A stretch of DNA of 64,000 nucleotides, taken from contig CP060233.1 of the NCBI GenBank assembly GCA_023898665.1, forward strand, positions 146,801-210,800, in the 5' to 3' direction. This document shows, in pieces, positions 1 to 64,000 of the stretch. The notes under the pieces were generated by a model. That model saw only the letters and a list, made by a program, of their open reading frames with translations. It did not search any database and was not told the origin of the DNA. A program made the translations under genes and the position numbers. Source of the stretch: Candidatus Nomurabacteria bacterium. Lineage in GTDB: Bacteria; Patescibacteriota; Saccharimonadia; Saccharimonadales; HK-STAS-PATE-42. Positions within the stretch are counted from its first letter, which is position 1. Every line of letters starts with the position of its first letter.

Positions 1-1147
1 TTTTGCCGTCCTCGTTAGTTTCTTGAATCTGCCCAAACCAAGCGTGGAAGAGTTCGGTTGATTCTAGCCAGCCCAGTTTTTTTGCTAGAGCGAAGACTTG
101 TTGAAAGTGAAATCTTTGTTGGATATCTACCGAGTAGATTATCTTCTTTGGAGTTTTTGGATAGTTTTTGAGTCTATGCTCGATTGTTGCAATGTCAGTA
201 GTGGCGTAGAGAGACGTTCCGTCGCTTTTCTCTATCAGTATTGGAGTTTTTATGTCGTATTCTTCGAGATTGACTATGACGGATCCGTCTGATTGCTTTG
301 TCGCGACACCATCTTTTATTAGTTCTTGGACGATTTGTTTTCCTCTTTTTAAGAAGAATGATTCGCCAAGGTTCTCATCTGGATGCACTCCAAGTTCTTC
401 TAGAACTCCGAACATGTGAGCGATTGTGACATCATTGAACTTAGCCTGGTACATCAGAGCCTCTGGATCCCCTGCTTCTAACTTTTTCAGCCAGCCTGCT
501 ACCTGCTCTTTTAGTTTAGTGTTTCCGGCTTCTTCCTCTTTTTTAAGTAGAGCTTTTGTTTCTGCATATACTCTACCAAGTTCATACGCTCCTCCTTCTT
601 TTAATTTTTCATCGCAACTCAATAACTTGAAGCCAACAACCCAAATACCAAATGGTGTACCGCTATCACCAATATGCGTATCTCCAACCGTTTGATATCC
701 ACTAAGCTTAAGTAGGTTTATTATTGCTTGGCCCTGTAGGGTCGGCCTTAGATGTCCAATGCTAAATGGTTTAGCCATGTTAAGCCCAACGTAATCTACT
801 ATGGCCAGCTCTCCAGAACCAGAATCGTTAGATCCGTAAAGTTGGTTTTCTTTGAGATCTAAACTTAAGTTTTCTGCAAGCAATCTTGGGTCGAGCCAAA
901 TGTTTAGGAAGCCTCCTGCCGGTTCTAGTTTTTTTATCTCGCTGATATTAACTTCTTGTGAAAGCTTTTGTGCAAGCTCGTTTGGATTTAAGCTTAGTTC
1001 TTTGGCGACGGAAAAAAGTGGGACGGCAATGTGAGCCCCAGTTTTTGGGTGAGCTGGGATGACCTCAAAATTATGTGGAGTTTTAAGTAGCTTCTGTAGA
1101 TTAACTTTCAGTTCTTCTGAGAATCTATCTAAAAAATATGTAGTCAT
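1..1147 (-). CDS. argS: arginyl-tRNA synthetase, N-terminal ~382 codons (C-terminus runs off the left edge)
   Basis: Absent from the ORF track because it has no stop codon inside the window. My translation from the ATG at 1145-1147 gives MTTYFLDRFSEELKV...IVDYVGLNMAKPFSIGHLRPTLQGQAI...IYSVDIQQRFHFQQVFALAKKLGW, which matches class-I ArgS signature blocks. Confidence 0.8.
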   Translation of the reverse strand, partial: MTTYFLDRFSEELKVNLQKLLKTPHNFEVIPAHPKTGAHIAVPLFSVAKELSLNPNELAQKLSQEVNISEIKKLEPAGGFLNIWLDPRLLAENLSLDLKENQLYGSNDSGSGELAIVDYVGLNMAKPFSIGHLRPTLQGQAIINLLKLSGYQTVGDTHIGDSGTPFGIWVVGFKLLSCDEKLKEGGAYELGRVYAETKALLKKEEEAGNTKLKEQVAGWLKKLEAGDPEALMYQAKFNDVTIAHMFGVLEELGVHPDENLGESFFLKRGKQIVQELIKDGVATKQSDGSVIVNLEEYDIKTPILIEKSDGTSLYATTDIATIEHRLKNYPKTPKKIIYSVDIQQRFHFQQVFALAKKLGWLESTELFHAWFGQIQETNEDGK

Positions 1148-1242
1148 TTGATATTAGTATAACAGAGACAGCGCTCTCATATATTGACGGGTAGTGGTAT
1201 GATTAAGCTTATAGTTAAATTTATTGAGGTTAGATTGACATT

Positions 1243-2325
1243 ATGGCTCCAGAAGAAATGACTAAATCTGAGGATAATAGTACTAAAAGTTCAAAAAAGA
1301 AGAAGCTTAAAATTATTGCCATAGTCGTTGGGGTAGTTTTAGTCTTGGGAGGTGTGACGGCTGCTTTAGTAGTTAGGAGTATTTATAACAAACCAGAGAA
1401 TGTTGTGGCTACGGCACTCGGTAACTACCTACTAGATGGTGAGGATAAGAACTTTGATACAAAAATCTCTCTTGATATGGAAGAGGCTTTGATGGGAGTT
1501 AAGAATGTTGACCTGGGTGCAAATGTACAGATGTCTGGTAAAACTACCCAAATTGACCTAACTATTAATGCCTCAATAATTACACTAAGAGGATCTATAC
1601 AGTCTAATGAAAATGGTAATCTTTATGTAAAGATTGAGGATATCCCTGCTCTCTTGTCTTCTTCTGCCTTGCAGGCTTCTGGTCTGCCTGCTGAAATGGC
1701 TACCCAGCTTTCATCTCTTGATAAAAAATGGATTGAGATAAAGCCTAAAGACATAGAGAAGTTGACTGGCAAGGAATCTGAAGAAAGCGCCCTTGATAAA
1801 TGTACGAATGCACTTTATGCGGCACTTGATAACGATGAGCTAGGTGGCTCTGTTGATAAACTTTATAAAAAGCACAGATTTATAATAGCTAAGAATGCTG
1901 TTGAAGAGAAAGTTGGCGATAAGGAGCTCCTAAAAGTTGAGGTAGGCTTAGATCAAAATAAGTTTAATGAGTTTGCTACAGAACTTTCTAAGTCTGATGT
2001 AGCTAAGAAAGCTATTGATGACTGCGGTTTATCATCAGATGGTAATGATAATAGCTCTGATGATGGATCAGAACTAAAGAACGGTAAACTAACTGTTTGG
2101 GTTGATCGAGGTAAGAAAGAGCTTGTTAAGCTTGAAGCGACTGGCGATAACTTTACAAAAGATGGTCAGAAGAATATGGGGATGAAGATGACTATGGACG
2201 CTAAAGAACCTGCGGTAAAGCTAGAGGCTCCAAGCGATACGGTGAATATTTTGACTTTACTTGAGGGCTTAGGGATTAACCCGGCTATGTTGCAAGGTCT
2301 AGGTGGTGGATCTACTGCTCAGTAA
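1243..2325 (+). CDS. hypothetical membrane-anchored protein (single N-terminal TM helix, large extracytoplasmic part)
   Basis: 360-aa ORF with the hydrophobic segment IIAIVVGVVLVLGGVTAALVV after a Lys-rich N-terminus. I recognise no family motif. Confidence 0.6.
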   Translation: MAPEEMTKSEDNSTKSSKKKKLKIIAIVVGVVLVLGGVTAALVVRSIYNKPENVVATALGNYLLDGEDKNFDTKISLDMEEALMGVKNVDLGANVQMSGKTTQIDLTINASIITLRGSIQSNENGNLYVKIEDIPALLSSSALQASGLPAEMATQLSSLDKKWIEIKPKDIEKLTGKESEESALDKCTNALYAALDNDELGGSVDKLYKKHRFIIAKNAVEEKVGDKELLKVEVGLDQNKFNEFATELSKSDVAKKAIDDCGLSSDGNDNSSDDGSELKNGKLTVWVDRGKKELVKLEATGDNFTKDGQKNMGMKMTMDAKEPAVKLEAPSDTVNILTLLEGLGINPAMLQGLGGGSTAQ

Positions 2326-2348
2326 TATTAAGATAAAAAGTGTTAATC

Positions 2349-2379
2349 AAAAAGAGCTCTAATATGAGCTCTTTTTTTA
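2349..2379 (+). terminator. intrinsic terminator after the 1243-2325 gene
   Basis: AAAGAGCTC-taatat-GAGCTCTTT hairpin followed by a T-run. Confidence 0.75.
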
Positions 2380-2540
2380 TAAATTTATTACGGTGTTATA
2401 ATAGATTTTATATGACAAGTGCATTTAGTTTAAATGAGATAATGCTATCGGGCTGCTTTTAGATAATTCTCTATAGGCAGTCCAAATCTGCTGAATTTTA
2501 TAATAAACTAAATAACCAACTTGATAACTTAAAACTACAA

Positions 2541-4013
2541 ATGACAAAATTTTATATAACGACAACAATCCCCTACGTAAATGGGGATCTTCACTTGGGC
2601 CATGCTCAAGAATTTGCTGAGGCTGATACCCTTGCTAGATATTACAGATCAAAAGGCGATGAAGTCTTATTTAGCGCCGGAACAGATGAAAATGGAGAGA
2701 AGAATTTTGAGGTTGCCCAAAAATCTGGGATTACTCCTCAACAATATGTCGATTCAATGCTTCCGAATGTTCTTGCTGTACATAAAGCTTACAATATTTC
2801 TGCCGATAGATTTATAAGGACTAGTGATGAGGCTCACCATGCGCGAGTTCAGATTGCTTGGACTAAATTAAAGCCTTATATTTTTAAGTCTAAATATATT
2901 GGTTACTACTGTGTGGGGTGTGAGGAGTTTAAGACAGAGACTGACTTTAAAGAGAACAATGGTGTTTGCCCGGATCATAACCGAAAGTACGAAATGAGAG
3001 AAGAAGAAAATTACTTCTTTAAATTGAGCGACTTTGGCGAAAGAATTACTGAGGCGATTAACTCAGAAGAAATGAGGGTAGTTCCTGATTCTAAAAAGAA
3101 TGAGATCTTAAGCTTAATTAAATCGGGGTTGGATGATTTGAGTGTCTCTAGGCCAAAGTCAAAGCTTGCTTGGGGTGTTGAGGTTCCTGATGACCCTGAG
3201 CATACTATTTATATCTGGTTTGAGGCACTTCTTAACTACATTACTCTAATTGGTTACCCAGAGCATGAAGATTTTAAAAAGTTTTGGCCAGCTGATTTGC
3301 AGGTTTTGGGTAAAGGAGTTTTAAGGCAACATGCGGCGATATGGCCGGCGATATTAATGGGCCTTGGTTTGCCACTTCCTAAAAATCTTTTTGTACACGG
3401 TTACGTTAGTGTGAACGGCAAAAAGATGAGTAAATCTTTAGGCAATAGTGTGGATCCTCTATATCTGGCAAAGTTATTTGGGACTGACGGGGCAAGGTAC
3501 TTCTTGCTCTCTTCTATACCTAGTTATAGTGACGGAGATTTTACCTGGCAAAAGATGTTAAATGTTTATAACAATGATCTTATTAATGGTCTAGGCAATG
3601 TCATCCAAAGGACGTCGATGATGATTGGCAAGTATTTGAATGGAGAGATTGGAGATAAAGTTCCGGGATCTAGACACGATCATACTGTGTATCACGAAGC
3701 TTTGAGCGATTACCGCTTTGATAAGGCATTAGAATGGGTTTTTGGGATAGTTGATGGGGTTAATAAATATTTAGAGCAGACTAAGCCATGGATGCTTGCT
3801 AAGGATGAATCTAATAAAGAGCATGTTAGAGAGATTCTATTAACCTGCGTTGCAGATTTACGAGAAGTATCTGCTTTATTGGCTCCATTTATGCCTCAAA
3901 CTGCAGAGATGATTAACTCTGTGTTTGGTGGCAGTGTCCTAAATCCGCCTCAAGGTCCAGTATTTGCAAGAGTTGAACTCCCTGGAGAGTTAACTGCTCA
4001 AGGTGCTGTTTAG
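2541..4013 (+). CDS. metG: methionyl-tRNA synthetase
   Basis: Contains TTTIPYVNGDLHLGHA (HIGH motif), KMSKSLGN (KMSKS motif) and a CxxC...CP knuckle. Length 490 aa. Confidence 0.95.
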   Translation: MTKFYITTTIPYVNGDLHLGHAQEFAEADTLARYYRSKGDEVLFSAGTDENGEKNFEVAQKSGITPQQYVDSMLPNVLAVHKAYNISADRFIRTSDEAHHARVQIAWTKLKPYIFKSKYIGYYCVGCEEFKTETDFKENNGVCPDHNRKYEMREEENYFFKLSDFGERITEAINSEEMRVVPDSKKNEILSLIKSGLDDLSVSRPKSKLAWGVEVPDDPEHTIYIWFEALLNYITLIGYPEHEDFKKFWPADLQVLGKGVLRQHAAIWPAILMGLGLPLPKNLFVHGYVSVNGKKMSKSLGNSVDPLYLAKLFGTDGARYFLLSSIPSYSDGDFTWQKMLNVYNNDLINGLGNVIQRTSMMIGKYLNGEIGDKVPGSRHDHTVYHEALSDYRFDKALEWVFGIVDGVNKYLEQTKPWMLAKDESNKEHVREILLTCVADLREVSALLAPFMPQTAEMINSVFGGSVLNPPQGPVFARVELPGELTAQGAV

Positions 4014-5014
4014 GCCTCTAGATTTCCTATTAGTCCCCTCATCTGCTCATCCATTAGGATTCTAACTAGTTGCGGGTCAGGTGGTCCGGCCATCTTCTCT
4101 GGCGGTAGTCCATCTAGCCTGTTTATATACCTAGTTCTCGTTCGTACTTTAGTGCCAGATATTTCAACTTTTTGTATAGAAACTTCATAGAACTCTCCTC
4201 CACTTGCTTTGTTTTTTATTGGGCAGTATTCTTGGAGACATGTTATACAGTCTTCTTCAGGTTCGGCATCTTCTGCCTCAAATAAAGCAGTATTATATAG
4301 CTCGAGCGTGGGTTGATGTTTGAACGGCTTTATCTCATCTGGATGTTTACCGTTATTTCTTTTCTTCCATGCCTTCTCTGCCTCATATCTTAAAACTAAG
4401 AATTTACTGAGAGTCCGAGCACATCGTGGTCTTGTCTCTTTTGACTCATTAAGAATATCTATCTCTTTGCCTTCGGCAGGTCTAGGGTCTGGCACCTCTT
4501 CTATTTTTAATGTAAGTTCTTCTTGTGGTATAACAGACTCTAGGGTTTCGGTGATTGGTTCTTCTGGTTGGGCAAAACCGATTTCGTCAAAGCCTTCACG
4601 TAGTATTTCATCCGCAACATGTATTAGGGTTACTCCATAATATCTAAGTCTTCTAAGTAGTCTTTCTTTCACGGCTGACATTTCTGGAAGTTGGAGCATG
4701 GTGATGTCGGCAACAGTTATGGCCTTTACTGTAGTTTTGGTTATTGAAACTGATACCTCTTCTAAACTTAATATATCTTCTCTAAATTTTAGAGGGCATC
4801 TTAGTAGCCCGTCAGGCTCAAGGCAGTTTCTGCAGTCCGATAATGGGTTTGTAAGTATAGCTGCATCACTGGCTTTTTGTAGCCTATCATTAATAGTATC
4901 CGGATCTTCAGTATCAAATGCAGTCTCAAAGGACTTTGCACAGGATGGATTAGTGGGCTCGACTAAATCTCCACTTTCTGGAGGTGGTGGCGATTGCCTC
5001 TGCTCTCCAATCAT
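4010..5014 (-). CDS. hypothetical protein with three CxxC...C(P) motifs
   Basis: 334-aa ORF containing DCRNCLEPDGLLRCP, DCITCLQEYCP and an acidic central region. No family recognised. Confidence 0.55.
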   Translation of the reverse strand: MIGEQRQSPPPPESGDLVEPTNPSCAKSFETAFDTEDPDTINDRLQKASDAAILTNPLSDCRNCLEPDGLLRCPLKFREDILSLEEVSVSITKTTVKAITVADITMLQLPEMSAVKERLLRRLRYYGVTLIHVADEILREGFDEIGFAQPEEPITETLESVIPQEELTLKIEEVPDPRPAEGKEIDILNESKETRPRCARTLSKFLVLRYEAEKAWKKRNNGKHPDEIKPFKHQPTLELYNTALFEAEDAEPEEDCITCLQEYCPIKNKASGGEFYEVSIQKVEISGTKVRTRTRYINRLDGLPPEKMAGPPDPQLVRILMDEQMRGLIGNLEA

Positions 5015-5053
5015 GGGGTGGATTGTACCTGTTGATGGGCTTATAAGTCAAGT

Positions 5054-5383
5054 TTAAGCGGCTATTTCTGGGTTGTCTATAACTACTTTTTCCTCGGGTA
5101 GTCTAGATGCTAACTTTTCTTTCTGTTGTTCAAGCTCCCCTGATGATACTGCTGTGTTATAGGCTTCAGTCATCGGCTCCATTTGACCTGGTTTTTTAAG
5201 GTTACAGCCAATACACCCCTCACAGTCGGCAGCTTTTGCTAACTCTTGGGCAGTTCTTGACTCACCCTTAGTAATTGATTCAAGCTTACTAGAGCCAATT
5301 ATAACCGGAGTTGATAATTTGCTAAACGCTAATAGCATTGCCTCCTGACATGAAATTGGTTTTTGTGACTTAACTTCTTCCAT
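5054..5383 (-). CDS. hypothetical small protein with a CxxCxxC motif
   Basis: 109-aa ORF containing DCEGCIGCNLKKPG. TGATACAAT lies 9 nt upstream of the ATG. Confidence 0.5.
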   Translation of the reverse strand: MEEVKSQKPISCQEAMLLAFSKLSTPVIIGSSKLESITKGESRTAQELAKAADCEGCIGCNLKKPGQMEPMTEAYNTAVSSGELEQQKEKLASRLPEEKVVIDNPEIAA

Positions 5384-5405
5384 ATGCCGAGTATTGTATC
5401 ATACT

Positions 5406-6221
5406 CTAGCTGTTTTTGTCAATGAGATGCAAGAGGTTCTCGTATAGATAGCTTATGGTTAGAGGTCCAACTCCGCCAATACTTGGAGTTATTTTTATGT
5501 CTAATTTGGAATTATATACTTCTGGATCTAGATCTCCTTTTAAGACTCCCCCATCTTCTGAAGTCCCGGCATCGATGATGACTTGGTTATCTTTTATCAT
5601 TTCGGATTTTATGAGCCCAGGTGAGCCGGTAGCTGTAATGATTATGTCTGAATTCTGTATAAATTCTTTTAGTTCTTCTGGTGAATTTGTCTCATCTAGA
5701 GTCTTAACTGATAGGTTTTGATCTTTTAGGGTTTTTAATAAAGGTAGGCCAACTAGTTTACCTTGGCCAATGATTAAGATATCTTTATCTTTTAGATCGA
5801 TATTGTAGCCGGCCAGAAGCCATAAGATTGCCCCGACTGTAGCGGGCTCCACTAAACTGTTTTTGTTTAAACCGTCAACGTCTTTTTCTGGTGGAATCAA
5901 GTTAGTCAGCTCGTCAGTTAAAGTTGGGTCTTCGAGTGGCAGTTGCAGGATAATCCCGTGCACTGATTTGTTTTTTGCGAGCTCTTTTATCTTCTCTTCT
6001 GCTACACTCTCAACAATCTGGTGTATATCAACTGTTATTCCTAACTCTTCTCCTCTAGCTTTTTTTAGCTCTAAATATTTTTGGCTAGGTTTATGATTTG
6101 GGTTTGTATTGATGATGGCAAGCTTTGGTTGGATGCTTTTGCTTTGGACTAAGCCTCTAATTTGTTTAGCCTGCCTTTCGGAGATGTATTCTACTAGTTC
6201 ACTGCCTTTTAAAAACTTCAT
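5406..6221 (-). CDS. folD: bifunctional methylenetetrahydrofolate dehydrogenase/cyclohydrolase
   Basis: Contains ILQLPL, DVDGL, GQGKLVGLPL and GGVGPLT blocks. Length 271 aa. Confidence 0.9.
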   Translation of the reverse strand: MKFLKGSELVEYISERQAKQIRGLVQSKSIQPKLAIINTNPNHKPSQKYLELKKARGEELGITVDIHQIVESVAEEKIKELAKNKSVHGIILQLPLEDPTLTDELTNLIPPEKDVDGLNKNSLVEPATVGAILWLLAGYNIDLKDKDILIIGQGKLVGLPLLKTLKDQNLSVKTLDETNSPEELKEFIQNSDIIITATGSPGLIKSEMIKDNQVIIDAGTSEDGGVLKGDLDPEVYNSKLDIKITPSIGGVGPLTISYLYENLLHLIDKNS

Positions 6222-6295
6222 GTATCTGTTATTTTAACAGAGAAAGCGTTACAATACGCCATGTAAGACAGAATTTAATAAGGAGATTCACCGAT

Positions 6296-6718
6296 ATGGC
6301 AAGAAGAATTAAGTCTAAGACTACTACTAAATCTGAAACTGCTGTGCAGAGAGCGGCTAGATTGACCAAGCTTAAGGAGGCCAGGGCGACTAAATTAACT
6401 GTTGGTTTTGTTGATTTTATTCGCGAGCAAGGTGTGGTTGGTTTGGCGGTAGGCCTTGCTATGGGTGCAGCGGCTGGAGCGGCAGTTAAAGCTATTGTAG
6501 ACGGCTTTGTAAGTCCGGTTATTGGATTTATCTTAGGTGGGTCAACTCTTGCTAATAAAGTTTGGAATACTGGCTTAGAGCGTGGTGGCAAAGAGCTTGT
6601 TATTGCATGGGGGTCTGCTGCAAATGCCGTAGTTACCCTATTGGCGACTGGTCTAGTTATATACTTCGTAGTTATGGGGCTAAAGTTGAATCGTCTCGAT
6701 AAGAAAAAAGAAAAATAA
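6296..6718 (+). CDS. mscL: large-conductance mechanosensitive channel
   Basis: FVDFIREQGVVGLAVGLAMGAAAGAAVKAIVDGFVSPVIG is a typical MscL TM1 region. An AAGGAG Shine-Dalgarno sequence lies upstream. Confidence 0.9.
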   Translation: MARRIKSKTTTKSETAVQRAARLTKLKEARATKLTVGFVDFIREQGVVGLAVGLAMGAAAGAAVKAIVDGFVSPVIGFILGGSTLANKVWNTGLERGGKELVIAWGSAANAVVTLLATGLVIYFVVMGLKLNRLDKKKEK

Positions 6719-6735
6719 TATATTACTTCAGTAGC

Positions 6736-7545
6736 CTATATTGGGATATCTTTTTTTCTAAAATAGAAAAGACCAATAAGGGTACTTATAATGAATGTAC
6801 CTAACAAAAAGAGGAGGCTTGAAGACTCAAGGCTGCCCGTAGTAACTACTCTTCCTGGGTTAAAATAATGGAAGACTGAGAAGTATTTAAGTTTATCTAA
6901 GTTAGTCTCTAAACTTGCTATTAAGTATAAGACGTATGATATAAGCAGGACCCCACTAATAGCCGCAGTAGATTTTCTGGCATCGTTTGCTATTGCGGAG
7001 GAGAGCATACCAAGGCCTAACACCGCCAATCCAAATAATAGCCCTAAGATTGCAATCATAACAGCATCTGAATTGCTAAGGTTGTACTTAAAGAGGGCCG
7101 CTAACGGGATAACTAAGACTTGGGAAATTATTACGAAAAATATTATTCCAATTGTTCCAGATACTAGTCTAGTTAGGTACAGTTCTTTTCTAGAGATGGG
7201 CATAGCTAAAAGATGGGTAATAGTTTTGTCTTGAACTCCTTGGGCGATGGCGTAACTGCTATAAGATACTGCCAGCATTATTAGCATTAATGGCCAAGTA
7301 AAGCCAAAGTGCTTTGAAGCCAGATAGCCTATTAAGGTCTGTGGTCCGGTGGTTATATTAAAGGCCGATATAACGCCTTTAGGTAAGGTACTTATCAACT
7401 TATCGTAATCAGCTGAAGATTTTTGGATAGCTGGAAAGGTGGCAATATAAAGAACAAGAAATCCAAAACCAATTAAGCAGAAAGTTGCCCAGCGCACGCG
7501 GTGATCTTTGATAGATTCTTTTAGAAGTTGTAGGTTTAGTCTCAT
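6736..7545 (-). CDS. ABC-2 type transporter permease
   Basis: 269-aa polytopic membrane ORF whose start overlaps the stop of the upstream ABC ATPase gene. Confidence 0.7.
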   Translation of the reverse strand: MRLNLQLLKESIKDHRVRWATFCLIGFGFLVLYIATFPAIQKSSADYDKLISTLPKGVISAFNITTGPQTLIGYLASKHFGFTWPLMLIMLAVSYSSYAIAQGVQDKTITHLLAMPISRKELYLTRLVSGTIGIIFFVIISQVLVIPLAALFKYNLSNSDAVMIAILGLLFGLAVLGLGMLSSAIANDARKSTAAISGVLLISYVLYLIASLETNLDKLKYFSVFHYFNPGRVVTTGSLESSSLLFLLGTFIISTLIGLFYFRKKDIPI

Positions 7546-8426
7546 GAGTATATCTCCTTAAAAATATCTTCTAAAGTTGGGCTAGAGATACTGAGCTGTT
7601 GGACGTTGTATTTAACAAGAATTTCTAAGAGTTTGTTTAGATCTCCTCTGAGTAAAAAACTAGCACTATTTATGGTAGTGGTTAAATCCTCTATATGTAA
7701 ACTGTTTAATTCTTTGGGCACTGACTTTTTGAAGGTTACTTTAATTGAGTGAGAGCCCACTTTTTTAAGTTTTGAAAGGTCGGTGTCGTCGATAATTTTT
7801 CCATCTTTTATGATTGCGACTTTACTGCATAGCTCTTCGACTTCGTATAAATCATGAGAAGAAAGTAGAATCGTCCCTCCCCGGGCTTGATAGTCACGCA
7901 GAAGTTGATGAAGAGTTGATCTAAAGAGTGGGTCTAGTCCTCTTGTGGGCTCATCTAGAATAAGTAGCATTGGATTGTGGATTAGGGCAAGTATTATTGC
8001 CAGTTTTTGATGATTGCCAGTTGAAAGTGCGCCAACTTTTCTGTCTCCATCAATTGAAAGTAATTTCTTTAGTTCTGTAGACCTTTTGGAATCAACTTTA
8101 AATATATGTTCTGCAAATTTGATGTGCCGATCGACGGTCCAGTTTGGGTATAGATTTGGTTCTGCTGGCACATAGCCGATTAGATTTTTGAGTTCTGTGC
8201 TGGAGGCTTCTTTATTCGCGTCTTTACCAAAAATGGTTACACTCCCCTTGTTTGGACGAATTGTGTCCGTTATACAGCGGATAGTTGTTGACTTGCCAGC
8301 ACCGTTTGGGCCTAAGAAACCGAAGATCTCACCCTTACTAATTTTTAAAGAGACATCCTCTAATGCTTTTTGCTTGCCAAAAAACTTAGTGACGTTATTA
8401 ATATCTAGTACAACTGGGCTGCTCAT
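7542..8426 (-). CDS. ABC transporter ATP-binding protein
   Basis: Walker A GPNGAGKST, ABC signature LSTGNHQKL, Walker B LLILDEP. Confidence 0.9.
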   Translation of the reverse strand: MSSPVVLDINNVTKFFGKQKALEDVSLKISKGEIFGFLGPNGAGKSTTIRCITDTIRPNKGSVTIFGKDANKEASSTELKNLIGYVPAEPNLYPNWTVDRHIKFAEHIFKVDSKRSTELKKLLSIDGDRKVGALSTGNHQKLAIILALIHNPMLLILDEPTRGLDPLFRSTLHQLLRDYQARGGTILLSSHDLYEVEELCSKVAIIKDGKIIDDTDLSKLKKVGSHSIKVTFKKSVPKELNSLHIEDLTTTINSASFLLRGDLNKLLEILVKYNVQQLSISSPTLEDIFKEIYS

Positions 8427-8461
8427 CTAAGATAAGATTAGCATAAAGAGTATACATGAGG

Positions 8462-8818
8462 CTATCTGAGCTGACTTAATCTTGTCTGAAGGATTTCTTT
8501 TAGGAGTTGTTCTGGAAATGGCTCGTTAAGTTTATACTTTAGGGTGCCTTTGCCTGATTCGTAGGGCTTTAATATTTCTTTTAAATTTTCTATTGGACCT
8601 GGAGTTGGGAAGATGCTTAAGTGATCTTTAAAAGCTCCAAAGTAGATCAGTGGCTTACCCTTATATTTAAATGCCGGCATGCCATAAGATATTGATTCTT
8701 CTGCTTCTGGCACTTCTTTTCTAACGATCTCGCGCAGTCTTTGGAGCTCATTTCTTTCTTCATTATCTAAATACTTTAGATATTCATCAACTGATGCGGC
8801 TCTTTTATCTTTATTCAT
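8462..8818 (-). CDS. DUF1801/YdhG-like domain protein
   Basis: The SYGMPAFKYKGKPLIYFGAFKDHLSIFP pattern is typical of YdhG-like proteins. Confidence 0.65.
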   Translation of the reverse strand: MNKDKRAASVDEYLKYLDNEERNELQRLREIVRKEVPEAEESISYGMPAFKYKGKPLIYFGAFKDHLSIFPTPGPIENLKEILKPYESGKGTLKYKLNEPFPEQLLKEILQTRLSQLR

Positions 8819-8830
8819 AGTGCAATCTTA

Positions 8831-9265
8831 TCAATCTAGTTTTGCAAAAGCGAATTCAAGTGACTTTTGTAGAACAGTTGCAATTAGTACTACTGCTAGG
8901 ATGCCAAAAAAGCCATGGATATTAAGATTGTTGCCAAAGATTAAATCAATCAGTCCAACGAAAACAAACTTAGAGCTAAACATAACAAACCAAGTGATAA
9001 AACCGTAAAAAAGTTTTACCTTAATATCTTCTGACTTCTTTAAATCTTTTATTAATCTCTTTTTAATTTTAAGCACTAAAAAAGTTAAGATACTTAAAAC
9101 AAGTGACCCTAAAAAGATGGTTGAAAAGCTTTTGGCCACGACGATATTTGTGTAGTCATTAAAGAATCCTAATACTGAAGCGTAAACTAAAGCCCCCAGG
9201 CTAATGTCCTTAAAGGTTAGTTGTTTAGTAGTAAAGCGAGGTGTTATTTCTTGTTGTTTTGGCAT
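8831..9265 (-). CDS. hypothetical integral membrane protein
   Basis: 144-aa ORF with about four hydrophobic helices. Confidence 0.5.
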   Translation of the reverse strand: MPKQQEITPRFTTKQLTFKDISLGALVYASVLGFFNDYTNIVVAKSFSTIFLGSLVLSILTFLVLKIKKRLIKDLKKSEDIKVKLFYGFITWFVMFSSKFVFVGLIDLIFGNNLNIHGFFGILAVVLIATVLQKSLEFAFAKLD

Positions 9266-9272
9266 ATTAATG

Positions 9273-9560
9273 TTATCTAAAAAAACTGATTACAATTAAT
9301 ATCATAGCTACTCCACCAAGGGTTTTTCTAAAATTGCTTGAGCCTCGTGTGAGCTCAAGGTACGCCCATGTAAATAGGAGAGCTGTGGCAAGATCTTGAA
9401 TATTATTCTTAAGTTGAATATCTTTTATAAATAATGAAAAGAGTTCGACTAGTAGCCAACCGGTTAAGGGGATGTTTGGGAGTTGAGCAATCGTAATCTT
9501 GCTCTCATCATTTTGGCAGAAACTAACTATTTGAGATTTTATGTTGCTTTTGTTCATCAT
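9273..9560 (-). CDS. hypothetical small membrane protein
   Basis: 95-aa ORF with hydrophobic segments. TGTTATTAT lies directly upstream of an ATGATG start. Confidence 0.45.
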   Translation of the reverse strand: MMNKSNIKSQIVSFCQNDESKITIAQLPNIPLTGWLLVELFSLFIKDIQLKNNIQDLATALLFTWAYLELTRGSSNFRKTLGGVAMILIVISFFR

Positions 9561-9571
9561 TTAATAATAAC

Positions 9572-9589
9572 AAAAGACCCTCCCGGGTC
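9572..9589 (-). terminator. intrinsic terminator (minus strand) following the tRNA-end repeat copy 1
   Basis: Minus strand reads GACCC-GGGA-GGGTC followed by TTTT. Confidence 0.6.
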
Positions 9590-9608
9590 TTACGCCGTTT
9601 ACGTTAGG

Positions 9609-9618
9609 TGGAGGGCCA
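9609..9618 (-). repeat. copy of the tRNA-Lys 3' end (TGGCCCTCCA on the minus strand), att-like, copy 1
   Basis: Plus strand TGGAGGGCCA is identical to 11104-11113. It is followed by ATTGT, shared with copies 2 and 3. Confidence 0.7.
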
Positions 9619-9636
9619 TTGTGGAGCTAGTTGCAA

Positions 9637-9816
9637 CTAAGATTCCTCAGGCTTATGTAATGCCCTCAGCTTCTCAAAAAGCTCCCTAACCTCTTCTCTT
9701 TCGGCTCCAATAAGTGCATTGAACTCATTATCATCAAGTTCGTTATCTATATTTAGGAGACAATTGCAAAGAATCCTTAACTCATCGTTTGTGAGCTTGA
9801 TTGTATATTCGCTCAT
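9637..9816 (-). CDS. hypothetical 59-aa protein (below the ORF-track length cutoff)
   Basis: My translation is MSEYTIKLTNDELRILCNCLLNIDNELDDNEFNALIGAEREEVRELFEKLRALHKPEES. TGTTATAAT lies 7 nt upstream of the ATG, and a terminator lies downstream. Confidence 0.5.
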   Translation of the reverse strand: MSEYTIKLTNDELRILCNCLLNIDNELDDNEFNALIGAEREEVRELFEKLRALHKPEES

Positions 9817-9831
9817 GTACGAGATTATAAC

Positions 9832-9854
9832 AAAAAGACGCTTTCGCGTCTTTT
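9832..9854 (-). terminator. intrinsic (bidirectional) terminator
   Basis: AAAAA-GACGC-tttc-GCGTC-TTTT. Confidence 0.7.
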
Positions 9855-9867
9855 AAACATAAGCATA

Positions 9868-9878
9868 TTGGAGGGCCA
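9868..9878 (-). repeat. copy of the tRNA-Lys 3' end, att-like, copy 2
   Basis: Plus strand TTGGAGGGCCA is identical to 11103-11113. It is followed by ATCGT. Confidence 0.7.
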
Positions 9879-9887
9879 TCGTCTACA

Positions 9888-10301
9888 TTATAGCGACTGA
9901 GACTCGGCACTCCGAGTCGCTTCACCATGTAATATAAAATCTAATCTTGCATTTGTATACTGTTCCATGCCTGAGACCTCCGTGATGTCCATTTCATATA
10001 GTCCAACGTGTTCAGTTTTTATAGATGCTTCTCCGAAGACCTTTGTAAATAAATCGAGGCTTTCTCTACTTATGATGGAAGCAGTTATGCGTTGAATTCT
10101 TCTCTCCACGGCCACTTCCCTTGCTTTTTGAAGCACAGCCTGGCCAATGCCATTCCTGCGTATAACACTGCTTACAAAAACACTCGATACCGACATTCTT
10201 TCACCATCCAAAGAAAAAGTGAGCAGAGCATTAGCATGTTCGTGACGTAGCCTCACACTTCTTTCATCTACCACATCGAGAACAATATCAAATTCTGCCA
10301 T
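9888..10301 (-). CDS. GNAT family N-acetyltransferase
   Basis: RRNGIGQAVLQKAREVA matches the acetyl-CoA-binding R/Q-x-x-G-x-G/A motif. The ORF track starts at a GTG at 10307; I prefer the ATG at 10301, which lies 6 nt after TGGTATCAT. Confidence 0.7.
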   Translation of the reverse strand: MAEFDIVLDVVDERSVRLRHEHANALLTFSLDGERMSVSSVFVSSVIRRNGIGQAVLQKAREVAVERRIQRITASIISRESLDLFTKVFGEASIKTEHVGLYEMDITEVSGMEQYTNARLDFILHGEATRSAESQSL

Positions 10302-10367
10302 AAACACATGATACCAAAACAGAAGTGAATCACTTAGAGCATGCGAGACTAGAACTTTTTAACAGAT

Positions 10368-10395
10368 TGAAAATGCTCCTCAGATTGAGAAGCAT
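10368..10395 (-). terminator. intrinsic terminator (minus strand)
   Basis: Minus strand reads AATGCTTCTC-aatct-GAGGAGCATT followed by TTC. The stem is 9-10 bp. Confidence 0.55.
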
Positions 10396-10427
10396 TCGCG
10401 TCGCAGAAAACGTATCCGATATTCAAA

Positions 10428-10438
10428 TTGGAGGACCA
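10428..10438 (-). repeat. copy of the tRNA-Lys 3' end, att-like, copy 3 (one mismatch)
   Basis: Plus strand TTGGAGGACCA versus TTGGAGGGCCA in the tRNA. It is followed by ATTGT. Confidence 0.65.
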
Positions 10439-10455
10439 TTGTATTACTTATTGAA

Positions 10456-10971
10456 CTAGAGCTTAGCAGTGTAAATTAACTTCCCAGGAGGCGGCATGGT
10501 AAAAACCGATAATGTATGCAGAGCAAAATCACCTTCGATCTTTAGCTTAGATAATTCTTCCATCTCTTGATCTGCTAATGGTGACTTACTTCTCAGTGTG
10601 CAATGTGGCATGTATGCGAAGTTGCTATCCTGGAACTTTATTCCCGATTCAACAAATCTTTGATGCAATGATCGTACTGATGTCTCATCTTTTAATTTCA
10701 TAACAACTATGTCTGTGCCTGGGAACCTATGCACTTTATCAAAAGAGACGGTTATTGGTGGCGTGCTAGCTGCTATTTCGTCGATTGTTTTAAATAATTC
10801 GTCTGGGTCCTGGTCTTGGGCAATGCAACCAACGCCGCTTGAACCAACAATAGTTATCTCGGTAGGCATAGATGCTTGAAAATTATCCCCCTGCTCAGCT
10901 CTAACTTTACGTATTGTGCTCGCTATTGGCTCGGGAAGCTCCAAAACAATGTAGGTATCTTGATCAAACAT
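10456..10971 (-). CDS. 2H phosphoesterase-fold protein (LigT / 2'-5' RNA ligase-like), tentative
   Basis: The second HxTx motif is present (PHCTLRS). The first is ExTx (TEITIVG). The N-terminus YIVLELPEPIASTIRKVR resembles the LigT start. TGGTATGAT lies 6 nt upstream of the ATG. Confidence 0.4.
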   Translation of the reverse strand: MFDQDTYIVLELPEPIASTIRKVRAEQGDNFQASMPTEITIVGSSGVGCIAQDQDPDELFKTIDEIAASTPPITVSFDKVHRFPGTDIVVMKLKDETSVRSLHQRFVESGIKFQDSNFAYMPHCTLRSKSPLADQEMEELSKLKIEGDFALHTLSVFTMPPPGKLIYTAKL

Positions 10972-11040
10972 AGTATTATCATACCAAAAAAGAGGTAGAT
11001 TGATTAGGGCAAACGAGACTCTAACTAGACTAACAGATAC

Positions 11041-11067
11041 AAAAACACCTTCAGTAATTGAAAGGTG
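11041..11067 (-). terminator. intrinsic terminator downstream of tRNA-Lys
   Basis: Minus strand reads CACCTT-tcaattactg-AAGGTG followed by TTTTT. Confidence 0.7.
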
Positions 11068-11103
11068 TTAGGTGCGAACCAATTTTGATCTGATAAATAC
11101 TTT

Positions 11104-11180
11104 TGGAGGGCCAGGCGGGACTCGAACCCGCGACATTCTGCTTAAGAGGCAGACGCTCTAACCAGCTGAGCTACTGGCCC
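11104..11180 (-). tRNA. tRNA-Lys (anticodon CTT), CCA encoded
   Basis: The reverse complement GGGCCAGTAGCTCAGCTGGTTAGAGCGTCTGCCTCTTAAGCAGAATGTCGCGGGTTCGAGTCCCGCCTGGCCCTCCA folds as a 77-nt cloverleaf. It has a 7-bp acceptor stem, a GTTCGAGTC T-loop and the anticodon loop CTCTTAA. Confidence 0.9.
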
Positions 11181-11252
11181 GTATGCCTTTATATTCTACC
11201 TACTTTTCGCTGTTATTTCAAGGTCAAAAAAGCTATAATTAAGTATAGAATC

Positions 11253-12152
11253 ATGAAGATAATCAAAAAAAATATTGAAGGTGAAGAACCTACTTTTGAA
11301 AGGGTGGATACTTTTGTAGCTCAAAATTGTGATGGTAAGTTTAGTCGGTCTTCTGTTGGGAAGCTAATATCTCAGGGGAGGGTTAAATTAAATGGCGAAG
11401 TTGTAAAATCTAAGGCTCTAAAGTTGACGAATGGAGATGTGGTTGAGGTATATTATCAAGATCCAGTTGCGGATGAAGATCTAAGGATTTTGTATGAGAG
11501 CGATGATGAGATCGTTATCAGTAAACCGGCCGGTATGCTCTCTCACGCCAAGGGTCCGATTAGTGGTGAAGTTAATGTGGCGGACTGGTTACAGCCCAAG
11601 ACCACTGATCTTAATGTTCAGAGAAGTGGGATTGTTCATCGTTTGGATAGAGCTACAAGTGGGGTGATGATCTTGGCTAAGAATCCGGAGTCTAAAAGCT
11701 GGCTGATGAGGCAATTTAGTGATAGGAATGTACACAAAAAGTACTTGGCTATTATCGAAGGTGTGCCAGATCAGAAGAAGTTTAGAATTGACATGCCAAT
11801 TGGCAGAAACCCTAAAAAGCTAACTACTTTCTATGTGACGGAGAGTGGACGGGAGGCTAAGACAGATGTTGAGGTTTTGAGTACAAATGGAAAAGAGAGT
11901 CTGGTATTACTCTCTCCAAAAACTGGACGGACTCATCAACTTAGGGTACATATGTGGGCTAATGGCTGGCCGATCTTAGGTGATCCTTTTTATAATGAAG
12001 TTTTTAAGGACGGTCAGGAGTTGATGCTGCATGCGAATAGTTTGACTATCCAGACTAGTGATAAGGAATGGCGAGTGTTTAGTGCTCCTATTCCCTCTTA
12101 CTTTTTGGATAAGCTTGTTGAACTTAACCTTAAATTACCTGATTTGAATTAG
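11253..12152 (+). CDS. rluD: RluA-family 23S rRNA pseudouridine synthase with N-terminal S4 domain (RluD-like)
   Basis: Contains HRLDRATSGVMILAKN (catalytic Asp motif) and RTHQLRVH. The ORF-track start at 11103 overlaps the tRNA; the ATG at 11253 (MKIIKKNIEG) is the plausible start. Confidence 0.8.
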   Translation: MKIIKKNIEGEEPTFERVDTFVAQNCDGKFSRSSVGKLISQGRVKLNGEVVKSKALKLTNGDVVEVYYQDPVADEDLRILYESDDEIVISKPAGMLSHAKGPISGEVNVADWLQPKTTDLNVQRSGIVHRLDRATSGVMILAKNPESKSWLMRQFSDRNVHKKYLAIIEGVPDQKKFRIDMPIGRNPKKLTTFYVTESGREAKTDVEVLSTNGKESLVLLSPKTGRTHQLRVHMWANGWPILGDPFYNEVFKDGQELMLHANSLTIQTSDKEWRVFSAPIPSYFLDKLVELNLKLPDLN

Positions 12153-12184
12153 TACTTCCATCACCCTCTCCTTGACGAGGAAAG

Positions 12185-13132
12185 GTGGCAAAAAGAATCA
12201 GGTCCTTACAGAGCTTCGCACGCATTAAGACCTCAGAAGACATCTTGTTTGACTTAACTTTAGAGTTCGGACGTTTAGCTTTGGGTGATAGAATTAGAGG
12301 TATGATGTTGTTTGGAGAGCGGGACAAGAGGCTGCTAGAGGGTTTTTTTAATACTCCTGCTCAGGGGACTTTAGTCGTGCGTCAAGGTGGTTTTAGTAGG
12401 AATGAAGAAGAGTTGCTTGCTGATATATTTTTAGACAAGCAGAAGGGTAATCTGTACCTCTTAAGTTTAGAAGATGGCAAAAAAGGCGTTGGCATTGAGC
12501 AGGTGCGTAAGCTGGCAGCTGCTTTAAGTACTTTATCTAGAAGTGGAGAGAGACGGCTTGTAATAGTCAGTGATAGACATGCCTTTGGAGTACAAGCACA
12601 AAATACCTTTTTAAAAATTTTAGAAGAGCCTCCAGTAGGGGTATATTTTCTGTTATTAGCAAGTGGTCCGGATTCTTTTTTGCCAACTATTTCATCTAGA
12701 TCTCAGATCATTAGGTTGAATGGACCAAACGAAGAAGAGGTGCTTGAATATTTAATTAAAGAAGCGGGCCTTAATGAACCTGAGGCAAAAATGCTCTATT
12801 TGCAGGCTGGAGGAAATCCGGCAGAGATTTTAAGGTTAGTCAGCGACGATTTTGCTAGAAAAAAAAGTTTAGAAGAGCTTAGTTTAGCCAAAAAATTTTT
12901 AATTCAAAACAGCTATGATAGACTAGTGCTACTGAAGAATTATCAGAATGCAGGTAAGCGAGATGAAGCGGTTAGTTTTTTAAAAAGTTTGCTGGTTGTT
13001 TTGGAGCTTGCCTCAAAGAAGGACGCTAAAGAAGCTTTAAGGTGGTCTAGTCTGGCTGAAAAAGTTGAGAAGTCGTTAGTTAATATAAATCTAAATGCGA
13101 ACTCTAAAGTTGAGCTATTAAGTTTAGTTTAA
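12185..13132 (+). CDS. holB: DNA polymerase III delta' subunit-like clamp-loader protein
   Basis: QNTFLKILEEPP and the TISSRSQ (SRC-like) motif. An alternative start at the ATG at 12302 follows AGAGG. Confidence 0.7.
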   Translation: MAKRIRSLQSFARIKTSEDILFDLTLEFGRLALGDRIRGMMLFGERDKRLLEGFFNTPAQGTLVVRQGGFSRNEEELLADIFLDKQKGNLYLLSLEDGKKGVGIEQVRKLAAALSTLSRSGERRLVIVSDRHAFGVQAQNTFLKILEEPPVGVYFLLLASGPDSFLPTISSRSQIIRLNGPNEEEVLEYLIKEAGLNEPEAKMLYLQAGGNPAEILRLVSDDFARKKSLEELSLAKKFLIQNSYDRLVLLKNYQNAGKRDEAVSFLKSLLVVLELASKKDAKEALRWSSLAEKVEKSLVNINLNANSKVELLSLV

Positions 13133-13881
13133 GGTTTTACGCAAATATGTAGGCATTGGTTTTGACTGCCGGCGTACTCTAAGATGACATTCGCCTTCCC
13201 GCTTGCGTGTAGCTCTTGGGCAGTTTCTACAAGTAGATCGGTAAGTTGTTTGTTGTAAGGCTTCGATGTCCTAAGGGTATGCATTTTGCTTCCGCCAATT
13301 TTGATTAGATTTTCGGTATTTTGTTGGATAATATCGGGGTTTCTTCTTGGATCAGCTACTGAAAAAAAGTTGTCGCCCTCTTTTATGTAGTAGGAGCTTG
13401 CATCAATATCGAAGGTATAGCCGGTTGCATGGGTGCCTTCTGAGTTCAAGATCTTGCCTGGAGTTTTTAATAACTCTTTCTTATAGTCTTCGGAGCACAC
13501 CAAAAAAGTTAGTGGCAATAGTACGTTCGAATACCCGTTTTTATACTTGCTTCTTACTTTGGAACGCCAAATCGAAGCGAGTTCATCGAGAACCTTTTTT
13601 GCCTCAGGTCTTAAGTAGGGTGGATATTGTAGGTCTGTATCAGGGTTTAGGAGTCTAGTAATTGGTCTATAGTCTTTTGTCTCTCCTATCTTTACTAGTT
13701 CTCTTTTTTGGAAAGCGACTTGAATGTCTTGATTGGTTTGGTAACGTGGAGTTTGTTTATGCCAGTTTAACTCTTGTTTGCTGTCTTGTTCAATTTGGAG
13801 TTGGTCTTTTTTGGTGACCTCAGTCTGTGACTTTTGGACTAGTTTTCTTTTGGGTCTCAGGTTAGAGATTTTTTTAAACAT
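13129..13881 (-). CDS. hypothetical protein, possible LAS/M15-like metallopeptidase fold
   Basis: GTHATGYTFDID resembles the S-x-H-x-x-G-x-A-x-D zinc motif of VanY/M15 peptidases, and a C-terminal CLHIC His is present. The call is weak. Confidence 0.35.
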   Translation of the reverse strand: MFKKISNLRPKRKLVQKSQTEVTKKDQLQIEQDSKQELNWHKQTPRYQTNQDIQVAFQKRELVKIGETKDYRPITRLLNPDTDLQYPPYLRPEAKKVLDELASIWRSKVRSKYKNGYSNVLLPLTFLVCSEDYKKELLKTPGKILNSEGTHATGYTFDIDASSYYIKEGDNFFSVADPRRNPDIIQQNTENLIKIGGSKMHTLRTSKPYNKQLTDLLVETAQELHASGKANVILEYAGSQNQCLHICVKP

Positions 13882-13919
13882 AGGCTTTTTATAAGTCTAG
13901 GGTATGATGTATGTTTTTT

Positions 13920-14630
13920 CTAGAGGGCTCTTTCTAGTAGTTCGCCAGTGGTTTTGACGAGCCTCATTACTTGAGCGTAGCTTTGTCGAGTTGGGCCAAG
14001 AACTCCAATATAGCTGTTTTTAGAATAAGGGCTGTTAAATTTAGATATTATCAGACTGCATCCACTCGCTCCTCCAATGGGGTTTTCGGAGCCGATATAG
14101 ACACTAAGTGGCTCGCCGGGTGCGGCTTCACGCATCCAGGGTTCTAGGTTATCTAGAAGTTTGGCCACTTCCCGCACTCCTTCCCCACGGGCAAATTCTG
14201 GTTGAGCGAAGAGATTGGAGAGACCACTTAAGTACAGATTGTCACCAATAGTTGCTAAACCTAAGTTTTGGGTTAGTTCAACGAGTGTATCAACGGCGTT
14301 TTTAATGGTAGTTTCTGGTAGGCTTTTAGAATGGATCCTCCCTTCTAGAGCTCTCTTTGTGTGAGGACCTAGCTGTTTCTGGATATTGTCCCCTTCTTCG
14401 CCTTGAACTGTATTGACGTAAAATCTATATCCTTTGTCAGTTGGTATTCTACCTGAAGAGGTGTGGGTCTGAGTTAGGTAGCCGAGGTCTTCGAGTTCGG
14501 CCATATCGGCTCGAATAGTTGCCGGGGATACGCCAAAAAGTTTGGCAAGGGTAATTGATCCTACAGGGGATGCTATCTCCGCATATTGTTCTACAATACT
14601 GGTAAGAATTTGCTCTTGACGGGGTGTCAT
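13920..14630 (-). CDS. hrcA: heat-inducible transcription repressor HrcA (short form, 236 aa)
   Basis: N-terminal winged helix LTPRQEQILTSIVEQYAEIASPVGSITLAKLFGVSPATIRADMAELEDLGYLTQTHTSSGRIPTDKGYRFYV. Confidence 0.85.
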   Translation of the reverse strand: MTPRQEQILTSIVEQYAEIASPVGSITLAKLFGVSPATIRADMAELEDLGYLTQTHTSSGRIPTDKGYRFYVNTVQGEEGDNIQKQLGPHTKRALEGRIHSKSLPETTIKNAVDTLVELTQNLGLATIGDNLYLSGLSNLFAQPEFARGEGVREVAKLLDNLEPWMREAAPGEPLSVYIGSENPIGGASGCSLIISKFNSPYSKNSYIGVLGPTRQSYAQVMRLVKTTGELLERAL

Positions 14631-14656
14631 GATACCTGTTTATTATACAGATATAA

Positions 14657-14683
14657 TTGGCGTTTAAGCAAGCAGAGTGCTAG
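14657..14683 (-). promoter_or_regulatory. degenerate CIRCE-like element over the hrcA -35 region
   Basis: Minus strand reads CTAGCACTC-TGCTTGCTT-AAACGCCAA versus the consensus TTAGCACTC-N9-GAGTGCTAA. The left arm matches 8/9 and the right arm 5/9. TTGCTT-N18-TGTATAAT follows. Confidence 0.3.
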
Positions 14684-14860
14684 TCTCGAATCTTTTTACT
14701 GTCCTGTTTGGTTCTGCCGTAGATATTCCGGCTGAGTTTGGCTTTATGTGGATAGGGATGATCCTAAGAGTTTCTGCTTCTGGGATATTTATTAGTAAAA
14801 GTTTATTGTAAAAGCTTTTTTCTAAGAACAGTGTTAAACTTAAGCAAGATATTATTTTTT

Positions 14861-15577
14861 ATGAAGTCATTTGTTAAGCCTAGAAACAAGTTAACCAAAA
14901 GAGAGTTAATTTTGGTATGTATAATTGCTTTTCTTACTTCGTTATTATTGTTAGTTAGTCTTGCTTTTTTAATTTTGAGGTCCACTGGTTTAAAGTTAAG
15001 ATCTGAGAATACTCAGTTAGGCGATAAGGTAGTTAGCTTGCAGGGTGATCTTAAAGATATTGGCGAGAGACTCTCTGGTCTGTCTAGTAAAAATTCTGAT
15101 ACTGCTAGTACTGAACCAGGTCTTGTGTTGAATAGAATTGGTTTGACAGCAGTTCCGGGAGATACTCAGTTGACGGTTGATACGCCAGAGGGGTGGGAGC
15201 TAGTTGGTCAAAATAGGTTAAAGTCTGGAGAGTCCACTGTTTCTGCTCAGTCGGAAAGTATCGATTTGTTTAGTGTGCCTAACTATAAAGCAACTAGAAC
15301 TATTGAGTCTTTTCAGACTAGATCTGGGCAAACGGCATTTTTAGTCTTTATACAAGTCAGTTCAGAAAACAAGGGTTACTTAAGCGTTAGCTTCTGTAAT
15401 CCGGAGACTGGATCGGCATGCTCTTATAGAGGGGATGATGGAAAGTATGTCTTTGTTTTAGCCCATGCCATAAAAGAAGGTGATCAGTTTGTACGTGACA
15501 TGGACTTTAATTCTGCTGAGGGAATTAAACTTTTGACAGATTTCAAAATAATGATGAAGGGCTTAGAGATCAGCTAA
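14861..15577 (+). CDS. hypothetical membrane-anchored protein
   Basis: MKSFVKPRNKLTKRELILVCIIAFLTSLLLLVSLAFLIL signal-anchor. The ORF-track start at 14831 is also possible. Confidence 0.55.
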   Translation: MKSFVKPRNKLTKRELILVCIIAFLTSLLLLVSLAFLILRSTGLKLRSENTQLGDKVVSLQGDLKDIGERLSGLSSKNSDTASTEPGLVLNRIGLTAVPGDTQLTVDTPEGWELVGQNRLKSGESTVSAQSESIDLFSVPNYKATRTIESFQTRSGQTAFLVFIQVSSENKGYLSVSFCNPETGSACSYRGDDGKYVFVLAHAIKEGDQFVRDMDFNSAEGIKLLTDFKIMMKGLEIS

Positions 15578-16022
15578 AGAGTTTTTCCATAATCCTTCTA
15601 TTGTCGGACCTTTCTTTTTGGGTGAAGCCGAGTTTTCTATAGAAGTCTACTGTATCTGGGAGCGATTCTAAAAATAGCTTTATCTTCCCTTCTCTTCTAG
15701 ATTCTTCCTCGATGAGCTCCATAAGATGTCGGCCTAATCCGGCACCTCTTAGTTTTCTCGGTATAAAGACCTCTCTAACAAACGTTGCTGAAGGCTGGTC
15801 AACGGTGATGCCATAACTAGTTATGCCTCTGATGGATGCAGGTATTGACGTATCATTGGCGTAGTACATGAATCTTCGCTGTGATAGTCTGTTATCGTGC
15901 AATTGGAGGGTCCTAGGCGGGTCGATTGCTCCGATGCCGATTCCGCCGTGGACGTCAAGTAAAAGTGGAGCTGCTTGTACTGGCCATTCTGGATGAGCGT
16001 AGTTTGCCTTTTCTAAGTACAT
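15570..16022 (-). CDS. GNAT family N-acetyltransferase
   Basis: RKLRGAGLGRHLMELIEEE acetyl-CoA-binding motif. Length 150 aa. Confidence 0.75.
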   Translation of the reverse strand: MYLEKANYAHPEWPVQAAPLLLDVHGGIGIGAIDPPRTLQLHDNRLSQRRFMYYANDTSIPASIRGITSYGITVDQPSATFVREVFIPRKLRGAGLGRHLMELIEEESRREGKIKLFLESLPDTVDFYRKLGFTQKERSDNRRIMEKLFS

Positions 16023-16038
16023 AGAAAAAAGTATGAAT

Positions 16039-17934
16039 TTAGTTCAGTAGGACTTCTTTAGGGGCTTTGGCATCTTGTAGTATTTTATTGACTTCGTCTT
16101 CGTCTAAGGTCTCTTTTTTGATTAGCTCATCCTTTAAGGTGTCAAGATATTTATGGTTTGCAACAATTACTTTTCTAGCTCTTTCCGTAGCTTCATCAAC
16201 TAGTTTTTGGACTTCTTCATCAATTATTTCTGCAGTTTTTCCAGAGTATTGTGTGTGACCTCCGGCCATCATCCCGGAAGTATCATATGGATGAGCTTCC
16301 TCTTTAAAGGCTAGGTTCTTTAGCTTTTTACTCATGCCGTACTCCACTACATAGCTTCGGGCTATGCTGGTAACCTTCATTAGATCGTTACTCGCTCCAG
16401 TATTAATATTGCTTTCTCCGTATATAACTTCTTCAGCGACTCTTCCGCCAAGTGCTTGAGCTAGGAGGTCTTTAATGTCCTTAGCGCTTTGGTGATGTTT
16501 GTCGTCTTGAGGAAGGCTCCAGGTTATCCCGGCTGCCCCCCCTCTAGGTAGTATGGTAATTTTGTGGATAGGATCAGAATTAGGAAGAACGTGTCCAACA
16601 AGTGCGTGGCCACCTTCGTGATAAGCGGTGATCTCTTTGTCTTTATCGGTCATTGGAGAGTTCTTGCGTTCTGGTCCTATGGCAACACGTTCAAATGCTT
16701 CTGTTACGTCGTTGTTTTGAATTGTTTTTGATTTTCTTCTTGCGGCAATTATTGCAGATTCATTAGCGAGGTTGGCGAGGTCTGCTCCGCTCATACCGGC
16801 AGTTTTTTTGCTTAGTGCTGCTAGATCGACATTTGAGTCTAGAGGTTTGCCCTCAAAGTGGACGTTTAAGATGGCTTGACGATCTGGTCTTTCTGGCAAT
16901 GGGATGTGGACTCTTCTATCAAAACGTCCTGGCCTTAGGAGTGCTGGGTCAAGCACATCGGCTCTGTTGGTTGCGGCAAGTACGATGACATTTTCGCCTC
17001 CTTCAAAGCCATCCATTTCTACTAAGATTTGGTTGAGGGTCTGTTCACGTTCGTCGTGACCTCCTCCAGTACCTGAGCCACGACGTCGTCCTACGGCATC
17101 AATTTCGTCGATAAAGATAATACATGGTGCATTCTTTTTGGCTTTGGCAAAGAGATCTCTAACGCGGCTTGCACCAACACCTACGAACATTTCAACAAAC
17201 TCTGAGCCTGAAATTGAAAAGAATGGGACATCAGCTTCGCCAGCGACTGCTTTAGCGAGCATGGTTTTACCAGTACCTGGGTCTCCCACCAATAAAACTC
17301 CTTTAGGGATTTTAGCGCCAAGTTGTTTGAACCTTTTTGGGAACTTAAGGAACTCAACAACTTCTGATAGATCCTGCTTAGCGTTATCGTTTCCGGCAAT
17401 ATCATCAAACTTAACTTTCTTTTTGTCTGCTCCATACAGTTTGGCCTTGCTTTTACCGAACATGGCCGCCTGATTGCCCTGGTTACCTGCTTGACGAGCG
17501 ATAAAGTAGAAGAATCCTACAAAAATAAGAACTGGTAGGGCAATGTTTATTATTAAGTCTATTGCTGTTGAATTACTATTCGACTGATTCTTGGCAGTAT
17601 ATTCGACCTTGCTTATATCCAGTCCTTGCTCTTTGGCACTAGCTCCAGTGGGAAGTATTGCAAATTTGCTTGGCTTGTCTTCATTTTTTTGAGTTATTAA
17701 GAGTTTTTGACCATCTTCTTTTATTTTAGAAACCCGATTGTTGTTTACGTCATCTACAAGGGTGCTAAACGGGATCTCATCTTCTTTTTTTAGTCCGTCT
17801 TTATTGATATTGCCACCAACTAGTGCGAGACCAACTAAAATTACAAGAGTAACTGTTAGAAATGTTCTAATTCGATTTGATCTTTTAGGGCTTTTGCCCC
17901 CCCTCATTGGTAATTGTGGTTTTTTTGGTTTCAT
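16039..17934 (-). CDS. ftsH: ATP-dependent zinc metalloprotease FtsH
   Basis: Walker A GDPGTGKT, second region of homology, HEGGHA zinc motif and two N-terminal TM helices. Confidence 0.97.
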
Positions 17935-17973
17935 TTAAAATCCTCTATTGTTCTTATCAAGCACTCTAATGTG

Positions 17974-19002
17974 TTAAGTGCTAATTATAGCACTTTTCTT
18001 CCCAGTAGACGAAATCTTAAATTCTTCTTTTGAATCAATTATTAAGCTACACCCTCGGAGCTGTAAAACCTTTTTTGGATCTTTCTCTTTCAAAAATTGA
18101 TCTGATCTTACTACTGCCTCTTTTGAGATTTCGTAGCCATATTTAGACAAGATATTGTGAAGAATTTCGTATCTTACTTTTTGATCTTTAATATTTAGAT
18201 AAACTGTTCGTGAATATGTGTCTTTATTTACATTAAGATTAGTAATAAGTTTTTTAGTTAATTCTGAAAGTTTTTTAGTGTCAGTTTGATTCTTTTCTAA
18301 AATTGATATAATTTTTTTCTTTTTCTGTTCGTGTATAGATTTAAGATCTTCTCTAATTTGATTTCTCAAATATTTGGTATTGTGGTTGGTAGAGTCCTCG
18401 TGCCAGGTTAGTTTATACTTTTTTGCGTAATTTAAAATATCTTGTTTAGTGATGTCTAGATCTTTATATAAATAAGGTCGCCATACTCCTAATGTGTGAT
18501 GCTTGAGGGATGTGAGACCTTTAGGGCTTGTGCCTCTTTTGATATTAATTAGTGCAGTTTCTAGAACATCATCCGCGTGGTGGGCAGTCACTATATGGTC
18601 AAGGTTGTTAGTTTCTAAGACCTTGTTAAAGTTTTTATATCTGAGCTCTCTGAGAGTGTTCTCTGAGCTATCTTTATCAACACTAAGCTTAATTAGGTTA
18701 AGTGGTAGTTTATATTTTTCGGTTAGATCTTTAATATGAAGAATATCTTGATCGGTATCTTCTCTTTGAGAATGGTCGATATATATAGCCTCTAGTTTTT
18801 TGATTGGGTTATCATCTAAAAAATTTATTATTTTGTTTTCAATTTTAAGAAGTTGTTGATTTTCCTGATTGTTTCTTCTATAAAATTTAGAAATTAGATC
18901 TAATAAAACAATAGAATCTACTCCTCCAGAAACAGCTAGAAGTGCCGACTTTGGGATATTATTAGAATCTTTTTTTGAGGTATGTACTAATTTTTTACTC
19001 AT
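17974..19002 (-). CDS. tilS: tRNA(Ile)-lysidine synthase
   Basis: PP-loop LLAVSGGVDS. Its position next to ftsH is typical. Confidence 0.85.
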   Translation of the reverse strand: MSKKLVHTSKKDSNNIPKSALLAVSGGVDSIVLLDLISKFYRRNNQENQQLLKIENKIINFLDDNPIKKLEAIYIDHSQREDTDQDILHIKDLTEKYKLPLNLIKLSVDKDSSENTLRELRYKNFNKVLETNNLDHIVTAHHADDVLETALINIKRGTSPKGLTSLKHHTLGVWRPYLYKDLDITKQDILNYAKKYKLTWHEDSTNHNTKYLRNQIREDLKSIHEQKKKKIISILEKNQTDTKKLSELTKKLITNLNVNKDTYSRTVYLNIKDQKVRYEILHNILSKYGYEISKEAVVRSDQFLKEKDPKKVLQLRGCSLIIDSKEEFKISSTGKKSAIIST

Positions 19003-19099
19003 TTGATAAATAACACTTGAAAAAAGACAAAGAGCTTATGTATACTTTTGATTAAATAGCTTAATATAAAATTAAGTTTAAAAAGAAAAGGGTGGGCAT

Positions 19100-19699
19100 A
19101 TGACTCCTGTAAGTGATGATTCTACAGCGCAAACAACTACAGCGCAAGCTGATGTAAACGATGATTTAGCAAAAGCTTTGGCTAGCGTTCAAGCTAGCTC
19201 GCAGAGCTCTACTCAACCAGCTGACGATTCTACTGGTCAAGAGATGAATTTTGAGACAGTTGGCGAACCTGTCATGAGTGGAGCTCCTGTGATGAGTGCT
19301 CCTCCTGTTGCGCCAGTTGCGCCCGTATCTCCAATGCCAACCTACACTCCAACAGTAGACTCAAGTAACCAAGAAGTTGAGTACTCTACTCCACCGGCGA
19401 GTATTGATCATACTCAAGATTATGGTTCGGCTTCAGCTGGAAGTAGCGCCGATAGTATCGAGCAGATAAAGATTTCTGCATTGCAGCAACTTAGACCTCT
19501 GATGCAGCATATTGAGCTTACTCCAGAAGAAAAGTTTGAGAAGTATTTGATGATGCTTCGTGCTAGTGATGATCAGGATTTAATTCAGCCTACGTACGAA
19601 GCAGCTCAAATGATTAGTAGTGAGAAACTTAAGGCTCAGGCTTTACTTGATGTCATTAATGAGATTAATTATCTAACATCACAGCAACTAGTTAATTAG
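19100..19699 (+). CDS. hypothetical protein (low-complexity Pro/Ala/Ser N-half, helical C-half)
   Basis: 199-aa ORF preceded by a GGGTGGG Shine-Dalgarno-like sequence. No motif recognised. Confidence 0.5.
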   Translation: MTPVSDDSTAQTTTAQADVNDDLAKALASVQASSQSSTQPADDSTGQEMNFETVGEPVMSGAPVMSAPPVAPVAPVSPMPTYTPTVDSSNQEVEYSTPPASIDHTQDYGSASAGSSADSIEQIKISALQQLRPLMQHIELTPEEKFEKYLMMLRASDDQDLIQPTYEAAQMISSEKLKAQALLDVINEINYLTSQQLVN

Positions 19700-19848
19700 T
19701 CGGATAAATTTATTGATTGGCTCAAAGATCATGAGAGGATCTCAACTGGGGTTCTCTTAATTATTTCTGTTTAAAATGTGATAAACTTAAGCTTAATAAG
19801 TGGCTTTTTATACAAAAGAAGGAAGACCTATAAAGTGAGCGTAATTCT

Positions 19849-20649
19849 ATGAGGTGGGGCTATACTAACTTAAGTTTAGTAATGTGGATTGGATTAACAG
19901 CCCATGTAATTATATTGGCTATTTTTTTTAAATTAATATCAGATGGAAAAAATAAAAAGAAAGCTTTTAATTTTTCGGCGGGACTGATAGTATTTGTCCA
20001 CTCTTTGATGTTAATAAGCTTAGGGCTTAACGACTCTGCAGCTAGTTTAAAGAGAGTAAGCTTTGAAGTTTGGGTGTGTGGTAAACAGGTTGAATTGGCT
20101 GATAACTCACCAACTGGAAGAATTTTTAGAGACGGAGGATATTTCTCTGACAAAAAGCTAAACTTAAATAGTGACAATGATCTGATTAGGCTTGGGACTG
20201 AGCTTAAGGCTGCTGGGCTGAATTATTCAAACAACTCAGTGACTCTTCCAATATCTAATAGTTTTGAGCTCAAAGTTTCTGGTGACAGTAATTTAGAGTG
20301 GTTAAATGATGCCCTCAAATATCCCACTAGCTCAAAACAACCTTCTTTAGTGATAAATAATGAAAAACTAGTTTGTCCGAGCGGTGACTTGGGGGTTTGG
20401 AATTTGTTCTTAGCGAGAGTCGATAATGTAAAAAAGACTTACTCTTGGCAAAAGTTAAGCTTAGCGGACTTGCCCGCAGTTAAATCTAGGGCCTCTGATG
20501 GTGATGATTTGGCAGATTGTTTAGTAATGGACTTTGATATATCTAAAGAGACACCAGAATATAGATGTGCCGATATTTTAAAAAAAGATTTTAAGAGGTG
20601 TCCAGAGATTGATAAATCTAAATGTTTATATAAGGAGGTGCGGAGTTAA
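19849..20649 (+). CDS. hypothetical membrane protein with Cys-containing extracytoplasmic domain
   Basis: 266-aa ORF with two N-terminal TM helices. It is tightly linked to the next gene (3-nt gap). Confidence 0.5.
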   Translation: MRWGYTNLSLVMWIGLTAHVIILAIFFKLISDGKNKKKAFNFSAGLIVFVHSLMLISLGLNDSAASLKRVSFEVWVCGKQVELADNSPTGRIFRDGGYFSDKKLNLNSDNDLIRLGTELKAAGLNYSNNSVTLPISNSFELKVSGDSNLEWLNDALKYPTSSKQPSLVINNEKLVCPSGDLGVWNLFLARVDNVKKTYSWQKLSLADLPAVKSRASDGDDLADCLVMDFDISKETPEYRCADILKKDFKRCPEIDKSKCLYKEVRS

Positions 20650-20652
20650 AGT

Positions 20653-21345
20653 ATGACAGACTTGTTTTTGCTTGTTCTTGGTGTTTTGGCGGTTGTTTTA
20701 GCTGGGGTTAATCTTAGATCTTTAGGAAATAGTCTAATTTTTTCTGTTAGTGTACTTGGTAAGCATGCGGATATGCGTAGGATGGGTATAAACTCTTTGG
20801 TATTTTGGTTAGGAACTACTTTAATCGTTGGTCCGGCGTTAGTTTTGTGCTGGCAAGTATCTTCTGCTTTGGTTAGCTTAGGGGGCTTAAGTTATCGTTT
20901 GTCAGCCTACAGTGTCTCTACTCTCTTGATTGTTTGGGGTTTGTTTAATCTTTATGTCTATAAAGTTGGACCTAGGAGAGACTCTGAAGGACGTCTACGA
21001 AGTAAGATTATTAATCTTAGCAGGAACACTGGTACGATAACTCAAGATTTTATCTTTGGTATGTTTAATGGTTTTAGTGTTATTGCTTCGGAGTTAGGAA
21101 TCTTTATTGGTGGTATTTGGCTAATCCAGACGGCTGGAGGCTTTGGTTTTGCAGAGCTTGGAGTGGTTATACTAGCGGCAACTTCCGCAATTTGGGCAAT
21201 TTATATGAGTTTATTATATGGGGCTAACTTAAGTGTTGCTGAAAGATTTAGAAAAGCTCACGGTGCTAAAGTGAGCTTTGTAATTGGTTTTTTAGGAGTA
21301 TTCGGATCGTGGTTAGTGCTCGCTAAAAGCATGGGCTTAATTTAA
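20653..21345 (+). CDS. hypothetical polytopic membrane protein
   Basis: 230-aa ORF with about six hydrophobic helices. Confidence 0.5.
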   Translation: MTDLFLLVLGVLAVVLAGVNLRSLGNSLIFSVSVLGKHADMRRMGINSLVFWLGTTLIVGPALVLCWQVSSALVSLGGLSYRLSAYSVSTLLIVWGLFNLYVYKVGPRRDSEGRLRSKIINLSRNTGTITQDFIFGMFNGFSVIASELGIFIGGIWLIQTAGGFGFAELGVVILAATSAIWAIYMSLLYGANLSVAERFRKAHGAKVSFVIGFLGVFGSWLVLAKSMGLI

Positions 21346-21369
21346 CCTTAAATTTATAATGATGAAAGC

Positions 21370-21398
21370 TTGACGCTTATGTTTAAACTGATTACAAT
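21370..21398 (+). promoter_or_regulatory. sigma-70-type promoter for the ATP-cone gene
   Basis: TTGACG-N17-TACAAT. Confidence 0.55.
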
Positions 21399-21450
21399 CT
21401 TTTAGTAATAGTTATAAAAATTCAAAATAAAAACTTAAAAAGTAATAAAT

Positions 21451-21717
21451 ATGTTAAGAATTCATAAGCAAAGTGGCCATGTTGAGCCCTACAGTGCTGA
21501 TAAATTAAAGTCTGGAGTAATTCATGCCTGCAGAGCAGTTATGACTCCTCTAGGTGCTGCAGAAAAGTTCGCTAGCGAAGTCGAAGGTAAAATCTCTAAG
21601 AGTGTCGGGCGTTACAGCGCGATGACTAGTCGTGATCTAAAGCGTTTAACTAAAAACGCGCTAGCAACTTATCACCCTGATGCCGCCGAAGTTTACGCAA
21701 TTAGCGAAGAGTTTTAA
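21451..21717 (+). CDS. stand-alone ATP-cone domain protein
   Basis: IHKQSGHVEPYSADKLKSGVIHACRAV resembles the ATP-cone start (V-x-KRDG-x-x-E-x-F-x-x-x-KI). The 88-aa protein has no fused catalytic domain or zinc ribbon. Confidence 0.6.
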   Translation: MLRIHKQSGHVEPYSADKLKSGVIHACRAVMTPLGAAEKFASEVEGKISKSVGRYSAMTSRDLKRLTKNALATYHPDAAEVYAISEEF

Positions 21718-22310
21718 GATTCTTGGTCAAAACCTTCCCAGTATTGGTCCATTGCTGACTGGACTACACTTAATGTTGCCTCTTTACCATTTAAGAAAGG
21801 ATTATAGCCTTCTCCGCTAACTACTCTGTCTACGGGCTGGTCATTGCCTATGTTTAGAGTCATTACCTTCCTTCCATCGCTAAGCTCTATCCCATGATAC
21901 CAGTATCTCCATGCTGCATCACCAAGTTGTGGTCCCGCGATATCAAAGTGCGCGAGTGCAAGCGCATCGTACATACCAATTTCATAGAGAGTCCCCTCTA
22001 CTAGGTCACTTCTATTCTCGGAGCCTCTTAAGCCGTAAGATGAAAAGCTTGGAAAGTTGGACTCAGCGATAACTTGTTGCGCGCTTTTACCACCTAGCTC
22101 GTCCGAGACGATCTCGGGAATTTGGTCAAGCTCTTGAACAACTAGGTTCAAGCCTGACGCGTGCACTCCTAGTTCTGCGACCACCGGATGTCCGACTATA
22201 GCCTCAACTATGTCTATGTCTGAGTGTATTCCGTAGCCAAAATAGTAGCCTGGTCTACTCATATATATAGTTCCATCTTTTACTTCTATTCTGTCTCGTA
22301 TTTCAGCCAT
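21714..22310 (-). CDS. hypothetical protein
   Basis: 198-aa ORF with its own TTGACT-N17-TAAAAT promoter. No motif recognised. Confidence 0.5.
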   Translation of the reverse strand: MAEIRDRIEVKDGTIYMSRPGYYFGYGIHSDIDIVEAIVGHPVVAELGVHASGLNLVVQELDQIPEIVSDELGGKSAQQVIAESNFPSFSSYGLRGSENRSDLVEGTLYEIGMYDALALAHFDIAGPQLGDAAWRYWYHGIELSDGRKVMTLNIGNDQPVDRVVSGEGYNPFLNGKEATLSVVQSAMDQYWEGFDQES

Positions 22311-22337
22311 AATTTATTTTAATTATATTTATATATT

Positions 22338-22366
22338 ATTTTATCAAATTATAACTATAAAGTCAA
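22338..22366 (-). promoter_or_regulatory. sigma-70-type promoter
   Basis: Minus strand TTGACT-N17-TAAAAT. Confidence 0.55.
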
Positions 22367-22398
22367 TACTATGGTTGTAAGTATAGAGATCAGAAGGT

Positions 22399-24387
22399 TT
22401 AGTGGTCGCAGTCGGGTTTTGGGGCGGGTTTCTTTTTTGGGTCGTTTGAGTTACCGCCGATGACGTTAACTACCGGGATGACGATTGGTGAGCGGTTGGT
22501 ATGCTCGTATAGATAGTGTGTGACGAAGTCTTTTAACTCGTATTTAAACTCATCTAGCGTGCTTCTGCCGTATCGCTCAGCAGTCATTTTGCGTAAATGA
22601 TCTCTTAGTCCGTTCATGAGATCCTCATTCTCTTTTATGTAGATGAAACCACGAGTGATGATGTCTGGGCTTGAGATTAGTCTTCGTGAGCGCTTATCAA
22701 TTGTTAAAACGATACTGACGATGCCATCTTGCTTCATGATTAATCTGTCTTTAACAACTAGGCTTGGGACGATCATTCCGGTTTCATCTATAAGTACTGT
22801 ACCTGAGTGGACTTTGCCGCTACGTTTGGCAGCTTCATCTTCAGTAAACTCGAGTACTTCTCCATCTTCTATTAAGAAGATGTTGGATGCAGGCATTCCG
22901 TTCTCTAAAGCGAGTTCTGCTAGGTACTTACGGTGGCGAGGTCCAGCGTACATTGGGATTAGATATTTTGGCTTTAGAAGCTCGATTACTTCGGCAAGCT
23001 CATCACGACGTGCGTGACCTGAGACGTGAAGTGGTCCAGACCCGTCAACCTCGTGATTTCTTGCTGTGAAGAGCTTAACACCCATTCTGGTTAAGTCGTC
23101 TTCGAGTTTCTCCATACTGACCTCGTTACCAGGCACTGGAGTTGAACTTAAGATTACGGTATCACCAGCCTTAAGCTTAAAGTCACGGTGCTCCCCTGTA
23201 CTCATTCTTGTTAACCCAGCGTTAGCTTCTCCCTGGCCTCCGGTAGTGATAATCACTAATTGGTCATCAGGAACATTAAGGGCTTCTCGTACAGGTATTA
23301 TTGAGCCGGCTGGTATTTTAACTAGACCAAGTTTTACAGAAAGTTCTAGGTAATTAAGCATGCTGCGTCCAGTAATACAGACTTTACGACCATGTTTGTA
23401 TGCCTCTTCAACGATCATCTGAACTCGGTTCATGTTAGAAGAGAAGCTTGCTGCATAAATTCTTCCGTGAGTTTTGTCCATGATTTCTGAGAAGCTGGTT
23501 TGTAGGGTACTCTCTGTTGGGACTCTACCTGGGGCCTGAGCATAAGTCGCCTCTTCCATTAAAACTAGGACTTTTTTATCGTCATTAGCTAGGCTGCGTA
23601 GACGCTCCATGTCTGTTGGGCGTTTATCGAGTGGTTCTGGGTCTAGACGGAAGTCTCCGGTGTGGATTAGCCTACCAACTGGGGTGTCGATAACAACCAT
23701 TGATGAATCTGGAGTTGAGTGAGTTACGCGGATTAGCTCAATTGTAAAAGGTCCTACAATAAGTCTTTCGTGGTTATCCATGTTCATTGGGACACATTCT
23801 GGGATGTATTCTTGGTCACGGAGGTGGAAGTGGTCGTCTTTGAATCTTTCTTCGATGAAGCCACAGGTAAAGGCAGATCCATAAACTTTAGCAGGTACTT
23901 TTGGTAACACGTGAGGGACTGCACCAACATGATCTAAATGTGCGTGCGTAAAGACGTAACCTCTTACTTTGTTTTTAATTTTAAGTAAATAATCGATGTC
24001 GCTTACTCCGAAGTTGACTCCTGGTAGGGCTCCTAGTGTAAGGTCCATTCCGCAGTCGATTACGATGGCATCGTCGTTGTATTCTATAACCGTAAAGTTG
24101 TGAGTACCGATACCGTTCATTCCTCCTAAAAAGAGAATTCTTAGGGTATCTTTTTTGATCGGTCCGGCAGAATCGTTTTTGAGCTTACCTTCGACAACGT
24201 TAAAGTTAGTAATAGCTTTATTGGCATCGTCTTGAGAGCGTCTTGAGGCTTGAATTGCCCGAGAACGAGAGCTTTTTAGTGGGCCTGAAGTGGCAGGACG
24301 ATTATTCTTTCGGTTATTTAATTGTCGATCTCTCTGTGGTCTATTGTTTGTATTTTGTTTTATGTGATTTATTTGATCTTGTTCCAT
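22399..24387 (-). CDS. rnj: ribonuclease J (metallo-beta-lactamase/beta-CASP) with a basic low-complexity N-terminal extension
   Basis: THAHLDHVGA motif and the beta-CASP region. The 662-aa length exceeds the typical ~555 aa because of an ~85-aa N-terminal extension. Confidence 0.9.
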   Translation of the reverse strand: MEQDQINHIKQNTNNRPQRDRQLNNRKNNRPATSGPLKSSRSRAIQASRRSQDDANKAITNFNVVEGKLKNDSAGPIKKDTLRILFLGGMNGIGTHNFTVIEYNDDAIVIDCGMDLTLGALPGVNFGVSDIDYLLKIKNKVRGYVFTHAHLDHVGAVPHVLPKVPAKVYGSAFTCGFIEERFKDDHFHLRDQEYIPECVPMNMDNHERLIVGPFTIELIRVTHSTPDSSMVVIDTPVGRLIHTGDFRLDPEPLDKRPTDMERLRSLANDDKKVLVLMEEATYAQAPGRVPTESTLQTSFSEIMDKTHGRIYAASFSSNMNRVQMIVEEAYKHGRKVCITGRSMLNYLELSVKLGLVKIPAGSIIPVREALNVPDDQLVIITTGGQGEANAGLTRMSTGEHRDFKLKAGDTVILSSTPVPGNEVSMEKLEDDLTRMGVKLFTARNHEVDGSGPLHVSGHARRDELAEVIELLKPKYLIPMYAGPRHRKYLAELALENGMPASNIFLIEDGEVLEFTEDEAAKRSGKVHSGTVLIDETGMIVPSLVVKDRLIMKQDGIVSIVLTIDKRSRRLISSPDIITRGFIYIKENEDLMNGLRDHLRKMTAERYGRSTLDEFKYELKDFVTHYLYEHTNRSPIVIPVVNVIGGNSNDPKKKPAPKPDCDH

Positions 24388-24573
24388 TTTTAATTAATAT
24401 TTATAAGGAGTCTAACGCTTTTAAACGATTACTAATTTTTTTGCGTTCTTGACTCTATTTTTTTTGTTAAGAGTTAATAATCGTAATTGATCGTTATTTA
24501 AGCTTAAATAAGGACGGATCGCGATTATTTTTGTACGGTTATTTAAGGAGAGAATTGTTTGTTAGCACTTAAG

Positions 24574-24602
24574 ATTATAGCAAAACTTATTATCGAAGTC
24601 AA
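24574..24602 (-). promoter_or_regulatory. sigma-70-type promoter, probably for rnj (about 170-nt leader)
   Basis: Minus strand TTGACT-N17-TATAAT with a TGC extended -10. Confidence 0.6.
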
Positions 24603-24605
24603 TTT

Positions 24606-25646
24606 TTATTCTTGGTAGTTTATTTTGAGGGAGGGCTCGGTTTTTATTTCTCGTGGGTTGACTGGTTTGGAGTATTCCGCCATAAAGCAGCCTAAGGCGG
24701 CGATCATGGCTCCGTTATCGGTGCAGAGGTCGATTGGGGCGTAATTAAGCTTAATAGGTAGGGCTTCTTGCAGCTCCTGTCTTAAATATTGATTTGCAGC
24801 TACTCCTCCACCGATAATTACGCTTTTTGGGTTAAATTCTTCATATGCTCTTTTGGTGGTGTTAACTAGGATCTCTACAGCTTTTTTCTGGAAGCTGGCC
24901 GCAATGTTATTGATTTGCTCTTCTGTAAGTCTTTCGGCAATTTGCCAACTTGGGAATCTGAAATCTTCTTCAATAAGCTCTTGTGATCTTCTTAAAACTG
25001 CTGTTTTTAGGCCTGAGAAGCTGAAATCGTATTTGCCAGAGACCTTTGGGGTTGGTAAATCTAAAAAGTTTGGATCTCCTTTATGAAATGCTTGATCAAT
25101 TGCGGGTCCGCCAGGATAATTTAGACCAATAAGTTTAGCGACTTTGTCATAAGCCTCACCAACGGCATCATCGGTAGTCTTTCCTATTAATTTAACTTTG
25201 AGGTGACTTTCTAAATAAAAGAGATGGGTGTGGCCTCCGCTGACAATTAGTGCTAAAACTGGGAATTCGGGCTGTTCTTCTAAAAGCCAGTTAGCGTAGA
25301 TGTGACCTAAAACGTGATGAACTGGGTAGATTGGTTTGCGGTGGATTAAGGCTAGTATGCGGGCCGTGAGGGTTCCGATCATTAGGCTTCCAAGCAGACC
25401 TGGACCGTTGGTTACGGCAATTCCGTCGATCTCCTTCCAGTTAAGCTTAGCGATTTGCATGGATCTATTGACTACTGGCATAATGACCTCGATGTGGTTT
25501 CGGGCGGCGACCTCTGGTACTACTCCACCGTACTCTTTGTGGATATCGATTTGAGTTTTAACTACATTTGCTAGCAACTTGTGTCCGTCTTCTACAATGC
25601 CAGCAGAAGTTTCGTCGCAAGATGTTTCTATGCCGAGGATTTTCAT
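24606..25646 (-). CDS. tsaD: tRNA N6-adenosine threonylcarbamoyltransferase
   Basis: MKILGIETSCDETS, HVLGHIY and SGGHT motifs. Confidence 0.95.
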   Translation of the reverse strand: MKILGIETSCDETSAGIVEDGHKLLANVVKTQIDIHKEYGGVVPEVAARNHIEVIMPVVNRSMQIAKLNWKEIDGIAVTNGPGLLGSLMIGTLTARILALIHRKPIYPVHHVLGHIYANWLLEEQPEFPVLALIVSGGHTHLFYLESHLKVKLIGKTTDDAVGEAYDKVAKLIGLNYPGGPAIDQAFHKGDPNFLDLPTPKVSGKYDFSFSGLKTAVLRRSQELIEEDFRFPSWQIAERLTEEQINNIAASFQKKAVEILVNTTKRAYEEFNPKSVIIGGGVAANQYLRQELQEALPIKLNYAPIDLCTDNGAMIAALGCFMAEYSKPVNPREIKTEPSLKINYQE

Positions 25647-26170
25647 AGATCTTCTAGTCTTATCTCCTTAACTTCATGGTCAAAGTCTGATATTGTTACC
25701 TCAATCTTTGCTAGTGGTTTTACGGCTTCAAGTGAACGGAGCTCTCGTTTGCTTTTATGGATTGGATCTTCTAAGACTACCCAGTCAAAATTATCCGGAT
25801 CTAGTAGATATAGATAACCTTTAGATTTTTTTGCTATTACTATAACATCTCTTGTAGCTGTATATGTGGTTGGTCCGCTATTGTCTCGGCTCCATCCGCT
25901 TGCACCTGAACTGGGGTCTTCTAGTCTAGATCTATTAAATAGTGATATAAATATTGAATCTTGTAGATTTTTTCCTGCGCATACCACTGGTTCTCCATCA
26001 GGCATTCCATGATGTATCGCTTGTCGAGGCTCGAGTTCAGTTATGTTAGGGTCGGGTGACCCATGGTAAAGATAACCCCGAGTTTTGATCTGTAGTCTTT
26101 CATCGAATTCTTCTGGGAGAGCTAACAGCTCTTGGATTGTTTTTGGGTGATTACTGTTCATTAAGTTCAA
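25643..26170 (-). CDS. hypothetical protein
   Basis: 175-aa ORF whose stop overlaps the tsaD start (ATGA). TGTTATAAT lies 8 nt upstream of its ATG. Confidence 0.5.
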   Translation of the reverse strand: MNLMNSNHPKTIQELLALPEEFDERLQIKTRGYLYHGSPDPNITELEPRQAIHHGMPDGEPVVCAGKNLQDSIFISLFNRSRLEDPSSGASGWSRDNSGPTTYTATRDVIVIAKKSKGYLYLLDPDNFDWVVLEDPIHKSKRELRSLEAVKPLAKIEVTISDFDHEVKEIRLEDL

Positions 26171-26188
26171 TTATAACAGAGGTGAGGG

Positions 26189-26488
26189 TCATGAAGGAAC
26201 TGATTGGTCGGTGCCTGTATCCAAAACAAAGCTCGGATGTTCTACTCTTCCATCTGGGTAAATTACTCCGTGAGTCCTTGGGACGTCTTCACAATTTGGG
26301 CAATATGGCACTGTGATACTCTCGACTTCACCACTACCAGATAGTGGAAAGAGCCCGTCTCTGACCGTTAGATGTGCTGTCTGTCCTATTAATTGGGTAC
26401 CGCATTTATGTGTCCAGCTTATTTTTCCTTTCTCCTCGTTTTTTTGAGATTCATCTATAACTGCGAATTTGTAACTTGGTCTGTTCAT
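26189..26488 (-). CDS. hypothetical small protein, possible zinc ribbon
   Basis: 99-aa ORF with HKC...CPNC. TGCTAATAT lies 6 nt upstream of the ATG, inside a palindrome. Confidence 0.45.
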   Translation of the reverse strand: MNRPSYKFAVIDESQKNEEKGKISWTHKCGTQLIGQTAHLTVRDGLFPLSGSGEVESITVPYCPNCEDVPRTHGVIYPDGRVEHPSFVLDTGTDQSVPS

Positions 26489-26537
26489 ATGGTGATATTA
26501 GCACCATATTTTGTGTAAGTAAATTGCTAGTGCTTAT

Positions 26538-28658
26538 TTAGCCGATTAGTTTGAGGGAGATTTTGTGGGATTTTTGATCGATATCGATGATTTTGACGGT
26601 TACTTCTTGGTCTTCTTTTACTACGTCTTCGACTTTTTCTACTCTGCTTCCATCTAAGCTTAAGTTTGAGATGTGCACTAAGCCGTCGATTCCGGGTAAG
26701 ATGTTGACGAAGGCGCCGAACTCCATAATTTTAACTACTTTACCATTGTAGGTTTTGCCGATTTCAGGCTCTTCGGTTAGTTGTTCGATTCTTTTTTTGG
26801 CTAACTCTATATTCTCTAGGTTTGGTGATGCTATTGTCACTATTCCCTCGTCGTTGATGTCGATCTCTGTTTCAGTCTCTTTGGTGAGGGCTTGGATGTT
26901 TTCTCCGCCTTTACCAATCACAGCCCCAATTTTTTCTGGGTTGATTTGGATTGAGACTACTCTCGGGGCGTATGGGCTGAGGTCTTTTTTTGGTGTAGGT
27001 ATAACTTCGAGCATTTTTTGTAAGATGTGTAGTCTTCCTGCTTTTGCTTGCTGTAGAGCTTCACTCAAGATTTGTGGTGTTAAACCTTTAAGCTTAATAT
27101 CCATTTGTAAAGCCGTGATGCCTTTTGGGGTTCCGGCGACTTTGAAATCCATATCTCCAGAAAAATCTTCAGGACCCATGATATCGCTTAAAATTACGTA
27201 TTTACCGGTGGGCTCATCCATCATTAAGCCCATGGCAATTCCGCTGACAGGAGCCTTTATTGGGACTCCGGCATCCATTAAGCTTAAGCAAGTAGAGCAG
27301 GTTGCGGCCATTGAGGTTGAGCCATTTGATGAGGTAATTTCTGTTACGACTCTGATAGCGTATGGGAACTCTTGCTCTGTTGGGAGTACGGCCTCATTAG
27401 CTCTTTGAGCGAGGTGACCGTGACCAGTTTCTCTTCTGTTAGTCCCGCCCATTCTTTTTATCTCTCCCGATGCGTAGCCCGGCATGTTGTAGTGATGGAA
27501 GAAGCGATCTTCGCGCTCTCCGGTCATGCCATCGATGGTTTGTGAATAACTAAGTGGGGCTAGAGTTGTTATGTTTAGCGCTTGGGTCTCACCTCTTGTA
27601 AAGACGGCTGAGCCGTGTGTTCTTGGTAAAATCCCTACTTCTGCGGTAATTGGTCGGATCTCGGTAGAGGTTCTACCGTCGGGGCGAGCTCCGTTGTCTA
27701 AAATGCTTTTTCGGATATCTTTTTTGATCGCTGAGTCATAAGCATCCCAATAATTTGTTCGGTCTGGATGTTCAATTTCTTGTTCATCCATCCAAGCTAT
27801 AAAATTTTTGCGCAAGTCTGCAGTAGCTGCGATACGATCTTCGTTGTTTTTAGAAATTACGTTTTGGCCAAGTTTATCGCTTAAGTAATCATTAACTTGC
27901 TGGGTAACTTCTTCTGGGGGTAAGACTAGCTGATATTCCATTGGTTGAATATTAAGCTTAGCGGCGAGATCTTTTTGGATCTGAATAGCTGGTTGTATTG
28001 CTTCTTGTGCTGCAATCAGAGCCTCGGTCATGTGCTCTTCTGAGACTTCTTTAGCTCCGGCTTCGACCATCATGATGGCATTTTCTGTTCCGGCTACGAA
28101 TAAATCTAAAAATGATTCTTTTGATTGGGATTTGGTTGGATATTGGATGAAGTTGCCGTTTTGGTCGAGGCCGTATCTAACTCCTGCAACTGGACCTTCG
28201 AATGGGGCTCCGGTTAGCATTAATGCAGCTGAAGCAGCGATTAAAGCTGGAGTCTCAGCTCCGAGTTCTGGATCTAGGCTTAAGACGGTTACGACAACTT
28301 GTGTTTCGTTCCTAAAGCCTTTAGGGAATAATGGTCTGATTGGTCTATCTATTAGTCTTCCGGTTAAGATTGCTTCGTCAGTCGGTCTTCCTTCTCTTTT
28401 TAGGTATTTTGAGCCAGAGATTTTTCCGGCGGCGTACATGCGCTCTTCGTAATCTACTGAGAGCGGGAAATAATCGAAGCCTTCGGCAACTTCATCTTTA
28501 ACGTTAGCTATTCCTAAAACGACGGTGTCTCCATAAGTTACGGTTACTGCGCCTTTAGATTGGAATGCTAAGCGGTTTATTTCTAGGCTTAGTTTTCGGC
28601 CACAAAACTCTGTTTCTAGTTTTATAATTTCTTTGTTGTATGGATTTAATGTGCTGAT
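26538..28658 (-). CDS. pnp: polyribonucleotide nucleotidyltransferase (PNPase); 5' end uncertain, no canonical start codon
   Basis: RNase PH domains, KH domain and S1 domain (GKVVKIMEFGAFVNI). The reading frame stays open and PNPase-like for 73 or more codons upstream of the track's ATG at 28439 (…KLETEFCGRKLSLEINRLAFQSKGAVTVTYGDTVVL…FPLSVDYEERMYAAGKI). Confidence 0.9.
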   Translation of the reverse strand: MSTLNPYNKEIIKLETEFCGRKLSLEINRLAFQSKGAVTVTYGDTVVLGIANVKDEVAEGFDYFPLSVDYEERMYAAGKISGSKYLKREGRPTDEAILTGRLIDRPIRPLFPKGFRNETQVVVTVLSLDPELGAETPALIAASAALMLTGAPFEGPVAGVRYGLDQNGNFIQYPTKSQSKESFLDLFVAGTENAIMMVEAGAKEVSEEHMTEALIAAQEAIQPAIQIQKDLAAKLNIQPMEYQLVLPPEEVTQQVNDYLSDKLGQNVISKNNEDRIAATADLRKNFIAWMDEQEIEHPDRTNYWDAYDSAIKKDIRKSILDNGARPDGRTSTEIRPITAEVGILPRTHGSAVFTRGETQALNITTLAPLSYSQTIDGMTGEREDRFFHHYNMPGYASGEIKRMGGTNRRETGHGHLAQRANEAVLPTEQEFPYAIRVVTEITSSNGSTSMAATCSTCLSLMDAGVPIKAPVSGIAMGLMMDEPTGKYVILSDIMGPEDFSGDMDFKVAGTPKGITALQMDIKLKGLTPQILSEALQQAKAGRLHILQKMLEVIPTPKKDLSPYAPRVVSIQINPEKIGAVIGKGGENIQALTKETETEIDINDEGIVTIASPNLENIELAKKRIEQLTEEPEIGKTYNGKVVKIMEFGAFVNILPGIDGLVHISNLSLDGSRVEKVEDVVKEDQEVTVKIIDIDQKSHKISLKLIG

Positions 28659-28762
28659 TTTCTTATTTATTTAATGATTTAATTTGAGTGAGTTAATCGA
28701 GGAATTGAGATAGATAAACTTTTTTTTATCTAGCCGGATTCACCCGATTTAGCACTTTTTTA

Positions 28763-28771
28763 ATTATAGCA
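28763..28771 (-). promoter_or_regulatory. extended -10 promoter element for pnp
   Basis: Minus strand TGCTATAAT, about 100 nt upstream of the pnp coding start. Confidence 0.45.
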
Positions 28772-28791
28772 GAATAGGGGCCACATATTGA

Positions 28792-28814
28792 TATACCATA
28801 CTTTATATGGTATA
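28792..28814. promoter_or_regulatory. perfect inverted repeat (operator-like) in the divergent pnp / 28828 promoter region
   Basis: TATACCATA-cttta-TATGGTATA. It lies between the TTGATA (28788-28793) and TATAGT (28811-28816) elements of the plus-strand promoter. Confidence 0.5.
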
Positions 28815-28827
28815 GTATCCTCCGTAT

Positions 28828-29553
28828 ATGATGGATCAATTAGTCGAGACCAGGTATGGTATCGAGGATGTTTTTGACGAGGAGTTCAGAAAAGGCTCTT
28901 ATGAAGCTAGCTTGCCATATGGTGATGTCTTTAGCGGCAGAGCACTTTGTCTTGCTTATAGTAGAGCGGAATCTGGCCTGATTGATATTTTAGGTCCTTG
29001 TGCAGGTTGGTTAACTTATATTAATAATGAGGGTGATATGTATGCGGCAATTCCAGATTTGGAAAGACTTCTAAACGCCTGCAGAGAGTCTGCAACCCCA
29101 GTAATGCTAGTTAATGAAGCGAAGTTTGTTCAAATGGGAAGAGTCCTTGATCCAGAAATCCCCGCTAACACTTATGGGCGGGTTATTGTGGAAGACGAGG
29201 CCCACCCAGTATCGGTTGTCGCAGATTTCAGTATACATTGGCACGATATAGGCATAGACCATTTTCCTGCTCCAGCAGTTGTGGGTAAGGGTTTATTCGA
29301 ACTACTAATCCCTGGTTCGGGAAAAAGAGACTTTGTGGGTATTGCCAAAGCATATGATGAGTCTACCCAAGAGATCAGGGCTTCAATATCGGATTACCTA
29401 GGAAGAAACTATAAAAAAGACACAATATTAACGACTCATAGGCGTGCAGATATTGAAAAAATATTAGGTCTTTCACCTAAGTTCGCAAAGTCTAGATTGG
29501 ATAAATTAGAGGAGTTGATAAGGCTGGGGTTGGAAAGACTAGAGCTAGTATAG
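28828..29553 (+). CDS. hypothetical protein (orphan) lying between pnp and rpsO on the opposite strand
   Basis: 241-aa ORF. The promoter TTGATA-N17-TATAGT ends 11 nt before the ATG. The C-terminal ~45 aa are helical and could be HTH-like, but this is unverified. Confidence 0.5.
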   Translation: MMDQLVETRYGIEDVFDEEFRKGSYEASLPYGDVFSGRALCLAYSRAESGLIDILGPCAGWLTYINNEGDMYAAIPDLERLLNACRESATPVMLVNEAKFVQMGRVLDPEIPANTYGRVIVEDEAHPVSVVADFSIHWHDIGIDHFPAPAVVGKGLFELLIPGSGKRDFVGIAKAYDESTQEIRASISDYLGRNYKKDTILTTHRRADIEKILGLSPKFAKSRLDKLEELIRLGLERLELV

Positions 29554-29820
29554 CTACTTTCTTAGGCCGAGGTCTTTAATAAGGCCAGCGTAGGATTCGA
29601 AGTCGGTCTTTTTGAGGTGAGCCAGGAATCTTTTTCTCTGCCCTACCATTTGGAGTAGTCCACGACGGGCGTGATTGTCTTTTTTGTTTGCATCTAGATG
29701 GGCGGTTACTTCTTTAATTCTTTCGGTAAGAACTGCCACCTGAGTTTGGATGGAGCCAACGTCGTTTTTAGAAACAGCGTGTTTTTTGATTATGTCTTGT
29801 TTTTTCTTCTGCTCGATCAT
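29554..29820 (-). CDS. rpsO: 30S ribosomal protein S15
   Basis: GSIQTQVAVLTERIKEVTAHLDANKKDNHARRGLLQMVGQRKRFLAHL is the S15 signature. Confidence 0.95.
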   Translation of the reverse strand: MIEQKKKQDIIKKHAVSKNDVGSIQTQVAVLTERIKEVTAHLDANKKDNHARRGLLQMVGQRKRFLAHLKKTDFESYAGLIKDLGLRK

Positions 29821-29882
29821 TTGTTTACTCTTATTATCTTTAATAGTATAACAGATTGTTTACAGTGGAGCAACAGCTTAGC

Positions 29883-30878
29883 CTAACGCAAAGCAATAAG
29901 TAGAGCTAAGAAGGTTGTAATGCCAACGGCAATGACAGCTTGTTTGTTAAGTTCTTGTTTCTCTCTTTCGATTTGGACTTTCGGCACATCTTGTTCTGAT
30001 TGTTTATCCTCAATAAAGGCATGAGATTTGGCGGCAAAATATCCAAAACCAGAGACAACAAATGTCATTAAAGGAAGATATAGAAGTTGGTTAAAAAACA
30101 AGAAGTTCTGAGCCCAAATGAGCTGTAAGAACATAATTGATGATCCGAATAATGCCCAGAGGCTGGCTAGTTGTGGGATAGCAGATTCTTCGTATGCAAA
30201 TAGGCAGTGTTGAGCAGTGCTATAACAGACGATCCAGATGGTCATTAGCGCTAAGGGTAGTGGTGTATTTGGTCCAGAAAAGCCAGAAGCCCAAGCTATG
30301 GCGGTTAATGCTAGGCCTTGGGCTAAAAGAGCTTGTAGCCGCATCCCTTTTGGGCTGGTCTGTTTCCTGAGGTGAACATTCCAGTATAAGTATAGTCCTA
30401 CAAGAGATATCTGAAGAAGAGTTAAGATCAAAGTGCTTTTTGTAACTAGTGCGTCAATTTTGAATTGAGCCATGACAAGGAGAGTCAAAATGCTAAGTTT
30501 AAATATAAGATCTACTGCGCTAAATTTTAAGTTAGCCCACCAAAACCTTGGCTTAACTATAAATATCTGCCATTTACTCAAGATGATTAAGCTTAATGCT
30601 ACCCATGGTAGATAAAAAACAGCGACGAGGCTGTAAACGGCTAAAGGTAAAGCTATGCTTAAAATGTGATGAGTAAAGCGTCCGCTAATCTCCCTATGGG
30701 AATAGCGAGGGGATGGAATTTTAATCCGTTTTTTAGTTGTTATTTCTGTATTTTCGAACCCTTGTCCTGCTACTACTATATTATTCTGAGAAGAGACGAC
30801 CTTATCTCCATCATTATCTTTTGATCTTTTTATTCTTCCTTTAAGATTTGGCTTGGAAATTTTAGGGATTTTTTTCAT
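29883..30878 (-). CDS. hypothetical polytopic membrane protein
   Basis: 331-aa ORF with 8 or more hydrophobic helices, directly downstream of the LCP gene. Confidence 0.55.
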   Translation of the reverse strand: MKKIPKISKPNLKGRIKRSKDNDGDKVVSSQNNIVVAGQGFENTEITTKKRIKIPSPRYSHREISGRFTHHILSIALPLAVYSLVAVFYLPWVALSLIILSKWQIFIVKPRFWWANLKFSAVDLIFKLSILTLLVMAQFKIDALVTKSTLILTLLQISLVGLYLYWNVHLRKQTSPKGMRLQALLAQGLALTAIAWASGFSGPNTPLPLALMTIWIVCYSTAQHCLFAYEESAIPQLASLWALFGSSIMFLQLIWAQNFLFFNQLLYLPLMTFVVSGFGYFAAKSHAFIEDKQSEQDVPKVQIEREKQELNKQAVIAVGITTFLALLIALR

Positions 30879-30888
30879 GGCTTTTTCT

Positions 30889-32547
30889 TTATGTGTTCTT
30901 GCCGACTAGTATAACAAAATCTGCATTTGGGTAGAGCTTTGAGTAAGTTGTTTTTTTTGTATCATATTCAAGTGCTGATAATAGCGACATTAGGTTGCTT
31001 TTAGAGTTTTGCTTTTGTGTATTTAGAACTACTAACCTTGTTCCAGAGACTTTTTCGGAGGCATTACTAACTTCAAGAGTCTTAACTTCTGTGGGTAGTT
31101 TATTAGCAACAGTTTGTGCAGAGCCGCTGGTGCCCCCTGCATTTAAAACGACTACGCTTGACTGCTCTATTCCGGCAGATGTGTGGGCGTCAGAATTTGT
31201 ACTTGAGGACGGAGCAGTTAACGGTCCGACTTTTTCTTTTACAAAGTCTTGGATGCCGCTGTAATTACCAATACCGTTTATTGGTATTAATGCAGCTCCG
31301 GTACCTGCTGATGAATAATTTTTTAAGACATTCTCTGATGTTAGCCCAGCTGACTCAATTTGGACCGCTGGATCTCCTGCTAGATCGTATATTCTTCTGG
31401 CTTCTCCTGTAGAAAAATCAGTTTTTATATTATTGCCGATGGCATCTGTGAGTTGATTAAGCTTAAGTGGGTTGGCGAATATTCCGACTCCTAGGGCTTT
31501 TTCTTTAAGAGCAATAAGCATTTTTCTCTGATTCTCTGCTCTATCGTAATCGCTACTTGCTAAACCGTAACCGCCATTGGCATTTCTGGCCCGCGCTAGT
31601 AAGAGTGCTTGGGTGCCGTTTAGGGTTTGTACTCCGTTTTTAAGCTTAAGCGCGTTTTTCCCGTATTGTCCGTCGAAGTTTGGATCGTAAATTCCTCTCG
31701 AGTCAGATCCTTGGATGTCCACCTGGATTCCTCCTACTGCATCAACTGACTCTTTAAAGGCATTGTAGTTAATTTTGGCGTAATAGTTGATGTCGAGGCC
31801 TGTGATCTTTTGAATCTCTTTTTGTAGCAAACCTATTCCTCCTGGGTAGTAACCTTCTTCGTCAAACTCTGCATCTTCTCCATAATGATATAAAGCGTTT
31901 ATTTTTGTGGAGGCATAAGGTGTTTTTACCCATAAATCTCTAGGGATAGAGATTATAGCTGTTTTTTTTGTTGCTACCGTGTAGCTGATGACCATAATTG
32001 AGTCAGTTAAGTCTTCACCAGGGTGACCGGGATCTCCTTCTGAGGTTCCTACTAATAACACGTTCACTCTTCCCTTGTCTTCTCCTCTGAGTTTGGTGCT
32101 CTTTAAGAATCCAAGGGGGTTGCCGTCAAAGACTTTACCAGAGAGATTCATTAAGTTGTAAAGATAGTACCCACCGACTAGTAACAATGGGATAAGTGCA
32201 AACTTAATAACTCTTTTAATTTTTTGTTTTTTTGTTCTGGGACCGCCAGTTCTTTTGTTTCTTTTCCTATTTTTATCTGATAGATCTGGAGAGTTATCGT
32301 TAAGAGATGAGCTAGATCTTGCGCCAGAAAGAACTGAATTCTTTAATGTACTATCTTGCCAGCTAGTGTCAGATGCTCCTCTAGAATTTTTGGCTGCATG
32401 CTTTTCTTTACGGGTAGTGGGTGAATTTTGACTTGATTTAAAGTCATTTAGTTCTGAGGGTGCTCCTGTAAGTGGCGCCTGATAGCTATTTGAGCTGTCC
32501 TTAGATCTCCTCGGGACAAAGCCATCTAGAATATTTTTGTTACTCAT
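30889..32547 (-). CDS. LytR-CpsA-Psr (LCP) family cell-envelope glycopolymer transferase
   Basis: VNVLLVGTSEGD...DSIMVISY...SIPRDLWV blocks, a single TM helix and a long basic N-terminus. Confidence 0.8.
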   Translation of the reverse strand: MSNKNILDGFVPRRSKDSSNSYQAPLTGAPSELNDFKSSQNSPTTRKEKHAAKNSRGASDTSWQDSTLKNSVLSGARSSSSLNDNSPDLSDKNRKRNKRTGGPRTKKQKIKRVIKFALIPLLLVGGYYLYNLMNLSGKVFDGNPLGFLKSTKLRGEDKGRVNVLLVGTSEGDPGHPGEDLTDSIMVISYTVATKKTAIISIPRDLWVKTPYASTKINALYHYGEDAEFDEEGYYPGGIGLLQKEIQKITGLDINYYAKINYNAFKESVDAVGGIQVDIQGSDSRGIYDPNFDGQYGKNALKLKNGVQTLNGTQALLLARARNANGGYGLASSDYDRAENQRKMLIALKEKALGVGIFANPLKLNQLTDAIGNNIKTDFSTGEARRIYDLAGDPAVQIESAGLTSENVLKNYSSAGTGAALIPINGIGNYSGIQDFVKEKVGPLTAPSSSTNSDAHTSAGIEQSSVVVLNAGGTSGSAQTVANKLPTEVKTLEVSNASEKVSGTRLVVLNTQKQNSKSNLMSLLSALEYDTKKTTYSKLYPNADFVILVGKNT

Positions 32548-32794
32548 TTTGTATTTCTAAAGCTTGTCGCCCACCTTTTTAACTCGCTTTATTGTTGTAA
32601 TGAATTATCTTTTAAATACTTTTTATAGATATAATATGTATTTTTGAACTTAATCTATAGTAATCTTCGGTAATACTAAAGTAAACTCTATATTAAGATA
32701 CATTAAATTTAGAGTGACTTTAATCTTTAAATAGTACTCACCAGTATACTAGTTTTATGTAGTTAAATGCAAAGCAAATTTTAAATATTTCTTT

Positions 32795-33445
32795 ATGAGT
32801 GAACCAGGTTTAATAAACAAAAATGAGGGATTTTCACCAGATAGCTTGGAGCATCAAGCAAGTTCTAATAATTCCAACAAAAAGCGAGGTGAGGGTTTTG
32901 AGCAGTTTAAATCTCTACTAACTATTTTAGCTACTTCACTCGCTCTATCGTTCGTGATGTTAACGTTTGTTTTTAGGACCTATAACGTAAATGGGAGTAG
33001 TATGAGGCCAACTCTTACGAATGGTGACAGAGTAGTGGTTAATAAGCTTACCAAAACAAAACAAAGGGATAATTTTGTGCCACAAAGAGGTCAAATTATT
33101 GTTTTTAACAGTAAGCTAGAGGGTAAGTCTTTGATTAAGCGTGTCATAGGTCTGCCTGGTGAGAAAATTAGTATGAATAAAGGTAAGTTCACTGTGAAGA
33201 ATGAGCAGTATCCTAGTGGTTTTAACCCTGATGCAAGCTATGAGGACATTCTGCCAAAAAGTGACGAAACTACTTTTGATGAAGAGATTATACCTGAGGG
33301 ACACGTGTTTGTAAGTGGTGACAATAGGGCTCCTGGACAAAGTTTGGATAGTCGTAATCAGCTTGGTTTTGTACCTATTTCGGAGATTGTTGGCAATGCC
33401 TCTCTTCGGTATTTTCCGCTAGACAAGAGTGGCAGACTACGGTAG
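32795..33445 (+). CDS. lepB: signal peptidase I
   Basis: GSSMRPTL (catalytic Ser), LIKRVIGLPGE (catalytic Lys box) and GDNRAPGQSLDSR. Confidence 0.9.
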   Translation: MSEPGLINKNEGFSPDSLEHQASSNNSNKKRGEGFEQFKSLLTILATSLALSFVMLTFVFRTYNVNGSSMRPTLTNGDRVVVNKLTKTKQRDNFVPQRGQIIVFNSKLEGKSLIKRVIGLPGEKISMNKGKFTVKNEQYPSGFNPDASYEDILPKSDETTFDEEIIPEGHVFVSGDNRAPGQSLDSRNQLGFVPISEIVGNASLRYFPLDKSGRLR

Positions 33446-34144
33446 TTTATAAGGGCCGATTTTGGTGCGACGGAGAGCAATCATATGAGCACCGACTTCT
33501 AGGTTTTTACCAAGGTCGTCTATTAGGCTTCTGATATATGTCCCGCTTGAGACATGGACCGTAAAAGTCACGATAGGATAATTATATTGGTTAAGCCTAA
33601 TAGTATTAATTTTTATTTTTCTAGGATCTATTTTAACTTCTTTACCTTCTCTGGCTAGCTTGTAGGCTCTTTGACCGTTTATTTTAATTGCGCTATAAAT
33701 GGGAGGAATTTGTTCGATCTCTCCAATAAATTTATTAAGTTGAGTTTTTATTTCTGATAGGCTGGGTTTTCTAGTTGAAACAGGGTTTAACTCTCCCTCT
33801 GAGTCATAAGTGCTAGAAGATGCGCCAAGCTGGGCTTCGGCTATATAGACTTTATCTAATTTAGTTAACTCCCCTGCTTTTTTGGTCATTCTTCCGCTAA
33901 CTAGAATTAATAATCCTGTAGCTAACGGATCTAAGGTTCCGCAGTGACCTACTTTTATCTTTTTTCCATGAACTTCTTTAAGCCTAGCTCTTAATTTGTA
34001 TACTGCTCCAAATGAGCTCATTCCAGCCGGCTTATCAAAAAGGTATACTCCATCTACTAGTAGCTCATCTGCAGAATTTAAATTAGGGCTAAATAGAACT
34101 GGTCGAGGGAGCTTAGAGCTTGTATTAGAAGAGTTACTTGGCAT
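33437..34144 (-). CDS. truB: tRNA pseudouridine(55) synthase
   Basis: GHCGTLDPLATGLLIL catalytic Asp motif. Confidence 0.9.
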   Translation of the reverse strand: MPSNSSNTSSKLPRPVLFSPNLNSADELLVDGVYLFDKPAGMSSFGAVYKLRARLKEVHGKKIKVGHCGTLDPLATGLLILVSGRMTKKAGELTKLDKVYIAEAQLGASSSTYDSEGELNPVSTRKPSLSEIKTQLNKFIGEIEQIPPIYSAIKINGQRAYKLAREGKEVKIDPRKIKINTIRLNQYNYPIVTFTVHVSSGTYIRSLIDDLGKNLEVGAHMIALRRTKIGPYKLP

Positions 34145-35903
34145 TTTCAGTTGGTTTGGTAGGATCGAAGTTCAAAGTGTTGCCAAATGGTTCGTTATCA
34201 ATTGATGAGGTTTTTGGAGTGTTAAGTAACGGATTTGGTGGGGGAGGTGGTGGTGTTATCTCTGGTGGCATTTCTAGCCCAGGGATCTCTGGTAGATTAC
34301 CAGTAGAGTTGGCAGTTTGATCAGGTTTAGTCGATGATACTTCTTGTGTCGGACTTTCACCAAGGATTGAATTTACATCTACTTTCTCGTCTTTTGTGGC
34401 TTCAATTGGCCTTAGTTGTGAAGCTGATTGTGCGCTTTGTACAGATGTATCAACAAAGAGGTTTGAAGAATCAGTTATTTGTGGATCTTTGAGTGCTTGA
34501 TCTTGCGCTGGCTCGTCAGTTATAGCTATGTTTGTGGCAACATCTTGACGTGGATTATTAGCCGGATCAAATGGTTCGGCACCATAAATTTTGTCTATTT
34601 CTGAGCGAATCTGATCTGCTCCAGAATTATTTATACTTTTATCTTTAGTATTATCTTGGGCTGCTAGAGGCGCTTGAGCTTCGGGTACTGAATGTTTACT
34701 ACTTTGGGGTGGAGTATTTATTTGTGAGCTTGGTGGAAGAGGTTGGGCTGGTGTTGGTTCTACTTGTGGTGTTGAAGTAGAAGATGGTTGTGGTGGAAGT
34801 AAATCTGCTGGGACTACAGTTTGGCTAGCATCAGCTGGTTTTGGTAGAAGGTCAGCAACAGCAGGGCTTGGAGAAGGCACAGCTAAAGGTGGTTGAGAAT
34901 CTTGTGTATTAGGGCTTTCAACAGGTGCAGAAGAAACCATAGGGGAGGTATTGGTCGCTGGAGGATTTGTTGTAGATCCACTAGTAGGTTCTAGTGGGCT
35001 AGAGGCTAGTGGAGTTGGTGTTGAAGTTGAGGTTGAAATAGGATTGCTCGAGTGAAGATCTAAGATTAATTCTTGATTTTGTTGATCTGTCTCTGTTTGA
35101 GTTTGAGGAACTGGTGCTGCTTGGTTAGGGGTAACAGTATGTGTGGAGGCAGCAATACTCGAGGTCACTAAAAGGTGGTTTGCTCCTGCATTCATAAGCT
35201 GAGCTGAAATTTCCATAACTCTAGGGCTTGTTTTGCTGTTAGAGAATCTATCTGTGTCAGCGACTATACCGGTAAGAAGGGCTGTTGCTACTTCTGGTGA
35301 AAGTAGATTAGGCACATTTAAGTTCTGTATTAATTGTACTGCCATGGCACTAGAAGATGTGACGGTTGGGTCTGACCAGTTGATTGAGCCCAACTGACTT
35401 GGAGTTTGTCCTGGCATGACTGTTGCTACGGTTGCTTCGTGAAGGATTCTACCGTGAGCTGCGATCACGGCATCGAGTTCTTCTTTGACGTTAATACCCA
35501 CTGCTATGACCATTTCTACATTGAAATCCCCTTCGCTGTATTCTAAGTCCGTAGGGGTGATTGTAGATTTATATGGGGTGATATAGATTTTGACGATTTC
35601 GCCGTCTTTTGCAAACCGAAGTTTATCCGCTTTTTCTTTATTAAGAGAGATTATGAAGTCACGTAGACTATGGACATTATTCTCGAAAGTCTTTTGGGGC
35701 TTTAAAAAGCTCATAGCATTTGGAATCTGTCCACTAAAGACTGCTGTGGCGTGCTTACCGTAATTATTAAGTGCCATTGTTAAGCCTAGTGCTGCAGAAA
35801 GTTCATCTACTGTTGGGTTAGACTTAACAGTCACAAGGATATTATTGACTTGATTTAAGCGGTTGATAATATCTTGTTTGTGATCTTGAAGTCCGGGTTG
35901 CAT
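34134..35903 (-). CDS. DHH/DHHA1-like (NrnA-like) protein with degenerate catalytic motifs and a ~330-aa Pro/Ser/Thr-rich tail
   Basis: NPTVDELSAALGL and GIVADTDRF resemble NrnA motifs I and IV. The DHH triad position reads AAHGRIL. The C-terminal half is low complexity and ends in PPPPPPNP. Confidence 0.6.
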   Translation of the reverse strand: MQPGLQDHKQDIINRLNQVNNILVTVKSNPTVDELSAALGLTMALNNYGKHATAVFSGQIPNAMSFLKPQKTFENNVHSLRDFIISLNKEKADKLRFAKDGEIVKIYITPYKSTITPTDLEYSEGDFNVEMVIAVGINVKEELDAVIAAHGRILHEATVATVMPGQTPSQLGSINWSDPTVTSSSAMAVQLIQNLNVPNLLSPEVATALLTGIVADTDRFSNSKTSPRVMEISAQLMNAGANHLLVTSSIAASTHTVTPNQAAPVPQTQTETDQQNQELILDLHSSNPISTSTSTPTPLASSPLEPTSGSTTNPPATNTSPMVSSAPVESPNTQDSQPPLAVPSPSPAVADLLPKPADASQTVVPADLLPPQPSSTSTPQVEPTPAQPLPPSSQINTPPQSSKHSVPEAQAPLAAQDNTKDKSINNSGADQIRSEIDKIYGAEPFDPANNPRQDVATNIAITDEPAQDQALKDPQITDSSNLFVDTSVQSAQSASQLRPIEATKDEKVDVNSILGESPTQEVSSTKPDQTANSTGNLPEIPGLEMPPEITPPPPPPNPLLNTPKTSSIDNEPFGNTLNFDPTKPTENAK

Positions 35904-36057
35904 GGCTTATCCTATGTATTATTGTTTATTTGGCTGTTTTTGTTTTTATAATCTATTTGCTATTGATACTAGCATAAAACAGGGATAATTGCAAGTTAAT
36001 TGGGGAGAGATTATTGTGGTAAAATTTGGGTTAGAAATTAAGTGAGGAGATGTCTTT

Positions 36058-36822
36058 TTGAATAAGCCGAAGGTTTGGTCAGTGATTAATCAAAAAGGTG
36101 GAGTTGGTAAAACGACTACTACTGTTAATCTTGCTTATAACTTAGCTAAAAAAGGCAAAAAAGTTTTGCTGGTAGATTTAGATCCGCAAGGGAATGCTTC
36201 TTCGGGTCTAGGTGTTTCTATTAAGACTTTAGAGAAGAGCTTATACGATTGTTTAGTTTCAAATGAAGAACCAGACAAAGCTATTATTAAGACTTCTTGG
36301 GTTAATTTATTTTTGTTACCAGCGAGCACCAAACTGGCAACTGTTGACAGTGAACTACCTGCTACACAAAGGGATAGAGTTTTAAGACTTAAAAAGACTT
36401 TAGAGAATATTGATGCTGATGTGGTTTTAATTGATGCACCCCCATCGCTGGGGTTGCTTACTGTTAATGCTCTGGTGGCTTCAGATTCTGTTATCTTACC
36501 GGTACAGGCTGAATATTATGCTCTTGAGGGGCTGGGTCAATTACTTGAGACAATGCAGATTGTTAGAACTGGTTTAAACAAAACATTGGGTGTGATGGGA
36601 ATTTTGATTACGATGTATGATGGTCGAACAAGTTTGAGTAGACAAGTAGAGGAGCAATTAAAAACTCATTTTAGCAACTTCTTGTTTAGATCGACTATAC
36701 CTAGAAATGTTAAGTTAGCGGAGGCTCCAAGTCATGGCATGCCAATTGGGATTTATTCTCCTGGCTCATCTGGGGCAAAAGCTTACGACTCACTGACCAA
36801 GGAGGTTTTAAAACATGTCTAG
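36058..36822 (+). CDS. parA: chromosome partitioning ATPase ParA/Soj
   Basis: INQKGGVGKTTTTVNLA deviant Walker A. TTG start 8 nt after GAGGAG. Confidence 0.92.
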   Translation: MNKPKVWSVINQKGGVGKTTTTVNLAYNLAKKGKKVLLVDLDPQGNASSGLGVSIKTLEKSLYDCLVSNEEPDKAIIKTSWVNLFLLPASTKLATVDSELPATQRDRVLRLKKTLENIDADVVLIDAPPSLGLLTVNALVASDSVILPVQAEYYALEGLGQLLETMQIVRTGLNKTLGVMGILITMYDGRTSLSRQVEEQLKTHFSNFLFRSTIPRNVKLAEAPSHGMPIGIYSPGSSGAKAYDSLTKEVLKHV

Positions 36823-37696
36823 TTCTGCTTTGGGTCGAGGTTTAGAGAGCTTAATCCCCACTGATTTTATTATTGAGGAGCAGTTTGACCCCACTGTGAA
36901 AAGTGGTGATGATAGTGGGAAGAACTTAGAACTTAAGCTTAGTGAAATAGAGCCAAATGAGCATCAGCCAAGGATGAATTTTAAAGAAGGTCCAATGGCA
37001 GATTTAGTAGAATCTATCAGAGTACATGGAGTGATTCAGCCAGTAGTTGTGTCTCCTAAGTCGGGTGGTGGTTATAACTTGATTGCTGGGGAGCGTCGTT
37101 GGCGAGCAAGTAATTTTATTGGCCTTAAAACTATCCCGGCCATAGTTAGGACTCCGAATGATCAGCAGAAGTTAGAGCTAGCTCTGGTTGAGAATGTTCA
37201 GCGTGAAGATTTGGGTCCACTTGAGACGGCAACGGCTTATGTTAAGCTTCATCAGCAGTTTAGTTTATCTTATGAAGAGGTGGCTAAAAAAGTTGGTAAA
37301 GCTCTTTCGACTGTACTTAATGCGATACGTTTATTAAATCTTCCAGCAGAGGCAAAACAGGCTCTTTATGATAAAAAGATTAGCGAAGGTCATGCTCGAG
37401 TACTAGCTGGGATGAATGCTTTTCCAGAGGCTCAGCAAGAGCTCCTGGGTAAGATCTTAAGTGAGGGTTGGAGTGTCCGGCAGGCTGAGCAGTTTAGTGT
37501 GGTGGTTAAATCTCAAGATAAGCTTAAAAAAGCTGCTAAAACTGAGGATGTTTTTAAGTTTAGAGAAGAGGCTGTAACTAAGCTTAAGACTAAACTTAAC
37601 ACGAGTGTTGAGCTAAAACCACGCTCTAAGGGAGGTCGTTTAGTAATTGATTATTTAGATGATGAAGATTTAGCGAGGATAGTTTCTAAGCTGTAA
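36815..37696 (+). CDS. parB: chromosome partitioning protein ParB/Spo0J
   Basis: LIAGERRWRAS, LVENVQREDL and an HTH region. Confidence 0.92.
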   Translation: MSSSALGRGLESLIPTDFIIEEQFDPTVKSGDDSGKNLELKLSEIEPNEHQPRMNFKEGPMADLVESIRVHGVIQPVVVSPKSGGGYNLIAGERRWRASNFIGLKTIPAIVRTPNDQQKLELALVENVQREDLGPLETATAYVKLHQQFSLSYEEVAKKVGKALSTVLNAIRLLNLPAEAKQALYDKKISEGHARVLAGMNAFPEAQQELLGKILSEGWSVRQAEQFSVVVKSQDKLKKAAKTEDVFKFREEAVTKLKTKLNTSVELKPRSKGGRLVIDYLDDEDLARIVSKL

Positions 37697-37741
37697 GTAT
37701 TATATCTTATTGCTTATGTTTGCTAAAGTAGTTTAAAAGTG

Positions 37742-37770
37742 TTGACTTTTTTATGTATGTTTGTTACAAT
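37742..37770 (+). promoter_or_regulatory. strong sigma-70-type promoter
   Basis: TTGACT-N17-TACAAT, preceded by a TGT extended -10. Confidence 0.6.
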
Positions 37771-37848
37771 CTTTATCAAATTAAATTTGTGAGAGTTTGA
37801 TTCAGATTTTATAAATTAAATAATTTAAGGATTTTACAAATAATATAT

Positions 37849-39153
37849 ATGACAGCAACATCAACACACGGACCTTTAAGGGGAGGACCTACCTTACCGC
37901 CTCCTCCAGCACCATCTTCGGGAGGAAGTTCTTTAAACTTTGCTAAGGCTACTGCTATTGTTGCCTCAGGTATTGCTGTGGCGGGTACCGCTATAAACAC
38001 AGTCGCTGGGCTTACCCCTTTGGATGGGTTAAGTGATGCTAGTAACTCAAAAGTAGCCGTTTCTGGCCTTATATTGGGTACTGCTGGCATGTTTGGTCTA
38101 GCTGTTGAACGTGACAGAATGGGTAGAGAGGTTACTCCTACTGCCGTAGGTATTGGTTCTGCTGCTGTAGCCGGCTATGCTATTGGTAATATGTTTACCG
38201 GTGGCTACCTTGAAGAGGGGTCTATAGGCGCTGGAGTTCTTGCTGCGGCTGTAGCTACTGGATTCTCTGCTCGTAACTGGTATCAAAACAGGCGAACTGC
38301 TGGCGGAACGAGTACTCCTAGAATTGGTAAAATTTCTGGTGCTTGGAATACCGTAAAGAGTGAGTTCAATGGCTTGAGCTCAAGAAACAAGAAAGTTGTA
38401 TCTGGGCTTGGTGCTTTTGCAGGAACTCTAGCTGTTACTGAGACATCTAACGCTCTTAACTGGCCATTTGGCGGATTCAACAATGTTGGTGCCTTCTTTA
38501 GCGCTGGAGTAGTGAGTGCTGGTGTAGTATTCGGTGGTAAGATCAAGGATAAGGTTAGTGATTGGAATTTATATCACCCAGTCATAACCAAGGTTGGTTT
38601 AGCTGCTGTTGGCCTAGCTACTCTAGGGATTGGTGCCTACGCCTGGAATAAGGGATGGATTGGTGGCCACGGGCATGGTGGTGGCAAGGGTGGAGCTAGT
38701 GAGCATGCGGATAAGGTTCCGACAACTAGTGGTAATGGTAGTTCAACTACTCAACAGGTAACATCTACTACTGCAGCTCCTTCAACCACTGGGGGTAACG
38801 GATCTACTAGCTCTGTAGTAAGTACTACTGCTGCTCCAAGTGGTAATGGGACTAGTACTACAGTTGCTACTGTCCCTCCTGCAACCCCAGTACCTGGATC
38901 TAATGGTGGTGGATCATTTACTCTTGAAACATTCACTGCTGCTAATAAGCCTGGGATGGTAACTAAAATCCAAGAGCTACAACCGGGATTGTCCACTGCT
39001 AAGGCCAACTCAATTGCTGATCAGATCATGGCTGGACAGTACGCTAACGTAACTGAGCACGGTGCAGAGTTCACTAAGTTCATTTCTGGTGATAATCAGG
39101 CAGCTGCTGATGCAATGTTCCGATATGATGTTAGTGTTCTAGCTGTTGCCTAA
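37849..39153 (+). CDS. hypothetical Gly/Ala-rich polytopic membrane protein with Ser/Thr-rich linker and C-terminal globular domain
   Basis: 434-aa ORF with about seven glycine-zipper-like helices, GGHGHGGGKGG, the duplicated STTAAPS..GNG(S/T) linker, and its own promoter and terminator. Confidence 0.6.
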   Translation: MTATSTHGPLRGGPTLPPPPAPSSGGSSLNFAKATAIVASGIAVAGTAINTVAGLTPLDGLSDASNSKVAVSGLILGTAGMFGLAVERDRMGREVTPTAVGIGSAAVAGYAIGNMFTGGYLEEGSIGAGVLAAAVATGFSARNWYQNRRTAGGTSTPRIGKISGAWNTVKSEFNGLSSRNKKVVSGLGAFAGTLAVTETSNALNWPFGGFNNVGAFFSAGVVSAGVVFGGKIKDKVSDWNLYHPVITKVGLAAVGLATLGIGAYAWNKGWIGGHGHGGGKGGASEHADKVPTTSGNGSSTTQQVTSTTAAPSTTGGNGSTSSVVSTTAAPSGNGTSTTVATVPPATPVPGSNGGGSFTLETFTAANKPGMVTKIQELQPGLSTAKANSIADQIMAGQYANVTEHGAEFTKFISGDNQAAADAMFRYDVSVLAVA

Positions 39154-39187
39154 CAACAGATAAAGCAAAGAGCTAAAACATCTCATT

Positions 39188-39215
39188 AAAAAGACCCCAG
39201 TTCGGGGGTCTTTTT
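39188..39215. terminator. bidirectional intrinsic terminator between convergent genes
   Basis: AAAAAGACCCC-agttc-GGGGGTCTTTTT. Confidence 0.8.
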
Positions 39216-39239
39216 AATGTTCGTGGGGGTAAGAGTGGG

Positions 39240-40604
39240 CTACTCCTCGAGGTAGGATTTTAGTTTTTTGGCGTTTTGGTTTTTACGGAGTTTGTTGAGA
39301 GCTTTGGCTTCGATTTGACGGATTCTTTCTCTGGTGACGTCGAACTCGTGACCGACCTCTTCTAGAGTGTGTTGTTTGCCGTCCTCTAAACCGAATCTAA
39401 GCTTTAAGATCTTTGCCTCTCTATCACTAAGTTCTCCTAGAACTTCGTCGATCTGTTGGCGCATGTAGGCTCTTGTAGCGGCTTCTGCAGGGCTTTCCCC
39501 TTCATCATCTTCGATAAAGTCGGCAAGGATGCTGTCGTCGCCGTCTTCGCCTCCTCCGATGGTGGAGTCCAAACTTCCGACATCTTGCTTGATTTTAAAG
39601 ATGTACTCTACTTTTTCTGGCTCCATCTCCAATTCTTTAGCGAGTTCTTCGATAGTTGGTTCTCGGTTTAGCTCCTGAGTCATCCGACGCTGAGTACGCA
39701 TAAGCTTATTGATGTTTTCAAACATGTGTACTGGGATACGGATAACACGCGATTGGTCGGCAATGGCGCGAGTGATGGCCTGACGGATCCACCAAGTAGC
39801 GTAGGTGCTAAACTTAAAGCCTTTATCTGGATCGAACTTTTCTACTGCTCGCATTAAGCCGTTATTACCTTCTTGGATTAAGTCTAAGAAATCGAGTCCT
39901 CGACCGGTGTATCTTTTTGCAATAGAGACGACTAGACGCATGTTACTTTCGGCCATTTTGGCTTTAGCTTCCATGTCGCCTTCTCTAATTTTTAGGGCTA
40001 GTTCAATCTCTTCTGGGCCGGTTAAAAGAGGGACGTTACCGATCTCTCGTAAGTACAAACGGACGCTGTCGTCGGCGATCTCTTTTAGGTAAACGTTTAC
40101 GTCTTCTTCTATCTCCAATCCTTCGTCTTCGAGGTCATCTGCATCGGGCTCGTCATCATCAATGATAATTTCTTTTTGGGCAATTGAGGTTGATCCTTCT
40201 GGGGTAGGAGTGCTTTTTCTTGGTTTTGGTGTCGCTGCTTTTGCTCTTGTAACTGGTTTATCTGTTGATTTGCTACTAGCAGTTTTTTTGGTAGCTGTTT
40301 TAACTTCTGTTTCAGCTAACTTCTTTGCTTCGGTAGCGGGTTTTTTTGATAATTGCTTTTTTACGACTACTTTCTTTTTTGTAGTTGCTTGCTTAGCAAA
40401 TTTAATACCATCTGATTTAATTGAGTCTTTTATTTTTTTTAGATCGTCTTTGACTAGAACGCTCTTTGGGTCAAACTTTAGTATTGCTTGATCTAAATCG
40501 ATTTGGGATACAGTATTTTCTTTAACAGAATGTTTTTTGAGATCTTTTATTATTTTTGCTGTTATTTTTTCAGACTGGGATTTAGTGATGTTTTTTCCTA
40601 TCAT
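39240..40604 (-). CDS. rpoD: RNA polymerase primary sigma factor (sigma-70)
   Basis: Regions 1.2 to 4.2 are present, including [17 protein letters not shown] and [20 protein letters not shown]. Confidence 0.95.
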
Positions 40605-40972
40605 AGACTCCTTAGTATAGCTGTTATTGTTAGATATGACAACGGGCGAAGCCCAGCTGACCTCCTTTTATAGCTGGGCGTGTTTATTTTGTACTAAGAG
40701 TATTACACCTGTTTAACTTATTTTGTTTCATATTTATCTTTTTCTGAATTAGAAAGAACAAAGCATCATTTTGATTTGATAAGGCCTCCCCTCTGTTTAC
40801 TTTGTATGTCTACAAGGTGGCAGGCCTCAGGCTTAAACTGGCTCAATACCATAGGTATAAATGCACGTGGAACATAAGCTTAATGGTTTTGCTATATTTT
40901 TAAAACATCGGTTTCCACAGGTGAGTTTAATGTTAACAGTGGTGGAATCTTTATCCACAGGAGTTTGAATGT

Positions 40973-42748
40973 TTAATTATACTCTAGATTTTTAAGCTGA
41001 ATCTCTGGGGCAGATTGGATCCGATGTATTTTTTTTAGTAACTTTGCTTGTTGAGTTTGATCCGCTGTTTTTAGTTCCTGTTTTAGTTTTTCTATTTGAT
41101 AGTTTTTAGATGCTTGTTGGAATTGTTTGTACTGTTCGTCGAGTAAATCTATTTGATTTGTATCTTCAGCTGATAGTTCGAGTAGCTGTGAGTTTATAAG
41201 CTCTAATTTTGAAAGGTATTCTATGAGTTCAGGATCAGTTTTGTTTACTTTATTCTCTTTGGAGGGCTCAATTAATAGTCGATAGGCTTGTTTGGATGGC
41301 TCTGTGGGCATACTAGACGCCTTCAGGTGCTTTTTTAAGGTGTTTAATGAGGAATTGTCCTCACATGTTAATAAAAGGCTTAAGAAGCGGTCTGTGACAA
41401 GCTTAAGTCTATTGTATGTAGGTGAGATTTTGATATTTGGGTTTGTTTTGATCTCTTTATATCTTTTTAGAGGTGCGTTTTCAGCTAGTTTATCTAAAGA
41501 GTCTATTGAGACTTCTAACTTATCGCTCAGGTATTTTTTATATGATTCTTGGGAGACGGGATTTTTTATTAAGTTTAGTATTTTTATTACTGATTTGGCG
41601 TAGGCTCCTTTTTGGGTCGGGGATTTTAAATCTAAATCTCTGCTTAAAGTTTCTATTAGCCAAATGTAGGCGTCTTGTGTGCTCTGAAGGGCGAGCTCCC
41701 AGCGTTCGACGCCTTCGGCTTTGATCAATTCATCGGGGTCTTTGTACTCTATGGGGATGCTTGCAACTGTAACTTTTAGATCTGTACTAGCGGCTATCTC
41801 GAGTGATCTGATGGTAGCGTCTATGCCGGCTTTATCTGTGTCTAAACAAAAGATTAGGTTTTCTGTGAGTCTTTGGACTTGTCTGAGCTGGAGTGGAGTT
41901 ACGGCTGTACCGCTTGCGGCAACTATCTCTTTTACTCCAGCTTGAGATGAGGAAATGACATCTAAATTACCTTCTAGCAATACGATCTGGTCTTTTTTTC
42001 TTACACTTTCTTTTGCAATATTTAGCCCGTATAAGAAGTTGGACTTATTATAGACAATGGTTTGAGGAGTGTTCATATACTTTGGTCCAAAGCCGTTAGA
42101 CTTAATTAATCTAGCGGTAAAGCCTAAATGCTCTCCGTTTGGGCTGACGAACGGGAACATTATGCGCTCTCTAAAAATGTCATAAAGCTGTCCGGGTCTG
42201 GATCCTCTTTTTGTAGCAATACCGGCTTTTAGTATTTCTTCAGATGTGAAGCCATGTTTTTGGAGTAAATTTACTAGTCCGTTTGGTGAGTTAGGGGCGT
42301 ATCCAAGCTTAAAATCTTTTATACCCTGTTTGGTGACCCCTCTTTGTTTTAAATATTCGAGAGCTGTCGGGTTTTTTAGGAGTGAGGTTTGGTAATATTT
42401 GGTGGCTAGCTCGTTTATTTTGACTATTCTTTGTTTTAGCTGACCTTCTTTTCTATCTTTTGAGTTATACTCTTGCAATTCAATTCCAGCCTTTTGGGCT
42501 AAATGCTTAAGGGCTTCTGGGAACTCTAAGCCTTCAACCTCCATGACAAAGCTAAAGACATCTCCTCCTTTACCGCTGGAAAAGTCATGCCAAATGTTTT
42601 TTTCGGGAGAAACTATAAAGCTTGGAGTCTTTTCAGCAGAAAAAGGGCTTAAACCTTTATAATTTCTCCCCGCACGTTTTAATTCGACGTATTCGCCAAT
42701 AACTACCTCGATCGGCAGACGCTGTTTAATCTCTTCTTTTGACTCCAT
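40973..42748 (-). CDS. dnaG: DNA primase DnaG (TOPRIM intact, zinc-ligand positions substituted)
   Basis: EKTPSF block, EGNLDVIS and DTDKAG TOPRIM motifs. See the finding on zinc-ligand loss. Confidence 0.9.
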   Translation of the reverse strand: MESKEEIKQRLPIEVVIGEYVELKRAGRNYKGLSPFSAEKTPSFIVSPEKNIWHDFSSGKGGDVFSFVMEVEGLEFPEALKHLAQKAGIELQEYNSKDRKEGQLKQRIVKINELATKYYQTSLLKNPTALEYLKQRGVTKQGIKDFKLGYAPNSPNGLVNLLQKHGFTSEEILKAGIATKRGSRPGQLYDIFRERIMFPFVSPNGEHLGFTARLIKSNGFGPKYMNTPQTIVYNKSNFLYGLNIAKESVRKKDQIVLLEGNLDVISSSQAGVKEIVAASGTAVTPLQLRQVQRLTENLIFCLDTDKAGIDATIRSLEIAASTDLKVTVASIPIEYKDPDELIKAEGVERWELALQSTQDAYIWLIETLSRDLDLKSPTQKGAYAKSVIKILNLIKNPVSQESYKKYLSDKLEVSIDSLDKLAENAPLKRYKEIKTNPNIKISPTYNRLKLVTDRFLSLLLTCEDNSSLNTLKKHLKASSMPTEPSKQAYRLLIEPSKENKVNKTDPELIEYLSKLELINSQLLELSAEDTNQIDLLDEQYKQFQQASKNYQIEKLKQELKTADQTQQAKLLKKIHRIQSAPEIQLKNLEYN

Positions 42749-42786
42749 CTATAGATGGATTATAGCGTAGAATGTTTATTCAAGTT

Positions 42787-43743
42787 TTAGAGAGCTGGTA
42801 ATGTATCGGTTCCCCTGAGTTGTTCTAGGGCATTCTTTGCGTTGTCTACATTTTGTTTAGCTTTTGCTTCTCTGTACGCTCTTTCTTGAGCAAACGACAT
42901 ACCTTGGATAGTTTTACTGGCTTTTTCTGGATCTTTATATGTATGGTAGTAGACTTGACCAGGTCTATTTTTTGGATTTAAGTCAATTCTTGTAACATCT
43001 GGTTTTCTTGAGTTTCGGATATTTGTTCTATAGGTAGCGTAAGATTCTCCTGTAGATGAGACCCCATTCGCTATATCATGGTCTTCTGGTACAAGGATGT
43101 CTGAAGGTACTGCTTCGTGATCGTAGTAACCTTTGGGGTGATAAGCACCGCCTGTAGCAATAGTTTTTTCAAGCATTAGCTCTTCAAGGGCCTCTTTATA
43201 CATGCGCTCTACCCTTAAGTAGTTTGCTGCTTCTTCAGGCGGAAGTTTAGCAAGCACTTCAGCCTCTAGTCGTATTTTCATGGCTCTCTTGTCGTATCTA
43301 GTGTCGTAGCCAGGATCAATATGCTCTGGGTGCTCATATAGTTTACCTTTAGCCTCTCGTCTCTTTTCTTCTTGTTCAATAAGCTCACGCTTTCTAAACG
43401 CATCTCTTTGTGTTTCACGTTCGCTTACTTCTGCTCTATCTCTAATATTTTCATCGAGTTCTGCTGGATTTCTGTTTAGTAGTTGATTTTCTATGTCAGT
43501 TGATGCACGTGATAACGTATACCTTCTTGGTGCGTCTTTTAAATTCCAGCCGTCCTCACCTACTAGAGGTGATTCAGAAGGCAGTATTGCTGTTGTTTCG
43601 ATCTCTGGGTATTGTACGGTTTCGTTTTCTAAAGGGTGTATGGATCTTTTAACTGCTCCAGCGAGAGTCTCAGCTGTTTGTTTTGCTAAATCTAAATCAA
43701 CATCTGAGTACTCAGGTGTTTTTGTCTTTTCTATAGTGCTCAT
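42787..43743 (-). CDS. hypothetical charged protein
   Basis: 318-aa ORF, highly charged and helical, with no signal peptide and its own strong promoter. Confidence 0.5.
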   Translation of the reverse strand: MSTIEKTKTPEYSDVDLDLAKQTAETLAGAVKRSIHPLENETVQYPEIETTAILPSESPLVGEDGWNLKDAPRRYTLSRASTDIENQLLNRNPAELDENIRDRAEVSERETQRDAFRKRELIEQEEKRREAKGKLYEHPEHIDPGYDTRYDKRAMKIRLEAEVLAKLPPEEAANYLRVERMYKEALEELMLEKTIATGGAYHPKGYYDHEAVPSDILVPEDHDIANGVSSTGESYATYRTNIRNSRKPDVTRIDLNPKNRPGQVYYHTYKDPEKASKTIQGMSFAQERAYREAKAKQNVDNAKNALEQLRGTDTLPAL

Positions 43744-43775
43744 TTTTGTTTTTTAAAATTTTTAATTTAAATAGG

Positions 43776-43805
43776 ATCATAGCATAGTGGTTATGCTAAA
43801 GTCAA
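43776..43805 (-). promoter_or_regulatory. sigma-70 promoter with embedded inverted repeat
   Basis: Minus strand TTGACTTTAGCATAACCACTATGCTATGAT, where TAGCATA-N5-TATGCTA lies between -35 and -10. Confidence 0.6.
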
Positions 43806-43995
43806 GCATTATATTGGAGCTAATACAAAAATAGGTGAGAACTTAGATATGCTCAGGGTAAATGGTATAATGTTTAGTATGAAACTTTTTAGGTTTATGT
43901 TTGGCGGTGTTCGTGGTGTCGTCCCATGTGGGGCTTAATTTTATATCACTTAAAATACTAAACTAAATACAAACTTAAATTTAAATCTACTATTT

Positions 43996-46506
43996 ATGAA
44001 CTTGGCAAAGACTTATGAACCTCAAGCTTATGAGGGAGAAATATATGAACTATGGGAGAGAACTGGGGCTTTTGAGCCAAAAGGGGATGGTGAGCATTTT
44101 GCTTTAATAATGCCACCTCCAAATGCGAATGCACCGCTACATATTGGTACGGCAACTTTTGTAAAACAAGACGCAAAAGTTAGATACGAGAGATTAAAAG
44201 GTAAGAGAACTCTTTATTTGCCAGGAGCTGATCATGCTGGTTTTGAAACTTGGTATGTGTTTGAAAAGGAACTTGCTAAGCTTGGTAAATCTAAATTTGA
44301 TTTTACAAATCATGAACTTTATAAGATGACCTGGGATTTTGTGCAGGATAATATGCATCTTGCTAAAACCTCGTATAGACAAATGGGACTTAGTTGTAGC
44401 TGGGATAACTTTACGTTTACTCTTGATGAGAAAATTACTAAAAATGTAAAAGTTGTTTTTAAAAAGATGTGGGAAGAAGGACTGGTTTATAGGGGGAAGA
44501 GACTAGTTAATTTCTGTACATTCCATGGAACAAGTTTTAGTGATATTGAGGTAGATCACGAGGATAAAAATACTCCTCTTTATCATCTTAAATATGGTCC
44601 TTTTGAGTTAGTTACTACTCGTCCGGAGACAATTATGGGAGATACTGGAGTAGCTTTTCATCCGAATGATGAGAGATACATACAGTTTGAGGGGCAAGAA
44701 ATTGAGATTGAAGGTCCTGAAAAATCATTTAAGGTTAGAGCAGTTGCTGATGAGCTGGTTGATAAGGAGTTTGGAACAGGCGTAGTTAAAGTTACTCCGG
44801 CGCATAGCTTTGATGATAGCGAAATTGCTGAAAGGCATAATTTGCCGTATATCGAAGTGATTGGTAAAGATGGTTTGATGAATGAGAATGCTGGTAAATA
44901 TCAGGGCATGACAGTTTTAGAGGCACGTGAAGCTGTAGTTAATGATCTTAAGGCTAAAGGTTTAGTGATTAAAGTTGACGAGACTTATCAAAATAGGGTT
45001 GGAGTTTGTTACAAGTGCCACACTGTTATTGAGCCTTTAATGATGGATCAATGGTTTGTTAGTATGAAGCCCTTGGCAGAAAAGGCAATTGAAGGAATTG
45101 AAGCGGATAGAGTTAAGTTTGTTCCTGCAAAGAGAAAAGAGATTGGTCTGGATTATTTAAAGAATATTAAAGATTGGAATATTTCGAGGCAATGTCCATG
45201 GGGTATTCAGATCCCAGCTTTTTATAATGAGGAGATTGATGAATGGATTTACAGTGATAGTAACGAAGATGAGGTAACTGAGAATGGTAAGACTTATATT
45301 CGGGATACGGATACCTTTGATACCTGGATGAGCAGCTCCCAGTTCCCCTACTTAGCTTTGGGTTGGCCAGACGGTGAGAATTTTAAAGAGTTCTTCCCGA
45401 CGAGCTGGCTCCATTTGGGTCGAGAGATCTTTACGCAGTGGGGTTTGAGGATGATTATGATGTCGCTTTATATAACAGGCGAAGTGCCATTTAGAACGCT
45501 GTATGTTAATGGGAATATTCGGGGAGAAGATGGCAAGAAGATGAGTAAGTCTCTTGGTAATAATGTTGCTGCTAAAGAAATCTTAGATGAATATGGTTCT
45601 GATGCAATGCGGATGGGGATGTTAATGATTGATACGACTCCAAGTGCTGACAAAGCATATGACCCAAGTAAAGTGGTTTTAGGGCGTAATTTTACTAATA
45701 AGTTGTGGAATGTGGCGAGGTTTATTGAGAACCTGCTTGACGAGCATAAGCTTAAGGCGAATGAGGTGGATATTGCTGCTCCAAAGTCTCCGGCCGATCA
45801 TTGGATTTTAGGGGAGCTCGATATTGCTATAGATAAAGCTGATAGAGCATTAGAAAATGATAATTTTGGTGAGGCAATTAATGCTGTATATGATGTTATC
45901 TGGAATAAGTTTGCAGATTGGTATATTGAAGCGAGTAAAAGAGATTTAAATCTATCTGTTTTAACTGCGGCTTTAGAGACGGCTCTTAAGCTTGCTCATC
46001 CGTTTGCTCCTTTTGTAACAGAGGCAATTTGGCAAAGCCTTGGCTTTAGAGGTGAGGATAGCATGTTAGTTACTGAAACTTGGCCAACTCGGTTAGAGTT
46101 CAACGAGAGTTTAGCAGGTAAGTTTAATCTGGTGATTAAGGCAACTGAATTTGCACGTAAAGTTAAGACTTATGTTGGGCCAGAGATGGAAGTTTCTGCT
46201 GAGGATGATGATTTGGCTGAGCTTACTAAGAATTTGGCCAGGCTAAAAAGTGGAAGTAATTTATCTTCTAGTTTGAATATCCCAGGTCTTGAGGGCTGGA
46301 GTTTAATCTTATCTGATGAGAGTTTAGTAAGGTATAGAAATGAAATTGGTAGGAGAGTTGATGAGCTGCAGGCTCAGATTAAAAACATTGAAGCTAGACT
46401 TAATAATAGGGCATATATAGAAAAAGCTCCCGAAAAACTAGTTAACGAGAGCAGGGAAGTATTAGCAAGCTATAAAGAAGAGTTGGCTGAGCTTAAGAGC
46501 GAATAA
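43996..46506 (+). CDS. valS: valyl-tRNA synthetase
   Basis: PPPNANAPLHIGTA, TTRPETIMGDTGVAFHPNDERY, KMSKSLGN and a C-terminal coiled coil. Confidence 0.93.
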   Translation: MNLAKTYEPQAYEGEIYELWERTGAFEPKGDGEHFALIMPPPNANAPLHIGTATFVKQDAKVRYERLKGKRTLYLPGADHAGFETWYVFEKELAKLGKSKFDFTNHELYKMTWDFVQDNMHLAKTSYRQMGLSCSWDNFTFTLDEKITKNVKVVFKKMWEEGLVYRGKRLVNFCTFHGTSFSDIEVDHEDKNTPLYHLKYGPFELVTTRPETIMGDTGVAFHPNDERYIQFEGQEIEIEGPEKSFKVRAVADELVDKEFGTGVVKVTPAHSFDDSEIAERHNLPYIEVIGKDGLMNENAGKYQGMTVLEAREAVVNDLKAKGLVIKVDETYQNRVGVCYKCHTVIEPLMMDQWFVSMKPLAEKAIEGIEADRVKFVPAKRKEIGLDYLKNIKDWNISRQCPWGIQIPAFYNEEIDEWIYSDSNEDEVTENGKTYIRDTDTFDTWMSSSQFPYLALGWPDGENFKEFFPTSWLHLGREIFTQWGLRMIMMSLYITGEVPFRTLYVNGNIRGEDGKKMSKSLGNNVAAKEILDEYGSDAMRMGMLMIDTTPSADKAYDPSKVVLGRNFTNKLWNVARFIENLLDEHKLKANEVDIAAPKSPADHWILGELDIAIDKADRALENDNFGEAINAVYDVIWNKFADWYIEASKRDLNLSVLTAALETALKLAHPFAPFVTEAIWQSLGFRGEDSMLVTETWPTRLEFNESLAGKFNLVIKATEFARKVKTYVGPEMEVSAEDDDLAELTKNLARLKSGSNLSSSLNIPGLEGWSLILSDESLVRYRNEIGRRVDELQAQIKNIEARLNNRAYIEKAPEKLVNESREVLASYKEELAELKSE

Positions 46507-46993
46507 GTGTTTCGGCACCTCTTTTAGTCGCCCTAGCAACGAGTTTTGATGCAACTTTTTCTCTGGCGTTAGGCTTTCTATTTGGTGCTGTTCGAGATTT
46601 ATCTACAGTTCTTCTTACTGCTCCTAAAAGCGTAGTACCTGAAGATGCTTCTTCGAAGTCTGCATGTGTTCTGTATTGAGCTACGGTAGCTCCTTTGGCT
46701 GTTTCATCATAAGCAGCTGGATTTATTTTTGGTTTAGAGCCGTCATGAGTGTAGGTTGTTTCATATTTGCCGTTTAGCTTTGGCTTATAGCCTCCTGTTC
46801 TAACGACGAGCTCTTCCAAAGTTTGTTTAGGTGAAGCTTGTCTCCCAAGGCCTAGCGCTACCCCTGCTAATTTCATTGTAACTTTCTGGCCTGCTGTAGG
46901 CTTTGGGCTTTCGAATCTTGGAATTGGAGCAGGTTCTCCTCCTAGTTCTGGCATAGGTTGTACTGCTTGTGGTGCTTGATTTGGTGCTGTCAT
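46493..46993 (-). CDS. hypothetical basic protein
   Basis: 166-aa ORF with a Pro-rich N-terminus. Its 3' end overlaps the valS 3' end by 14 nt. Confidence 0.45.
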   Translation of the reverse strand: MTAPNQAPQAVQPMPELGGEPAPIPRFESPKPTAGQKVTMKLAGVALGLGRQASPKQTLEELVVRTGGYKPKLNGKYETTYTHDGSKPKINPAAYDETAKGATVAQYRTHADFEEASSGTTLLGAVRRTVDKSRTAPNRKPNAREKVASKLVARATKRGAETLIRS

Positions 46994-47027
46994 GTTTTTG
47001 TTTTATTCGTAGATTTACTTAAAATTA

Positions 47028-47056
47028 ATCTTATCATTAAGCTTATGTAAAGTCAA
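47028..47056 (-). promoter_or_regulatory. sigma-70-type promoter
   Basis: Minus strand TTGACT-N17-TAAGAT. Confidence 0.5.
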
Positions 47057-47059
47057 TAC

Positions 47060-47359
47060 TTATGCGGCTTTTTTGACGTGGTCAAGTGGGACATAGGTTA
47101 GGGTTGCTTCGCCACCCTCGGGTGCACTTTTGGCAGTTAATACTTTTGTCGTCCCATCAGCTTCTTTTTTATTTAAACCGATTGGGGTGTGTAATTGTCC
47201 GTCATCATCTAACCAAGTATGCCCGCGTAAAGAGGTGTCCTCTAAGAATTTTTTTTGAGGAGTTTCGGCTCCATCTGTAAGGTCAATAACCCATCCTGCT
47301 ACTTCATCTATAAGTGGATGTTGTTTGGGCGGTTTGTTATTAGCATTTGGATCTTGCAT
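47060..47359 (-). CDS. hypothetical small protein
   Basis: 99-aa ORF with its own promoter. Confidence 0.45.
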   Translation of the reverse strand: MQDPNANNKPPKQHPLIDEVAGWVIDLTDGAETPQKKFLEDTSLRGHTWLDDDGQLHTPIGLNKKEADGTTKVLTAKSAPEGGEATLTYVPLDHVKKAA

Positions 47360-47390
47360 TTTTTGTTTAATGTCAAGCTTATTTATATAG

Positions 47391-47420
47391 AATATAGCAT
47401 AGTTATTATGCTTAAGTCAA
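47391..47420 (-). promoter_or_regulatory. sigma-70 promoter with embedded inverted repeat
   Basis: Minus strand TTGACTTAAGCATAATAACTATGCTATATT. It is about 80% identical to the promoter at 43776-43805. Confidence 0.6.
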
Positions 47421-47435
47421 TATCTAGGAGATATT

Positions 47436-48458
47436 TTAGTGGCCGTTGGTGCTGAAGTGCCAGGCTTCGCCGGAGTTATTGTAGATACCAAATTTGCCAG
47501 CGTTATTTCTGACCCAAGTTAAGCAGTTTCCGCTGCTGGCAAGTGGTGATCCATTACAGGTTAAGTCTACAGCTAGACCCCAGCGGTGCATACTTACTCC
47601 TCTTGCAGTTGGATAGCCAAGGTAGGTTAAGCAAGCTTGGTCAGCTGACGAACGATATGATCCTGGCGACTTAAGAAGGTTGATTCCGTTTTCACAATAC
47701 TTTGCTTTTTTTGCAGCTAAACTTGGGTCAGTGTAAGCTCCTAAATTATATTTAAAGCTTTTGGCGTAATTAACAAACTCGGTAAAGTTGGTGATTGCTC
47801 CTCTGTTTACAACTATGTTTGTCCCGCTAACGGTAGTAGTAACTACGTTATCTGATGTCCCAGCTGAGCCTACATTACACAGCGGAGTAACAGAACCACC
47901 TTGGGTATACCTGGCACATCTTGTGTATGTTGGAAATTTAACGTTTCGGTCTCCGGTCTTAATGATTACTAAAAACAAATCTTCTTTACTGACGCCATTT
48001 CTGTATTGGTTTAGAAGGTTAGTATATTCAGTAGAAGTGATTGGTCTTTGTAGGCAGGCTTCGTATGCTCTATTGGTAAAGCCTCCAAAGCCAGTTTTTC
48101 TTGATTGTCTTTGTCCTTCTGAACTGTAGGCTAGTCCGCGGGCAAGATCTTTAATATTGTAATTTGTTCTGACATATCTTTCTCTCCAGTATCTAGATTC
48201 GGTTTCATTACGAGGGATTCTGCCTAAGAATGTGGAGTAAGAGCAGCTAACAATTTTATTTACATCTCTATCATTTATAGGCGTGGCGCTACTATTAAAA
48301 AATTGAGTGTGCGTAAAGGCTCCGGCTAAGATTATTAGCCCGGCAATAAGAAGTCTTTTTCCAACAGTTATGTTCTTAAGCTTTGAAGGAACTTTAATTT
48401 CTTCGTATTCTTGATGAATAGACTTAGTTGGGTAGTTCTTTTTGAAGAGTTTTTTCAT
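47436..48458 (-). CDS. secreted peptidoglycan peptidase: DUF4214-like domain plus C-terminal VanY/M15-type D-Ala-D-Ala carboxypeptidase domain
   Basis: N-terminal signal-anchor. STFLGRIPRNETESRYWRERY is DUF4214-like. SMHRWGLAVDL and GEAWHFS are zinc-ligand motifs of the LAS/M15 family. Confidence 0.7.
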   Translation of the reverse strand: MKKLFKKNYPTKSIHQEYEEIKVPSKLKNITVGKRLLIAGLIILAGAFTHTQFFNSSATPINDRDVNKIVSCSYSTFLGRIPRNETESRYWRERYVRTNYNIKDLARGLAYSSEGQRQSRKTGFGGFTNRAYEACLQRPITSTEYTNLLNQYRNGVSKEDLFLVIIKTGDRNVKFPTYTRCARYTQGGSVTPLCNVGSAGTSDNVVTTTVSGTNIVVNRGAITNFTEFVNYAKSFKYNLGAYTDPSLAAKKAKYCENGINLLKSPGSYRSSADQACLTYLGYPTARGVSMHRWGLAVDLTCNGSPLASSGNCLTWVRNNAGKFGIYNNSGEAWHFSTNGH

Positions 48459-48489
48459 GCAAAAATTATTATGCTGTAATTTGCCTATA

Positions 48490-48519
48490 ACTCTAGCATA
48501 AGTATAGCTATTAAGTCAA
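48490..48519 (-). promoter_or_regulatory. sigma-70-type promoter related to those at 43776 and 47391
   Basis: Minus strand TTGACTTAATAGCTATACTTATGCTAGAGT. The -10 assignment is weak. Confidence 0.45.
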
Positions 48520-48541
48520 TATTTGATTAAAATAATGAAAA

Positions 48542-50572
48542 TTACTTTTGGAGAGAGCGGATGGCGTCGCGGAGTTCGGCAGCGAGTTCGAATTGGAGGT
48601 TGGCCGAGGCTAGTTCCATTTGGCTTTGTAGGTCTTTTAGTAAAATCTTTTTTTCGGTTTCGTCGATTTTGCCCTTGGCGCTTTCTACTAAACGGAGTGG
48701 ATCAGTCTCTCGAGCTTTAATTTCTTCTTTAGTGAGCTTCTTCTTTTTATCTGGTGCGGTAATAATTTCTCTGAGGCCTTCGGAGATCTTTTTGTTTATA
48801 CCTGTAGGTTTAATCCCATGTTCTTGATTAAACTTAATTTGGATTTCTCTTCTCCGCTTAGTCTCGTCGATGGCACGTTGCATGCTTCCGGTAATATTAT
48901 CGGCGTACATGATGACTCTTCCTTCGACATGTCTGGCGGCACGACCTATGGTCTGGACTAATGCTGGCTCTGAGCGCAAGAAGCCTTCTTTGTCAGCGTC
49001 TAGTATCGCGACTAAGCTTACCTCTGGTAGATCTAGACCTTCTCTTAAAAGATTGATACCTATTAATACGTCGTAAACTCCTAATCTTAAATCTCTTAAA
49101 ATATCTGTGCGCTCAACTGTGTCGACTTCGCTATGTAGATATGCGGCTTTGATCCCTAAATCTTCGAGATGTTCTGAGAGATCTTCGGCCATACGTTTGG
49201 TTAGAGTAGTGGCAAGAACTCTTTGGTTCTTTTCGATAGTCTCCCTAATGACATCAATTAGATCATCAACTTGGTGCTCGGTTGGTCTGATCTCAATTTC
49301 TGGATCTAGTAAACCAGTAGGGCGGATGACTTGCTCGGCCGGATCTGGATCTTTTTCTAATTCGTAAGGCCCAGGTGTAGCAGAGACATAAATAGCTTGA
49401 TTAACGTGATTTTCGAACTCGGCAAAGGTAAGAGGTCTGTTATCTAGTGCACTTGGGAGTCTAAAACCGTGCTCTACTAAAACTTCTTTGCGGGCTCGAT
49501 CTCCGTTATACATGCCCCTAATTTGGGGAAGTGTCATGTGCGATTCATCGACAATCATTAAGTAATCATCAGGGAAGTAATCAAGCAATGTAGCTGGTTG
49601 TTCACCTGGTTCGCGGTTAGTGAGATAACGTGAATAGTTCTCTATTCCTTTTACAAAGCCGGTTTCGCGCATCATTTCTAAGTCTTGTTCGACGCGCTGT
49701 TTGATGCGTTGGTGCTCGATAAATTGCTGATTTTTTTTGAACTTTTCTGACTGTAAAACTAATTCTTGTTCAATCTTGCCGAGAGCTCCATTAAGCTTAT
49801 CTCGAGGTGTTACGTAGTGTGAGGATGGGTAGATTGTAACCTCTTTAGGGCTATCGAGAACTTCGCCGGTGAGTGGGTTGATGACTTTAAGTTGTTCAAT
49901 CTCGTCTCCAAAGAATTCAATTCTATAAGCTACTTCTTCACCTGCTGGGATGACATCAACGACGTCGCCTTTTGCCCTGAAAGTTCCGCGCTCCATGGCG
50001 TAGTCATTTCTTTCATATTGAATATCGGTAAGATGACGCAAGAATTTATCGTATTTTCTTTGTTCGCCAACTTTAAGACGAATGGCCATATCTCCGTAAT
50101 CTTCTACTGATCCGATGCCATAGATGCAAGAAACTGATGCAACAATTATTACATCACGACGTGAAAGAAGTGATGAAGTTGCAGCGTGTCTTAATCTATC
50201 GATTTCTTCGTTAATTTTAGAATCTTTTTCGATAAAAGTATCTGAAGATGCAATATATGCCTCTGGTTGGTAGTAATCAAAATAACTAACAAAATAATGG
50301 ACAGCGTTGCTAGGGAAGAAAGATCTGAATTCTGAATATAGCTGGGCAGCGAGGGTTTTGTTGTGGCAAATGACGAGTGTTGGTTTGCCAGTTTCTTGTA
50401 TAAGATTAGCCATGGTAAAAGTCTTACCTGATCCGGTTACGCCTAATAAGACTTGTTCTTTTTGGCCATTATTAAGTCTGGCTAGGAGTTTTTTTATTGC
50501 TTCTGGCTGATCTCCGGTGGGCTTATAAGCGGAGTTAAGTTTAAACTTTTTCTCTCTAGAGTCTTGATTCAC
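48542..50572 (-). CDS. uvrB: excinuclease ABC subunit B
   Basis: [13 protein letters not shown] Walker A, helicase motifs and a C-terminal UVR domain. GTG start. Confidence 0.97.
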
Positions 50573-50643
50573 CCCTATATTTTAACATGAGCATTGTCTA
50601 CGGTTTAGCAATAGGGATGTAATAGTGTAAACTTAAGCTATAT

Positions 50644-52893
50644 ATGCCAAAGAAAAAATCTGTTAAAAAGTCTGTAGGAAAAGTTAGTAAAAAGCCAGCT
50701 AAGCACGGAGTGCCTGGTGGCTTTTGGCAACAAGTTATAGCTTTTATGGCTTTGGTATTTGCTTTAGTTTTAATACTGGCGATTGTTGGAGCAGGCGGTG
50801 GAGCTCCAGATGAAATGTTTAAAGCCTTTAGAAGCCTTATAGGCTTAATCGCTTTTGTTATACCTTTTATTATAATTTATTTGGCTCTAAAGAAGATGTT
50901 CGCTGAGAGTAATATGTTGCCAGTGAGTGTCCATTTTGGATTTGTTAGTTTCGTCGTTGCTTCTAGTGCAATGGTCGCAGTAACTTTAAGTGAAGGGACT
51001 CGTGTGCAAAATTCTGGTGGGGAAGTAGGAAAAACTATATCTCAAAGTACTTTAAACTTTTTGCATCCAGTAGCTGCGTTTTTTGTTTTCTTAAGCTTAA
51101 CTATTATTAGCTTGATGTTTATTTTTAAGATTCAACCAAAAAAGTTGATCGAGATAATAATGAAGTTGTTCAGACCAAGAGAGAATACAAAAGTTAAACA
51201 GCACAATGACAACGAAGAATCTAGCTTTGCTCTTGATAAGCCGTCAAAGCTCAAGCTTAATCGTGGAGTAGAGGTAGAAGATGGTAGTGGAGAGAACTTC
51301 GGGGAAGTTGATGTTAAGGAGCCCGAAAGTGCAGCTAGCTTTAAAGAGAGGCTTAATTCTATTAAAGGTAATTTACGACCAGAGACGGAAGTTAATGATG
51401 AACCAAAGTCTGCTTTAACAGCCGTAGAAGATGAAGGCTGGGAATTCCCACCAGTTGACTTGTTAGATAATAAGACGTTTAAAGCTGATGCAGGTGATAT
51501 CACTAAAAATGCAAAAATAATTCAAGACACTTTGTCTGACTTTAAGATTGATGTTGAGATGGAGGAGGCAAATGTAGGGCCAAGAGTGACTCAGTATACT
51601 CTAAAGCCTGCTGCCGGGGTTAAACTTAATAAGATTACCTCCCTTGACACAAATTTAGCCCTTAATTTGAGTGCAAGTTCAATACGTTTAGAGGCGCCGA
51701 TTCCTGGTAAAGGAGCAGTTGGGGTAGAAGTGCCTAATAAAAAGAGTGCGATGGTGACAATGCGTAGCATACTGGAGAGTAAAGAGTGGAAGTCGGCAAA
51801 TGATCCACTAGCTTTTGCGGTTGGTAAAGATATAGCCGGACATGCAGTTATTGGGGATCTTGGCGGGATGCCTCATCTATTGGTGGCTGGTCAGACTGGT
51901 TCTGGTAAGTCAGTAATGATTAATACTTTGATTTCTTCACTATTATTTAGGCATGGTCCATCAGAAGTCAAATTAATCTTAGTTGATCCAAAACAGGTAG
52001 AGCTTGCTCCATATAATGGTATTCCTCATCTTTTAACTCCAGTAATTGTCGAGCCAGAGAAGACTCTTTCTGCACTGAAGTGGGCAGTTAATGAGATGGA
52101 ACGAAGGTACTCATTGTTAGCAGAAAATGGACATAGAAACATTAAAGGTTATAACGGTGATAAAAAAATTGAAGAGAGTATGCCCTATATAGTCATTGTG
52201 ATTGATGAGCTTGCAGATTTGATGATGGTCGCAGCTCGTGATGTTGAAGGATTGATTGTTAGAATAGCTCAAAAGGCGCGGGCAGTTGGTATCCATTTAG
52301 TTTTAGCGACTCAAAGGCCGAGTGTTGATGTAATAACAGGTTTAATTAAGGCTAATATCCCGGCTCGTATAGCGTTTACTGTTGCTTCACAGATTGACTC
52401 TAGAACAATTATTGACCAGGCAGGGGCAGAGAAACTATTAGGGAAAGGTGACATGTTGATAACTACAGCGCAGAATCCTAAGCCTAGGCGTGTGCAAGCA
52501 GCTTGGATTGATGACCCTGAGGTGGTAAAGGTGATTAACCAGATTAAGACTCAGCGGCCTCCAGAATATAATGATGAGGTTGTAGCTCAGCCGGTACAAC
52601 TTAATGGTAAGGGTGGTGTAGTATTCGATGGTGGAGGGGGAGGCGATAGCGATGATGACATGTATAACGATGCAGTGGCGGCTGTAATGGCAGCTGGTAA
52701 AGCATCTGCTTCTCTCCTGCAAAGAAGGTTAAGAGTTGGGTATGCTCGCGCGGCCAGGCTAATGGAAGAAATGGAAGAACAGGGCGTGATTGGTCCGGCA
52801 GATGGCTCAAGACCTCGAGATGTTTTAGTCTCTGGAACTCAAATGAGTAATACGATGAGCACGTCTAACATGGATATTGAAGAGGAAATTTAA
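50644..52893 (+). CDS. ftsK: DNA translocase FtsK/SpoIIIE
   Basis: N-terminal TM helices, GQTGSGKSV Walker A, IVIVIDELADL Walker B and a gamma winged-helix domain. Confidence 0.95.
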   Translation: MPKKKSVKKSVGKVSKKPAKHGVPGGFWQQVIAFMALVFALVLILAIVGAGGGAPDEMFKAFRSLIGLIAFVIPFIIIYLALKKMFAESNMLPVSVHFGFVSFVVASSAMVAVTLSEGTRVQNSGGEVGKTISQSTLNFLHPVAAFFVFLSLTIISLMFIFKIQPKKLIEIIMKLFRPRENTKVKQHNDNEESSFALDKPSKLKLNRGVEVEDGSGENFGEVDVKEPESAASFKERLNSIKGNLRPETEVNDEPKSALTAVEDEGWEFPPVDLLDNKTFKADAGDITKNAKIIQDTLSDFKIDVEMEEANVGPRVTQYTLKPAAGVKLNKITSLDTNLALNLSASSIRLEAPIPGKGAVGVEVPNKKSAMVTMRSILESKEWKSANDPLAFAVGKDIAGHAVIGDLGGMPHLLVAGQTGSGKSVMINTLISSLLFRHGPSEVKLILVDPKQVELAPYNGIPHLLTPVIVEPEKTLSALKWAVNEMERRYSLLAENGHRNIKGYNGDKKIEESMPYIVIVIDELADLMMVAARDVEGLIVRIAQKARAVGIHLVLATQRPSVDVITGLIKANIPARIAFTVASQIDSRTIIDQAGAEKLLGKGDMLITTAQNPKPRRVQAAWIDDPEVVKVINQIKTQRPPEYNDEVVAQPVQLNGKGGVVFDGGGGGDSDDDMYNDAVAAVMAAGKASASLLQRRLRVGYARAARLMEEMEEQGVIGPADGSRPRDVLVSGTQMSNTMSTSNMDIEEEI

Positions 52894-52955
52894 CCTTAGC
52901 TTAAAATTGAATTGATTAAGCTTATGTTTACTCTGTTAATCATTTATTTTAGGGC

Positions 52956-52985
52956 TTGACTTTTTATGATCTCTTTTGGTATATT
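52956..52985 (+). promoter_or_regulatory. sigma-70-type promoter for the surface-protein gene
   Basis: TTGACT-N18-TATATT. Confidence 0.55.
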
Positions 52986-53090
52986 TGTGCATAGTTATTT
53001 AAGATAAGCGAGAAACAGAGATTGAGAGTCCAGATTTCTAAAAAGCTATCAATTGAGATTTAGAAATAATTTAAGCTAAGAGGATTTAGT

Positions 53091-55046
53091 ATGTCAGAGA
53101 AAAAATCTACTAAAAAGAAAACTAATGTTGTTTCTGCTGCATTTAAAAAAACAGTAAGTTTCTTTAAAAAGAAACCACTTCTATTTTTAGCACTTTTAGC
53201 AATTGCTGGTAGCTCTGTAACCTTAATTGGTGCCAGTGCAGCTAGTGGTGATTGTTCGGACAACTCAATTGTTAAGTGTGGCGGATTTAGCAATGGCTCT
53301 GGTCCCTCTCAGGCAAACTTTAATAGAAATGTAGCGACTTATCATAACGCTGGCAATGTAGATAAGATTTTTGATCACTATGGAATCGATGACACTAGAC
53401 TAGGATCTTTACCACTAGGTACTGTTAATAGTGACGGCAAAGTTTATCTTAACGGTAAGGTGGTGGCCACCGGTGCTCGATCTACAGGTAGACAGTGGGT
53501 CTCTGGATCTACTGCTATAAAGATCCCTGGTTATGCGGATATATACGAAAGAGATGTCAGTAGGATCTTTAGGCAGGGATCAATTCAAGCCTGGATTAAG
53601 TTAGACGCCAATGGAAGGTTTATGTATGCCGTGTTAACAGTGTGTGGCAACCCTGTTGTTGGTACTCCGGTTGAGCCTCCAAGACCAAGACCAACTGGTA
53701 CTGCTCTTTGTACCGCTCTAAGAGTTGATAAGCTTGATAGAACTCGATTTAAGTTTGGTGTTAGTGCTAGTGTAACTGGGTCTGCTAGACAGTATGGTTA
53801 TATAATTAGTTACGGTGATGGAAATAACGGAAGCGTTGTTAACTCTGCAAATAAGGTTACATTTAGCCATAGTTATGCTCAACCAGGAACTTATAAGATT
53901 CAGGCAGCTTCGGTAGCAATGCTTGATGGTAAAAAGATTTATGGTGCTGGTCCAACTTGTGCAGCTACTGTTACTGTCGAAAAACCACCAGAGGAGCCAA
54001 AGACTCCTGACTTTAAGATTATTAAGTATGTTGATGGTAAGGATGCTAATGATAATGCTTCTGCGGTATCTGTAAAAGCTAACCAAGAATTTGAATACAA
54101 AGTAGTTGTTACTAACACTGGTGAGACTAAACTTACAAATGTTAAAGTATGGGACGTTCTACCAACTGGTGTAACTTATGTAGACAATACTCTTAAACAA
54201 GATGGAACATTGGTAACTAATGATTCTGACTTCTTTAATGCATCAAAAGGTGTGATTATTAAGTCAATTGATCTTGGTAAGTCTGTTACATTTACTATGA
54301 AGGCTGTTGTTAAAGCTAACGAGAGTGAAGTAGAGAAAAAGTGTGCTAAAGAAGGAACATACTACAATAATGTTGCTAAAGCAGATCCAGAAGGAACTCT
54401 TCCTGAGAAGACTGACCCTGCAGTAGTTAAGTGTAAAGAAATTCCAAAGGTTAATAAGCCTGGTGTTGACATCGAAAAAGATGTGAGTAAATCAGAAGTA
54501 CAAGTTGGTGAAGAATTTACATGGTTCTTGGCTGTGACTAACACTGGTAACGTTGATCTAAAGAATGTTAAAGTAACTGACCCAGCTCCTGCAAATATCG
54601 ACTTTATTAGTGCTCCTGCGGTTACTGGAACTAAGATTACAGTTGGTGCTAGAAACTTTGAAGCAGTAATTGAAAACTTAAAAGTTGGTCAAGTTGTTAA
54701 CTTTGAGATCAAAGCTAAGGTCACTGCTCAAGTAACTGGTCAGATCGTAAACACTGCTTGTGTTGATGCTCCAGATGTTAAAGATCAAGGCGATAACCCA
54801 GAGGTTGATGACTGTGACGATGCAGAAGTGAAAGTTCCACCAGTACCTGAGAAGTGTCCGATTCCTGGATTTGAGGATCTAGATAAAGATAGTGATCTAT
54901 GTAAGGTTGTCCCACCTGTTACTCCGGAGACTCCAAAAGGAATCCCAAGTACTGGAGGTGGTGAGTTAATCTTAATGTCAGTTGTGGCTCTAGCGATTGG
55001 TTCTGGTGTATACGCTTATATCTTAAGAGGAACTAAACGAGCTTAA
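53091..55046 (+). CDS. cell-surface protein: signal peptide, PKD-like domain, DUF11-type repeats, sortase-type sorting signal (IPSTG + TM + basic tail)
   Basis: YGDGNNGS...HSYAQPGTYKI is PKD-like. Three VTNTGxxxLxNVKV repeats are present. The C-terminus is IPSTGGGELILMSVVALAIGSGVYAYILRGTKRA. Confidence 0.7.
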   Translation: MSEKKSTKKKTNVVSAAFKKTVSFFKKKPLLFLALLAIAGSSVTLIGASAASGDCSDNSIVKCGGFSNGSGPSQANFNRNVATYHNAGNVDKIFDHYGIDDTRLGSLPLGTVNSDGKVYLNGKVVATGARSTGRQWVSGSTAIKIPGYADIYERDVSRIFRQGSIQAWIKLDANGRFMYAVLTVCGNPVVGTPVEPPRPRPTGTALCTALRVDKLDRTRFKFGVSASVTGSARQYGYIISYGDGNNGSVVNSANKVTFSHSYAQPGTYKIQAASVAMLDGKKIYGAGPTCAATVTVEKPPEEPKTPDFKIIKYVDGKDANDNASAVSVKANQEFEYKVVVTNTGETKLTNVKVWDVLPTGVTYVDNTLKQDGTLVTNDSDFFNASKGVIIKSIDLGKSVTFTMKAVVKANESEVEKKCAKEGTYYNNVAKADPEGTLPEKTDPAVVKCKEIPKVNKPGVDIEKDVSKSEVQVGEEFTWFLAVTNTGNVDLKNVKVTDPAPANIDFISAPAVTGTKITVGARNFEAVIENLKVGQVVNFEIKAKVTAQVTGQIVNTACVDAPDVKDQGDNPEVDDCDDAEVKVPPVPEKCPIPGFEDLDKDSDLCKVVPPVTPETPKGIPSTGGGELILMSVVALAIGSGVYAYILRGTKRA

Positions 55047-55405
55047 TACTCCACTATACTTTCAACAAAATTAGTAATATCGAACTGGCTTCCGGCCAGT
55101 TCGATTGCTGATAGGGTTCTTTGAAAGTGAGAGTATTCTGGATTAAACTTAAGCCATTCGTATGAGGCTCGTCTCATTTGGGTTAACTTCTTTTTGTTAA
55201 TAGCCTCAAGACCAGTTCCAGAATCTGAATGGTGCCTGTATTTTACCTCTATAAAATAGACTGTTTGATTTTTATACATAACTAAGTCGATCTCACAGGT
55301 TCTGGTGCGCCAGTTTTGTGCAAGTAATTTATACTCAAATGTATTTATTAAATAAGTTGCGGCATGCTGTTCTGCGAGCCGGCCAATAGAGGTAGTGTTG
55401 GGCAT
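55043..55405 (-). CDS. yraN: YraN-family (UPF0102) endonuclease-like protein
   Basis: GRLAEQHAATYL...CEIDLVMYKNQTVYFIEVKYR motif. Confidence 0.8.
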   Translation of the reverse strand: MPNTTSIGRLAEQHAATYLINTFEYKLLAQNWRTRTCEIDLVMYKNQTVYFIEVKYRHHSDSGTGLEAINKKKLTQMRRASYEWLKFNPEYSHFQRTLSAIELAGSQFDITNFVESIVEY

Positions 55406-55520
55406 TAATTTTTATATTATCATTCTTTTTCTCTTTGGATAGAAAAAGAGACAAAAAGATCATTTTAATTTTGGTAGGCCTAAAATCAAAATTATTCGGG
55501 GGTGGTATAATATATGACGT

Positions 55521-56543
55521 ATGAATAGTTTTAAAAGTTATATTGAAGGGTCTGAGCACATTTTAGTGATCCAGGCAGAGAATCCGGATGGTGACTCTGT
55601 GGCTTCCTCTTTAGCTTTAGAAAGTTTAATCTTAGATAATTATCCTAATAAAAAGGTGACAATGTTCTGTAATATGACAGTTCCGGCGCACCTGAGATAT
55701 CTAAAAGGTTATGATAGAGTATCGCAAGACTTCCCAAGAGATTTTGACCTAGCAATTGTCGTTGATTGTGCCGAAGAAGTTTTACTTTCAAAAACTTTGC
55801 AACAGCCAGAATCAGGAAAGCTTAAGAAGTTACCTGTTTTAATCCTCGATCATCATAACGATGTAATTAATCTACCTTTTGAAACAGTTAATTTTATTGA
55901 TGAAACTGCAGTATCTACCGGGTCTGTTGTGTTTAATTTGGCTAAAGAAAATAAATTAGAAGTTAGTGAAGATACGGCAACTTTTATTACGGCTAGTATT
56001 TTAAGTGATACGATGGGCCTAACTTTGGATTTTGTAAAGGCGGATGATTTTAGGGTAATTGCTGAGCTAATTGATTTAGGCGCGAACGTATCTAAAATTG
56101 ATCAGGCTAGAAGAGAGTTAAATAAGCGTCCTCAGTTCATTACTCAATATAAAGGTGAACTGTTGCAAAGAGTGGAGTATTTACTAGATGGGAGACTAGC
56201 GTATGTGCATATCCCATGGGAGGAGATTGAGAAATACTCTGGCATTTATAATCCGCCAATTTTAGTATTTGAAGATATGAGGTTAACTGAGGGTGTACAA
56301 GTAGTGATGGCGGTTAAAACTTATAAAAATGGTAAGATGACGGCTAAGATTAGGACTAATCCTGGGTATGAGGTTGCAGGAGCGGTTGCTGAGAAATTTA
56401 ACTGTGGTGGGCATCCAGGCTCTGCTGGCTGTAAAGTTGAGCCAGGGATGTATACTTATGATGAATTTAAGGCTGAACTTATTAAGTATACGAGGGAAGA
56501 GCTGGATAAGCTTAATGAAAGTGATAATTTGAACAAAAGCTGA
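55521..56543 (+). CDS. nrnA: DHH/DHHA1 phosphoesterase (NrnA-like nanoRNase/pAp phosphatase), motifs intact
   Basis: NPDGDSVASSLAL, VVDC, LDHHN, ILSDTMGL and GGHPGSAG. TGGTATAAT lies 9 nt upstream of the ATG. Confidence 0.8.
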   Translation: MNSFKSYIEGSEHILVIQAENPDGDSVASSLALESLILDNYPNKKVTMFCNMTVPAHLRYLKGYDRVSQDFPRDFDLAIVVDCAEEVLLSKTLQQPESGKLKKLPVLILDHHNDVINLPFETVNFIDETAVSTGSVVFNLAKENKLEVSEDTATFITASILSDTMGLTLDFVKADDFRVIAELIDLGANVSKIDQARRELNKRPQFITQYKGELLQRVEYLLDGRLAYVHIPWEEIEKYSGIYNPPILVFEDMRLTEGVQVVMAVKTYKNGKMTAKIRTNPGYEVAGAVAEKFNCGGHPGSAGCKVEPGMYTYDEFKAELIKYTREELDKLNESDNLNKS

Positions 56544-56571
56544 ATAAATAAGATAAATTTTGAACAAGAAT

Positions 56572-58017
56572 ATGAACAAAATTAATAAAGTTGAACCAAA
56601 GATAGTGCTCTACAATACTCTTACCAGAAAGAAGGAGGAGCTCAAGACTTTGGAGCCCGGAAAAGTGAAGATGTTTGTCTGTGGACCTACTGTTTACGAC
56701 TATTCACATATTGGTCACGCAAAAACTTATATTCAGATGGATGTTCTGGCTAGAATGCTGAGAGCTTCTGGTTTAGAGGTATTTTACCTTCAGAACATTA
56801 CAAATATTGATGACAAGATTATTGTCCGTGCAAATGAGGCCGGCAGAGACTGGAAGGATCTTGCGGATGAGTTCTTGAAGTGTAATTTAGAGGATATGAA
56901 GACTCTTGGGGTTGATTCTGTCGATAAATATGCTGAGGCAACTGACTATATTGATGCGATAATTAAACAGGTCGAGACTCTAATAAGAAAAGACTTTGCT
57001 TACGTAATTGAAGGTGATGGAATTTATTTTGAGATTGCTAAATTTAAAGATTACGGTAAGCTTTCTGGTAGAAAAGAAATAAAAGAAAATGATGCACAAA
57101 CGAGAATAGATAGTAGTGAAAATAAGCGTGGTTGGAATGATTTTTGTTTATGGAAGTTTTCAAAGCCTGGTGAACCCGTTTGGGAGGCTCCATTTGGAAA
57201 GGGTAGGCCAGGCTGGCACATTGAGGATACTGCAATTACAGAAACTGAGTTTGGCCCACAGTATGATATTCATGGTGGTGCGCTAGACTTAATTTTTCCT
57301 CACCACGAGGCAGAAATTACTCAGATGGAGGCGGCCTCTGGAAAAGTTCCTTTTGTGGGCACCTGGGTTCATACTGGTTTTTTGAATGCTGAAGGGGCGA
57401 AGATGTCTAAGAGCCTGGGAAACTTTTATACAATCCGAGATGTTTTAGCTCGTGGTTACGATCCAAATGTAATTCGGTTATTCATGCTTCAATCTCACTA
57501 TCGGTCTCCAATAAATTTTAGCTGGGAGAATTTAGACGCGGCTAAGAATAGGTTGAGGAACTGGCAATCAATCGTAGATGAAATACTTCTACAAGAGTAT
57601 TCAAGAGGTAGTCACGATCTACCGAAGCATATTGATTCAAGTCTGGCTAATAGCAAAGATATTCTCCTAAGTTATATGAGCGATGATCTTGATACGCCCA
57701 TGGCACTATCAGCTATAGACGGAGACGAAATTGAAGATGAAGATAATTTCGGCACTTTAAGTCTATTTAAAAAATATGCTTATTCTGAGGAACTAAAAAG
57801 CTACATGAAGGATCTTGTCAATAACATAAAGGATATCTTAGGCATAGATCTTTTAAAGCCGGATATTTCTGAAGAGCAGAAGGAGCTGCTAAACTTAAGG
57901 CAGAAAGCTCGGGATGAGAGGGATTTTGAAGAGAGTGATAGACTACGAGAACAACTTAAGCTTAGTGGTCTAGATGTTCGGGATACTGAAAATGGGCAGA
58001 TTTGGAGTAGAGTGTAG
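56572..58017 (+). CDS. cysS: cysteinyl-tRNA synthetase
   Basis: CGPTVYDYSHIGHA and KMSKSLGN. The ORF track starts at a TTG at 56560; the ATG at 56572 is more likely. Confidence 0.93.
   Translation: MNKINKVEPKIVLYNTLTRKKEELKTLEPGKVKMFVCGPTVYDYSHIGHAKTYIQMDVLARMLRASGLEVFYLQNITNIDDKIIVRANEAGRDWKDLADEFLKCNLEDMKTLGVDSVDKYAEATDYIDAIIKQVETLIRKDFAYVIEGDGIYFEIAKFKDYGKLSGRKEIKENDAQTRIDSSENKRGWNDFCLWKFSKPGEPVWEAPFGKGRPGWHIEDTAITETEFGPQYDIHGGALDLIFPHHEAEITQMEAASGKVPFVGTWVHTGFLNAEGAKMSKSLGNFYTIRDVLARGYDPNVIRLFMLQSHYRSPINFSWENLDAAKNRLRNWQSIVDEILLQEYSRGSHDLPKHIDSSLANSKDILLSYMSDDLDTPMALSAIDGDEIEDEDNFGTLSLFKKYAYSEELKSYMKDLVNNIKDILGIDLLKPDISEEQKELLNLRQKARDERDFEESDRLREQLKLSGLDVRDTENGQIWSRV
57991..58017 (+). 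repeat. 27-bp direct repeat, copy 1 (last 8 codons plus stop of cysS)
   Basis: AATGGGCAGATTTGGAGTAGAGTGTAG, identical to 58478-58504. Confidence 0.95.
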
Positions 58018-58062
58018 TGCTTGTGCTTGCTGGCATTTCTAAGAGAGAGTATCATCAAATGT

Positions 58063-58473
58063 ATGAGTAAGTACAAGGGTTCTGATAGGATTGGTGGTTT
58101 ATTTTTAATGTGCGGTCGAGATCAAGGAAGGATATCACACGATTCTTTAATTGAAACTGGTGAAATTACCCTTCCATCTGGGGTTATTATACGTGGGGTT
58201 GAAGCAGAATTAGTCAGGGACTATGTTGGCCCGGGCAGTCTTGTTGTTGCACTGGATCAGCTGGAAGATTATTGGTATGACTATGTTCCTGTCTCATATA
58301 AAACCTTATCATTCGTTACACCCATATTAGAACCTTGTGTGCAGATGCGGTTCCAAGCAGAAACAATTGGCCATAGGGTGCTAGATTTATCTGCTCCCCA
58401 GCTGGAATTACTAAGAGACGGGTGTACCATTGAACTAGATGCCGAGGAACTAAGGGTCGATTTGCGTGCTTGA
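58063..58473 (+). CDS. hypothetical protein carried by the insertion at the cysS 3' end
   Basis: 136 aa from the ATG at 58063, with TATCAT 7 nt upstream. The ORF-track start at 58021 would begin inside the junction. No motif recognised. Confidence 0.5.
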   Translation: MSKYKGSDRIGGLFLMCGRDQGRISHDSLIETGEITLPSGVIIRGVEAELVRDYVGPGSLVVALDQLEDYWYDYVPVSYKTLSFVTPILEPCVQMRFQAETIGHRVLDLSAPQLELLRDGCTIELDAEELRVDLRA

Positions 58474-58477
58474 TAAG

Positions 58478-58504
58478 AATGGGCAGATTTGGAGTAGAGT
58501 GTAG
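58478..58504 (+). repeat. 27-bp direct repeat, copy 2 (non-coding)
   Basis: Perfect copy of 57991-58017, 487 bp downstream. Confidence 0.95.
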
Positions 58505-58509
58505 GAAGT

Positions 58510-58833
58510 ATGGAAAGGGTTCACGAGGCCAGGACTTACTTTGAGAATGATATTAAAACTGTTGCTCAGGTAGAAATAAGAGGTGAGTCAGATAAGGTTC
58601 TTGATCTGGGCTGTAGCACTTTATATATGCTTATGGAGGGTAGTGGTAGCTATACTGTATTCAATGAGGACGGGAGTGTTAGGAAAACTGTTGAGTTAAA
58701 TAGGCCCGGTCAGACCTTTTTCGCGTTCAGAGGATTCCCATATATGTCAAAAGGATTTGGTGTAGCAGGTATGAAGGTGGTTGCTGTTTCTTATCCGCCA
58801 TTTGATCTAACAGAGGTGAGTGTGGTAGAATAA
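58510..58833 (+). CDS. hypothetical small protein
   Basis: 107-aa ORF that starts 5 nt after repeat copy 2. Without the insertion it would directly follow cysS. Confidence 0.5.
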   Translation: MERVHEARTYFENDIKTVAQVEIRGESDKVLDLGCSTLYMLMEGSGSYTVFNEDGSVRKTVELNRPGQTFFAFRGFPYMSKGFGVAGMKVVAVSYPPFDLTEVSVVE

Positions 58834-58919
58834 TAGTTACGTAAAGTTTATCTTGAGGAGTTGGTCTATTGAAACGGCTCTTCTACCATAAAATGAAAGG
58901 ATGGTAACCAAAGGATAAT

Positions 58920-59282
58920 ATGAGTAAATATGAGATGGTAGTCGTTCTTTCTACCGAAAAAAAAGAACTAAAAAAGAAAGTTGATGATTTAGTCACTGAG
59001 GCTGGATTTAAAATATCAGAGCAAGAAGAGCTTGGAGTAAAGACTCTTGCTTATAAAATTAACGGAGAAGAAGCTGGTGCTTATCACAAGTTAATCTTGG
59101 AGGGTGATGGATCTGGTGTTAAAAAACTAGAATTTGCACTAAACTTAGAAGAAGGTGTTCTTCGATACTTAACAATTGCGTTGACTCCAAAGCTTGAAAA
59201 AGTTAGAGCGCAAATGGCAGTTGTTAGAACTGAGATTCAGGCAAAGGCTAAAAAAGACCAGAAAGAAGAAGACGCCAAGTAA
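58920..59282 (+). CDS. rpsF: 30S ribosomal protein S6
   Basis: MSKYEMVVVL start, rpsF-ssb-rpsR synteny and an acidic/basic tail. Confidence 0.85.
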   Translation: MSKYEMVVVLSTEKKELKKKVDDLVTEAGFKISEQEELGVKTLAYKINGEEAGAYHKLILEGDGSGVKKLEFALNLEEGVLRYLTIALTPKLEKVRAQMAVVRTEIQAKAKKDQKEEDAK

Positions 59283-59306
59283 ATAAATTAATACGAGGAA
59301 GTTTAT

Positions 59307-59762
59307 ATGGCAAAAAGTTTAAACCAAGTAACACTTTTAGGTAGATTAACTAGAGATCCTGAGCTACGGCAGACTCCTAATGGGGCTAGTGTAGCAAGTT
59401 TCTCGATGGCACTAAATAGAAGTTATAAAGATTCTGCAGGTGAGTGGCAAGAGCAAACAGACTTTATTGACTGCGTCGCATGGGGCCCCTTGGCTGAAAG
59501 ACTAGAGAAGATGGTTAAGCGTGGTCAAAGACTACTAGTTAACGGTCGTTTAAGCCAGAGAAGCTGGGAGCAAGATGGTCAAAAGCGTAGCAAGGTGGAA
59601 GTTGTGATTAACGATATGACTTTAATTGAGCAAGCTGGCGATCAGGGAGACTCTAGCTTCGGTGGTGGATCTGATGAGGGAGTACAAACTTCTCCATCTA
59701 ATGACGTAGTAGTAGAAGATGTGAGTGATGAGGAGATTGATCTAGATTCAATCCCATTTTAA
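59307..59762 (+). CDS. ssb: single-stranded DNA-binding protein
   Basis: LNQVTLLGRLTRDPELRQTPNG OB-fold start and a C-terminal acidic tip DLDSIPF. Confidence 0.93.
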   Translation: MAKSLNQVTLLGRLTRDPELRQTPNGASVASFSMALNRSYKDSAGEWQEQTDFIDCVAWGPLAERLEKMVKRGQRLLVNGRLSQRSWEQDGQKRSKVEVVINDMTLIEQAGDQGDSSFGGGSDEGVQTSPSNDVVVEDVSDEEIDLDSIPF

Positions 59763-59788
59763 TAAGGTTAAGGAGAAAATAGACTATT

Positions 59789-60046
59789 ATGAGTGGAAAA
59801 AGACCAAGTGTAATCCCAGCATATTTTGATTATTTAGATGCTGATTTACTAAAAAGATATTTAAATTACTTTGGTAAGATCAAACCAAGAAGTAGAACTG
59901 GCTTAAGCCAAAAGCAGCAAGCGGCTTTATCAAAGGCTATTAAGCGTGCTCGGCATTTAGCATTAATCCCGTATGTTACTGAGTATGTTGATTCTGGGCG
60001 CCCACAAAAGCCTCGCGGTGAATATCGTGAAAGAAGAGATGCTTAA
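59789..60046 (+). CDS. rpsR: 30S ribosomal protein S18
   Basis: LLKRYLNYFGKIKPRSRTGLSQKQQAALSKAIKRARHLALIPY. Confidence 0.92.
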   Translation: MSGKRPSVIPAYFDYLDADLLKRYLNYFGKIKPRSRTGLSQKQQAALSKAIKRARHLALIPYVTEYVDSGRPQKPRGEYRERRDA

Positions 60047-60065
60047 GATGGGTAGGTAAATACTG

Positions 60066-60626
60066 ATGTTTGGAGTTACAGATTTAAAAAAAGGAACTCT
60101 TATTAAGCTAGACGGTCAGCCTTGGAAGGTTATTGAATATAACCAAAAACAGATGGGCCGGGGTGGGAGTATCGTGAACACCAAGCTTAAGAATATGCTT
60201 GATGGCAAGGTCATCCCTAAGACTTTTAAGGGGGCTGATAAGATCGAGGCAGCAGATATTGAAAATAAAACTGTTCAGTATCTGTACAACGACGGAATCA
60301 ACGCCTTCCTAATGGATAACACTACTTTTGAACAGTTTGAGCTCCCAGTTGAAGATCTAACCCACGAACTTCAGTTCTTGCTCGAGGGAGTGGAGGTGAG
60401 CCTCCAATTGTTTGACGGTAAGCCAGTTAACTTAGAGCTTCCTAAAAATCTTTTCTTAAAAGTTATTGAGGCTCCGGAAGTTGTAAAAGGTGATACATCA
60501 GGAGCTTTACTTAAAGATATTGTTCTTGAGACTGGTCTTAAGCTAAAGGCTCCGGCGTTTATTAAGCCAGGCGATGAGGTTAGTGTTGATACAACTACTG
60601 GTGAGTATAGGGAGAGAAAGAAGTAA
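60066..60626 (+). CDS. efp: elongation factor P
   Basis: DLKKGTLIKLDGQPWKVIEYNQKQMGRGGSIVNTKLKN. Length 186 aa. Confidence 0.93.
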   Translation: MFGVTDLKKGTLIKLDGQPWKVIEYNQKQMGRGGSIVNTKLKNMLDGKVIPKTFKGADKIEAADIENKTVQYLYNDGINAFLMDNTTFEQFELPVEDLTHELQFLLEGVEVSLQLFDGKPVNLELPKNLFLKVIEAPEVVKGDTSGALLKDIVLETGLKLKAPAFIKPGDEVSVDTTTGEYRERKK

Positions 60627-60637
60627 GGTATTTTAGT

Positions 60638-61285
60638 ATGCCAAGCTCTAGACCTGGATCCTTCGACTACGCTCAGGATGACAATGGAGGTGATTTTTCA
60701 AGGGCGTATACAAAAATACGCCTTTTTGATCAGCAAGTTAAGTTAGGCGCTATTTTGAATGGTAGAGTTGTTTTGGATATTGGGAGTAGTACGGGTGGTT
60801 TTACTCAGTTTGCTTTAGAAAAGGGTGCTAAAAAAGTTATCGCTGTAGAGATTGGGAGCAGGCAGATGGTTCCTGAACTCGCTTTAGACCAACGAGTAAA
60901 ACTATATGAAAAAACTGATATTTTAAACGTAGTTTCTGAAAATGCTGATGAGAAGTTAAGGTCGAATAAAAAAGTTATTCAGACTCCTGACTGTGCTGTT
61001 ATGGATGCTTCTTTTACTGGATCTCAAGATATTTTGTTACATTTACGAACAAGTATCTTAAGACGTTCATCAGAGGTAGTTTTGTTGTTCAAGCCTCAAT
61101 TTGAAGCTTATGACCATGAGTTGAACAACGGAGTTATTAAAAATAGTAAAGCTAGGCGCTTGATTATTAAAGAATTTGAACAATGGTTAATCAAGAATGG
61201 TTTTAAGATTGAAGCTAAGCAAGATTCTGGGCTCGCTGGCTCAAAAGGTAATGTAGAAAGGTTTTATTTATTAAGGGTTATTTAA
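60638..61285 (+). CDS. tlyA: TlyA-family rRNA 2'-O-methyltransferase-like protein lacking the S4 domain; atypical N-terminus
   Basis: VVLDIGSSTGGFTQFALEKGAKKVIAVEIG (SAM-binding motif), DASFTG and LFKPQFEA. The first ~20 codons look repeat-derived (see finding). Confidence 0.65.
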   Translation: MPSSRPGSFDYAQDDNGGDFSRAYTKIRLFDQQVKLGAILNGRVVLDIGSSTGGFTQFALEKGAKKVIAVEIGSRQMVPELALDQRVKLYEKTDILNVVSENADEKLRSNKKVIQTPDCAVMDASFTGSQDILLHLRTSILRRSSEVVLLFKPQFEAYDHELNNGVIKNSKARRLIIKEFEQWLIKNGFKIEAKQDSGLAGSKGNVERFYLLRVI

Positions 61286-62174
61286 ATCCTTCTTCTATTC
61301 TTTTTTGTAGCTCTTGAAAGCTTTCTAGAAAGTCATATTTATCATTGGTTTCTTCGTTTGCTAATGACCAAAGGCTAAAGCAGGCTGCGGTGTATCGAAC
61401 TGCTAATGGAATGGAGCTTTTCTCTTCTCGAGTTAACTTTTCTCTTTTCTCAAAGCCGGATATGATAAGCCTGCTCACTTCTGGGTAGGTTAGACCAGAT
61501 TCTGGTTGTCTATAGTAGATAACAATACCTAGATCAAGGATTCTTTGTTTGTATTCAACTGTTTCCAAGTCTAAGATAGCAATTATTTTTTTATCTTTTA
61601 TCAAAATATTGCCTTCATTGAGGTCTCCGTGAATAATAGATTGAGGTAAATTGAGTTTAGAGATCTCAGTGTATAGTTTGTCTATGTGAACCCTAATCTC
61701 TTTAGCAGTTTTCTTATCCTTATCTCTAAATTTGAGATTATCTTGATAGCCCGCAGAGAGATAGTTTTCTGGAACTTCTTTGGTTGGGATAGTTGAGTTA
61801 GCCAGTTGAAACCTAGCAATAAGCTCTCCTAGGTCTTCGAGAAGAGAGTTGGGGAATGTTTTTGGGTTTGGGTCGGCTTCTATATAATTAGAAAAAGTTA
61901 TTTTATTAGTGTCGACTTTTAGCAAAATTGGCTTATTATCGTCCTTTAATAGGAGAGGAGAGCCAATTCTAGCCTTGTTAAGCTTAGACTGCACTAGAGC
62001 TTCGAATGCTATATTCTCAGGTTTCTGTTCTTTAAGTATTCTTGCAACGATTTTCTCATTTTTGGAATTCTGGAGTAGGTAGTTTAGGTTAGCGATACCT
62101 GAATCGAATTGTTTTATTAACTTGAAATCTGATTTAAGCTTAGTGTTGATGGCATCTAATATCTTTTGGTCCAT
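61278..62174 (-). CDS. phosphotransferase-family kinase (APH / choline-kinase / homoserine-kinase II fold)
   Basis: IIHGDLNEGNILI (Brenner motif) and ILDLET. The ORF-track start at 62288 overlaps ychF by 110 nt. The ATG at 62174 (MDQKILD) lies 4 nt after the ychF stop. Confidence 0.7.
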   Translation of the reverse strand: MDQKILDAINTKLKSDFKLIKQFDSGIANLNYLLQNSKNEKIVARILKEQKPENIAFEALVQSKLNKARIGSPLLLKDDNKPILLKVDTNKITFSNYIEADPNPKTFPNSLLEDLGELIARFQLANSTIPTKEVPENYLSAGYQDNLKFRDKDKKTAKEIRVHIDKLYTEISKLNLPQSIIHGDLNEGNILIKDKKIIAILDLETVEYKQRILDLGIVIYYRQPESGLTYPEVSRLIISGFEKREKLTREEKSSIPLAVRYTAACFSLWSLANEETNDKYDFLESFQELQKRIEEGFK

Positions 62175-62178
62175 AGGC

Positions 62179-63252
62179 TTAAACGTTAAAGCGGAATTCG
62201 ACGACGTCGTCAGGTTGCATGATGTAGTTCCGTCCTTCGGTGTGGATTTTTCCGGCGGCTTTGACAGCGCTTTCGGAGCCAGCTTCAATGAGGTCTTGGT
62301 AATTAATGACTTGAGCAGCTATAAAACCTCGTTCGAAGTCTCCATGGATGACGCCTGCAGCCTGCGGGGCGGTTGCGCCAGTTTTTATGGTCCAGGCTCT
62401 AACTTCTTCTGGTCCGGCTGTTAAATAACTCTGTAGGCCTAAAAGTTTATATGCGCTAGAAATTACTTTTTGAAGTCCACTTTCTGTTTGGCCGTATTCG
62501 GCAAGTAATTCTGAAGAGCTTTCTTCATCAAGCTCACTTAATTCTTCTTCTAGTTTGGCGTTTACAAAAAGAGCTGGGTTATTCGGCACAAGAGCTTGGA
62601 GTTTTTGTTTGTTTTCATCATTTTGTAAGTCTTCTTCTGAGACGTTAAAGATATACATGGTTGGTTTGGTCGAGAAGAGATTAAGATCTTTTAGGTCAGC
62701 TTTTTGTTCTTCATCTAAATCAGGTATTTCTCCTGATTGAAGACTCTCAAGAACTAAATGGTATAAATCATCCAAAGGCTTTAATTTAGGGTTTGATTTA
62801 ACTTCTTTTTTAAAGTTTTGAATGCGTTTTTCTAGGGTGGCTAAATCGGCTAAGATTAACTCGGTTTTAATAATCTCAATGTCTTGAGCGGGGTGGATTC
62901 TGTCTGCAACGTGCAGAATATCATCGTTTTTAAAGTCTCTTACAACTTGGGCAATGGCATCACATTCACGAATGTGGCTTAAGAATTTATTACCTAAGCC
63001 TTCTCCTTTTGAAGCTCCTTCAACGAGTCCGGCGATATCGACAAAATTGATTGTAGCTGGAATTATCTTTTTAGAATTGTAAAGCTCAGCAAGTGCTTTT
63101 AAGCGATCATCAGGCACTTCGACAATACCAGTATTCGGCTCAATGGTTGCAAAAGGGTAATTAGCGGCGAGAGCCCCAGCTTTTGTAAGAGCGTTAAAAA
63201 GGGTAGATTTACCAACATTTGGGAGACCAACTATTCCAATTTTGAGTGACAT
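62179..63252 (-). CDS. ychF: redox-regulated ATPase YchF
   Basis: MSLKIGIVGLPNVGKSTLFNALT G1 motif and a C-terminal TGS-like region. Length 357 aa. Confidence 0.95.
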   Translation of the reverse strand: MSLKIGIVGLPNVGKSTLFNALTKAGALAANYPFATIEPNTGIVEVPDDRLKALAELYNSKKIIPATINFVDIAGLVEGASKGEGLGNKFLSHIRECDAIAQVVRDFKNDDILHVADRIHPAQDIEIIKTELILADLATLEKRIQNFKKEVKSNPKLKPLDDLYHLVLESLQSGEIPDLDEEQKADLKDLNLFSTKPTMYIFNVSEEDLQNDENKQKLQALVPNNPALFVNAKLEEELSELDEESSSELLAEYGQTESGLQKVISSAYKLLGLQSYLTAGPEEVRAWTIKTGATAPQAAGVIHGDFERGFIAAQVINYQDLIEAGSESAVKAAGKIHTEGRNYIMQPDDVVEFRFNV

Positions 63253-63299
63253 ATATGCATATTATAACAGGTTCAACGGGGAGAATATCTAGGTGAATA

Positions 63300-63584
63300 T
63301 TATGAGCGGTAGTATTTTCTTAAGATCTGTTCTTTGTCGGGTCGAGAGGTTTTTATTTCTCGAGATAGTACTATGATGGTGGTTAAGATTGAGAATGAAA
63401 ACATTGATGCACCGAGGATACGAAGTTTAGTAGATTTTGGACTGGTATTGATATTGTGCTTAATCTCACTAGCGGTGGGGCTTGCGTATGTGTGATTGTT
63501 TATAGATAGTGAGCTTGCTCCGGCTAAAAATAGAGCCGAGAGGGTCAATGTCGCGCACCACCAAAGGGCGTGTAATATTTTCAT
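63300..63584 (-). CDS. hypothetical small secreted/membrane protein
   Basis: 94-aa ORF with an N-terminal signal-like helix and a second hydrophobic segment. Confidence 0.4.
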   Translation of the reverse strand: MKILHALWWCATLTLSALFLAGASSLSINNHTYASPTASEIKHNINTSPKSTKLRILGASMFSFSILTTIIVLSREIKTSRPDKEQILRKYYRS

Positions 63585-63702
63585 TTTTTAGGTAATTTGT
63601 TTTAATTTTTCCGTATTTATTTGTTGGAGAATACGGAGATTGGTTCAATGTGTAGTAGAATTATAACCAAACTTTGATCGTTTTAACAAACCTGTTCAAA
63701 AA

Positions 63703-64000
63703 ATGAATAAATCTAAAGCTAAGAAATTTAAAAAGAAATTACTCTCAATAGAATCTTATTATTTAGCAGGGATAGCGCTTGCAGTATCCCTTTTATTTAA
63801 GGGGGGCTTATTTTTATCCCCTGCCGTGGCAATTTCGGCATATTTTTCTTGGGAGATTTTTAGAGATGATATTAAAGAATATAAAGTCAGCCACTTTAGT
63901 TTAACTGGATTATTAGTTGGTGGCATAGGGATGGCAGTAGCCGGTGCTCATTTTGATGTGTCAATTTTAAGAGGAGTTATCTTCTTCTTTATTGGTTGGG
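63703..64000 (+). CDS. hypothetical membrane protein (5' part; runs off the right edge)
   Basis: Open frame from the ATG at 63703 to the window end: MNKSKAKKFKKKLLSIESYYLAGIALAVSLLF... with several hydrophobic helices. Confidence 0.4.
   Translation, partial: MNKSKAKKFKKKLLSIESYYLAGIALAVSLLFKGGLFLSPAVAISAYFSWEIFRDDIKEYKVSHFSLTGLLVGGIGMAVAGAHFDVSILRGVIFFFIGW

What the first reader, a model, noticed from the sequence alone, without database searches (positions are those of the whole stretch)
1..64000. Strong over-representation of the palindrome AAGCTT, extended to TTAAGCTTAA, in genes and intergenic DNA
Hand counts, so roughly +/-10%:
- AAGCTT occurs about 75 times.
- TAAGCTTA occurs about 35 times.
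- The 10-bp perfect palindrome TTAAGCTTAA occurs 11 times, e.g. at about 3108, 19788, 23170, 24498, 24743, 27090, 27276, 30584, 31456, 31643 and 51090.

With the roughly 39% GC I estimate by eye, a zero-order expectation is about 20, 2 and 0.2 respectively.

The sites occur in two coding frames: AAG-CTT (Lys-Leu) and TTA-AGC-TTA (Leu-Ser-Leu, which uses the otherwise unfavoured AGC codon). They occur on both strands. They also occur in intergenic DNA, e.g. around 1206, 19790, 21367, 24500, 40875, 47039, 47376 and 52918. Amino-acid composition alone therefore seems insufficient as an explanation.

The density is about 1.2 AAGCTT per kb and about 0.5 TAAGCTTA per kb. That is in the range of known DNA uptake sequences, and it is the opposite of the palindrome avoidance that restriction-modification systems usually cause.

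Hypotheses (inference): the motif could be an uptake or recognition sequence for competence, the target of an orphan HindIII-type methyltransferase with a regulatory or repair role, or a recombination or architectural site.

The suspected insertions (9.6-11.1 kb and 58.0-58.8 kb) and the 37.8-39.2 kb orphan contain none. ftsH also contains none, so absence of the motif is not diagnostic of foreign DNA.
Basis: partly seen in the sequence, partly recalled or inferred. Interest (0 to 1): 0.66.

Follow-up and report, generated by a model that had tools for sequence, protein, structure and literature searches.

The report
Iterated palindrome TAAGCTTA in Saccharibacteria genomes
A small clade of Saccharibacteria (tiny, uncultured epibiotic bacteria) has filled its genomes with the 8–10 bp palindrome YTAAGCTTAR, up to 2 copies per kb and about 70% of all positions where it costs no amino-acid change; this resembles the unexplained HIP1 palindrome of cyanobacteria and the DNA-uptake tags of Neisseria and Haemophilus, and has apparently not been reported in this phylum.

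Summary

- **The unit is the octamer TAAGCTTA**, not the HindIII hexamer, with a weak palindromic extension to YTAAGCTTAR. AAGCTT outside the octamer (42 copies) is at expectation.
- **It survives every control.** The window has 35 copies against about 3 expected. Coding DNA has 27 against 3.5±1.8 from synonymous-codon shuffles (0 of 1000 reach 27). Intergenic DNA has 8 against about 1.
- **The flanks are unrelated**, so this is not a repeat element.
- **The window is from a Saccharibacteria (TM7) MAG.**
  - Eighty distant Saccharibacteria show no enrichment (O/E 0.98).
  - Closer relatives are patchy: five lineages have O/E 11–70 (up to 2.0 per kb) and three have almost none.
  - Rich lineages keep 41–75% of sites at orthologous positions, against 9–15% for background 8-mers.
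  - Rich lineages fill 50–70% of positions where the motif is synonymous, against 0–9% in poor lineages.
  - A few sites cost amino-acid changes.
- **No gene explains it.** The 64 kb and its flanks encode no DNA methyltransferase, restriction enzyme, Vsr, pilin or competence gene, so the mechanism is inferred.
- **Best guess (about 0.4):** a self-DNA tag read during natural transformation, possibly through methylation.

This is a new variant of the HIP/uptake-sequence kind.

The parts
703..710 (.). TAAGCTTA site, intergenic
   Evidence: 8 nt downstream of ORF 426-695
989..996 (.). TAAGCTTA site, intergenic
1204..1211 (.). TAAGCTTA site, intergenic, 32 nt upstream of ORF 1243-2325
3109..3116 (.). 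TAAGCTTA (10-mer TTAAGCTTAA) in MetRS gene, frame xTA-AGC-TTA
3117..18683 (.). 15.6-kb stretch with no octamer (FolD, ABC transporter, tRNA-Lys, RluD, HolB, HrcA, FtsH); AAGCTT at background level
   Evidence: P(max gap)=0.002. The orthologous stretch in the motif-rich L170 has 11 sites. The window's genes here are closest to motif-poor L171.
18684..18691 (.). TAAGCTTA in TilS-like gene (- strand), frame T-AAG-CTT-A; shared with L082 and L088
19788..19795 (.). TAAGCTTA (10-mer) intergenic
20015..20022 (.). TAAGCTTA in unknown ORF 19849-20649, frame xTA-AGC-TTA; window-specific
20456..20463 (.). TAAGCTTA in unknown ORF 19849-20649, frame xTA-AGC-TTA; window-specific
23172..23179 (.). TAAGCTTA (10-mer) in RNase J gene, K-L frame; shared with L082, L086, L088
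24499..24506 (.). TAAGCTTA (10-mer) intergenic between RNase J and TsaD
24746..24753 (.). TAAGCTTA (10-mer) in TsaD gene, K-L frame; shared with L082, L088
25442..25449 (.). TAAGCTTA in TsaD gene, K-L frame; shared with L086, L088
26655..26662 (.). TAAGCTTA in PNPase gene, L-S-L frame; shared with L084, L086, L087, L088, L089
27089..27096 (.). TAAGCTTA (10-mer) in PNPase gene, K-L frame; shared with L082, L086, L088, L089
27279..27286 (.). TAAGCTTA (10-mer) in PNPase gene, L-S-L frame; shared with L082, L086, L088, L089
27953..27960 (.). TAAGCTTA in PNPase gene, K-L frame; shared with L086, L088
30588..30595 (.). TAAGCTTA (10-mer) in unknown ORF 29883-30878, L-S-L frame; shared with L088. Other lineages encode LIL, LAL, LLL or LGL here, so the site costs an amino-acid change.
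31458..31465 (.). TAAGCTTA (10-mer) in LCP-family gene, K-L frame; shared with L082, L086
31641..31648 (.). TAAGCTTA (10-mer) in LCP-family gene, K-L frame; shared with L082, L084, L086, L088
33043..33050 (.). TAAGCTTA in signal peptidase I gene, K-L frame; window-specific
36934..36941 (.). TAAGCTTA in ParB gene, K-L frame; shared with L088
37519..37526 (.). TAAGCTTA in ParB gene, K-L frame; shared with L088
37579..37586 (.). TAAGCTTA in ParB gene, K-L frame; window-specific
39701..39708 (.). TAAGCTTA in sigma-70 gene, K-L frame
40875..40882 (.). TAAGCTTA intergenic between sigma-70 and DnaG
45747..45754 (.). TAAGCTTA in ValRS gene, K-L frame
47038..47045 (.). TAAGCTTA intergenic
49013..49020 (.). 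TAAGCTTA in UvrB gene, L-S-L frame
49792..49799 (.). TAAGCTTA in UvrB gene, K-L frame
51092..51099 (.). TAAGCTTA (10-mer) in FtsK gene, L-S-L frame
52917..52924 (.). TAAGCTTA intergenic, 23 nt after the FtsK stop
56507..56514 (.). TAAGCTTA in DHH-family gene, K-L frame; window-specific relative to L086
57957..57964 (.). TAAGCTTA in CysRS gene, K-L frame; shared with L086
61979..61986 (.). TAAGCTTA in APH-like kinase gene 61278-62288 (-), K-L frame
62135..62142 (.). TAAGCTTA in APH-like kinase gene 61278-62288 (-), K-L frame

Best explanation
**Shown.**
- YTAAGCTTAR (core TAAGCTTA) is a highly iterated palindrome.
- It is specific to one genus- or family-level clade of Saccharibacteria.
- It stands alone and is not part of a longer repeat.
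- It sits in genes, in the two frames that avoid a stop, and at about three times higher density between genes.
- A genome-wide pressure at the DNA level fills almost every position where the motif is free, and occasionally forces amino-acid changes.
- Sites are kept at orthologous positions in lineages that have the trait. They decay to background in sister lineages that lack it.
- The pressure therefore depends on something that can be gained and lost.

**Inferred, most likely mechanism.**
- The motif is a self-DNA tag read by a dimeric, sequence-specific DNA-recognition factor in the natural-transformation pathway. The step could be uptake at the cell surface, or handling or protection of incoming DNA.
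- Recognition may depend on methylation by a cognate methyltransferase whose site lies within the palindrome.
- Fragments carrying the motif would be taken up and recombined preferentially.
- Mutations that create the motif would then spread and mutations that destroy it would be replaced. This is molecular drive, as in Neisseria DUS and Pasteurellaceae USS, and as now proposed for cyanobacterial HIP1.

I put the transformation-tag step at about 0.4. That this is a genuine iterated palindrome maintained by a lineage-specific DNA-level pressure I put above 0.9.
For: **Reality and unit**
- Enrichment against all backgrounds is shown. The flanks are unrelated.
- The 10-bp palindromic consensus has Y at position -1 in 80–93% of sites and G in 0–5%.
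- The mismatch gradient is steep: O/E 23 for exact matches, 2.4 for one mismatch and 1.0 for two in rich lineages. It is flat in 1.55 Mb of distant Saccharibacteria.

**Lineage specificity and patchiness**
- None of the 80 GTDB Saccharibacteria loci is enriched.

| Locus | PNPase identity to window | O/E |
|---|---|---|
| L082 | 95% | 27 |
| L086 | 86% | 70 |
| L087 | 84% | 11.5 |
| L088+L170 | 83% | 33 |
| L089 | 79% | 13 |
| L084 | 89% | 6.4 (2 sites) |
| L085 | 88% | 1.9 |
| L171 | 77–78% | 4.7 |

**Maintenance**
- Site retention is 41–75% between the four high-density lineages (window, L082, L086, L088), against 9–15% for all 8-mers and 18–29% for 8-mers with identical amino acids.
- Retention is 0–22% against L084, L085, L087 and L089.

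**Strength**
- In the window's syntenic genes, L082, L086 and L088, 48–71% of X-K-L-Z positions carry the motif. So do 25–60% of [LIV]-S-L positions.
- In L084, L085 and L087 the figure is 0–17%.
- The codon pair AAG-CTT occurs 39 times against 12.4 expected.
- Some gains needed several nucleotide and amino-acid changes, in ParA of L088 and PNPase of L086.

**Fit to uptake-sequence behaviour**
- Density is about 0.5–2 per kb, comparable to the DUS/USS counts.
- One-mismatch forms are mildly enriched, as in the drive model.
- Orphan or inserted genes lack the motif, as reported for USS.
- Adjacent genes have discordant closest relatives. That indicates homologous exchange between lineages, and a block resembling a motif-poor lineage lacks the motif.

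**Biological plausibility**
- Saccharibacteria are experimentally naturally competent via ComEC (PMC10633639).
- Methylated HIP1 raises transformation efficiency up to more than 100-fold in Synechococcus. HIP1 has been proposed as an uptake tag.
Against: - No competence gene, pilin, methyltransferase or other candidate reader was found in the window or its flanks. That covers only about 10% of the genome.
- Gene presence or absence could not be correlated with motif density using these tools.
- Known DUS and USS are not palindromes and often sit as inverted pairs in terminators. This motif is a palindrome with no terminator association.
- The frequencies of the motif-encoded peptides (K-L, [LIV]-S-L) are not raised in rich lineages. 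Uptake sequences roughly double theirs.
- Site conservation and saturation are equally expected if the motif serves an intracellular function at high density.
- No uptake, methylation or binding experiment exists for this clade.
Confidence: 0.4

Rival explanations
1. The motif is the target of an orphan DNA methyltransferase and serves an intracellular purpose. Methylated YTAAGCTTAR sites, spaced about every 0.5–2 kb, would mark the parental strand for mismatch repair, time replication or segregation, or regulate genes. This is Elhai's model for HIP1. High density is selected for directly, and lineages that lose the methyltransferase lose the motif.
For: - The core contains classic type II specificities, AAGCTT and AGCT.
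- HIP1 abundance co-varies with CGATCG and GATC methyltransferases (PMC4390886).
- The patchy gain-and-loss pattern fits an accessory gene.
- The commonest one-off variant is the product of C-to-T change at the central cytosine: TAAGTTTA/TAAACTTA, 126 sites, O/E 8.6 in rich lineages against 1.2 in distant ones. That is what 5-methylcytosine deamination would produce.
- Sites are conserved and near saturation.
Against: - No methyltransferase gene or catalytic motif occurs in 64 kb plus flanks. This is weak evidence, because only about 10% of the genome was seen.
- Only the T…A-flanked hexamer is enriched, so a six-base specificity is not enough.
- A 10-bp degenerate palindrome is unusual for type II enzymes.
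- The C-to-T and C-to-A excess at the only G/C pair of the motif is also what ordinary GC-to-AT mutation bias gives in an AT-rich reduced genome.
- In HIP1 the central positions are the least variable. Here they are the most variable.
Confidence: 0.25
2. The motif is the binding site of an abundant nucleoid-associated or chromosome-organising protein, a dimer reading two YTAAG half-sites. It would then be selected for chromosome architecture, as Xu et al. proposed for HIP1.
For: - A 10-bp palindrome with degenerate outer positions is typical of a dimeric DNA-binding protein.
- Sites are conserved between genomes above background, which is the same argument used for HIP1 (PMC5861425).
- The motif occurs in both coding and intergenic DNA.
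Against: - Known architectural or segregation sites (parS, Noc, SlmA, matS; from my own knowledge) number tens per genome, not an estimated 400–1400 in about 0.7 Mb.
- Near-saturation of all free positions suggests an indiscriminate pressure, not selection for placement.
- Sister lineages do without the motif.
- Periodicity could not be tested in 64 kb.
- No candidate protein was identified.
Confidence: 0.12
3. The motif is a by-product of biased DNA repair and has no function of its own. A very-short-patch-like or mismatch-specific endonuclease would correct mismatches in near-motif sequences toward TAAGCTTA, so the motif accumulates neutrally.
For: - The pressure is genome-wide and indiscriminate, with saturation of free positions.
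- The trait depends on something that can be lost.
- The commonest orthologous alternative to a site differs at the central G/C position.
Against: - A repair bias toward C at the centre should deplete TAAGTTTA. Instead it is 8.6-fold enriched.
- The motif and its T-variant together (152+126 sites) are about 13-fold above expectation, so the outer positions must also be driven.
- Several gains needed 3–5 substitutions.
- No Vsr-like gene occurs in the window.
Confidence: 0.08
4. The excess is a composition artefact. Codon usage, the common Lys-Leu dipeptide, or oligonucleotide bias would produce it without any motif-specific pressure.
For: - K-L is a common dipeptide and AT-rich genomes favour TAA/TTA-containing words.
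- At Markov order 6 the expectation rises to 28. That model is essentially fitted to the motif itself.
Against: - Synonymous-codon and codon-permutation shuffles give 3.5 and 2.2 against 27 observed.
- Intergenic DNA has 8 against about 1.
- Two different frames are used.
- Distant and sister lineages with the same proteins and similar GC show O/E of about 1.
Confidence: 0.01

Closest known systems
HIP1 and other highly iterated palindromes of cyanobacteria (GCGATCGC; Robinson 1995, Elhai 2015, Xu 2018)
   Same: - An octameric palindrome that is hyper-abundant. Here O/E is 11–70 and density 550–2000 per Mb. HIP1 has O/E 15–300 and 300–2700 per Mb.
- It occurs in coding and non-coding DNA.
- A palindromic extension to 10 nt is seen in some genomes.
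- It is low or absent in individual lineages nested among rich ones.
- Sites are conserved between genomes above background (here, for HIP1).
- The core contains classic type II methyltransferase sites.
- The function is unresolved, and a link to natural transformation is now suspected.
   Different: - The sequence is different and AT-rich (TAAGCTTA).
- The phylum is different (Patescibacteria/Saccharibacteria), with a tiny genome of about 0.7 Mb.
- The trait is confined to a narrow clade, not phylum-wide.
- The central positions are the most variable here, whereas they are the least variable in HIP1.
- No cognate methyltransferase has been identified.
DNA uptake sequences: Neisseria DUS and Pasteurellaceae USS
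   Same: - Density is about one per kb, in both genes and intergenic DNA.
- The reading frames used are those compatible with common peptides and preferred codons.
- The motif is absent from genes without homologues or recently acquired.
- One-mismatch forms are mildly enriched.
- The host phylum is naturally competent.
   Different: - DUS and USS are asymmetric 9–12-mers, often arranged as inverted pairs in terminators. This motif is a perfect palindrome with no terminator association.
- There is no detectable rise in the encoded peptides.
- No receptor such as the ComP pilin is known here.
- No uptake experiment has been done.
Methylation-dependent DNA discrimination in Campylobacter jejuni transformation
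   Same: A short palindrome marks self DNA for transformation, through an orphan methyltransferase and not through a sequence-specific uptake receptor.
   Different: RAATTY is a degenerate six-base site that is frequent anyway in an AT-rich genome. It is not a hyper-enriched 8–10-mer. No methyltransferase has been found here.
REP/BIME/MITE-type repeated palindromic elements
   Same: Repeated palindromic DNA present in many copies.
   Different: Those elements are 20–150 bp imperfect palindromes and are confined to intergenic DNA. Here the unit is 8–10 bp with unrelated flanks, and 77% of copies lie inside genes.

Membership tests
Highly iterated palindromes (HIP class) | A perfect octameric palindrome that is the single most over-represented 8-mer, with O/E of at least about 15 | tested here: met
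   It is the top octamer in the window, 35 against 3.2–3.4. O/E is 11 in the window and 27–70 in L082, L086 and L088.
Highly iterated palindromes (HIP class) | Free-standing and dispersed through coding and non-coding DNA | tested here: met
   The flanks are unrelated. There are 27 coding and 8 intergenic sites.
Highly iterated palindromes (HIP class) | Sites conserved between related genomes above background | tested here: met
   Retention is 41–75% against 9–15% for all 8-mers and 18–29% for 8-mers with identical amino acids.
Highly iterated palindromes (HIP class) | Co-occurrence with orphan methyltransferases that recognise sequences inside the palindrome | not testable with these tools
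   There is none in the 64 kb window or about 7 kb of flanks. The rest of the roughly 692-kb genome could not be read.
Highly iterated palindromes (HIP class) | Deviation least tolerated at central positions 4 and 5 (HIP1 property) | tested here: not met
   Central one-off variants are the most enriched, at O/E 8.6, 3.65 and 1.9.
HIP1 proper | Sequence GCGATCGC in cyanobacteria | tested here: not met
   The sequence is TAAGCTTA and the host is Saccharibacteria.
DNA uptake sequences (DUS/USS) | A short motif at about one per kb, specific to a lineage | tested here: met
   Density is 0.55–2.0 per kb. The motif is absent from 80 other Saccharibacteria.
DNA uptake sequences (DUS/USS) | The organism is naturally competent, with type IV pili, ComEC and DprA | tested here: inconclusive
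   Competence is shown experimentally for the phylum (PMC10633639). No com or pilin gene lies in this window. There is only a weak Peptidase_A24-like ORF in the right flank.
DNA uptake sequences (DUS/USS) | Preferential uptake of motif-bearing DNA by a specific receptor | not testable with these tools
   This needs uptake or transformation assays.
DNA uptake sequences (DUS/USS) | Raised frequency of the peptides encoded by the motif (about twofold) | tested here: not met
   K-L and [LIV]-S-L per 1000 aa are similar in rich and poor lineages. Enrichment comes from codon choice.
DNA uptake sequences (DUS/USS) | Asymmetric motif, often as inverted pairs forming terminators | tested here: not met
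   The motif is a perfect palindrome. Intergenic copies are single, with unrelated flanks.
Restriction-modification target (HindIII-type AAGCTT) | The recognition site is avoided, or at most neutral, in the host genome | tested here: not met
   The octamer is 11–70-fold enriched. AAGCTT outside the octamer is at expectation.
REP/MITE repeats | Longer imperfect palindrome with conserved flanks, extragenic | tested here: not met
   

The most novel reading that the evidence does not exclude
YTAAGCTTAR would be the first sequence-specific self-recognition signal for natural transformation found in Patescibacteria (the candidate phyla radiation). It would be a palindromic uptake or processing tag, possibly read through methylation. 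It is gained, driven to near-saturation and lost again among closely related Saccharibacteria lineages. It would therefore define which of these epibionts exchange genes with each other.
Probability: 0.35. Interest if true: 0.85.

Novelty: new variant of a known kind. Interest (0 to 1): 0.72.

Why it matters
Iterated palindromes such as HIP1 have been known for 30 years, almost only in cyanobacteria, and their function is still debated. Sequence-specific uptake tags are known in just two proteobacterial families.

This is an independent example: a different sequence in a different phylum with a minimal genome. Close relatives range from saturated to empty, which gives a natural comparative experiment.

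There is also a practical side. Saccharibacteria have only just become genetically tractable, through natural transformation. If the motif raises uptake or recombination, as methylated HIP1 does in Synechococcus, adding it to donor DNA could improve genetics in this largely uncultured group.

The motif could also serve as a cheap lineage marker and a flag for recently imported DNA in these metagenome-assembled genomes.

Tried and rejected
- **Composition or codon artefact.** Rejected by Markov models, dinucleotide shuffles, synonymous-codon and codon-permutation shuffles, and by relatives with the same proteins but no motif.\n- **Part of a longer repeat or mobile element.** Rejected, because the flanks are unrelated.\n- **Hexamer AAGCTT as the unit.** Rejected, because the 42 non-octamer copies are at expectation and T…A is the only enriched flank pair.\n- **Candidate genes in the window.**\n - Pfam and NCBIfam scans of about 60 ORFs found no DNA methyltransferase, restriction enzyme, Vsr, com gene or pilin.\n - A regex search for methyltransferase catalytic motifs and prepilin N-termini also found none.\n- **Extending the window.** Look-ups of the end genes gave only Logan contigs that add 2.2 kb and 4.6 kb. 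It was useful only as negative controls.\n- **Viral-collection scan for two motifs 30–60 bp apart.**\n - The hits were mostly chance pairs.\n - One phage family (L253/L273/L287) has 5 sites in about 14 kb.\n - It shares no proteins with the Saccharibacteria loci.\n - That count is not significant given how the loci were selected.\n- **Uptake-sequence proteome signature (peptide doubling).** Not seen.\n- **Second palindrome, CGACGTCG.** There are three copies, all inside conserved genes (FtsH, UvrB, YchF). It is not enriched in relatives, so it is treated as chance.\n- **Literature.**\n - Searching for TAAGCTTA returned only cloning primers.\n - Searching for iterated palindromes or uptake sequences in Patescibacteria found no prior report.

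Full report
**Observation.** AAGCTT occurs 77 times, TAAGCTTA 35 times and TTAAGCTTAA 11 times, at the positions given, in a window of 39.8% GC.

- Dinucleotide-preserving shuffles give 44.3±7.0 AAGCTT (maximum 61) and 3.0±1.6 TAAGCTTA (maximum 7).
- Markov expectations for the octamer are 1.9, 3.2, 3.4 and 12 at orders 0, 1, 3 and 5. TAAGCTTA is by a wide margin the most over-represented octamer of the window.
- The hexamer excess is carried by the octamer. Of the 77 AAGCTT, 35 have the T…A flanks, and no other flank pair exceeds 8. The remaining 42 match the 45–51 expected at orders 1–3.
- The sequences around the 35 sites are unrelated, so this is a free-standing short palindrome and not the core of a longer repeat.

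I defined 65 ORF-based genes covering about 90% of the window.

- Shuffling synonymous codons within each gene keeps every protein and each gene's codon usage. It gives 3.5±1.8 octamers against 27 observed, and 0 of 1000 shuffles reach 27.
- Permuting whole codons gives 2.2±1.5.
- The 6.1 kb of intergenic DNA (32% GC) holds 8 sites against 0.5–1.2 expected. Intergenic density (1.3 per kb) is about three times the coding density (0.47 per kb).
- The motif never lies in the frame TAA|GCT|TA, which would be a stop. Nineteen coding sites read xxT-AAG-CTT-Axx (Lys-Leu) and eight read xTA-AGC-TTA (Leu/Ile/Val-Ser-Leu), on genes of both strands.
- The codon pair AAG-CTT occurs 39 times against 12.4 expected from independent codon usage.

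**What the window is.** It is ordinary chromosomal DNA.

- It encodes MetRS, FolD, an ABC transporter, tRNA-Lys, RluD, HolB, HrcA, FtsH, TilS, RNase J, TsaD, PNPase, an LCP-family protein, signal peptidase, TruB, ParA/ParB, sigma-70, DnaG, ValRS, UvrB, FtsK, CysRS, S6, SSB, S18, EF-P and YchF.
- UvrB finds only Candidatus Saccharibacteria genomes, at 72% identity or less.
- PNPase is identical to a protein of an NCBI MAG with a 692,464-bp contig (USN97842.1). That MAG is labelled Candidatus Nomurabacteria.
- No ORF of the window matches a DNA methyltransferase, restriction endonuclease, Vsr, competence protein or pilin.

**Phylogenetic distribution.**

- In about 20-kb loci from 80 other Saccharibacteria species (1.55 Mb), TAAGCTTA occurs 30 times against 30.6 expected (O/E 0.98). 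No locus has a comparable palindrome.
- A graded series of closer relatives was recovered through PNPase homologues (100–77% identity, then a jump to 60%) and their contigs.
- Motif density in these relatives is patchy:

| Locus | PNPase identity | Sites | Expected | Density |
|---|---|---|---|---|
| L082 | 95% | 27 | 1.0 | 1.2 per kb |
| L086 | 86% | 34 | 0.5 | 2.0 per kb |
| L088+L170 | 83% | 47 | 1.4 | 1.5 per kb |
| L087 | 84% | 9 | 0.8 | 0.41 per kb |
| L089 | 79% | 10 | 0.8 | 0.45 per kb |
| L084 | 89% | 2 | 0.3 | 0.20 per kb |
| L085 | 88% | 1 | 0.5 | 0.08 per kb |
| L171 | 77–78% | 4 | 0.85 | 0.18 per kb |

- DNA of the source organism just outside the window is denser still: 4 sites in 2.2 kb and 8 in 4.6 kb.
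- The trait therefore belongs to one narrow clade and varies from near-saturation to near-absence within it.
- The same sites appear in independent assemblies from NCBI, JGI, ENA and Logan, which rules out an assembly or adapter artefact.

**Anatomy of the motif.**

- Symmetrised logos from six lineages extend the core by one degenerate position on each side. Position -1 is T in 55–75% of sites and C in 16–36%, and G in only 0–5% in the lineages with at least 27 sites. The full unit is YTAAGCTTAR.
- Over-representation falls steeply with mismatches. O/E is 23 for the exact octamer, 2.4 for one mismatch and 1.0 for two in rich lineages. It is flat at about 1 in distant genomes.
- Among one-off variants, transitions are more enriched than transversions at positions 1–3.
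- The outstanding variant is TAAACTTA/TAAGTTTA: 126 sites, O/E 8.6, against 1.2 in distant Saccharibacteria. Next come TAATCTTA (3.65) and TAGGCTTA (3.3).
- These are the GC-to-AT changes at the only G/C pair of the motif. They fit ordinary mutational decay in an AT-rich genome. They equally fit deamination of a methylated central cytosine. The data do not tell these apart.

**Evolutionary dynamics.** I built codon alignments of 22 orthologous genes across eight lineages.

- Many sites lie on conserved Lys-Leu or Leu-Ser-Leu positions where motif-poor relatives use synonymous codons such as AAA-CTT, AAA-CTA or AGT-TTA.
- Some lineage-specific sites required several substitutions and amino-acid changes.
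  - ParA of L088 went from TAGAGAAGAG [LEKS] to TTAAGCTTAG [LKLS].
  - PNPase of L086 went from LMLT to LSLT.
  - PNPase of L086 also went from LIAA to LSLA.
- At about 70% nucleotide identity, the four high-density lineages (window, L082, L086, L088) retain 41–75% of each other's sites.
  - All 8-mers in the same genes are retained at 9–15%.
  - 8-mers with identical amino acids are retained at 18–29%.
- Against L084, L085, L087 and L089 retention is 0–22%, which is background.
- Of all X-K-L-Z positions where the motif could be encoded without changing the protein, 70–71% carry it in L086 and L088.
  - The window's syntenic genes and L082 carry it at 48–50%.
  - The window as a whole carries it at 28%.
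  - L084, L085, L087 and L089 carry it at 0–9%.
  - My rough estimate of the expectation from the codon usage is about 3%.
- The frequencies of the peptides themselves are not raised in rich lineages.
- The picture is a strong, genome-wide, DNA-level pressure. It fills nearly every free position, occasionally overrides protein sequence, and disappears in some sister lineages, after which sites decay.

**The empty 15 kb.**

- No octamer lies between 3.1 and 18.7 kb (P = 0.002), although the stretch holds core genes.
- In the motif-rich L088 lineage the orthologous FtsH–RluD stretch has 11 sites in 11.9 kb, one of them in ftsH.
- The window's genes in this stretch are most similar to the motif-poor L171 lineage:

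| Gene | Identity to L171 | Identity to rich lineages |
|---|---|---|
| FtsH | 86% | 76–79% |
| HolB | 60% | 48% |
| ORF 14831 | 72% | 56% |

- PNPase shows the opposite ranking, at 95% to L082 and 77% to L171.
- Other adjacent genes are also discordant. ORF 29883 is 78% identical to L084 but only 54% to L082.
- The genome is therefore a mosaic, and the empty block probably has a different ancestry. An independent Logan contig spans the left boundary, so this is unlikely to be a chimeric assembly.
- This fits motifs accumulating after DNA arrives in a motif-driving lineage. The donor was not identified, so this remains an inference.

**Mechanism.** What is shown is the existence, unit, distribution, strength and gain-and-loss behaviour of the pressure. 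What reads the motif is inferred.

- My preferred reading (about 0.4) is a self-DNA tag in natural transformation, accumulating by molecular drive.
- Several features support it:
  - The density matches DUS and USS.
  - One-mismatch forms are mildly enriched.
  - Orphan genes and imported DNA lack the motif.
  - The genomes are mosaics.
  - Saccharibacteria are experimentally competent through ComEC.
- Several features count against it:
  - The motif is a palindrome, unlike DUS and USS.
  - The encoded peptides are not more frequent.
  - No competence or reader gene was seen.
- The main rival (about 0.25) is an orphan-methyltransferase site serving repair, replication or regulation, as Elhai proposed for HIP1. 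The two are not exclusive.
- An architectural binding site is possible (about 0.12).
- Pure biased repair is disfavoured, for two reasons:
  - The T-variant is enriched, not depleted.
  - The outer positions must be driven too.
- A restriction target would be avoided, not enriched.

**Comparison and novelty.**

- The feature meets most operational criteria of a highly iterated palindrome, and the density and lineage criteria of an uptake sequence.
- It fails HIP1's central-position rule and the asymmetry and peptide-doubling features of DUS and USS.
- The two decisive criteria could not be tested: a cognate methyltransferase and preferential uptake.
- Full-text searches found no report of TAAGCTTA as a genomic motif. 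They also found no report of iterated palindromes or uptake sequences in Patescibacteria.
- I classify it as a new variant of a known kind.

**Limits.**

- Only about 10% of the source genome and 10–32 kb per relative were available.
- Gene-content correlation, methylation and genome-wide spacing could not be examined.
- The lineage tree is approximated by protein identities, which are themselves discordant between genes.

Noticed in passing
window 3100-38000, compared with L082, L084, L085, L170 and L171: Adjacent core genes have different closest relatives. PNPase is 95% identical to L082 but 77% to L171. FtsH is 86% to L171 but 79% to L082. ORF 29883-30878 is 78% to L084 but 54% to L082. 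This points to a mosaic genome with frequent homologous exchange between lineages of this clade.
   Followed up: partly
window 26538-28760 (- strand): From its first ATG the PNPase ORF gives 633 aa, but homologues and database entries are 696–706 aa. The in-frame upstream extension, which is conserved in relatives, contains no ATG, GTG or TTG. The gene therefore probably uses a non-canonical start codon.
   Followed up: partly
window 11103-11180: tRNA-Lys(CTT) on the - strand (11104-11180) overlaps the 5' end of the longest RluD ORF, which has a TTG start at 11103. The Logan gene call for the same gene is 299 aa, so the real start lies downstream.
   Followed up: no
window 37849-39153: An orphan ORF of 434 aa lies next to parB. 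It has no Pfam match, lies in the most GC-rich 2-kb bin of the window (46.6%, 38-40 kb, against about 40% overall), has no AAGCTT or TAAGCTTA, and has no orthologue in the syntenic loci. It is probably recently acquired.
   Followed up: no
source record (protein USN97842.1, 692,464-bp contig): NCBI labels the source MAG Candidatus Nomurabacteria. However, UvrB, PNPase and FtsH all place it among Saccharibacteria/Saccharimonadales, so the taxonomic label is probably wrong.
   Followed up: partly
L085 11469-11891: A GIY-YIG nuclease-domain ORF lies immediately downstream of PNPase in a motif-poor lineage. It is absent at this position in the other lineages. The PNPase-TsaD interval holds different small genes in every lineage.
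   Followed up: no
L173 1622-4158 (right of the window end): Just beyond the window lie a XerC/D-type tyrosine recombinase, two unknown ORFs and a 171-aa ORF with a weak prepilin-peptidase (Peptidase_A24) match. Motif density there is 1.7 per kb.
   Followed up: no
L253, L273 and L287 (IMG/VR viral contigs): One family of related viral contigs (41–43% GC) has 5 TAAGCTTA in about 14 kb against about 0.35 expected. It shares no proteins with the Saccharibacteria loci. The count is not significant given how the loci were selected, but these could be phages of motif-bearing hosts.
   Followed up: partly
window 17081, 49960 and 62202: The palindrome CGACGTCG occurs three times (two as ACGACGTCGT) against about 0.1–0.2 expected. 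All copies lie inside conserved genes (FtsH, UvrB, YchF). It is not enriched in relatives, so it is probably chance or peptide-driven.
   Followed up: yes
window 1-64000: Cumulative GC skew rises monotonically across the whole window, and T exceeds A on the + strand. The window therefore lies on one replichore. There is no skew switch at parAB (36.0-37.7 kb).
   Followed up: no
L087 and L089: Two lineages have intermediate enrichment (O/E about 12). Their sites are mostly not shared with the rich lineages. In L089 they lie mostly in the L-S-L frame, with 30% of permissive positions filled against 4% in the K-L frame. This may reflect a different history or a slightly different specificity.
   Followed up: no

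Follow-up and report, generated by a model that had tools for sequence, protein, structure and literature searches.

A probable integron-like array of single-gene cassettes at the 3' end of a tRNA-Lys gene

The region downstream of a tRNA-Lys gene in the window (the whole 64-kb stretch of DNA that was analysed, from a Saccharibacteria-type bacterium with a tiny genome) is probably an integron-like array of cassettes, built up at the 3' end of the tRNA gene by site-specific recombination, most plausibly with the participation of a serine recombinase acting in trans. That these genes are site-specific cassettes had been proposed from the sequence alone, and the proposal is supported by the rarity of the bounding motif, the gene content of relatives, the positions of breakpoints, the lack of tRNA remnants at the repeats, and the lack of a recombinase in the window. 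The arrays have a conserved anatomy, are linked exclusively to tRNA-Lys, and differ in gene content between relatives; breakpoints fall exactly at the core in two pairs of loci, and one relative carries a recombinase-bearing insert.

The docking gene, tRNA-Lys(CUU), occupies positions 11104-11180 on the minus strand, where ARAGORN and Rfam (74.9 bits) both place it, in agreement with the sequence-only reading. Its last 11 nt (CTGGCCCTCCA, 11104-11114, minus strand) represent the putative recombination core. As had been noticed, the tRNA 3' end recurs: TGGAGGGCCA is present without mismatches at 9609, 9869 and 11104 and with one mismatch at 10429, always on the plus strand, and just one more 1-mismatch match exists elsewhere in the 64 kb. 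The 14-mer TGGAGGRCCATYGT occurred three times with no mismatches, as compared to none in 100 shuffles. Clearly, the three recurrences downstream of tRNA-Lys(CUU) are far beyond chance. The core is indeed shared between the tRNA and the cassette copies, but the window tRNA has C and not A at position -10, and thus the identity between them is TGGCCCTCCA. The motif is not common: within the window it is restricted to the tRNA-Lys locus, and in metagenomes it is tied to tRNA-Lys. No decayed tRNA body accompanies the displaced copies; an Rfam scan of positions 8400-11300 at E<=10 returned the intact tRNA only.

All units of the array are on the minus strand. The 5' module of cassette 1 (10972-11103) contains a hairpin (11044-11069) with a T-run, a conserved leader, here called type B (10978-11026), and a predicted extended -10 box (TGGTATGAT, 10978-10986) located 6 nt before the ATG. 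The ORF that follows (10456-10971) encodes a 171-aa 2H/LigT-type phosphoesterase (Pfam 2_5_RNA_ligase2, 5.5e-13). It is closed by cassette-end element 1 (TAGTTCAATAAGTAATACAATGGTCCTCCA, 10429-10458), whose first 3 nt are the stop codon TAG, and which was only weakly recognized by nhmmer (E=2.5). In cassette 2, the 5' module (10302-10428) has a hairpin (10371-10397) with a U-run, a type B leader (10308-10356), and a predicted -10 box (10308-10313) 6 nt before the ATG; the ORF (9888-10301) encodes a 137-aa GNAT acetyltransferase (Pfam Acetyltransf_1, 2.6e-5), and its stop codon TAA lies inside cassette-end element 2 (...GCTATAATGTAGACGATGGCCCTCCA, 9869-9898; nhmmer E=0.007). The 5' module of cassette 3 (9817-9868) consists of the post-core box ATATGCTTATG, a hairpin (9833-9854) with a T-run, and TGTTATAAT, in which the predicted -10 hexamer (9824-9829) is 7 nt before the ATG. 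This module is almost identical to the module preceding the 2H gene in a related locus, L071. The ORF of cassette 3 (9637-9816) encodes a 59-aa orphan and ends in cassette-end element 3 (TAGTTGCAACTAGCTCCACAATGGCCCTCCA, 9609-9639), which is of the consensus type and includes the stop codon TAG (nhmmer E=4e-8).

Beyond the three cassettes originally described, a fourth unit follows the third repeat. Its 5' module (9561-9608) comprises a hairpin (9574-9591) with a T-run and a predicted -10 box (9564-9569), resembles the modules behind the tRNA-Lys genes of loci L001 and L004, and precedes an ORF for a 94-aa small membrane protein (9273-9557). Two more ORFs lie past it (8831-9265 and 8462-8818, the latter with DUF1801) without further elements, and nhmmer found no cassette-end element in the window past 9609. 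These ORFs represent either a final unit with several genes or cassettes of greater age that have lost their ends to decay. The identities assigned from the sequence to the first two ORFs were borne out by the Pfam matches, and the 59-aa ORF has no Pfam match. Among 5.8 billion proteins, the only homologue of the 59-aa protein was the protein itself, and the 137-aa GNAT protein likewise retrieved only itself; neither had a homologue beyond the same strain. An association of the cargo with RNA or tRNA ends, which had been raised as a possibility, found no support, given the high diversity of the cargo (90 Pfam families in 81 proteins).

The layout of a hairpin followed by a T-run was reproduced in all four post-core segments, which fold in this way with z-scores from -1.6 to -3.4; two of the four hairpins were flagged also by a second analysis. 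Each ATG is preceded at a distance of 6-7 nt by a -10 box, as claimed: TATGAT (10978-10983) in cassette 1, TATCAT in cassette 2, TATAAT in cassette 3, and TATTAT in the fourth unit. Similarity between the sequences upstream of the 2H and GNAT genes is real as well, extending over 49 nt with 73% identity, and a 15-mer from this stretch (TCTGTTAAAAAGTTC) was also found in unrelated metagenome cassettes. In the metagenome cassettes, TAnnnT ending 4-10 nt (mode 6) before the ATG was present in front of 60/81 first ORFs, and a Shine-Dalgarno-like motif in front of only 5/81. Judged by these sequence features, the cassettes appear to have their own -10 box preceded by a terminator (60/81), rather than to be promoterless. 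Promoters of the leaderless type are general in the window genome (15/54 other genes).

The cassette-end element has the consensus (T)AGTTGCAAyAGnnnCnACrATGGCCCTCCA, 30-31 nt in length. The copy of the tRNA-Lys 3' end forms its tail: the last 7-11 nt of the element (CCCTCCA to ATGGCCCTCCA) are identical to the end of the tRNA. The ORF stop codon is usually inside the element. The displaced copies had been noted to share 5 nt to the left of the core; such a shared segment does exist, but it is about 20 nt long and, together with the core, makes up the 30-31-nt element that includes the stop codon. This segment does not resemble a tRNA T-arm and is conserved as a motif of its own. Positions outside the search pattern are conserved too, with A at -34 in 99/114, G at -28 in 101/114, and A at -20 in 101/114 of distinct elements, although most metagenome loci were picked using part of the motif, which inflates the apparent conservation of the element. 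The 114 distinct elements showed neither a consensus structure nor covarying column pairs (alifold energy 0.0), and thus the element is not attC-like. In support of that, no GTTRRRY/RYYYAAC pair was seen in the elements by inspection. In an analysis of dyad symmetry, the axis at the core GGCC ranked top, but weakly (0.36-0.41 vs a background of 0.24), which counts against the element as a recombinase site, for which such symmetry would be expected.

The scan pattern TTGCAA-N8-AC-N-ATGGCCCTCCA matched 98 metagenome contigs. Elements were co-oriented in all loci with at least two of them (43/43), and wherever a locus contained tRNA-Lys, this gene was situated on the 5' side of the elements and shared their strand (44/44). 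At the looser nhmmer cut-offs (E<=10 and E<=0.5), locus L111 had 13-14 copies of the element. The 141 inter-element intervals had a median length of 782 bp; 60% contained one ORF, and their ORFs were co-oriented with the array in a ratio of 172 to 45. The cargo is diverse and accessory, with toxin-antitoxin pairs among it. The long pattern had 0 matches in viral contigs. The shorter ACAATGGCCCTCCA had 59 matches there, all by chance and without the extended motif, and the combination of the core and the post-core box had 2 chance matches.

Related genomes carry different gene sets behind the same tRNA-Lys, with the repeat at gene boundaries. Five relatives (L002, L004, L071, L072 and L197) were found via neighbouring proteins, and hence were not selected by the motif; in each of them the genes behind tRNA-Lys are different ones, but their ends bear the same element. 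L071 holds four cassettes, and in L002 the tRNA and the cassettes have just 7 nt in common. The 2H gene changes its place in the array, being first in the window, second in L071, third in L072, and fourth in L197. No polymorphism of the array was found in the window's own strain, in which the same array was present in 12/12 contigs. Several contigs of this strain end at cassette junctions. Neither insertion nor excision of a lone small cassette was seen, as none was caught present in one and absent from another of otherwise identical sequences. A comparison of L004 with L072 was considered as a clean cassette indel and rejected, since its left end is clean and its right end lies inside an ORF; similarly, the homology of a NUDIX cassette common to L101 and L148 stops within the ORF. 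Ends of this kind indicate that ordinary indels also shape array regions. A convergent "tRNA-like" sequence at array ends proved to be neither a tRNA nor a tmRNA and had no Rfam match; it is a composite pseudo-tRNA with a structured insert of about 95 nt.

Boundaries exactly at the repeat were found in two pairs of loci. L099 and L141 are identical over 154 nt up to ...CCTCCA and unrelated beyond it. L197 and L200 come from near-identical strains with flanks of 99.8-100% identity, and represent an empty and an occupied site, respectively. The insert of L200 is 6,666 bp long and is bounded by an 11-bp direct repeat (TGGCCCTCCAA), the left copy of which is in tRNA-Lys and the right one (...CAGTTGCGATAGCATCTACGATGGCCCTCCA) in a cassette-end element. 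At the tRNA end, the insert begins with a gene for a large serine recombinase of 554 aa, in which the domains Resolvase, Recombinase and Zn_ribbon_recom were identified, along with a match to PHROG 95 integrase (3e-68). The insert also contains internal cassette junctions. A remnant of the same recombinase adjoins a tRNA-Lys fragment and an array in L124, and L200 and L124 are the only lineages of about 100 with an array-adjacent recombinase. That a related strain has a large serine recombinase at this docking site fits action in trans. The insert in L200 may owe its right end to a pre-existing methyltransferase cassette, which makes the link between the recombinase and the element circumstantial.

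The absence of a recombinase from the window, as originally stated, was upheld by Pfam, phmmer and tblastn screens. Pfam identified no recombinase among ten unannotated window ORFs of integrase size. In about 1500 ORFs of the window and the array loci, phmmer found no tyrosine recombinase with a XerD query, a search of limited sensitivity. A Hin query likewise found no serine recombinase in the window, also with low sensitivity, since known serine recombinases scored just E~0.3. The phmmer candidates turned out on Pfam follow-up to be a topoisomerase, a Mur ligase and MurB. With two genuine serine recombinases as queries, tblastn detected no relatives in the window. Relatives of the serine recombinase were not found in viral contigs either.

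Could the arrays be ordinary genomic-island scars, formed when full-size elements with their own integrases inserted serially in tRNA-Lys and later deletions spared single genes and att repeats? Irregular indel ends do occur, a 6.67-kb recombinase-bearing element sits at the site in L200 and a decayed one in L124, and it is well known that elements integrating serially into tRNA genes leave partial copies of the tRNA behind, for example in tycheposons (10.1101/2020.12.28.424599). However, random decay would not have left the same tidy succession of terminator, promoter, ORF and 20-nt non-tRNA segment at the core more than 100 times. Moreover, recombinase remnants are missing from nearly all of the approximately 0.5 Mb of array loci, and the internal junctions of the L200 insert do not fit such a history. 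We regard island scars as an unlikely source of the arrays.

A similarly improbable explanation dispenses with a dedicated recombinase. Saccharibacteria are naturally transformable, and the junctions (30 nt plus modules of 45-130 nt) could serve as anchors of homology for the swapping of cassettes by natural transformation and homologous recombination, a process likened to that of the minimal mobile elements of Neisseria. Both the conservation of junction modules between unrelated cassettes and the rarity of recombinase genes nearby would be in line with it. Yet it leaves unexplained why the repeat ends exactly at the tRNA CCA and why arrays occur only at tRNA-Lys, and the 11 bp shared by the ends in L197 and L200 are too short for RecA-type exchange; in L002 the tRNA shares as little as 7 nt with the cassettes.

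It is very unlikely that the element functions at the RNA level and is conserved for this purpose, as a signal in the 3' UTR that imitates the end of tRNA-Lys and serves in processing, stability or CCA-related recognition, with the clustering at tRNA-Lys being secondary. Although the element sits in the 3' UTR before the terminator, ends in CCA and is on the same strand as the mRNAs, the complementary 5' acceptor strand is absent, the 114 copies lack consensus structure and covariation, the rest of the 64-kb window is free of the element, and core-exact breakpoints would not be explained. Finally, despite the last 10-11 nt being the same as the tRNA end, the view of the displaced copies as decayed tRNA-Lys duplicates or chance repeats is refuted by the covariance scan, which gave no tRNA-like signal at the copies even at E<=10, and by the shuffles of the 14-mer; the conserved sequence left of the core, which is unlike a T-arm, also speaks against it.

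For site-specific cassette insertion, the preferred reading, we propose the following mechanism. On the tRNA strand, a unit consists of a post-core spacer, a predicted terminator, a predicted extended -10 promoter, usually one ORF, and the 30-31-nt end element. The intrinsic terminator would shield the unit from upstream sequences, and the promoter would start transcription at or beside the ATG, giving a leaderless mRNA. We infer that single cassettes can move through circular intermediates. A free circular cassette would bear one attP-like site, in which end element, core and 5' module are joined, and the acting recombinase would cross this site either with the tRNA-borne core or with one of those already present in the array. 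The crossover would restore the tRNA and shift older cassettes outward, while recombination between two direct cores would excise the intervening stretch. The enzyme would be encoded outside the array, the best candidate being the large serine recombinase of related elements that use the identical site.

More tentatively, Saccharibacteria and related Patescibacteria may possess a distinct platform for gene capture, an independently evolved analogue of integrons, in which a trans-acting large serine recombinase would insert self-insulating and self-expressing single-gene cassettes through a double-stranded, sequence-defined att site at the tRNA-Lys 3' end, with sister systems at tRNA-Gln genes. 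As many cassettes carry a post-core box like that behind the tRNA, a new docking site may arise with every insertion on this view, in which case both insertion and excision would proceed as attP x attB reactions. Few mobile elements are recognised in the tiny genomes of Patescibacteria, and thus the means by which these bacteria acquire accessory genes call for an explanation. A docking site that occurs across many lineages, with up to a dozen or more cassettes of one gene each, would offer a concrete one that can be tested, and such a platform might account for most of the gene gain in these ultra-reduced genomes. It would also mean a second, independent origin of integron-like logic, with another class of recombinase and a site read as sequence and not as a hairpin. 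The 30-nt element is a simple probe with which to mine metagenomes for accessory genes of uncultured Saccharibacteria. Additionally, a serine recombinase with a defined tRNA-end target would be of practical use in Saccharibacteria, which have recently become tractable, and so would the compact terminator-promoter modules.

We found no earlier description of this architecture in the literature, and several known systems resemble it in part. The pdif modules of Acinetobacter plasmids are recombined by XerC/XerD in trans at 28-bp sites of 11-6-11 structure and alternating orientation. Like the cassettes of the array, they are small and have short recombination sites at their borders, with the recombinase encoded elsewhere; the sites of the array, in contrast, are direct repeats, tRNA-derived, chromosomal, and without the 11-6-11 symmetry.

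SCC elements of staphylococci use the large serine recombinases CcrAB/CcrC and target rlmH. Both SCC elements and the array insert at the very 3' terminus of a housekeeping gene that is conserved, leave short direct repeats, and form tandem composites. Both also include units devoid of a recombinase (pseudo-SCC), which are presumably moved in trans by the large serine recombinase of a sister element. As in SCC, a precise pair of empty and occupied sites with a short identical core is seen in L197 and L200. A large serine recombinase was seen at the attachment site in L200 and, as a remnant, in L124, and tblastn detected none in the window. However, SCC units are kilobases long and contain many genes, their target is rlmH and not a tRNA gene, and they have neither a conserved terminator-promoter module for each gene nor arrays of ten or more single-gene units.

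With tycheposons and other tRNA-linked additive islands the array shares serial integration at the side of a tRNA gene, in which newer units push older ones outward and partial tRNA copies remain between units, as well as the occurrence in streamlined genomes without other mobile elements (10.1101/2020.12.28.424599). As in such islands, the units of the array lie between direct repeats that stem from the 3' end of the tRNA. Tycheposons, however, are multi-kilobase and have their own tyrosine recombinase and replication genes (10.1101/2020.12.28.424599), whereas the units of the array are of about 0.3-1 kb, contain a single gene and no recombinase, and have a common non-tRNA end motif. An integrase in each unit was not found: there is none in the window, and elsewhere only 2 of about 100 lineages have one.

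The array is similar also to integrons, including chromosomal super-integrons and the integrase-less CALIN arrays. In both, co-oriented and mostly single-ORF cassettes end in a family-specific recombination signal, there is one fixed docking site for new cassettes, the accessory cargo is diverse, with toxin-antitoxin pairs and many acetyltransferases, and an adjacent integrase is dispensable. The docking site of integrons is attI, whereas that of the array is a tRNA 3' end. Integrons depend on a tyrosine recombinase of the IntI type, while no such enzyme was seen for the array, and a large serine recombinase is its candidate. The integron attC site consists of imperfect inverted repeats and acts as a folded hairpin (R''/L''-L'/R'), in contrast to the signal of the array, which is a 30-nt primary sequence without a hairpin. 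Finally, integron cassettes rely on the common Pc promoter, whereas each cassette of the array is predicted to bring its own promoter and terminator.

The tRNA-Lys(CUU) gene (11104–11180, minus strand) is the sole tRNA gene of the window, and its 3' end, read on the plus strand as TGGAGGGCCA, occurs exactly at 9609, 9869 and 11104 and with one mismatch at 10429; the 64-kb window holds just one further match at one mismatch. The extended pattern TGGAGGRCCATYGT has three zero-mismatch occurrences in the window versus none in 100 shuffles, which bears out the recurrence of the tRNA end downstream of the tRNA proposed in the sequence-only reading. The displaced copies, which close the three cassettes, were indeed alike beyond this core, but the likeness reached further than had been noted, to about 20 nt left of it. 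On the gene strand, the three cassette ends read TAGTTCAATAAGTAATACAATGGTCCTCCA, ..GCTATAATGTAGACGATGGCCCTCCA and TAGTTGCAACTAGCTCCACAATGGCCCTCCA, and the stop codon of the cassette ORF falls within this end element, of which the core is the tail. Folding of the minus strand predicted a hairpin and a U-run in all four post-core segments, two of which were also flagged by a second analysis, and behind each hairpin lies a TAnnnT box ending 6–7 nt before an ATG. Thus, the layout described for every interval held for hairpin, U-run, box and ATG, but the TGn extension was present in two boxes only. The identities given to the ORFs, a 2H/LigT-type phosphoesterase (5.5e-13), a GNAT protein (2.6e-5) and a 59-aa orphan, were upheld, as was the alignable stretch ahead of the 2H and GNAT genes, which measures 49 nt. 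A fourth unit, overlooked earlier, lies behind the third repeat (hairpin 9574–9591, TATTAT 9564–9569, 94-aa membrane ORF), and its 5' module of hairpin, U-run and box is similar to what directly follows tRNA-Lys in two relatives.

The host is a Saccharibacteria-type (Patescibacteria) genome; the RluD-like protein encoded beside tRNA-Lys is 68–80% identical to proteins of Saccharibacteria MAGs, and identical proteins in public records are labelled as coming from 'Ca. Nomurabacteria' or 'Ca. Saccharimonadales' MAGs. The longest mechanical ORF of this gene (11103–12152, plus strand) begins at a TTG within the antisense of the tRNA, but the gene truly starts with the ATG at 11253, giving a 299-aa product identical to a protein in public assemblies.

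Relatives of the locus were found through proteins, independently of the motif. In four MAGs, RluD and tRNA-Lys are retained, yet the genes behind the tRNA differ, encoding a NUDIX protein, or a cytidine deaminase, a P-loop kinase and a NUDIX protein, or a YgjV-like membrane protein and an ASCH-like protein. Behind their stop codons stands the end element known from the window, e.g., TAGTTGCAATAGCCTCCACGATGGCCCTCCA in L002 and TAGTTGAAGTAAGTAGTACAATGGCCCTCCA in L004 (L-numbers designate compared loci and contigs), so that the comparison with relatives suggested as a check showed variable gene content with the element at gene ends. Homologues of the 2H gene (74–89% identical) occupy differing places in other tRNA-Lys arrays, being third in L072, second in L071 and fourth in L197. 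In L071, where tRNA-Lys is followed by four cassettes, the 5' module ahead of the 2H gene is nearly identical to that of the window's 59-aa ORF, indicating that the junction modules are a shared family preceding unrelated genes. In some arrays a further tRNA-Lys gene, complete or nearly so, lies in the middle, flanked by cassettes to either side (L137, 5294–5367; L141, ~1377–1446).

Metagenomes were searched with the pattern TTGCAA-N8-AC-N-ATGGCCCTCCA, whose 19 specified bases leave essentially no chance matches to be expected. It matched 98 contigs, and none of the viral contigs searched with it. A profile built from the pattern sites and run on these 98 loci (496 kb) found two or more elements (E≤0.01) in 43 loci, co-oriented in all of them (43/43), and where tRNA-Lys (CUU or UUU) was present, it lay 5' of the elements on the same strand (44/44 loci). 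At looser nhmmer cut-offs, L111 carried 13–14 copies within 12.9 kb. The inter-element intervals (n = 141; median 782 bp, range 259–4128 bp) contained exactly one ORF in 60% of cases, and their ORFs were mostly co-oriented (172 vs 45). The cargo was highly diverse, including P-loop kinases, NUDIX proteins, histidine phosphatases, methyltransferases, 2H, CYTH and GNAT proteins, and the toxin–antitoxin pairs YafQ/RelB and YoeB. A tie of the cargo to RNA or tRNA ends, raised in the sequence-only reading, was not supported: 81 proteins, with hits to 90 Pfam families, showed no bias to RNA-end enzymes.

A TAnnnT box ended 4–10 nt (mode 6) before the ATG of 60/81 distinct first ORFs, with the TGn extension in 42 of them, and a Shine–Dalgarno-like motif preceded just 5/81. 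Among the 54 non-cassette genes of the window, 15 had a leaderless-type promoter (TAnnnT ending 5–8 nt before the start codon), compared with 10% at random positions, and just 12 had Shine–Dalgarno-like motifs. As this promoter style is common in host genes, the cassettes use host-style signals, nearly every cassette having its own.

The cassette ends also appeared as breakpoints between loci. L099 and L141 are identical over 154 nt up to ...ATGGCCCTCCA and unrelated immediately beyond, where one continues into another cassette and the other into the terminal flank of the array. The decisive pair is L197 and L200, two versions of one strain's locus with flanks 99.8% and 100% identical. In L197, tRNA-Lys...TGGCCCTCCA is joined to ATAACGCTTACGC..., followed by a 59-aa cassette, and at that junction L200 holds a 6,666-bp insert bounded on both sides by TGGCCCTCCAA, the right end of which, ...CAGTTGCGATAGCATCTACGATGGCCCTCCA, is the cassette-end element. 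The insert, which contains two internal cassette junctions of its own, starts at the tRNA with the gene of a 554-aa large serine recombinase reading toward and into the tRNA (Pfam Resolvase, 3e-20, Recombinase and Zn_ribbon_recom; PHROG 95 integrase match, 3e-68). The final 14 codons of this ORF (..WRASRDSNPGHPA; L200 1421–1462) run antisense to the 3' end of tRNA-Lys, so the frame would be completed across the attachment site only in the integrated state. A C-terminal remnant of this recombinase (60% identical) lies in L124, where its neighbours are an array and a tRNA-Lys fragment of 31 nt. Searches of the window itself returned no recombinase, in agreement with the sequence-only reading. 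No strain pair differing by exactly one small cassette was found, nor any array polymorphism among 12 contigs of the window's strain from different samples. Independent same-strain assemblies from several samples break at cassette junctions (window ~10336–10376, ~9570 and ~9560–9640; contigs L068, L069, L180, L153 and L184–L186), and two contigs from SRR12358675 share a ~30-nt overlap that falls between the 2H and GNAT cassettes; such breaks could reflect population heterogeneity or junction repeats. Some differences between relatives have irregular ends, indicating that ordinary deletions also act at these loci.

Taken together, an integron-like cassette array that expands through site-specific recombination at the 3' end of tRNA-Lys is the most economical reading, and we consider it probable. 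Decay of full-size islands to the present units, for which the insert of L200 and the remnant in L124 might be cited, fits less well, as does cassette exchange by homologous recombination between conserved junctions, for which the shared junction modules could offer the homology.

Positions left free by the pattern were conserved as well among 114 distinct copies of the end element (A at −34 in 99, G at −28 in 101, A at −20 in 101, T at −16 in 80). Neither a consensus secondary structure nor covariation was found in these copies, indicating that the element is read as sequence, unlike an attC-type hairpin; action at the RNA level thus accommodates the data less well than recombination. Nor do tRNA pseudogenes or chance account as well for the displaced copies, at which no residual tRNA body was detectable. 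Where the acceptor stem differs, e.g., in L002, identity between tRNA and cassette shrinks to CCCTCCA, so the crossover must fall within or just behind these 7 nt. The GGCC of the core was the top-ranked axis of dyad symmetry, but weakly. A near-palindromic box, TAACGCTTATGC, stands in both orientations behind 29/114 element copies and many tRNA-Lys genes, either as CCATAA-CGC-TTATGC, overlapping CCA, or inverted as AGCATAAGCGTTATGA (e.g., L002 4762–4750, L197 3842–3856), and may be a half-site bound by a recombinase or by some other DNA-binding protein. In the recombination model, the array would grow at the 3' end of tRNA-Lys, with the 30-nt element as the element-side arm of the attachment site, the tRNA tail as the crossover core, and the terminator–promoter module giving each unit transcriptional autonomy. 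The enzyme would most likely act in trans, the leading candidate being the family of large serine recombinases encountered at this docking site, although we put the chance that it moves the small cassettes at slightly below even.

The logic of the tRNA-Lys arrays appears, judging from the loci compared, at glutamine tRNAs too. The 3' end of tRNA-Gln(UUG) adjoins, with like geometry, a distant large serine recombinase (22% identical; L076–L078; in L077, tRNA 5229–5303 and recombinase 5384–6874), and a 2H cassette whose end element has decayed is carried there. For tRNA-Gln(CUG), units in L189, L188 and L194 are bounded by 11 nt copied from its 3' end, ATCCCCAGCCA, at the exact place that the tRNA gene occupies in L193 (2464–2537). 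A 100%-identical 2H module retaining the Lys-type end element was seen in at least three different neighbourhoods.

Many arrays, though not that of the window, carry a composite of ~165–190 nt at their far end or directly after tRNA-Lys (L071 9870–10036(+); L090 4588–4752(−) and 6463–6626(−); L080 900–1066(+); L141 5403–5569(−); L156 4645–4809(−); L128 2600–2765(−); L117 4770–4930(+); also L152, L122, L105, L098 and L146). It consists of a degenerate inverted tRNA-Lys 3' half, AAAA, and a forward tRNA-Lys 3' part with a T-loop insert of ~95 nt, a three-hairpin module with 35 predicted pairs, 24 of them showing compensatory double changes (13 sequences). The same insert also occurs within a tRNA-Arg(UCG)-like sequence; it had no match in Rfam, and an identification of the composite as tmRNA was rejected. 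From its sequence, the composite is a candidate for an undescribed structured RNA or a T-loop-inserting element, and as cassettes again follow its ..CCCTCCA end, it would serve as a second docking site.

A full-text literature search of incomplete coverage found no description of this architecture. In its working the array resembles an integron, but three of the four features tested for integrons (IntI, attC structure, promoterless cassettes) were not found. Like SCC elements, it inserts at the 3' end of a conserved gene, forms tandem composites and has units that lack a recombinase; a large serine recombinase, as in SCC elements, was seen at the site in L200 and as a remnant in L124, though not in the window. 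It differs from SCC in having single-gene units and a tRNA as target. Tycheposons (10.1101/2020.12.28.424599) have the same tRNA-anchored additive logic, whereas the arrays lack a per-element tyrosine recombinase and the tycheposon size. There is a substantial chance that the arrays, akin to known site-specific cassette arrays and tRNA-anchored islands, merit a class of their own.
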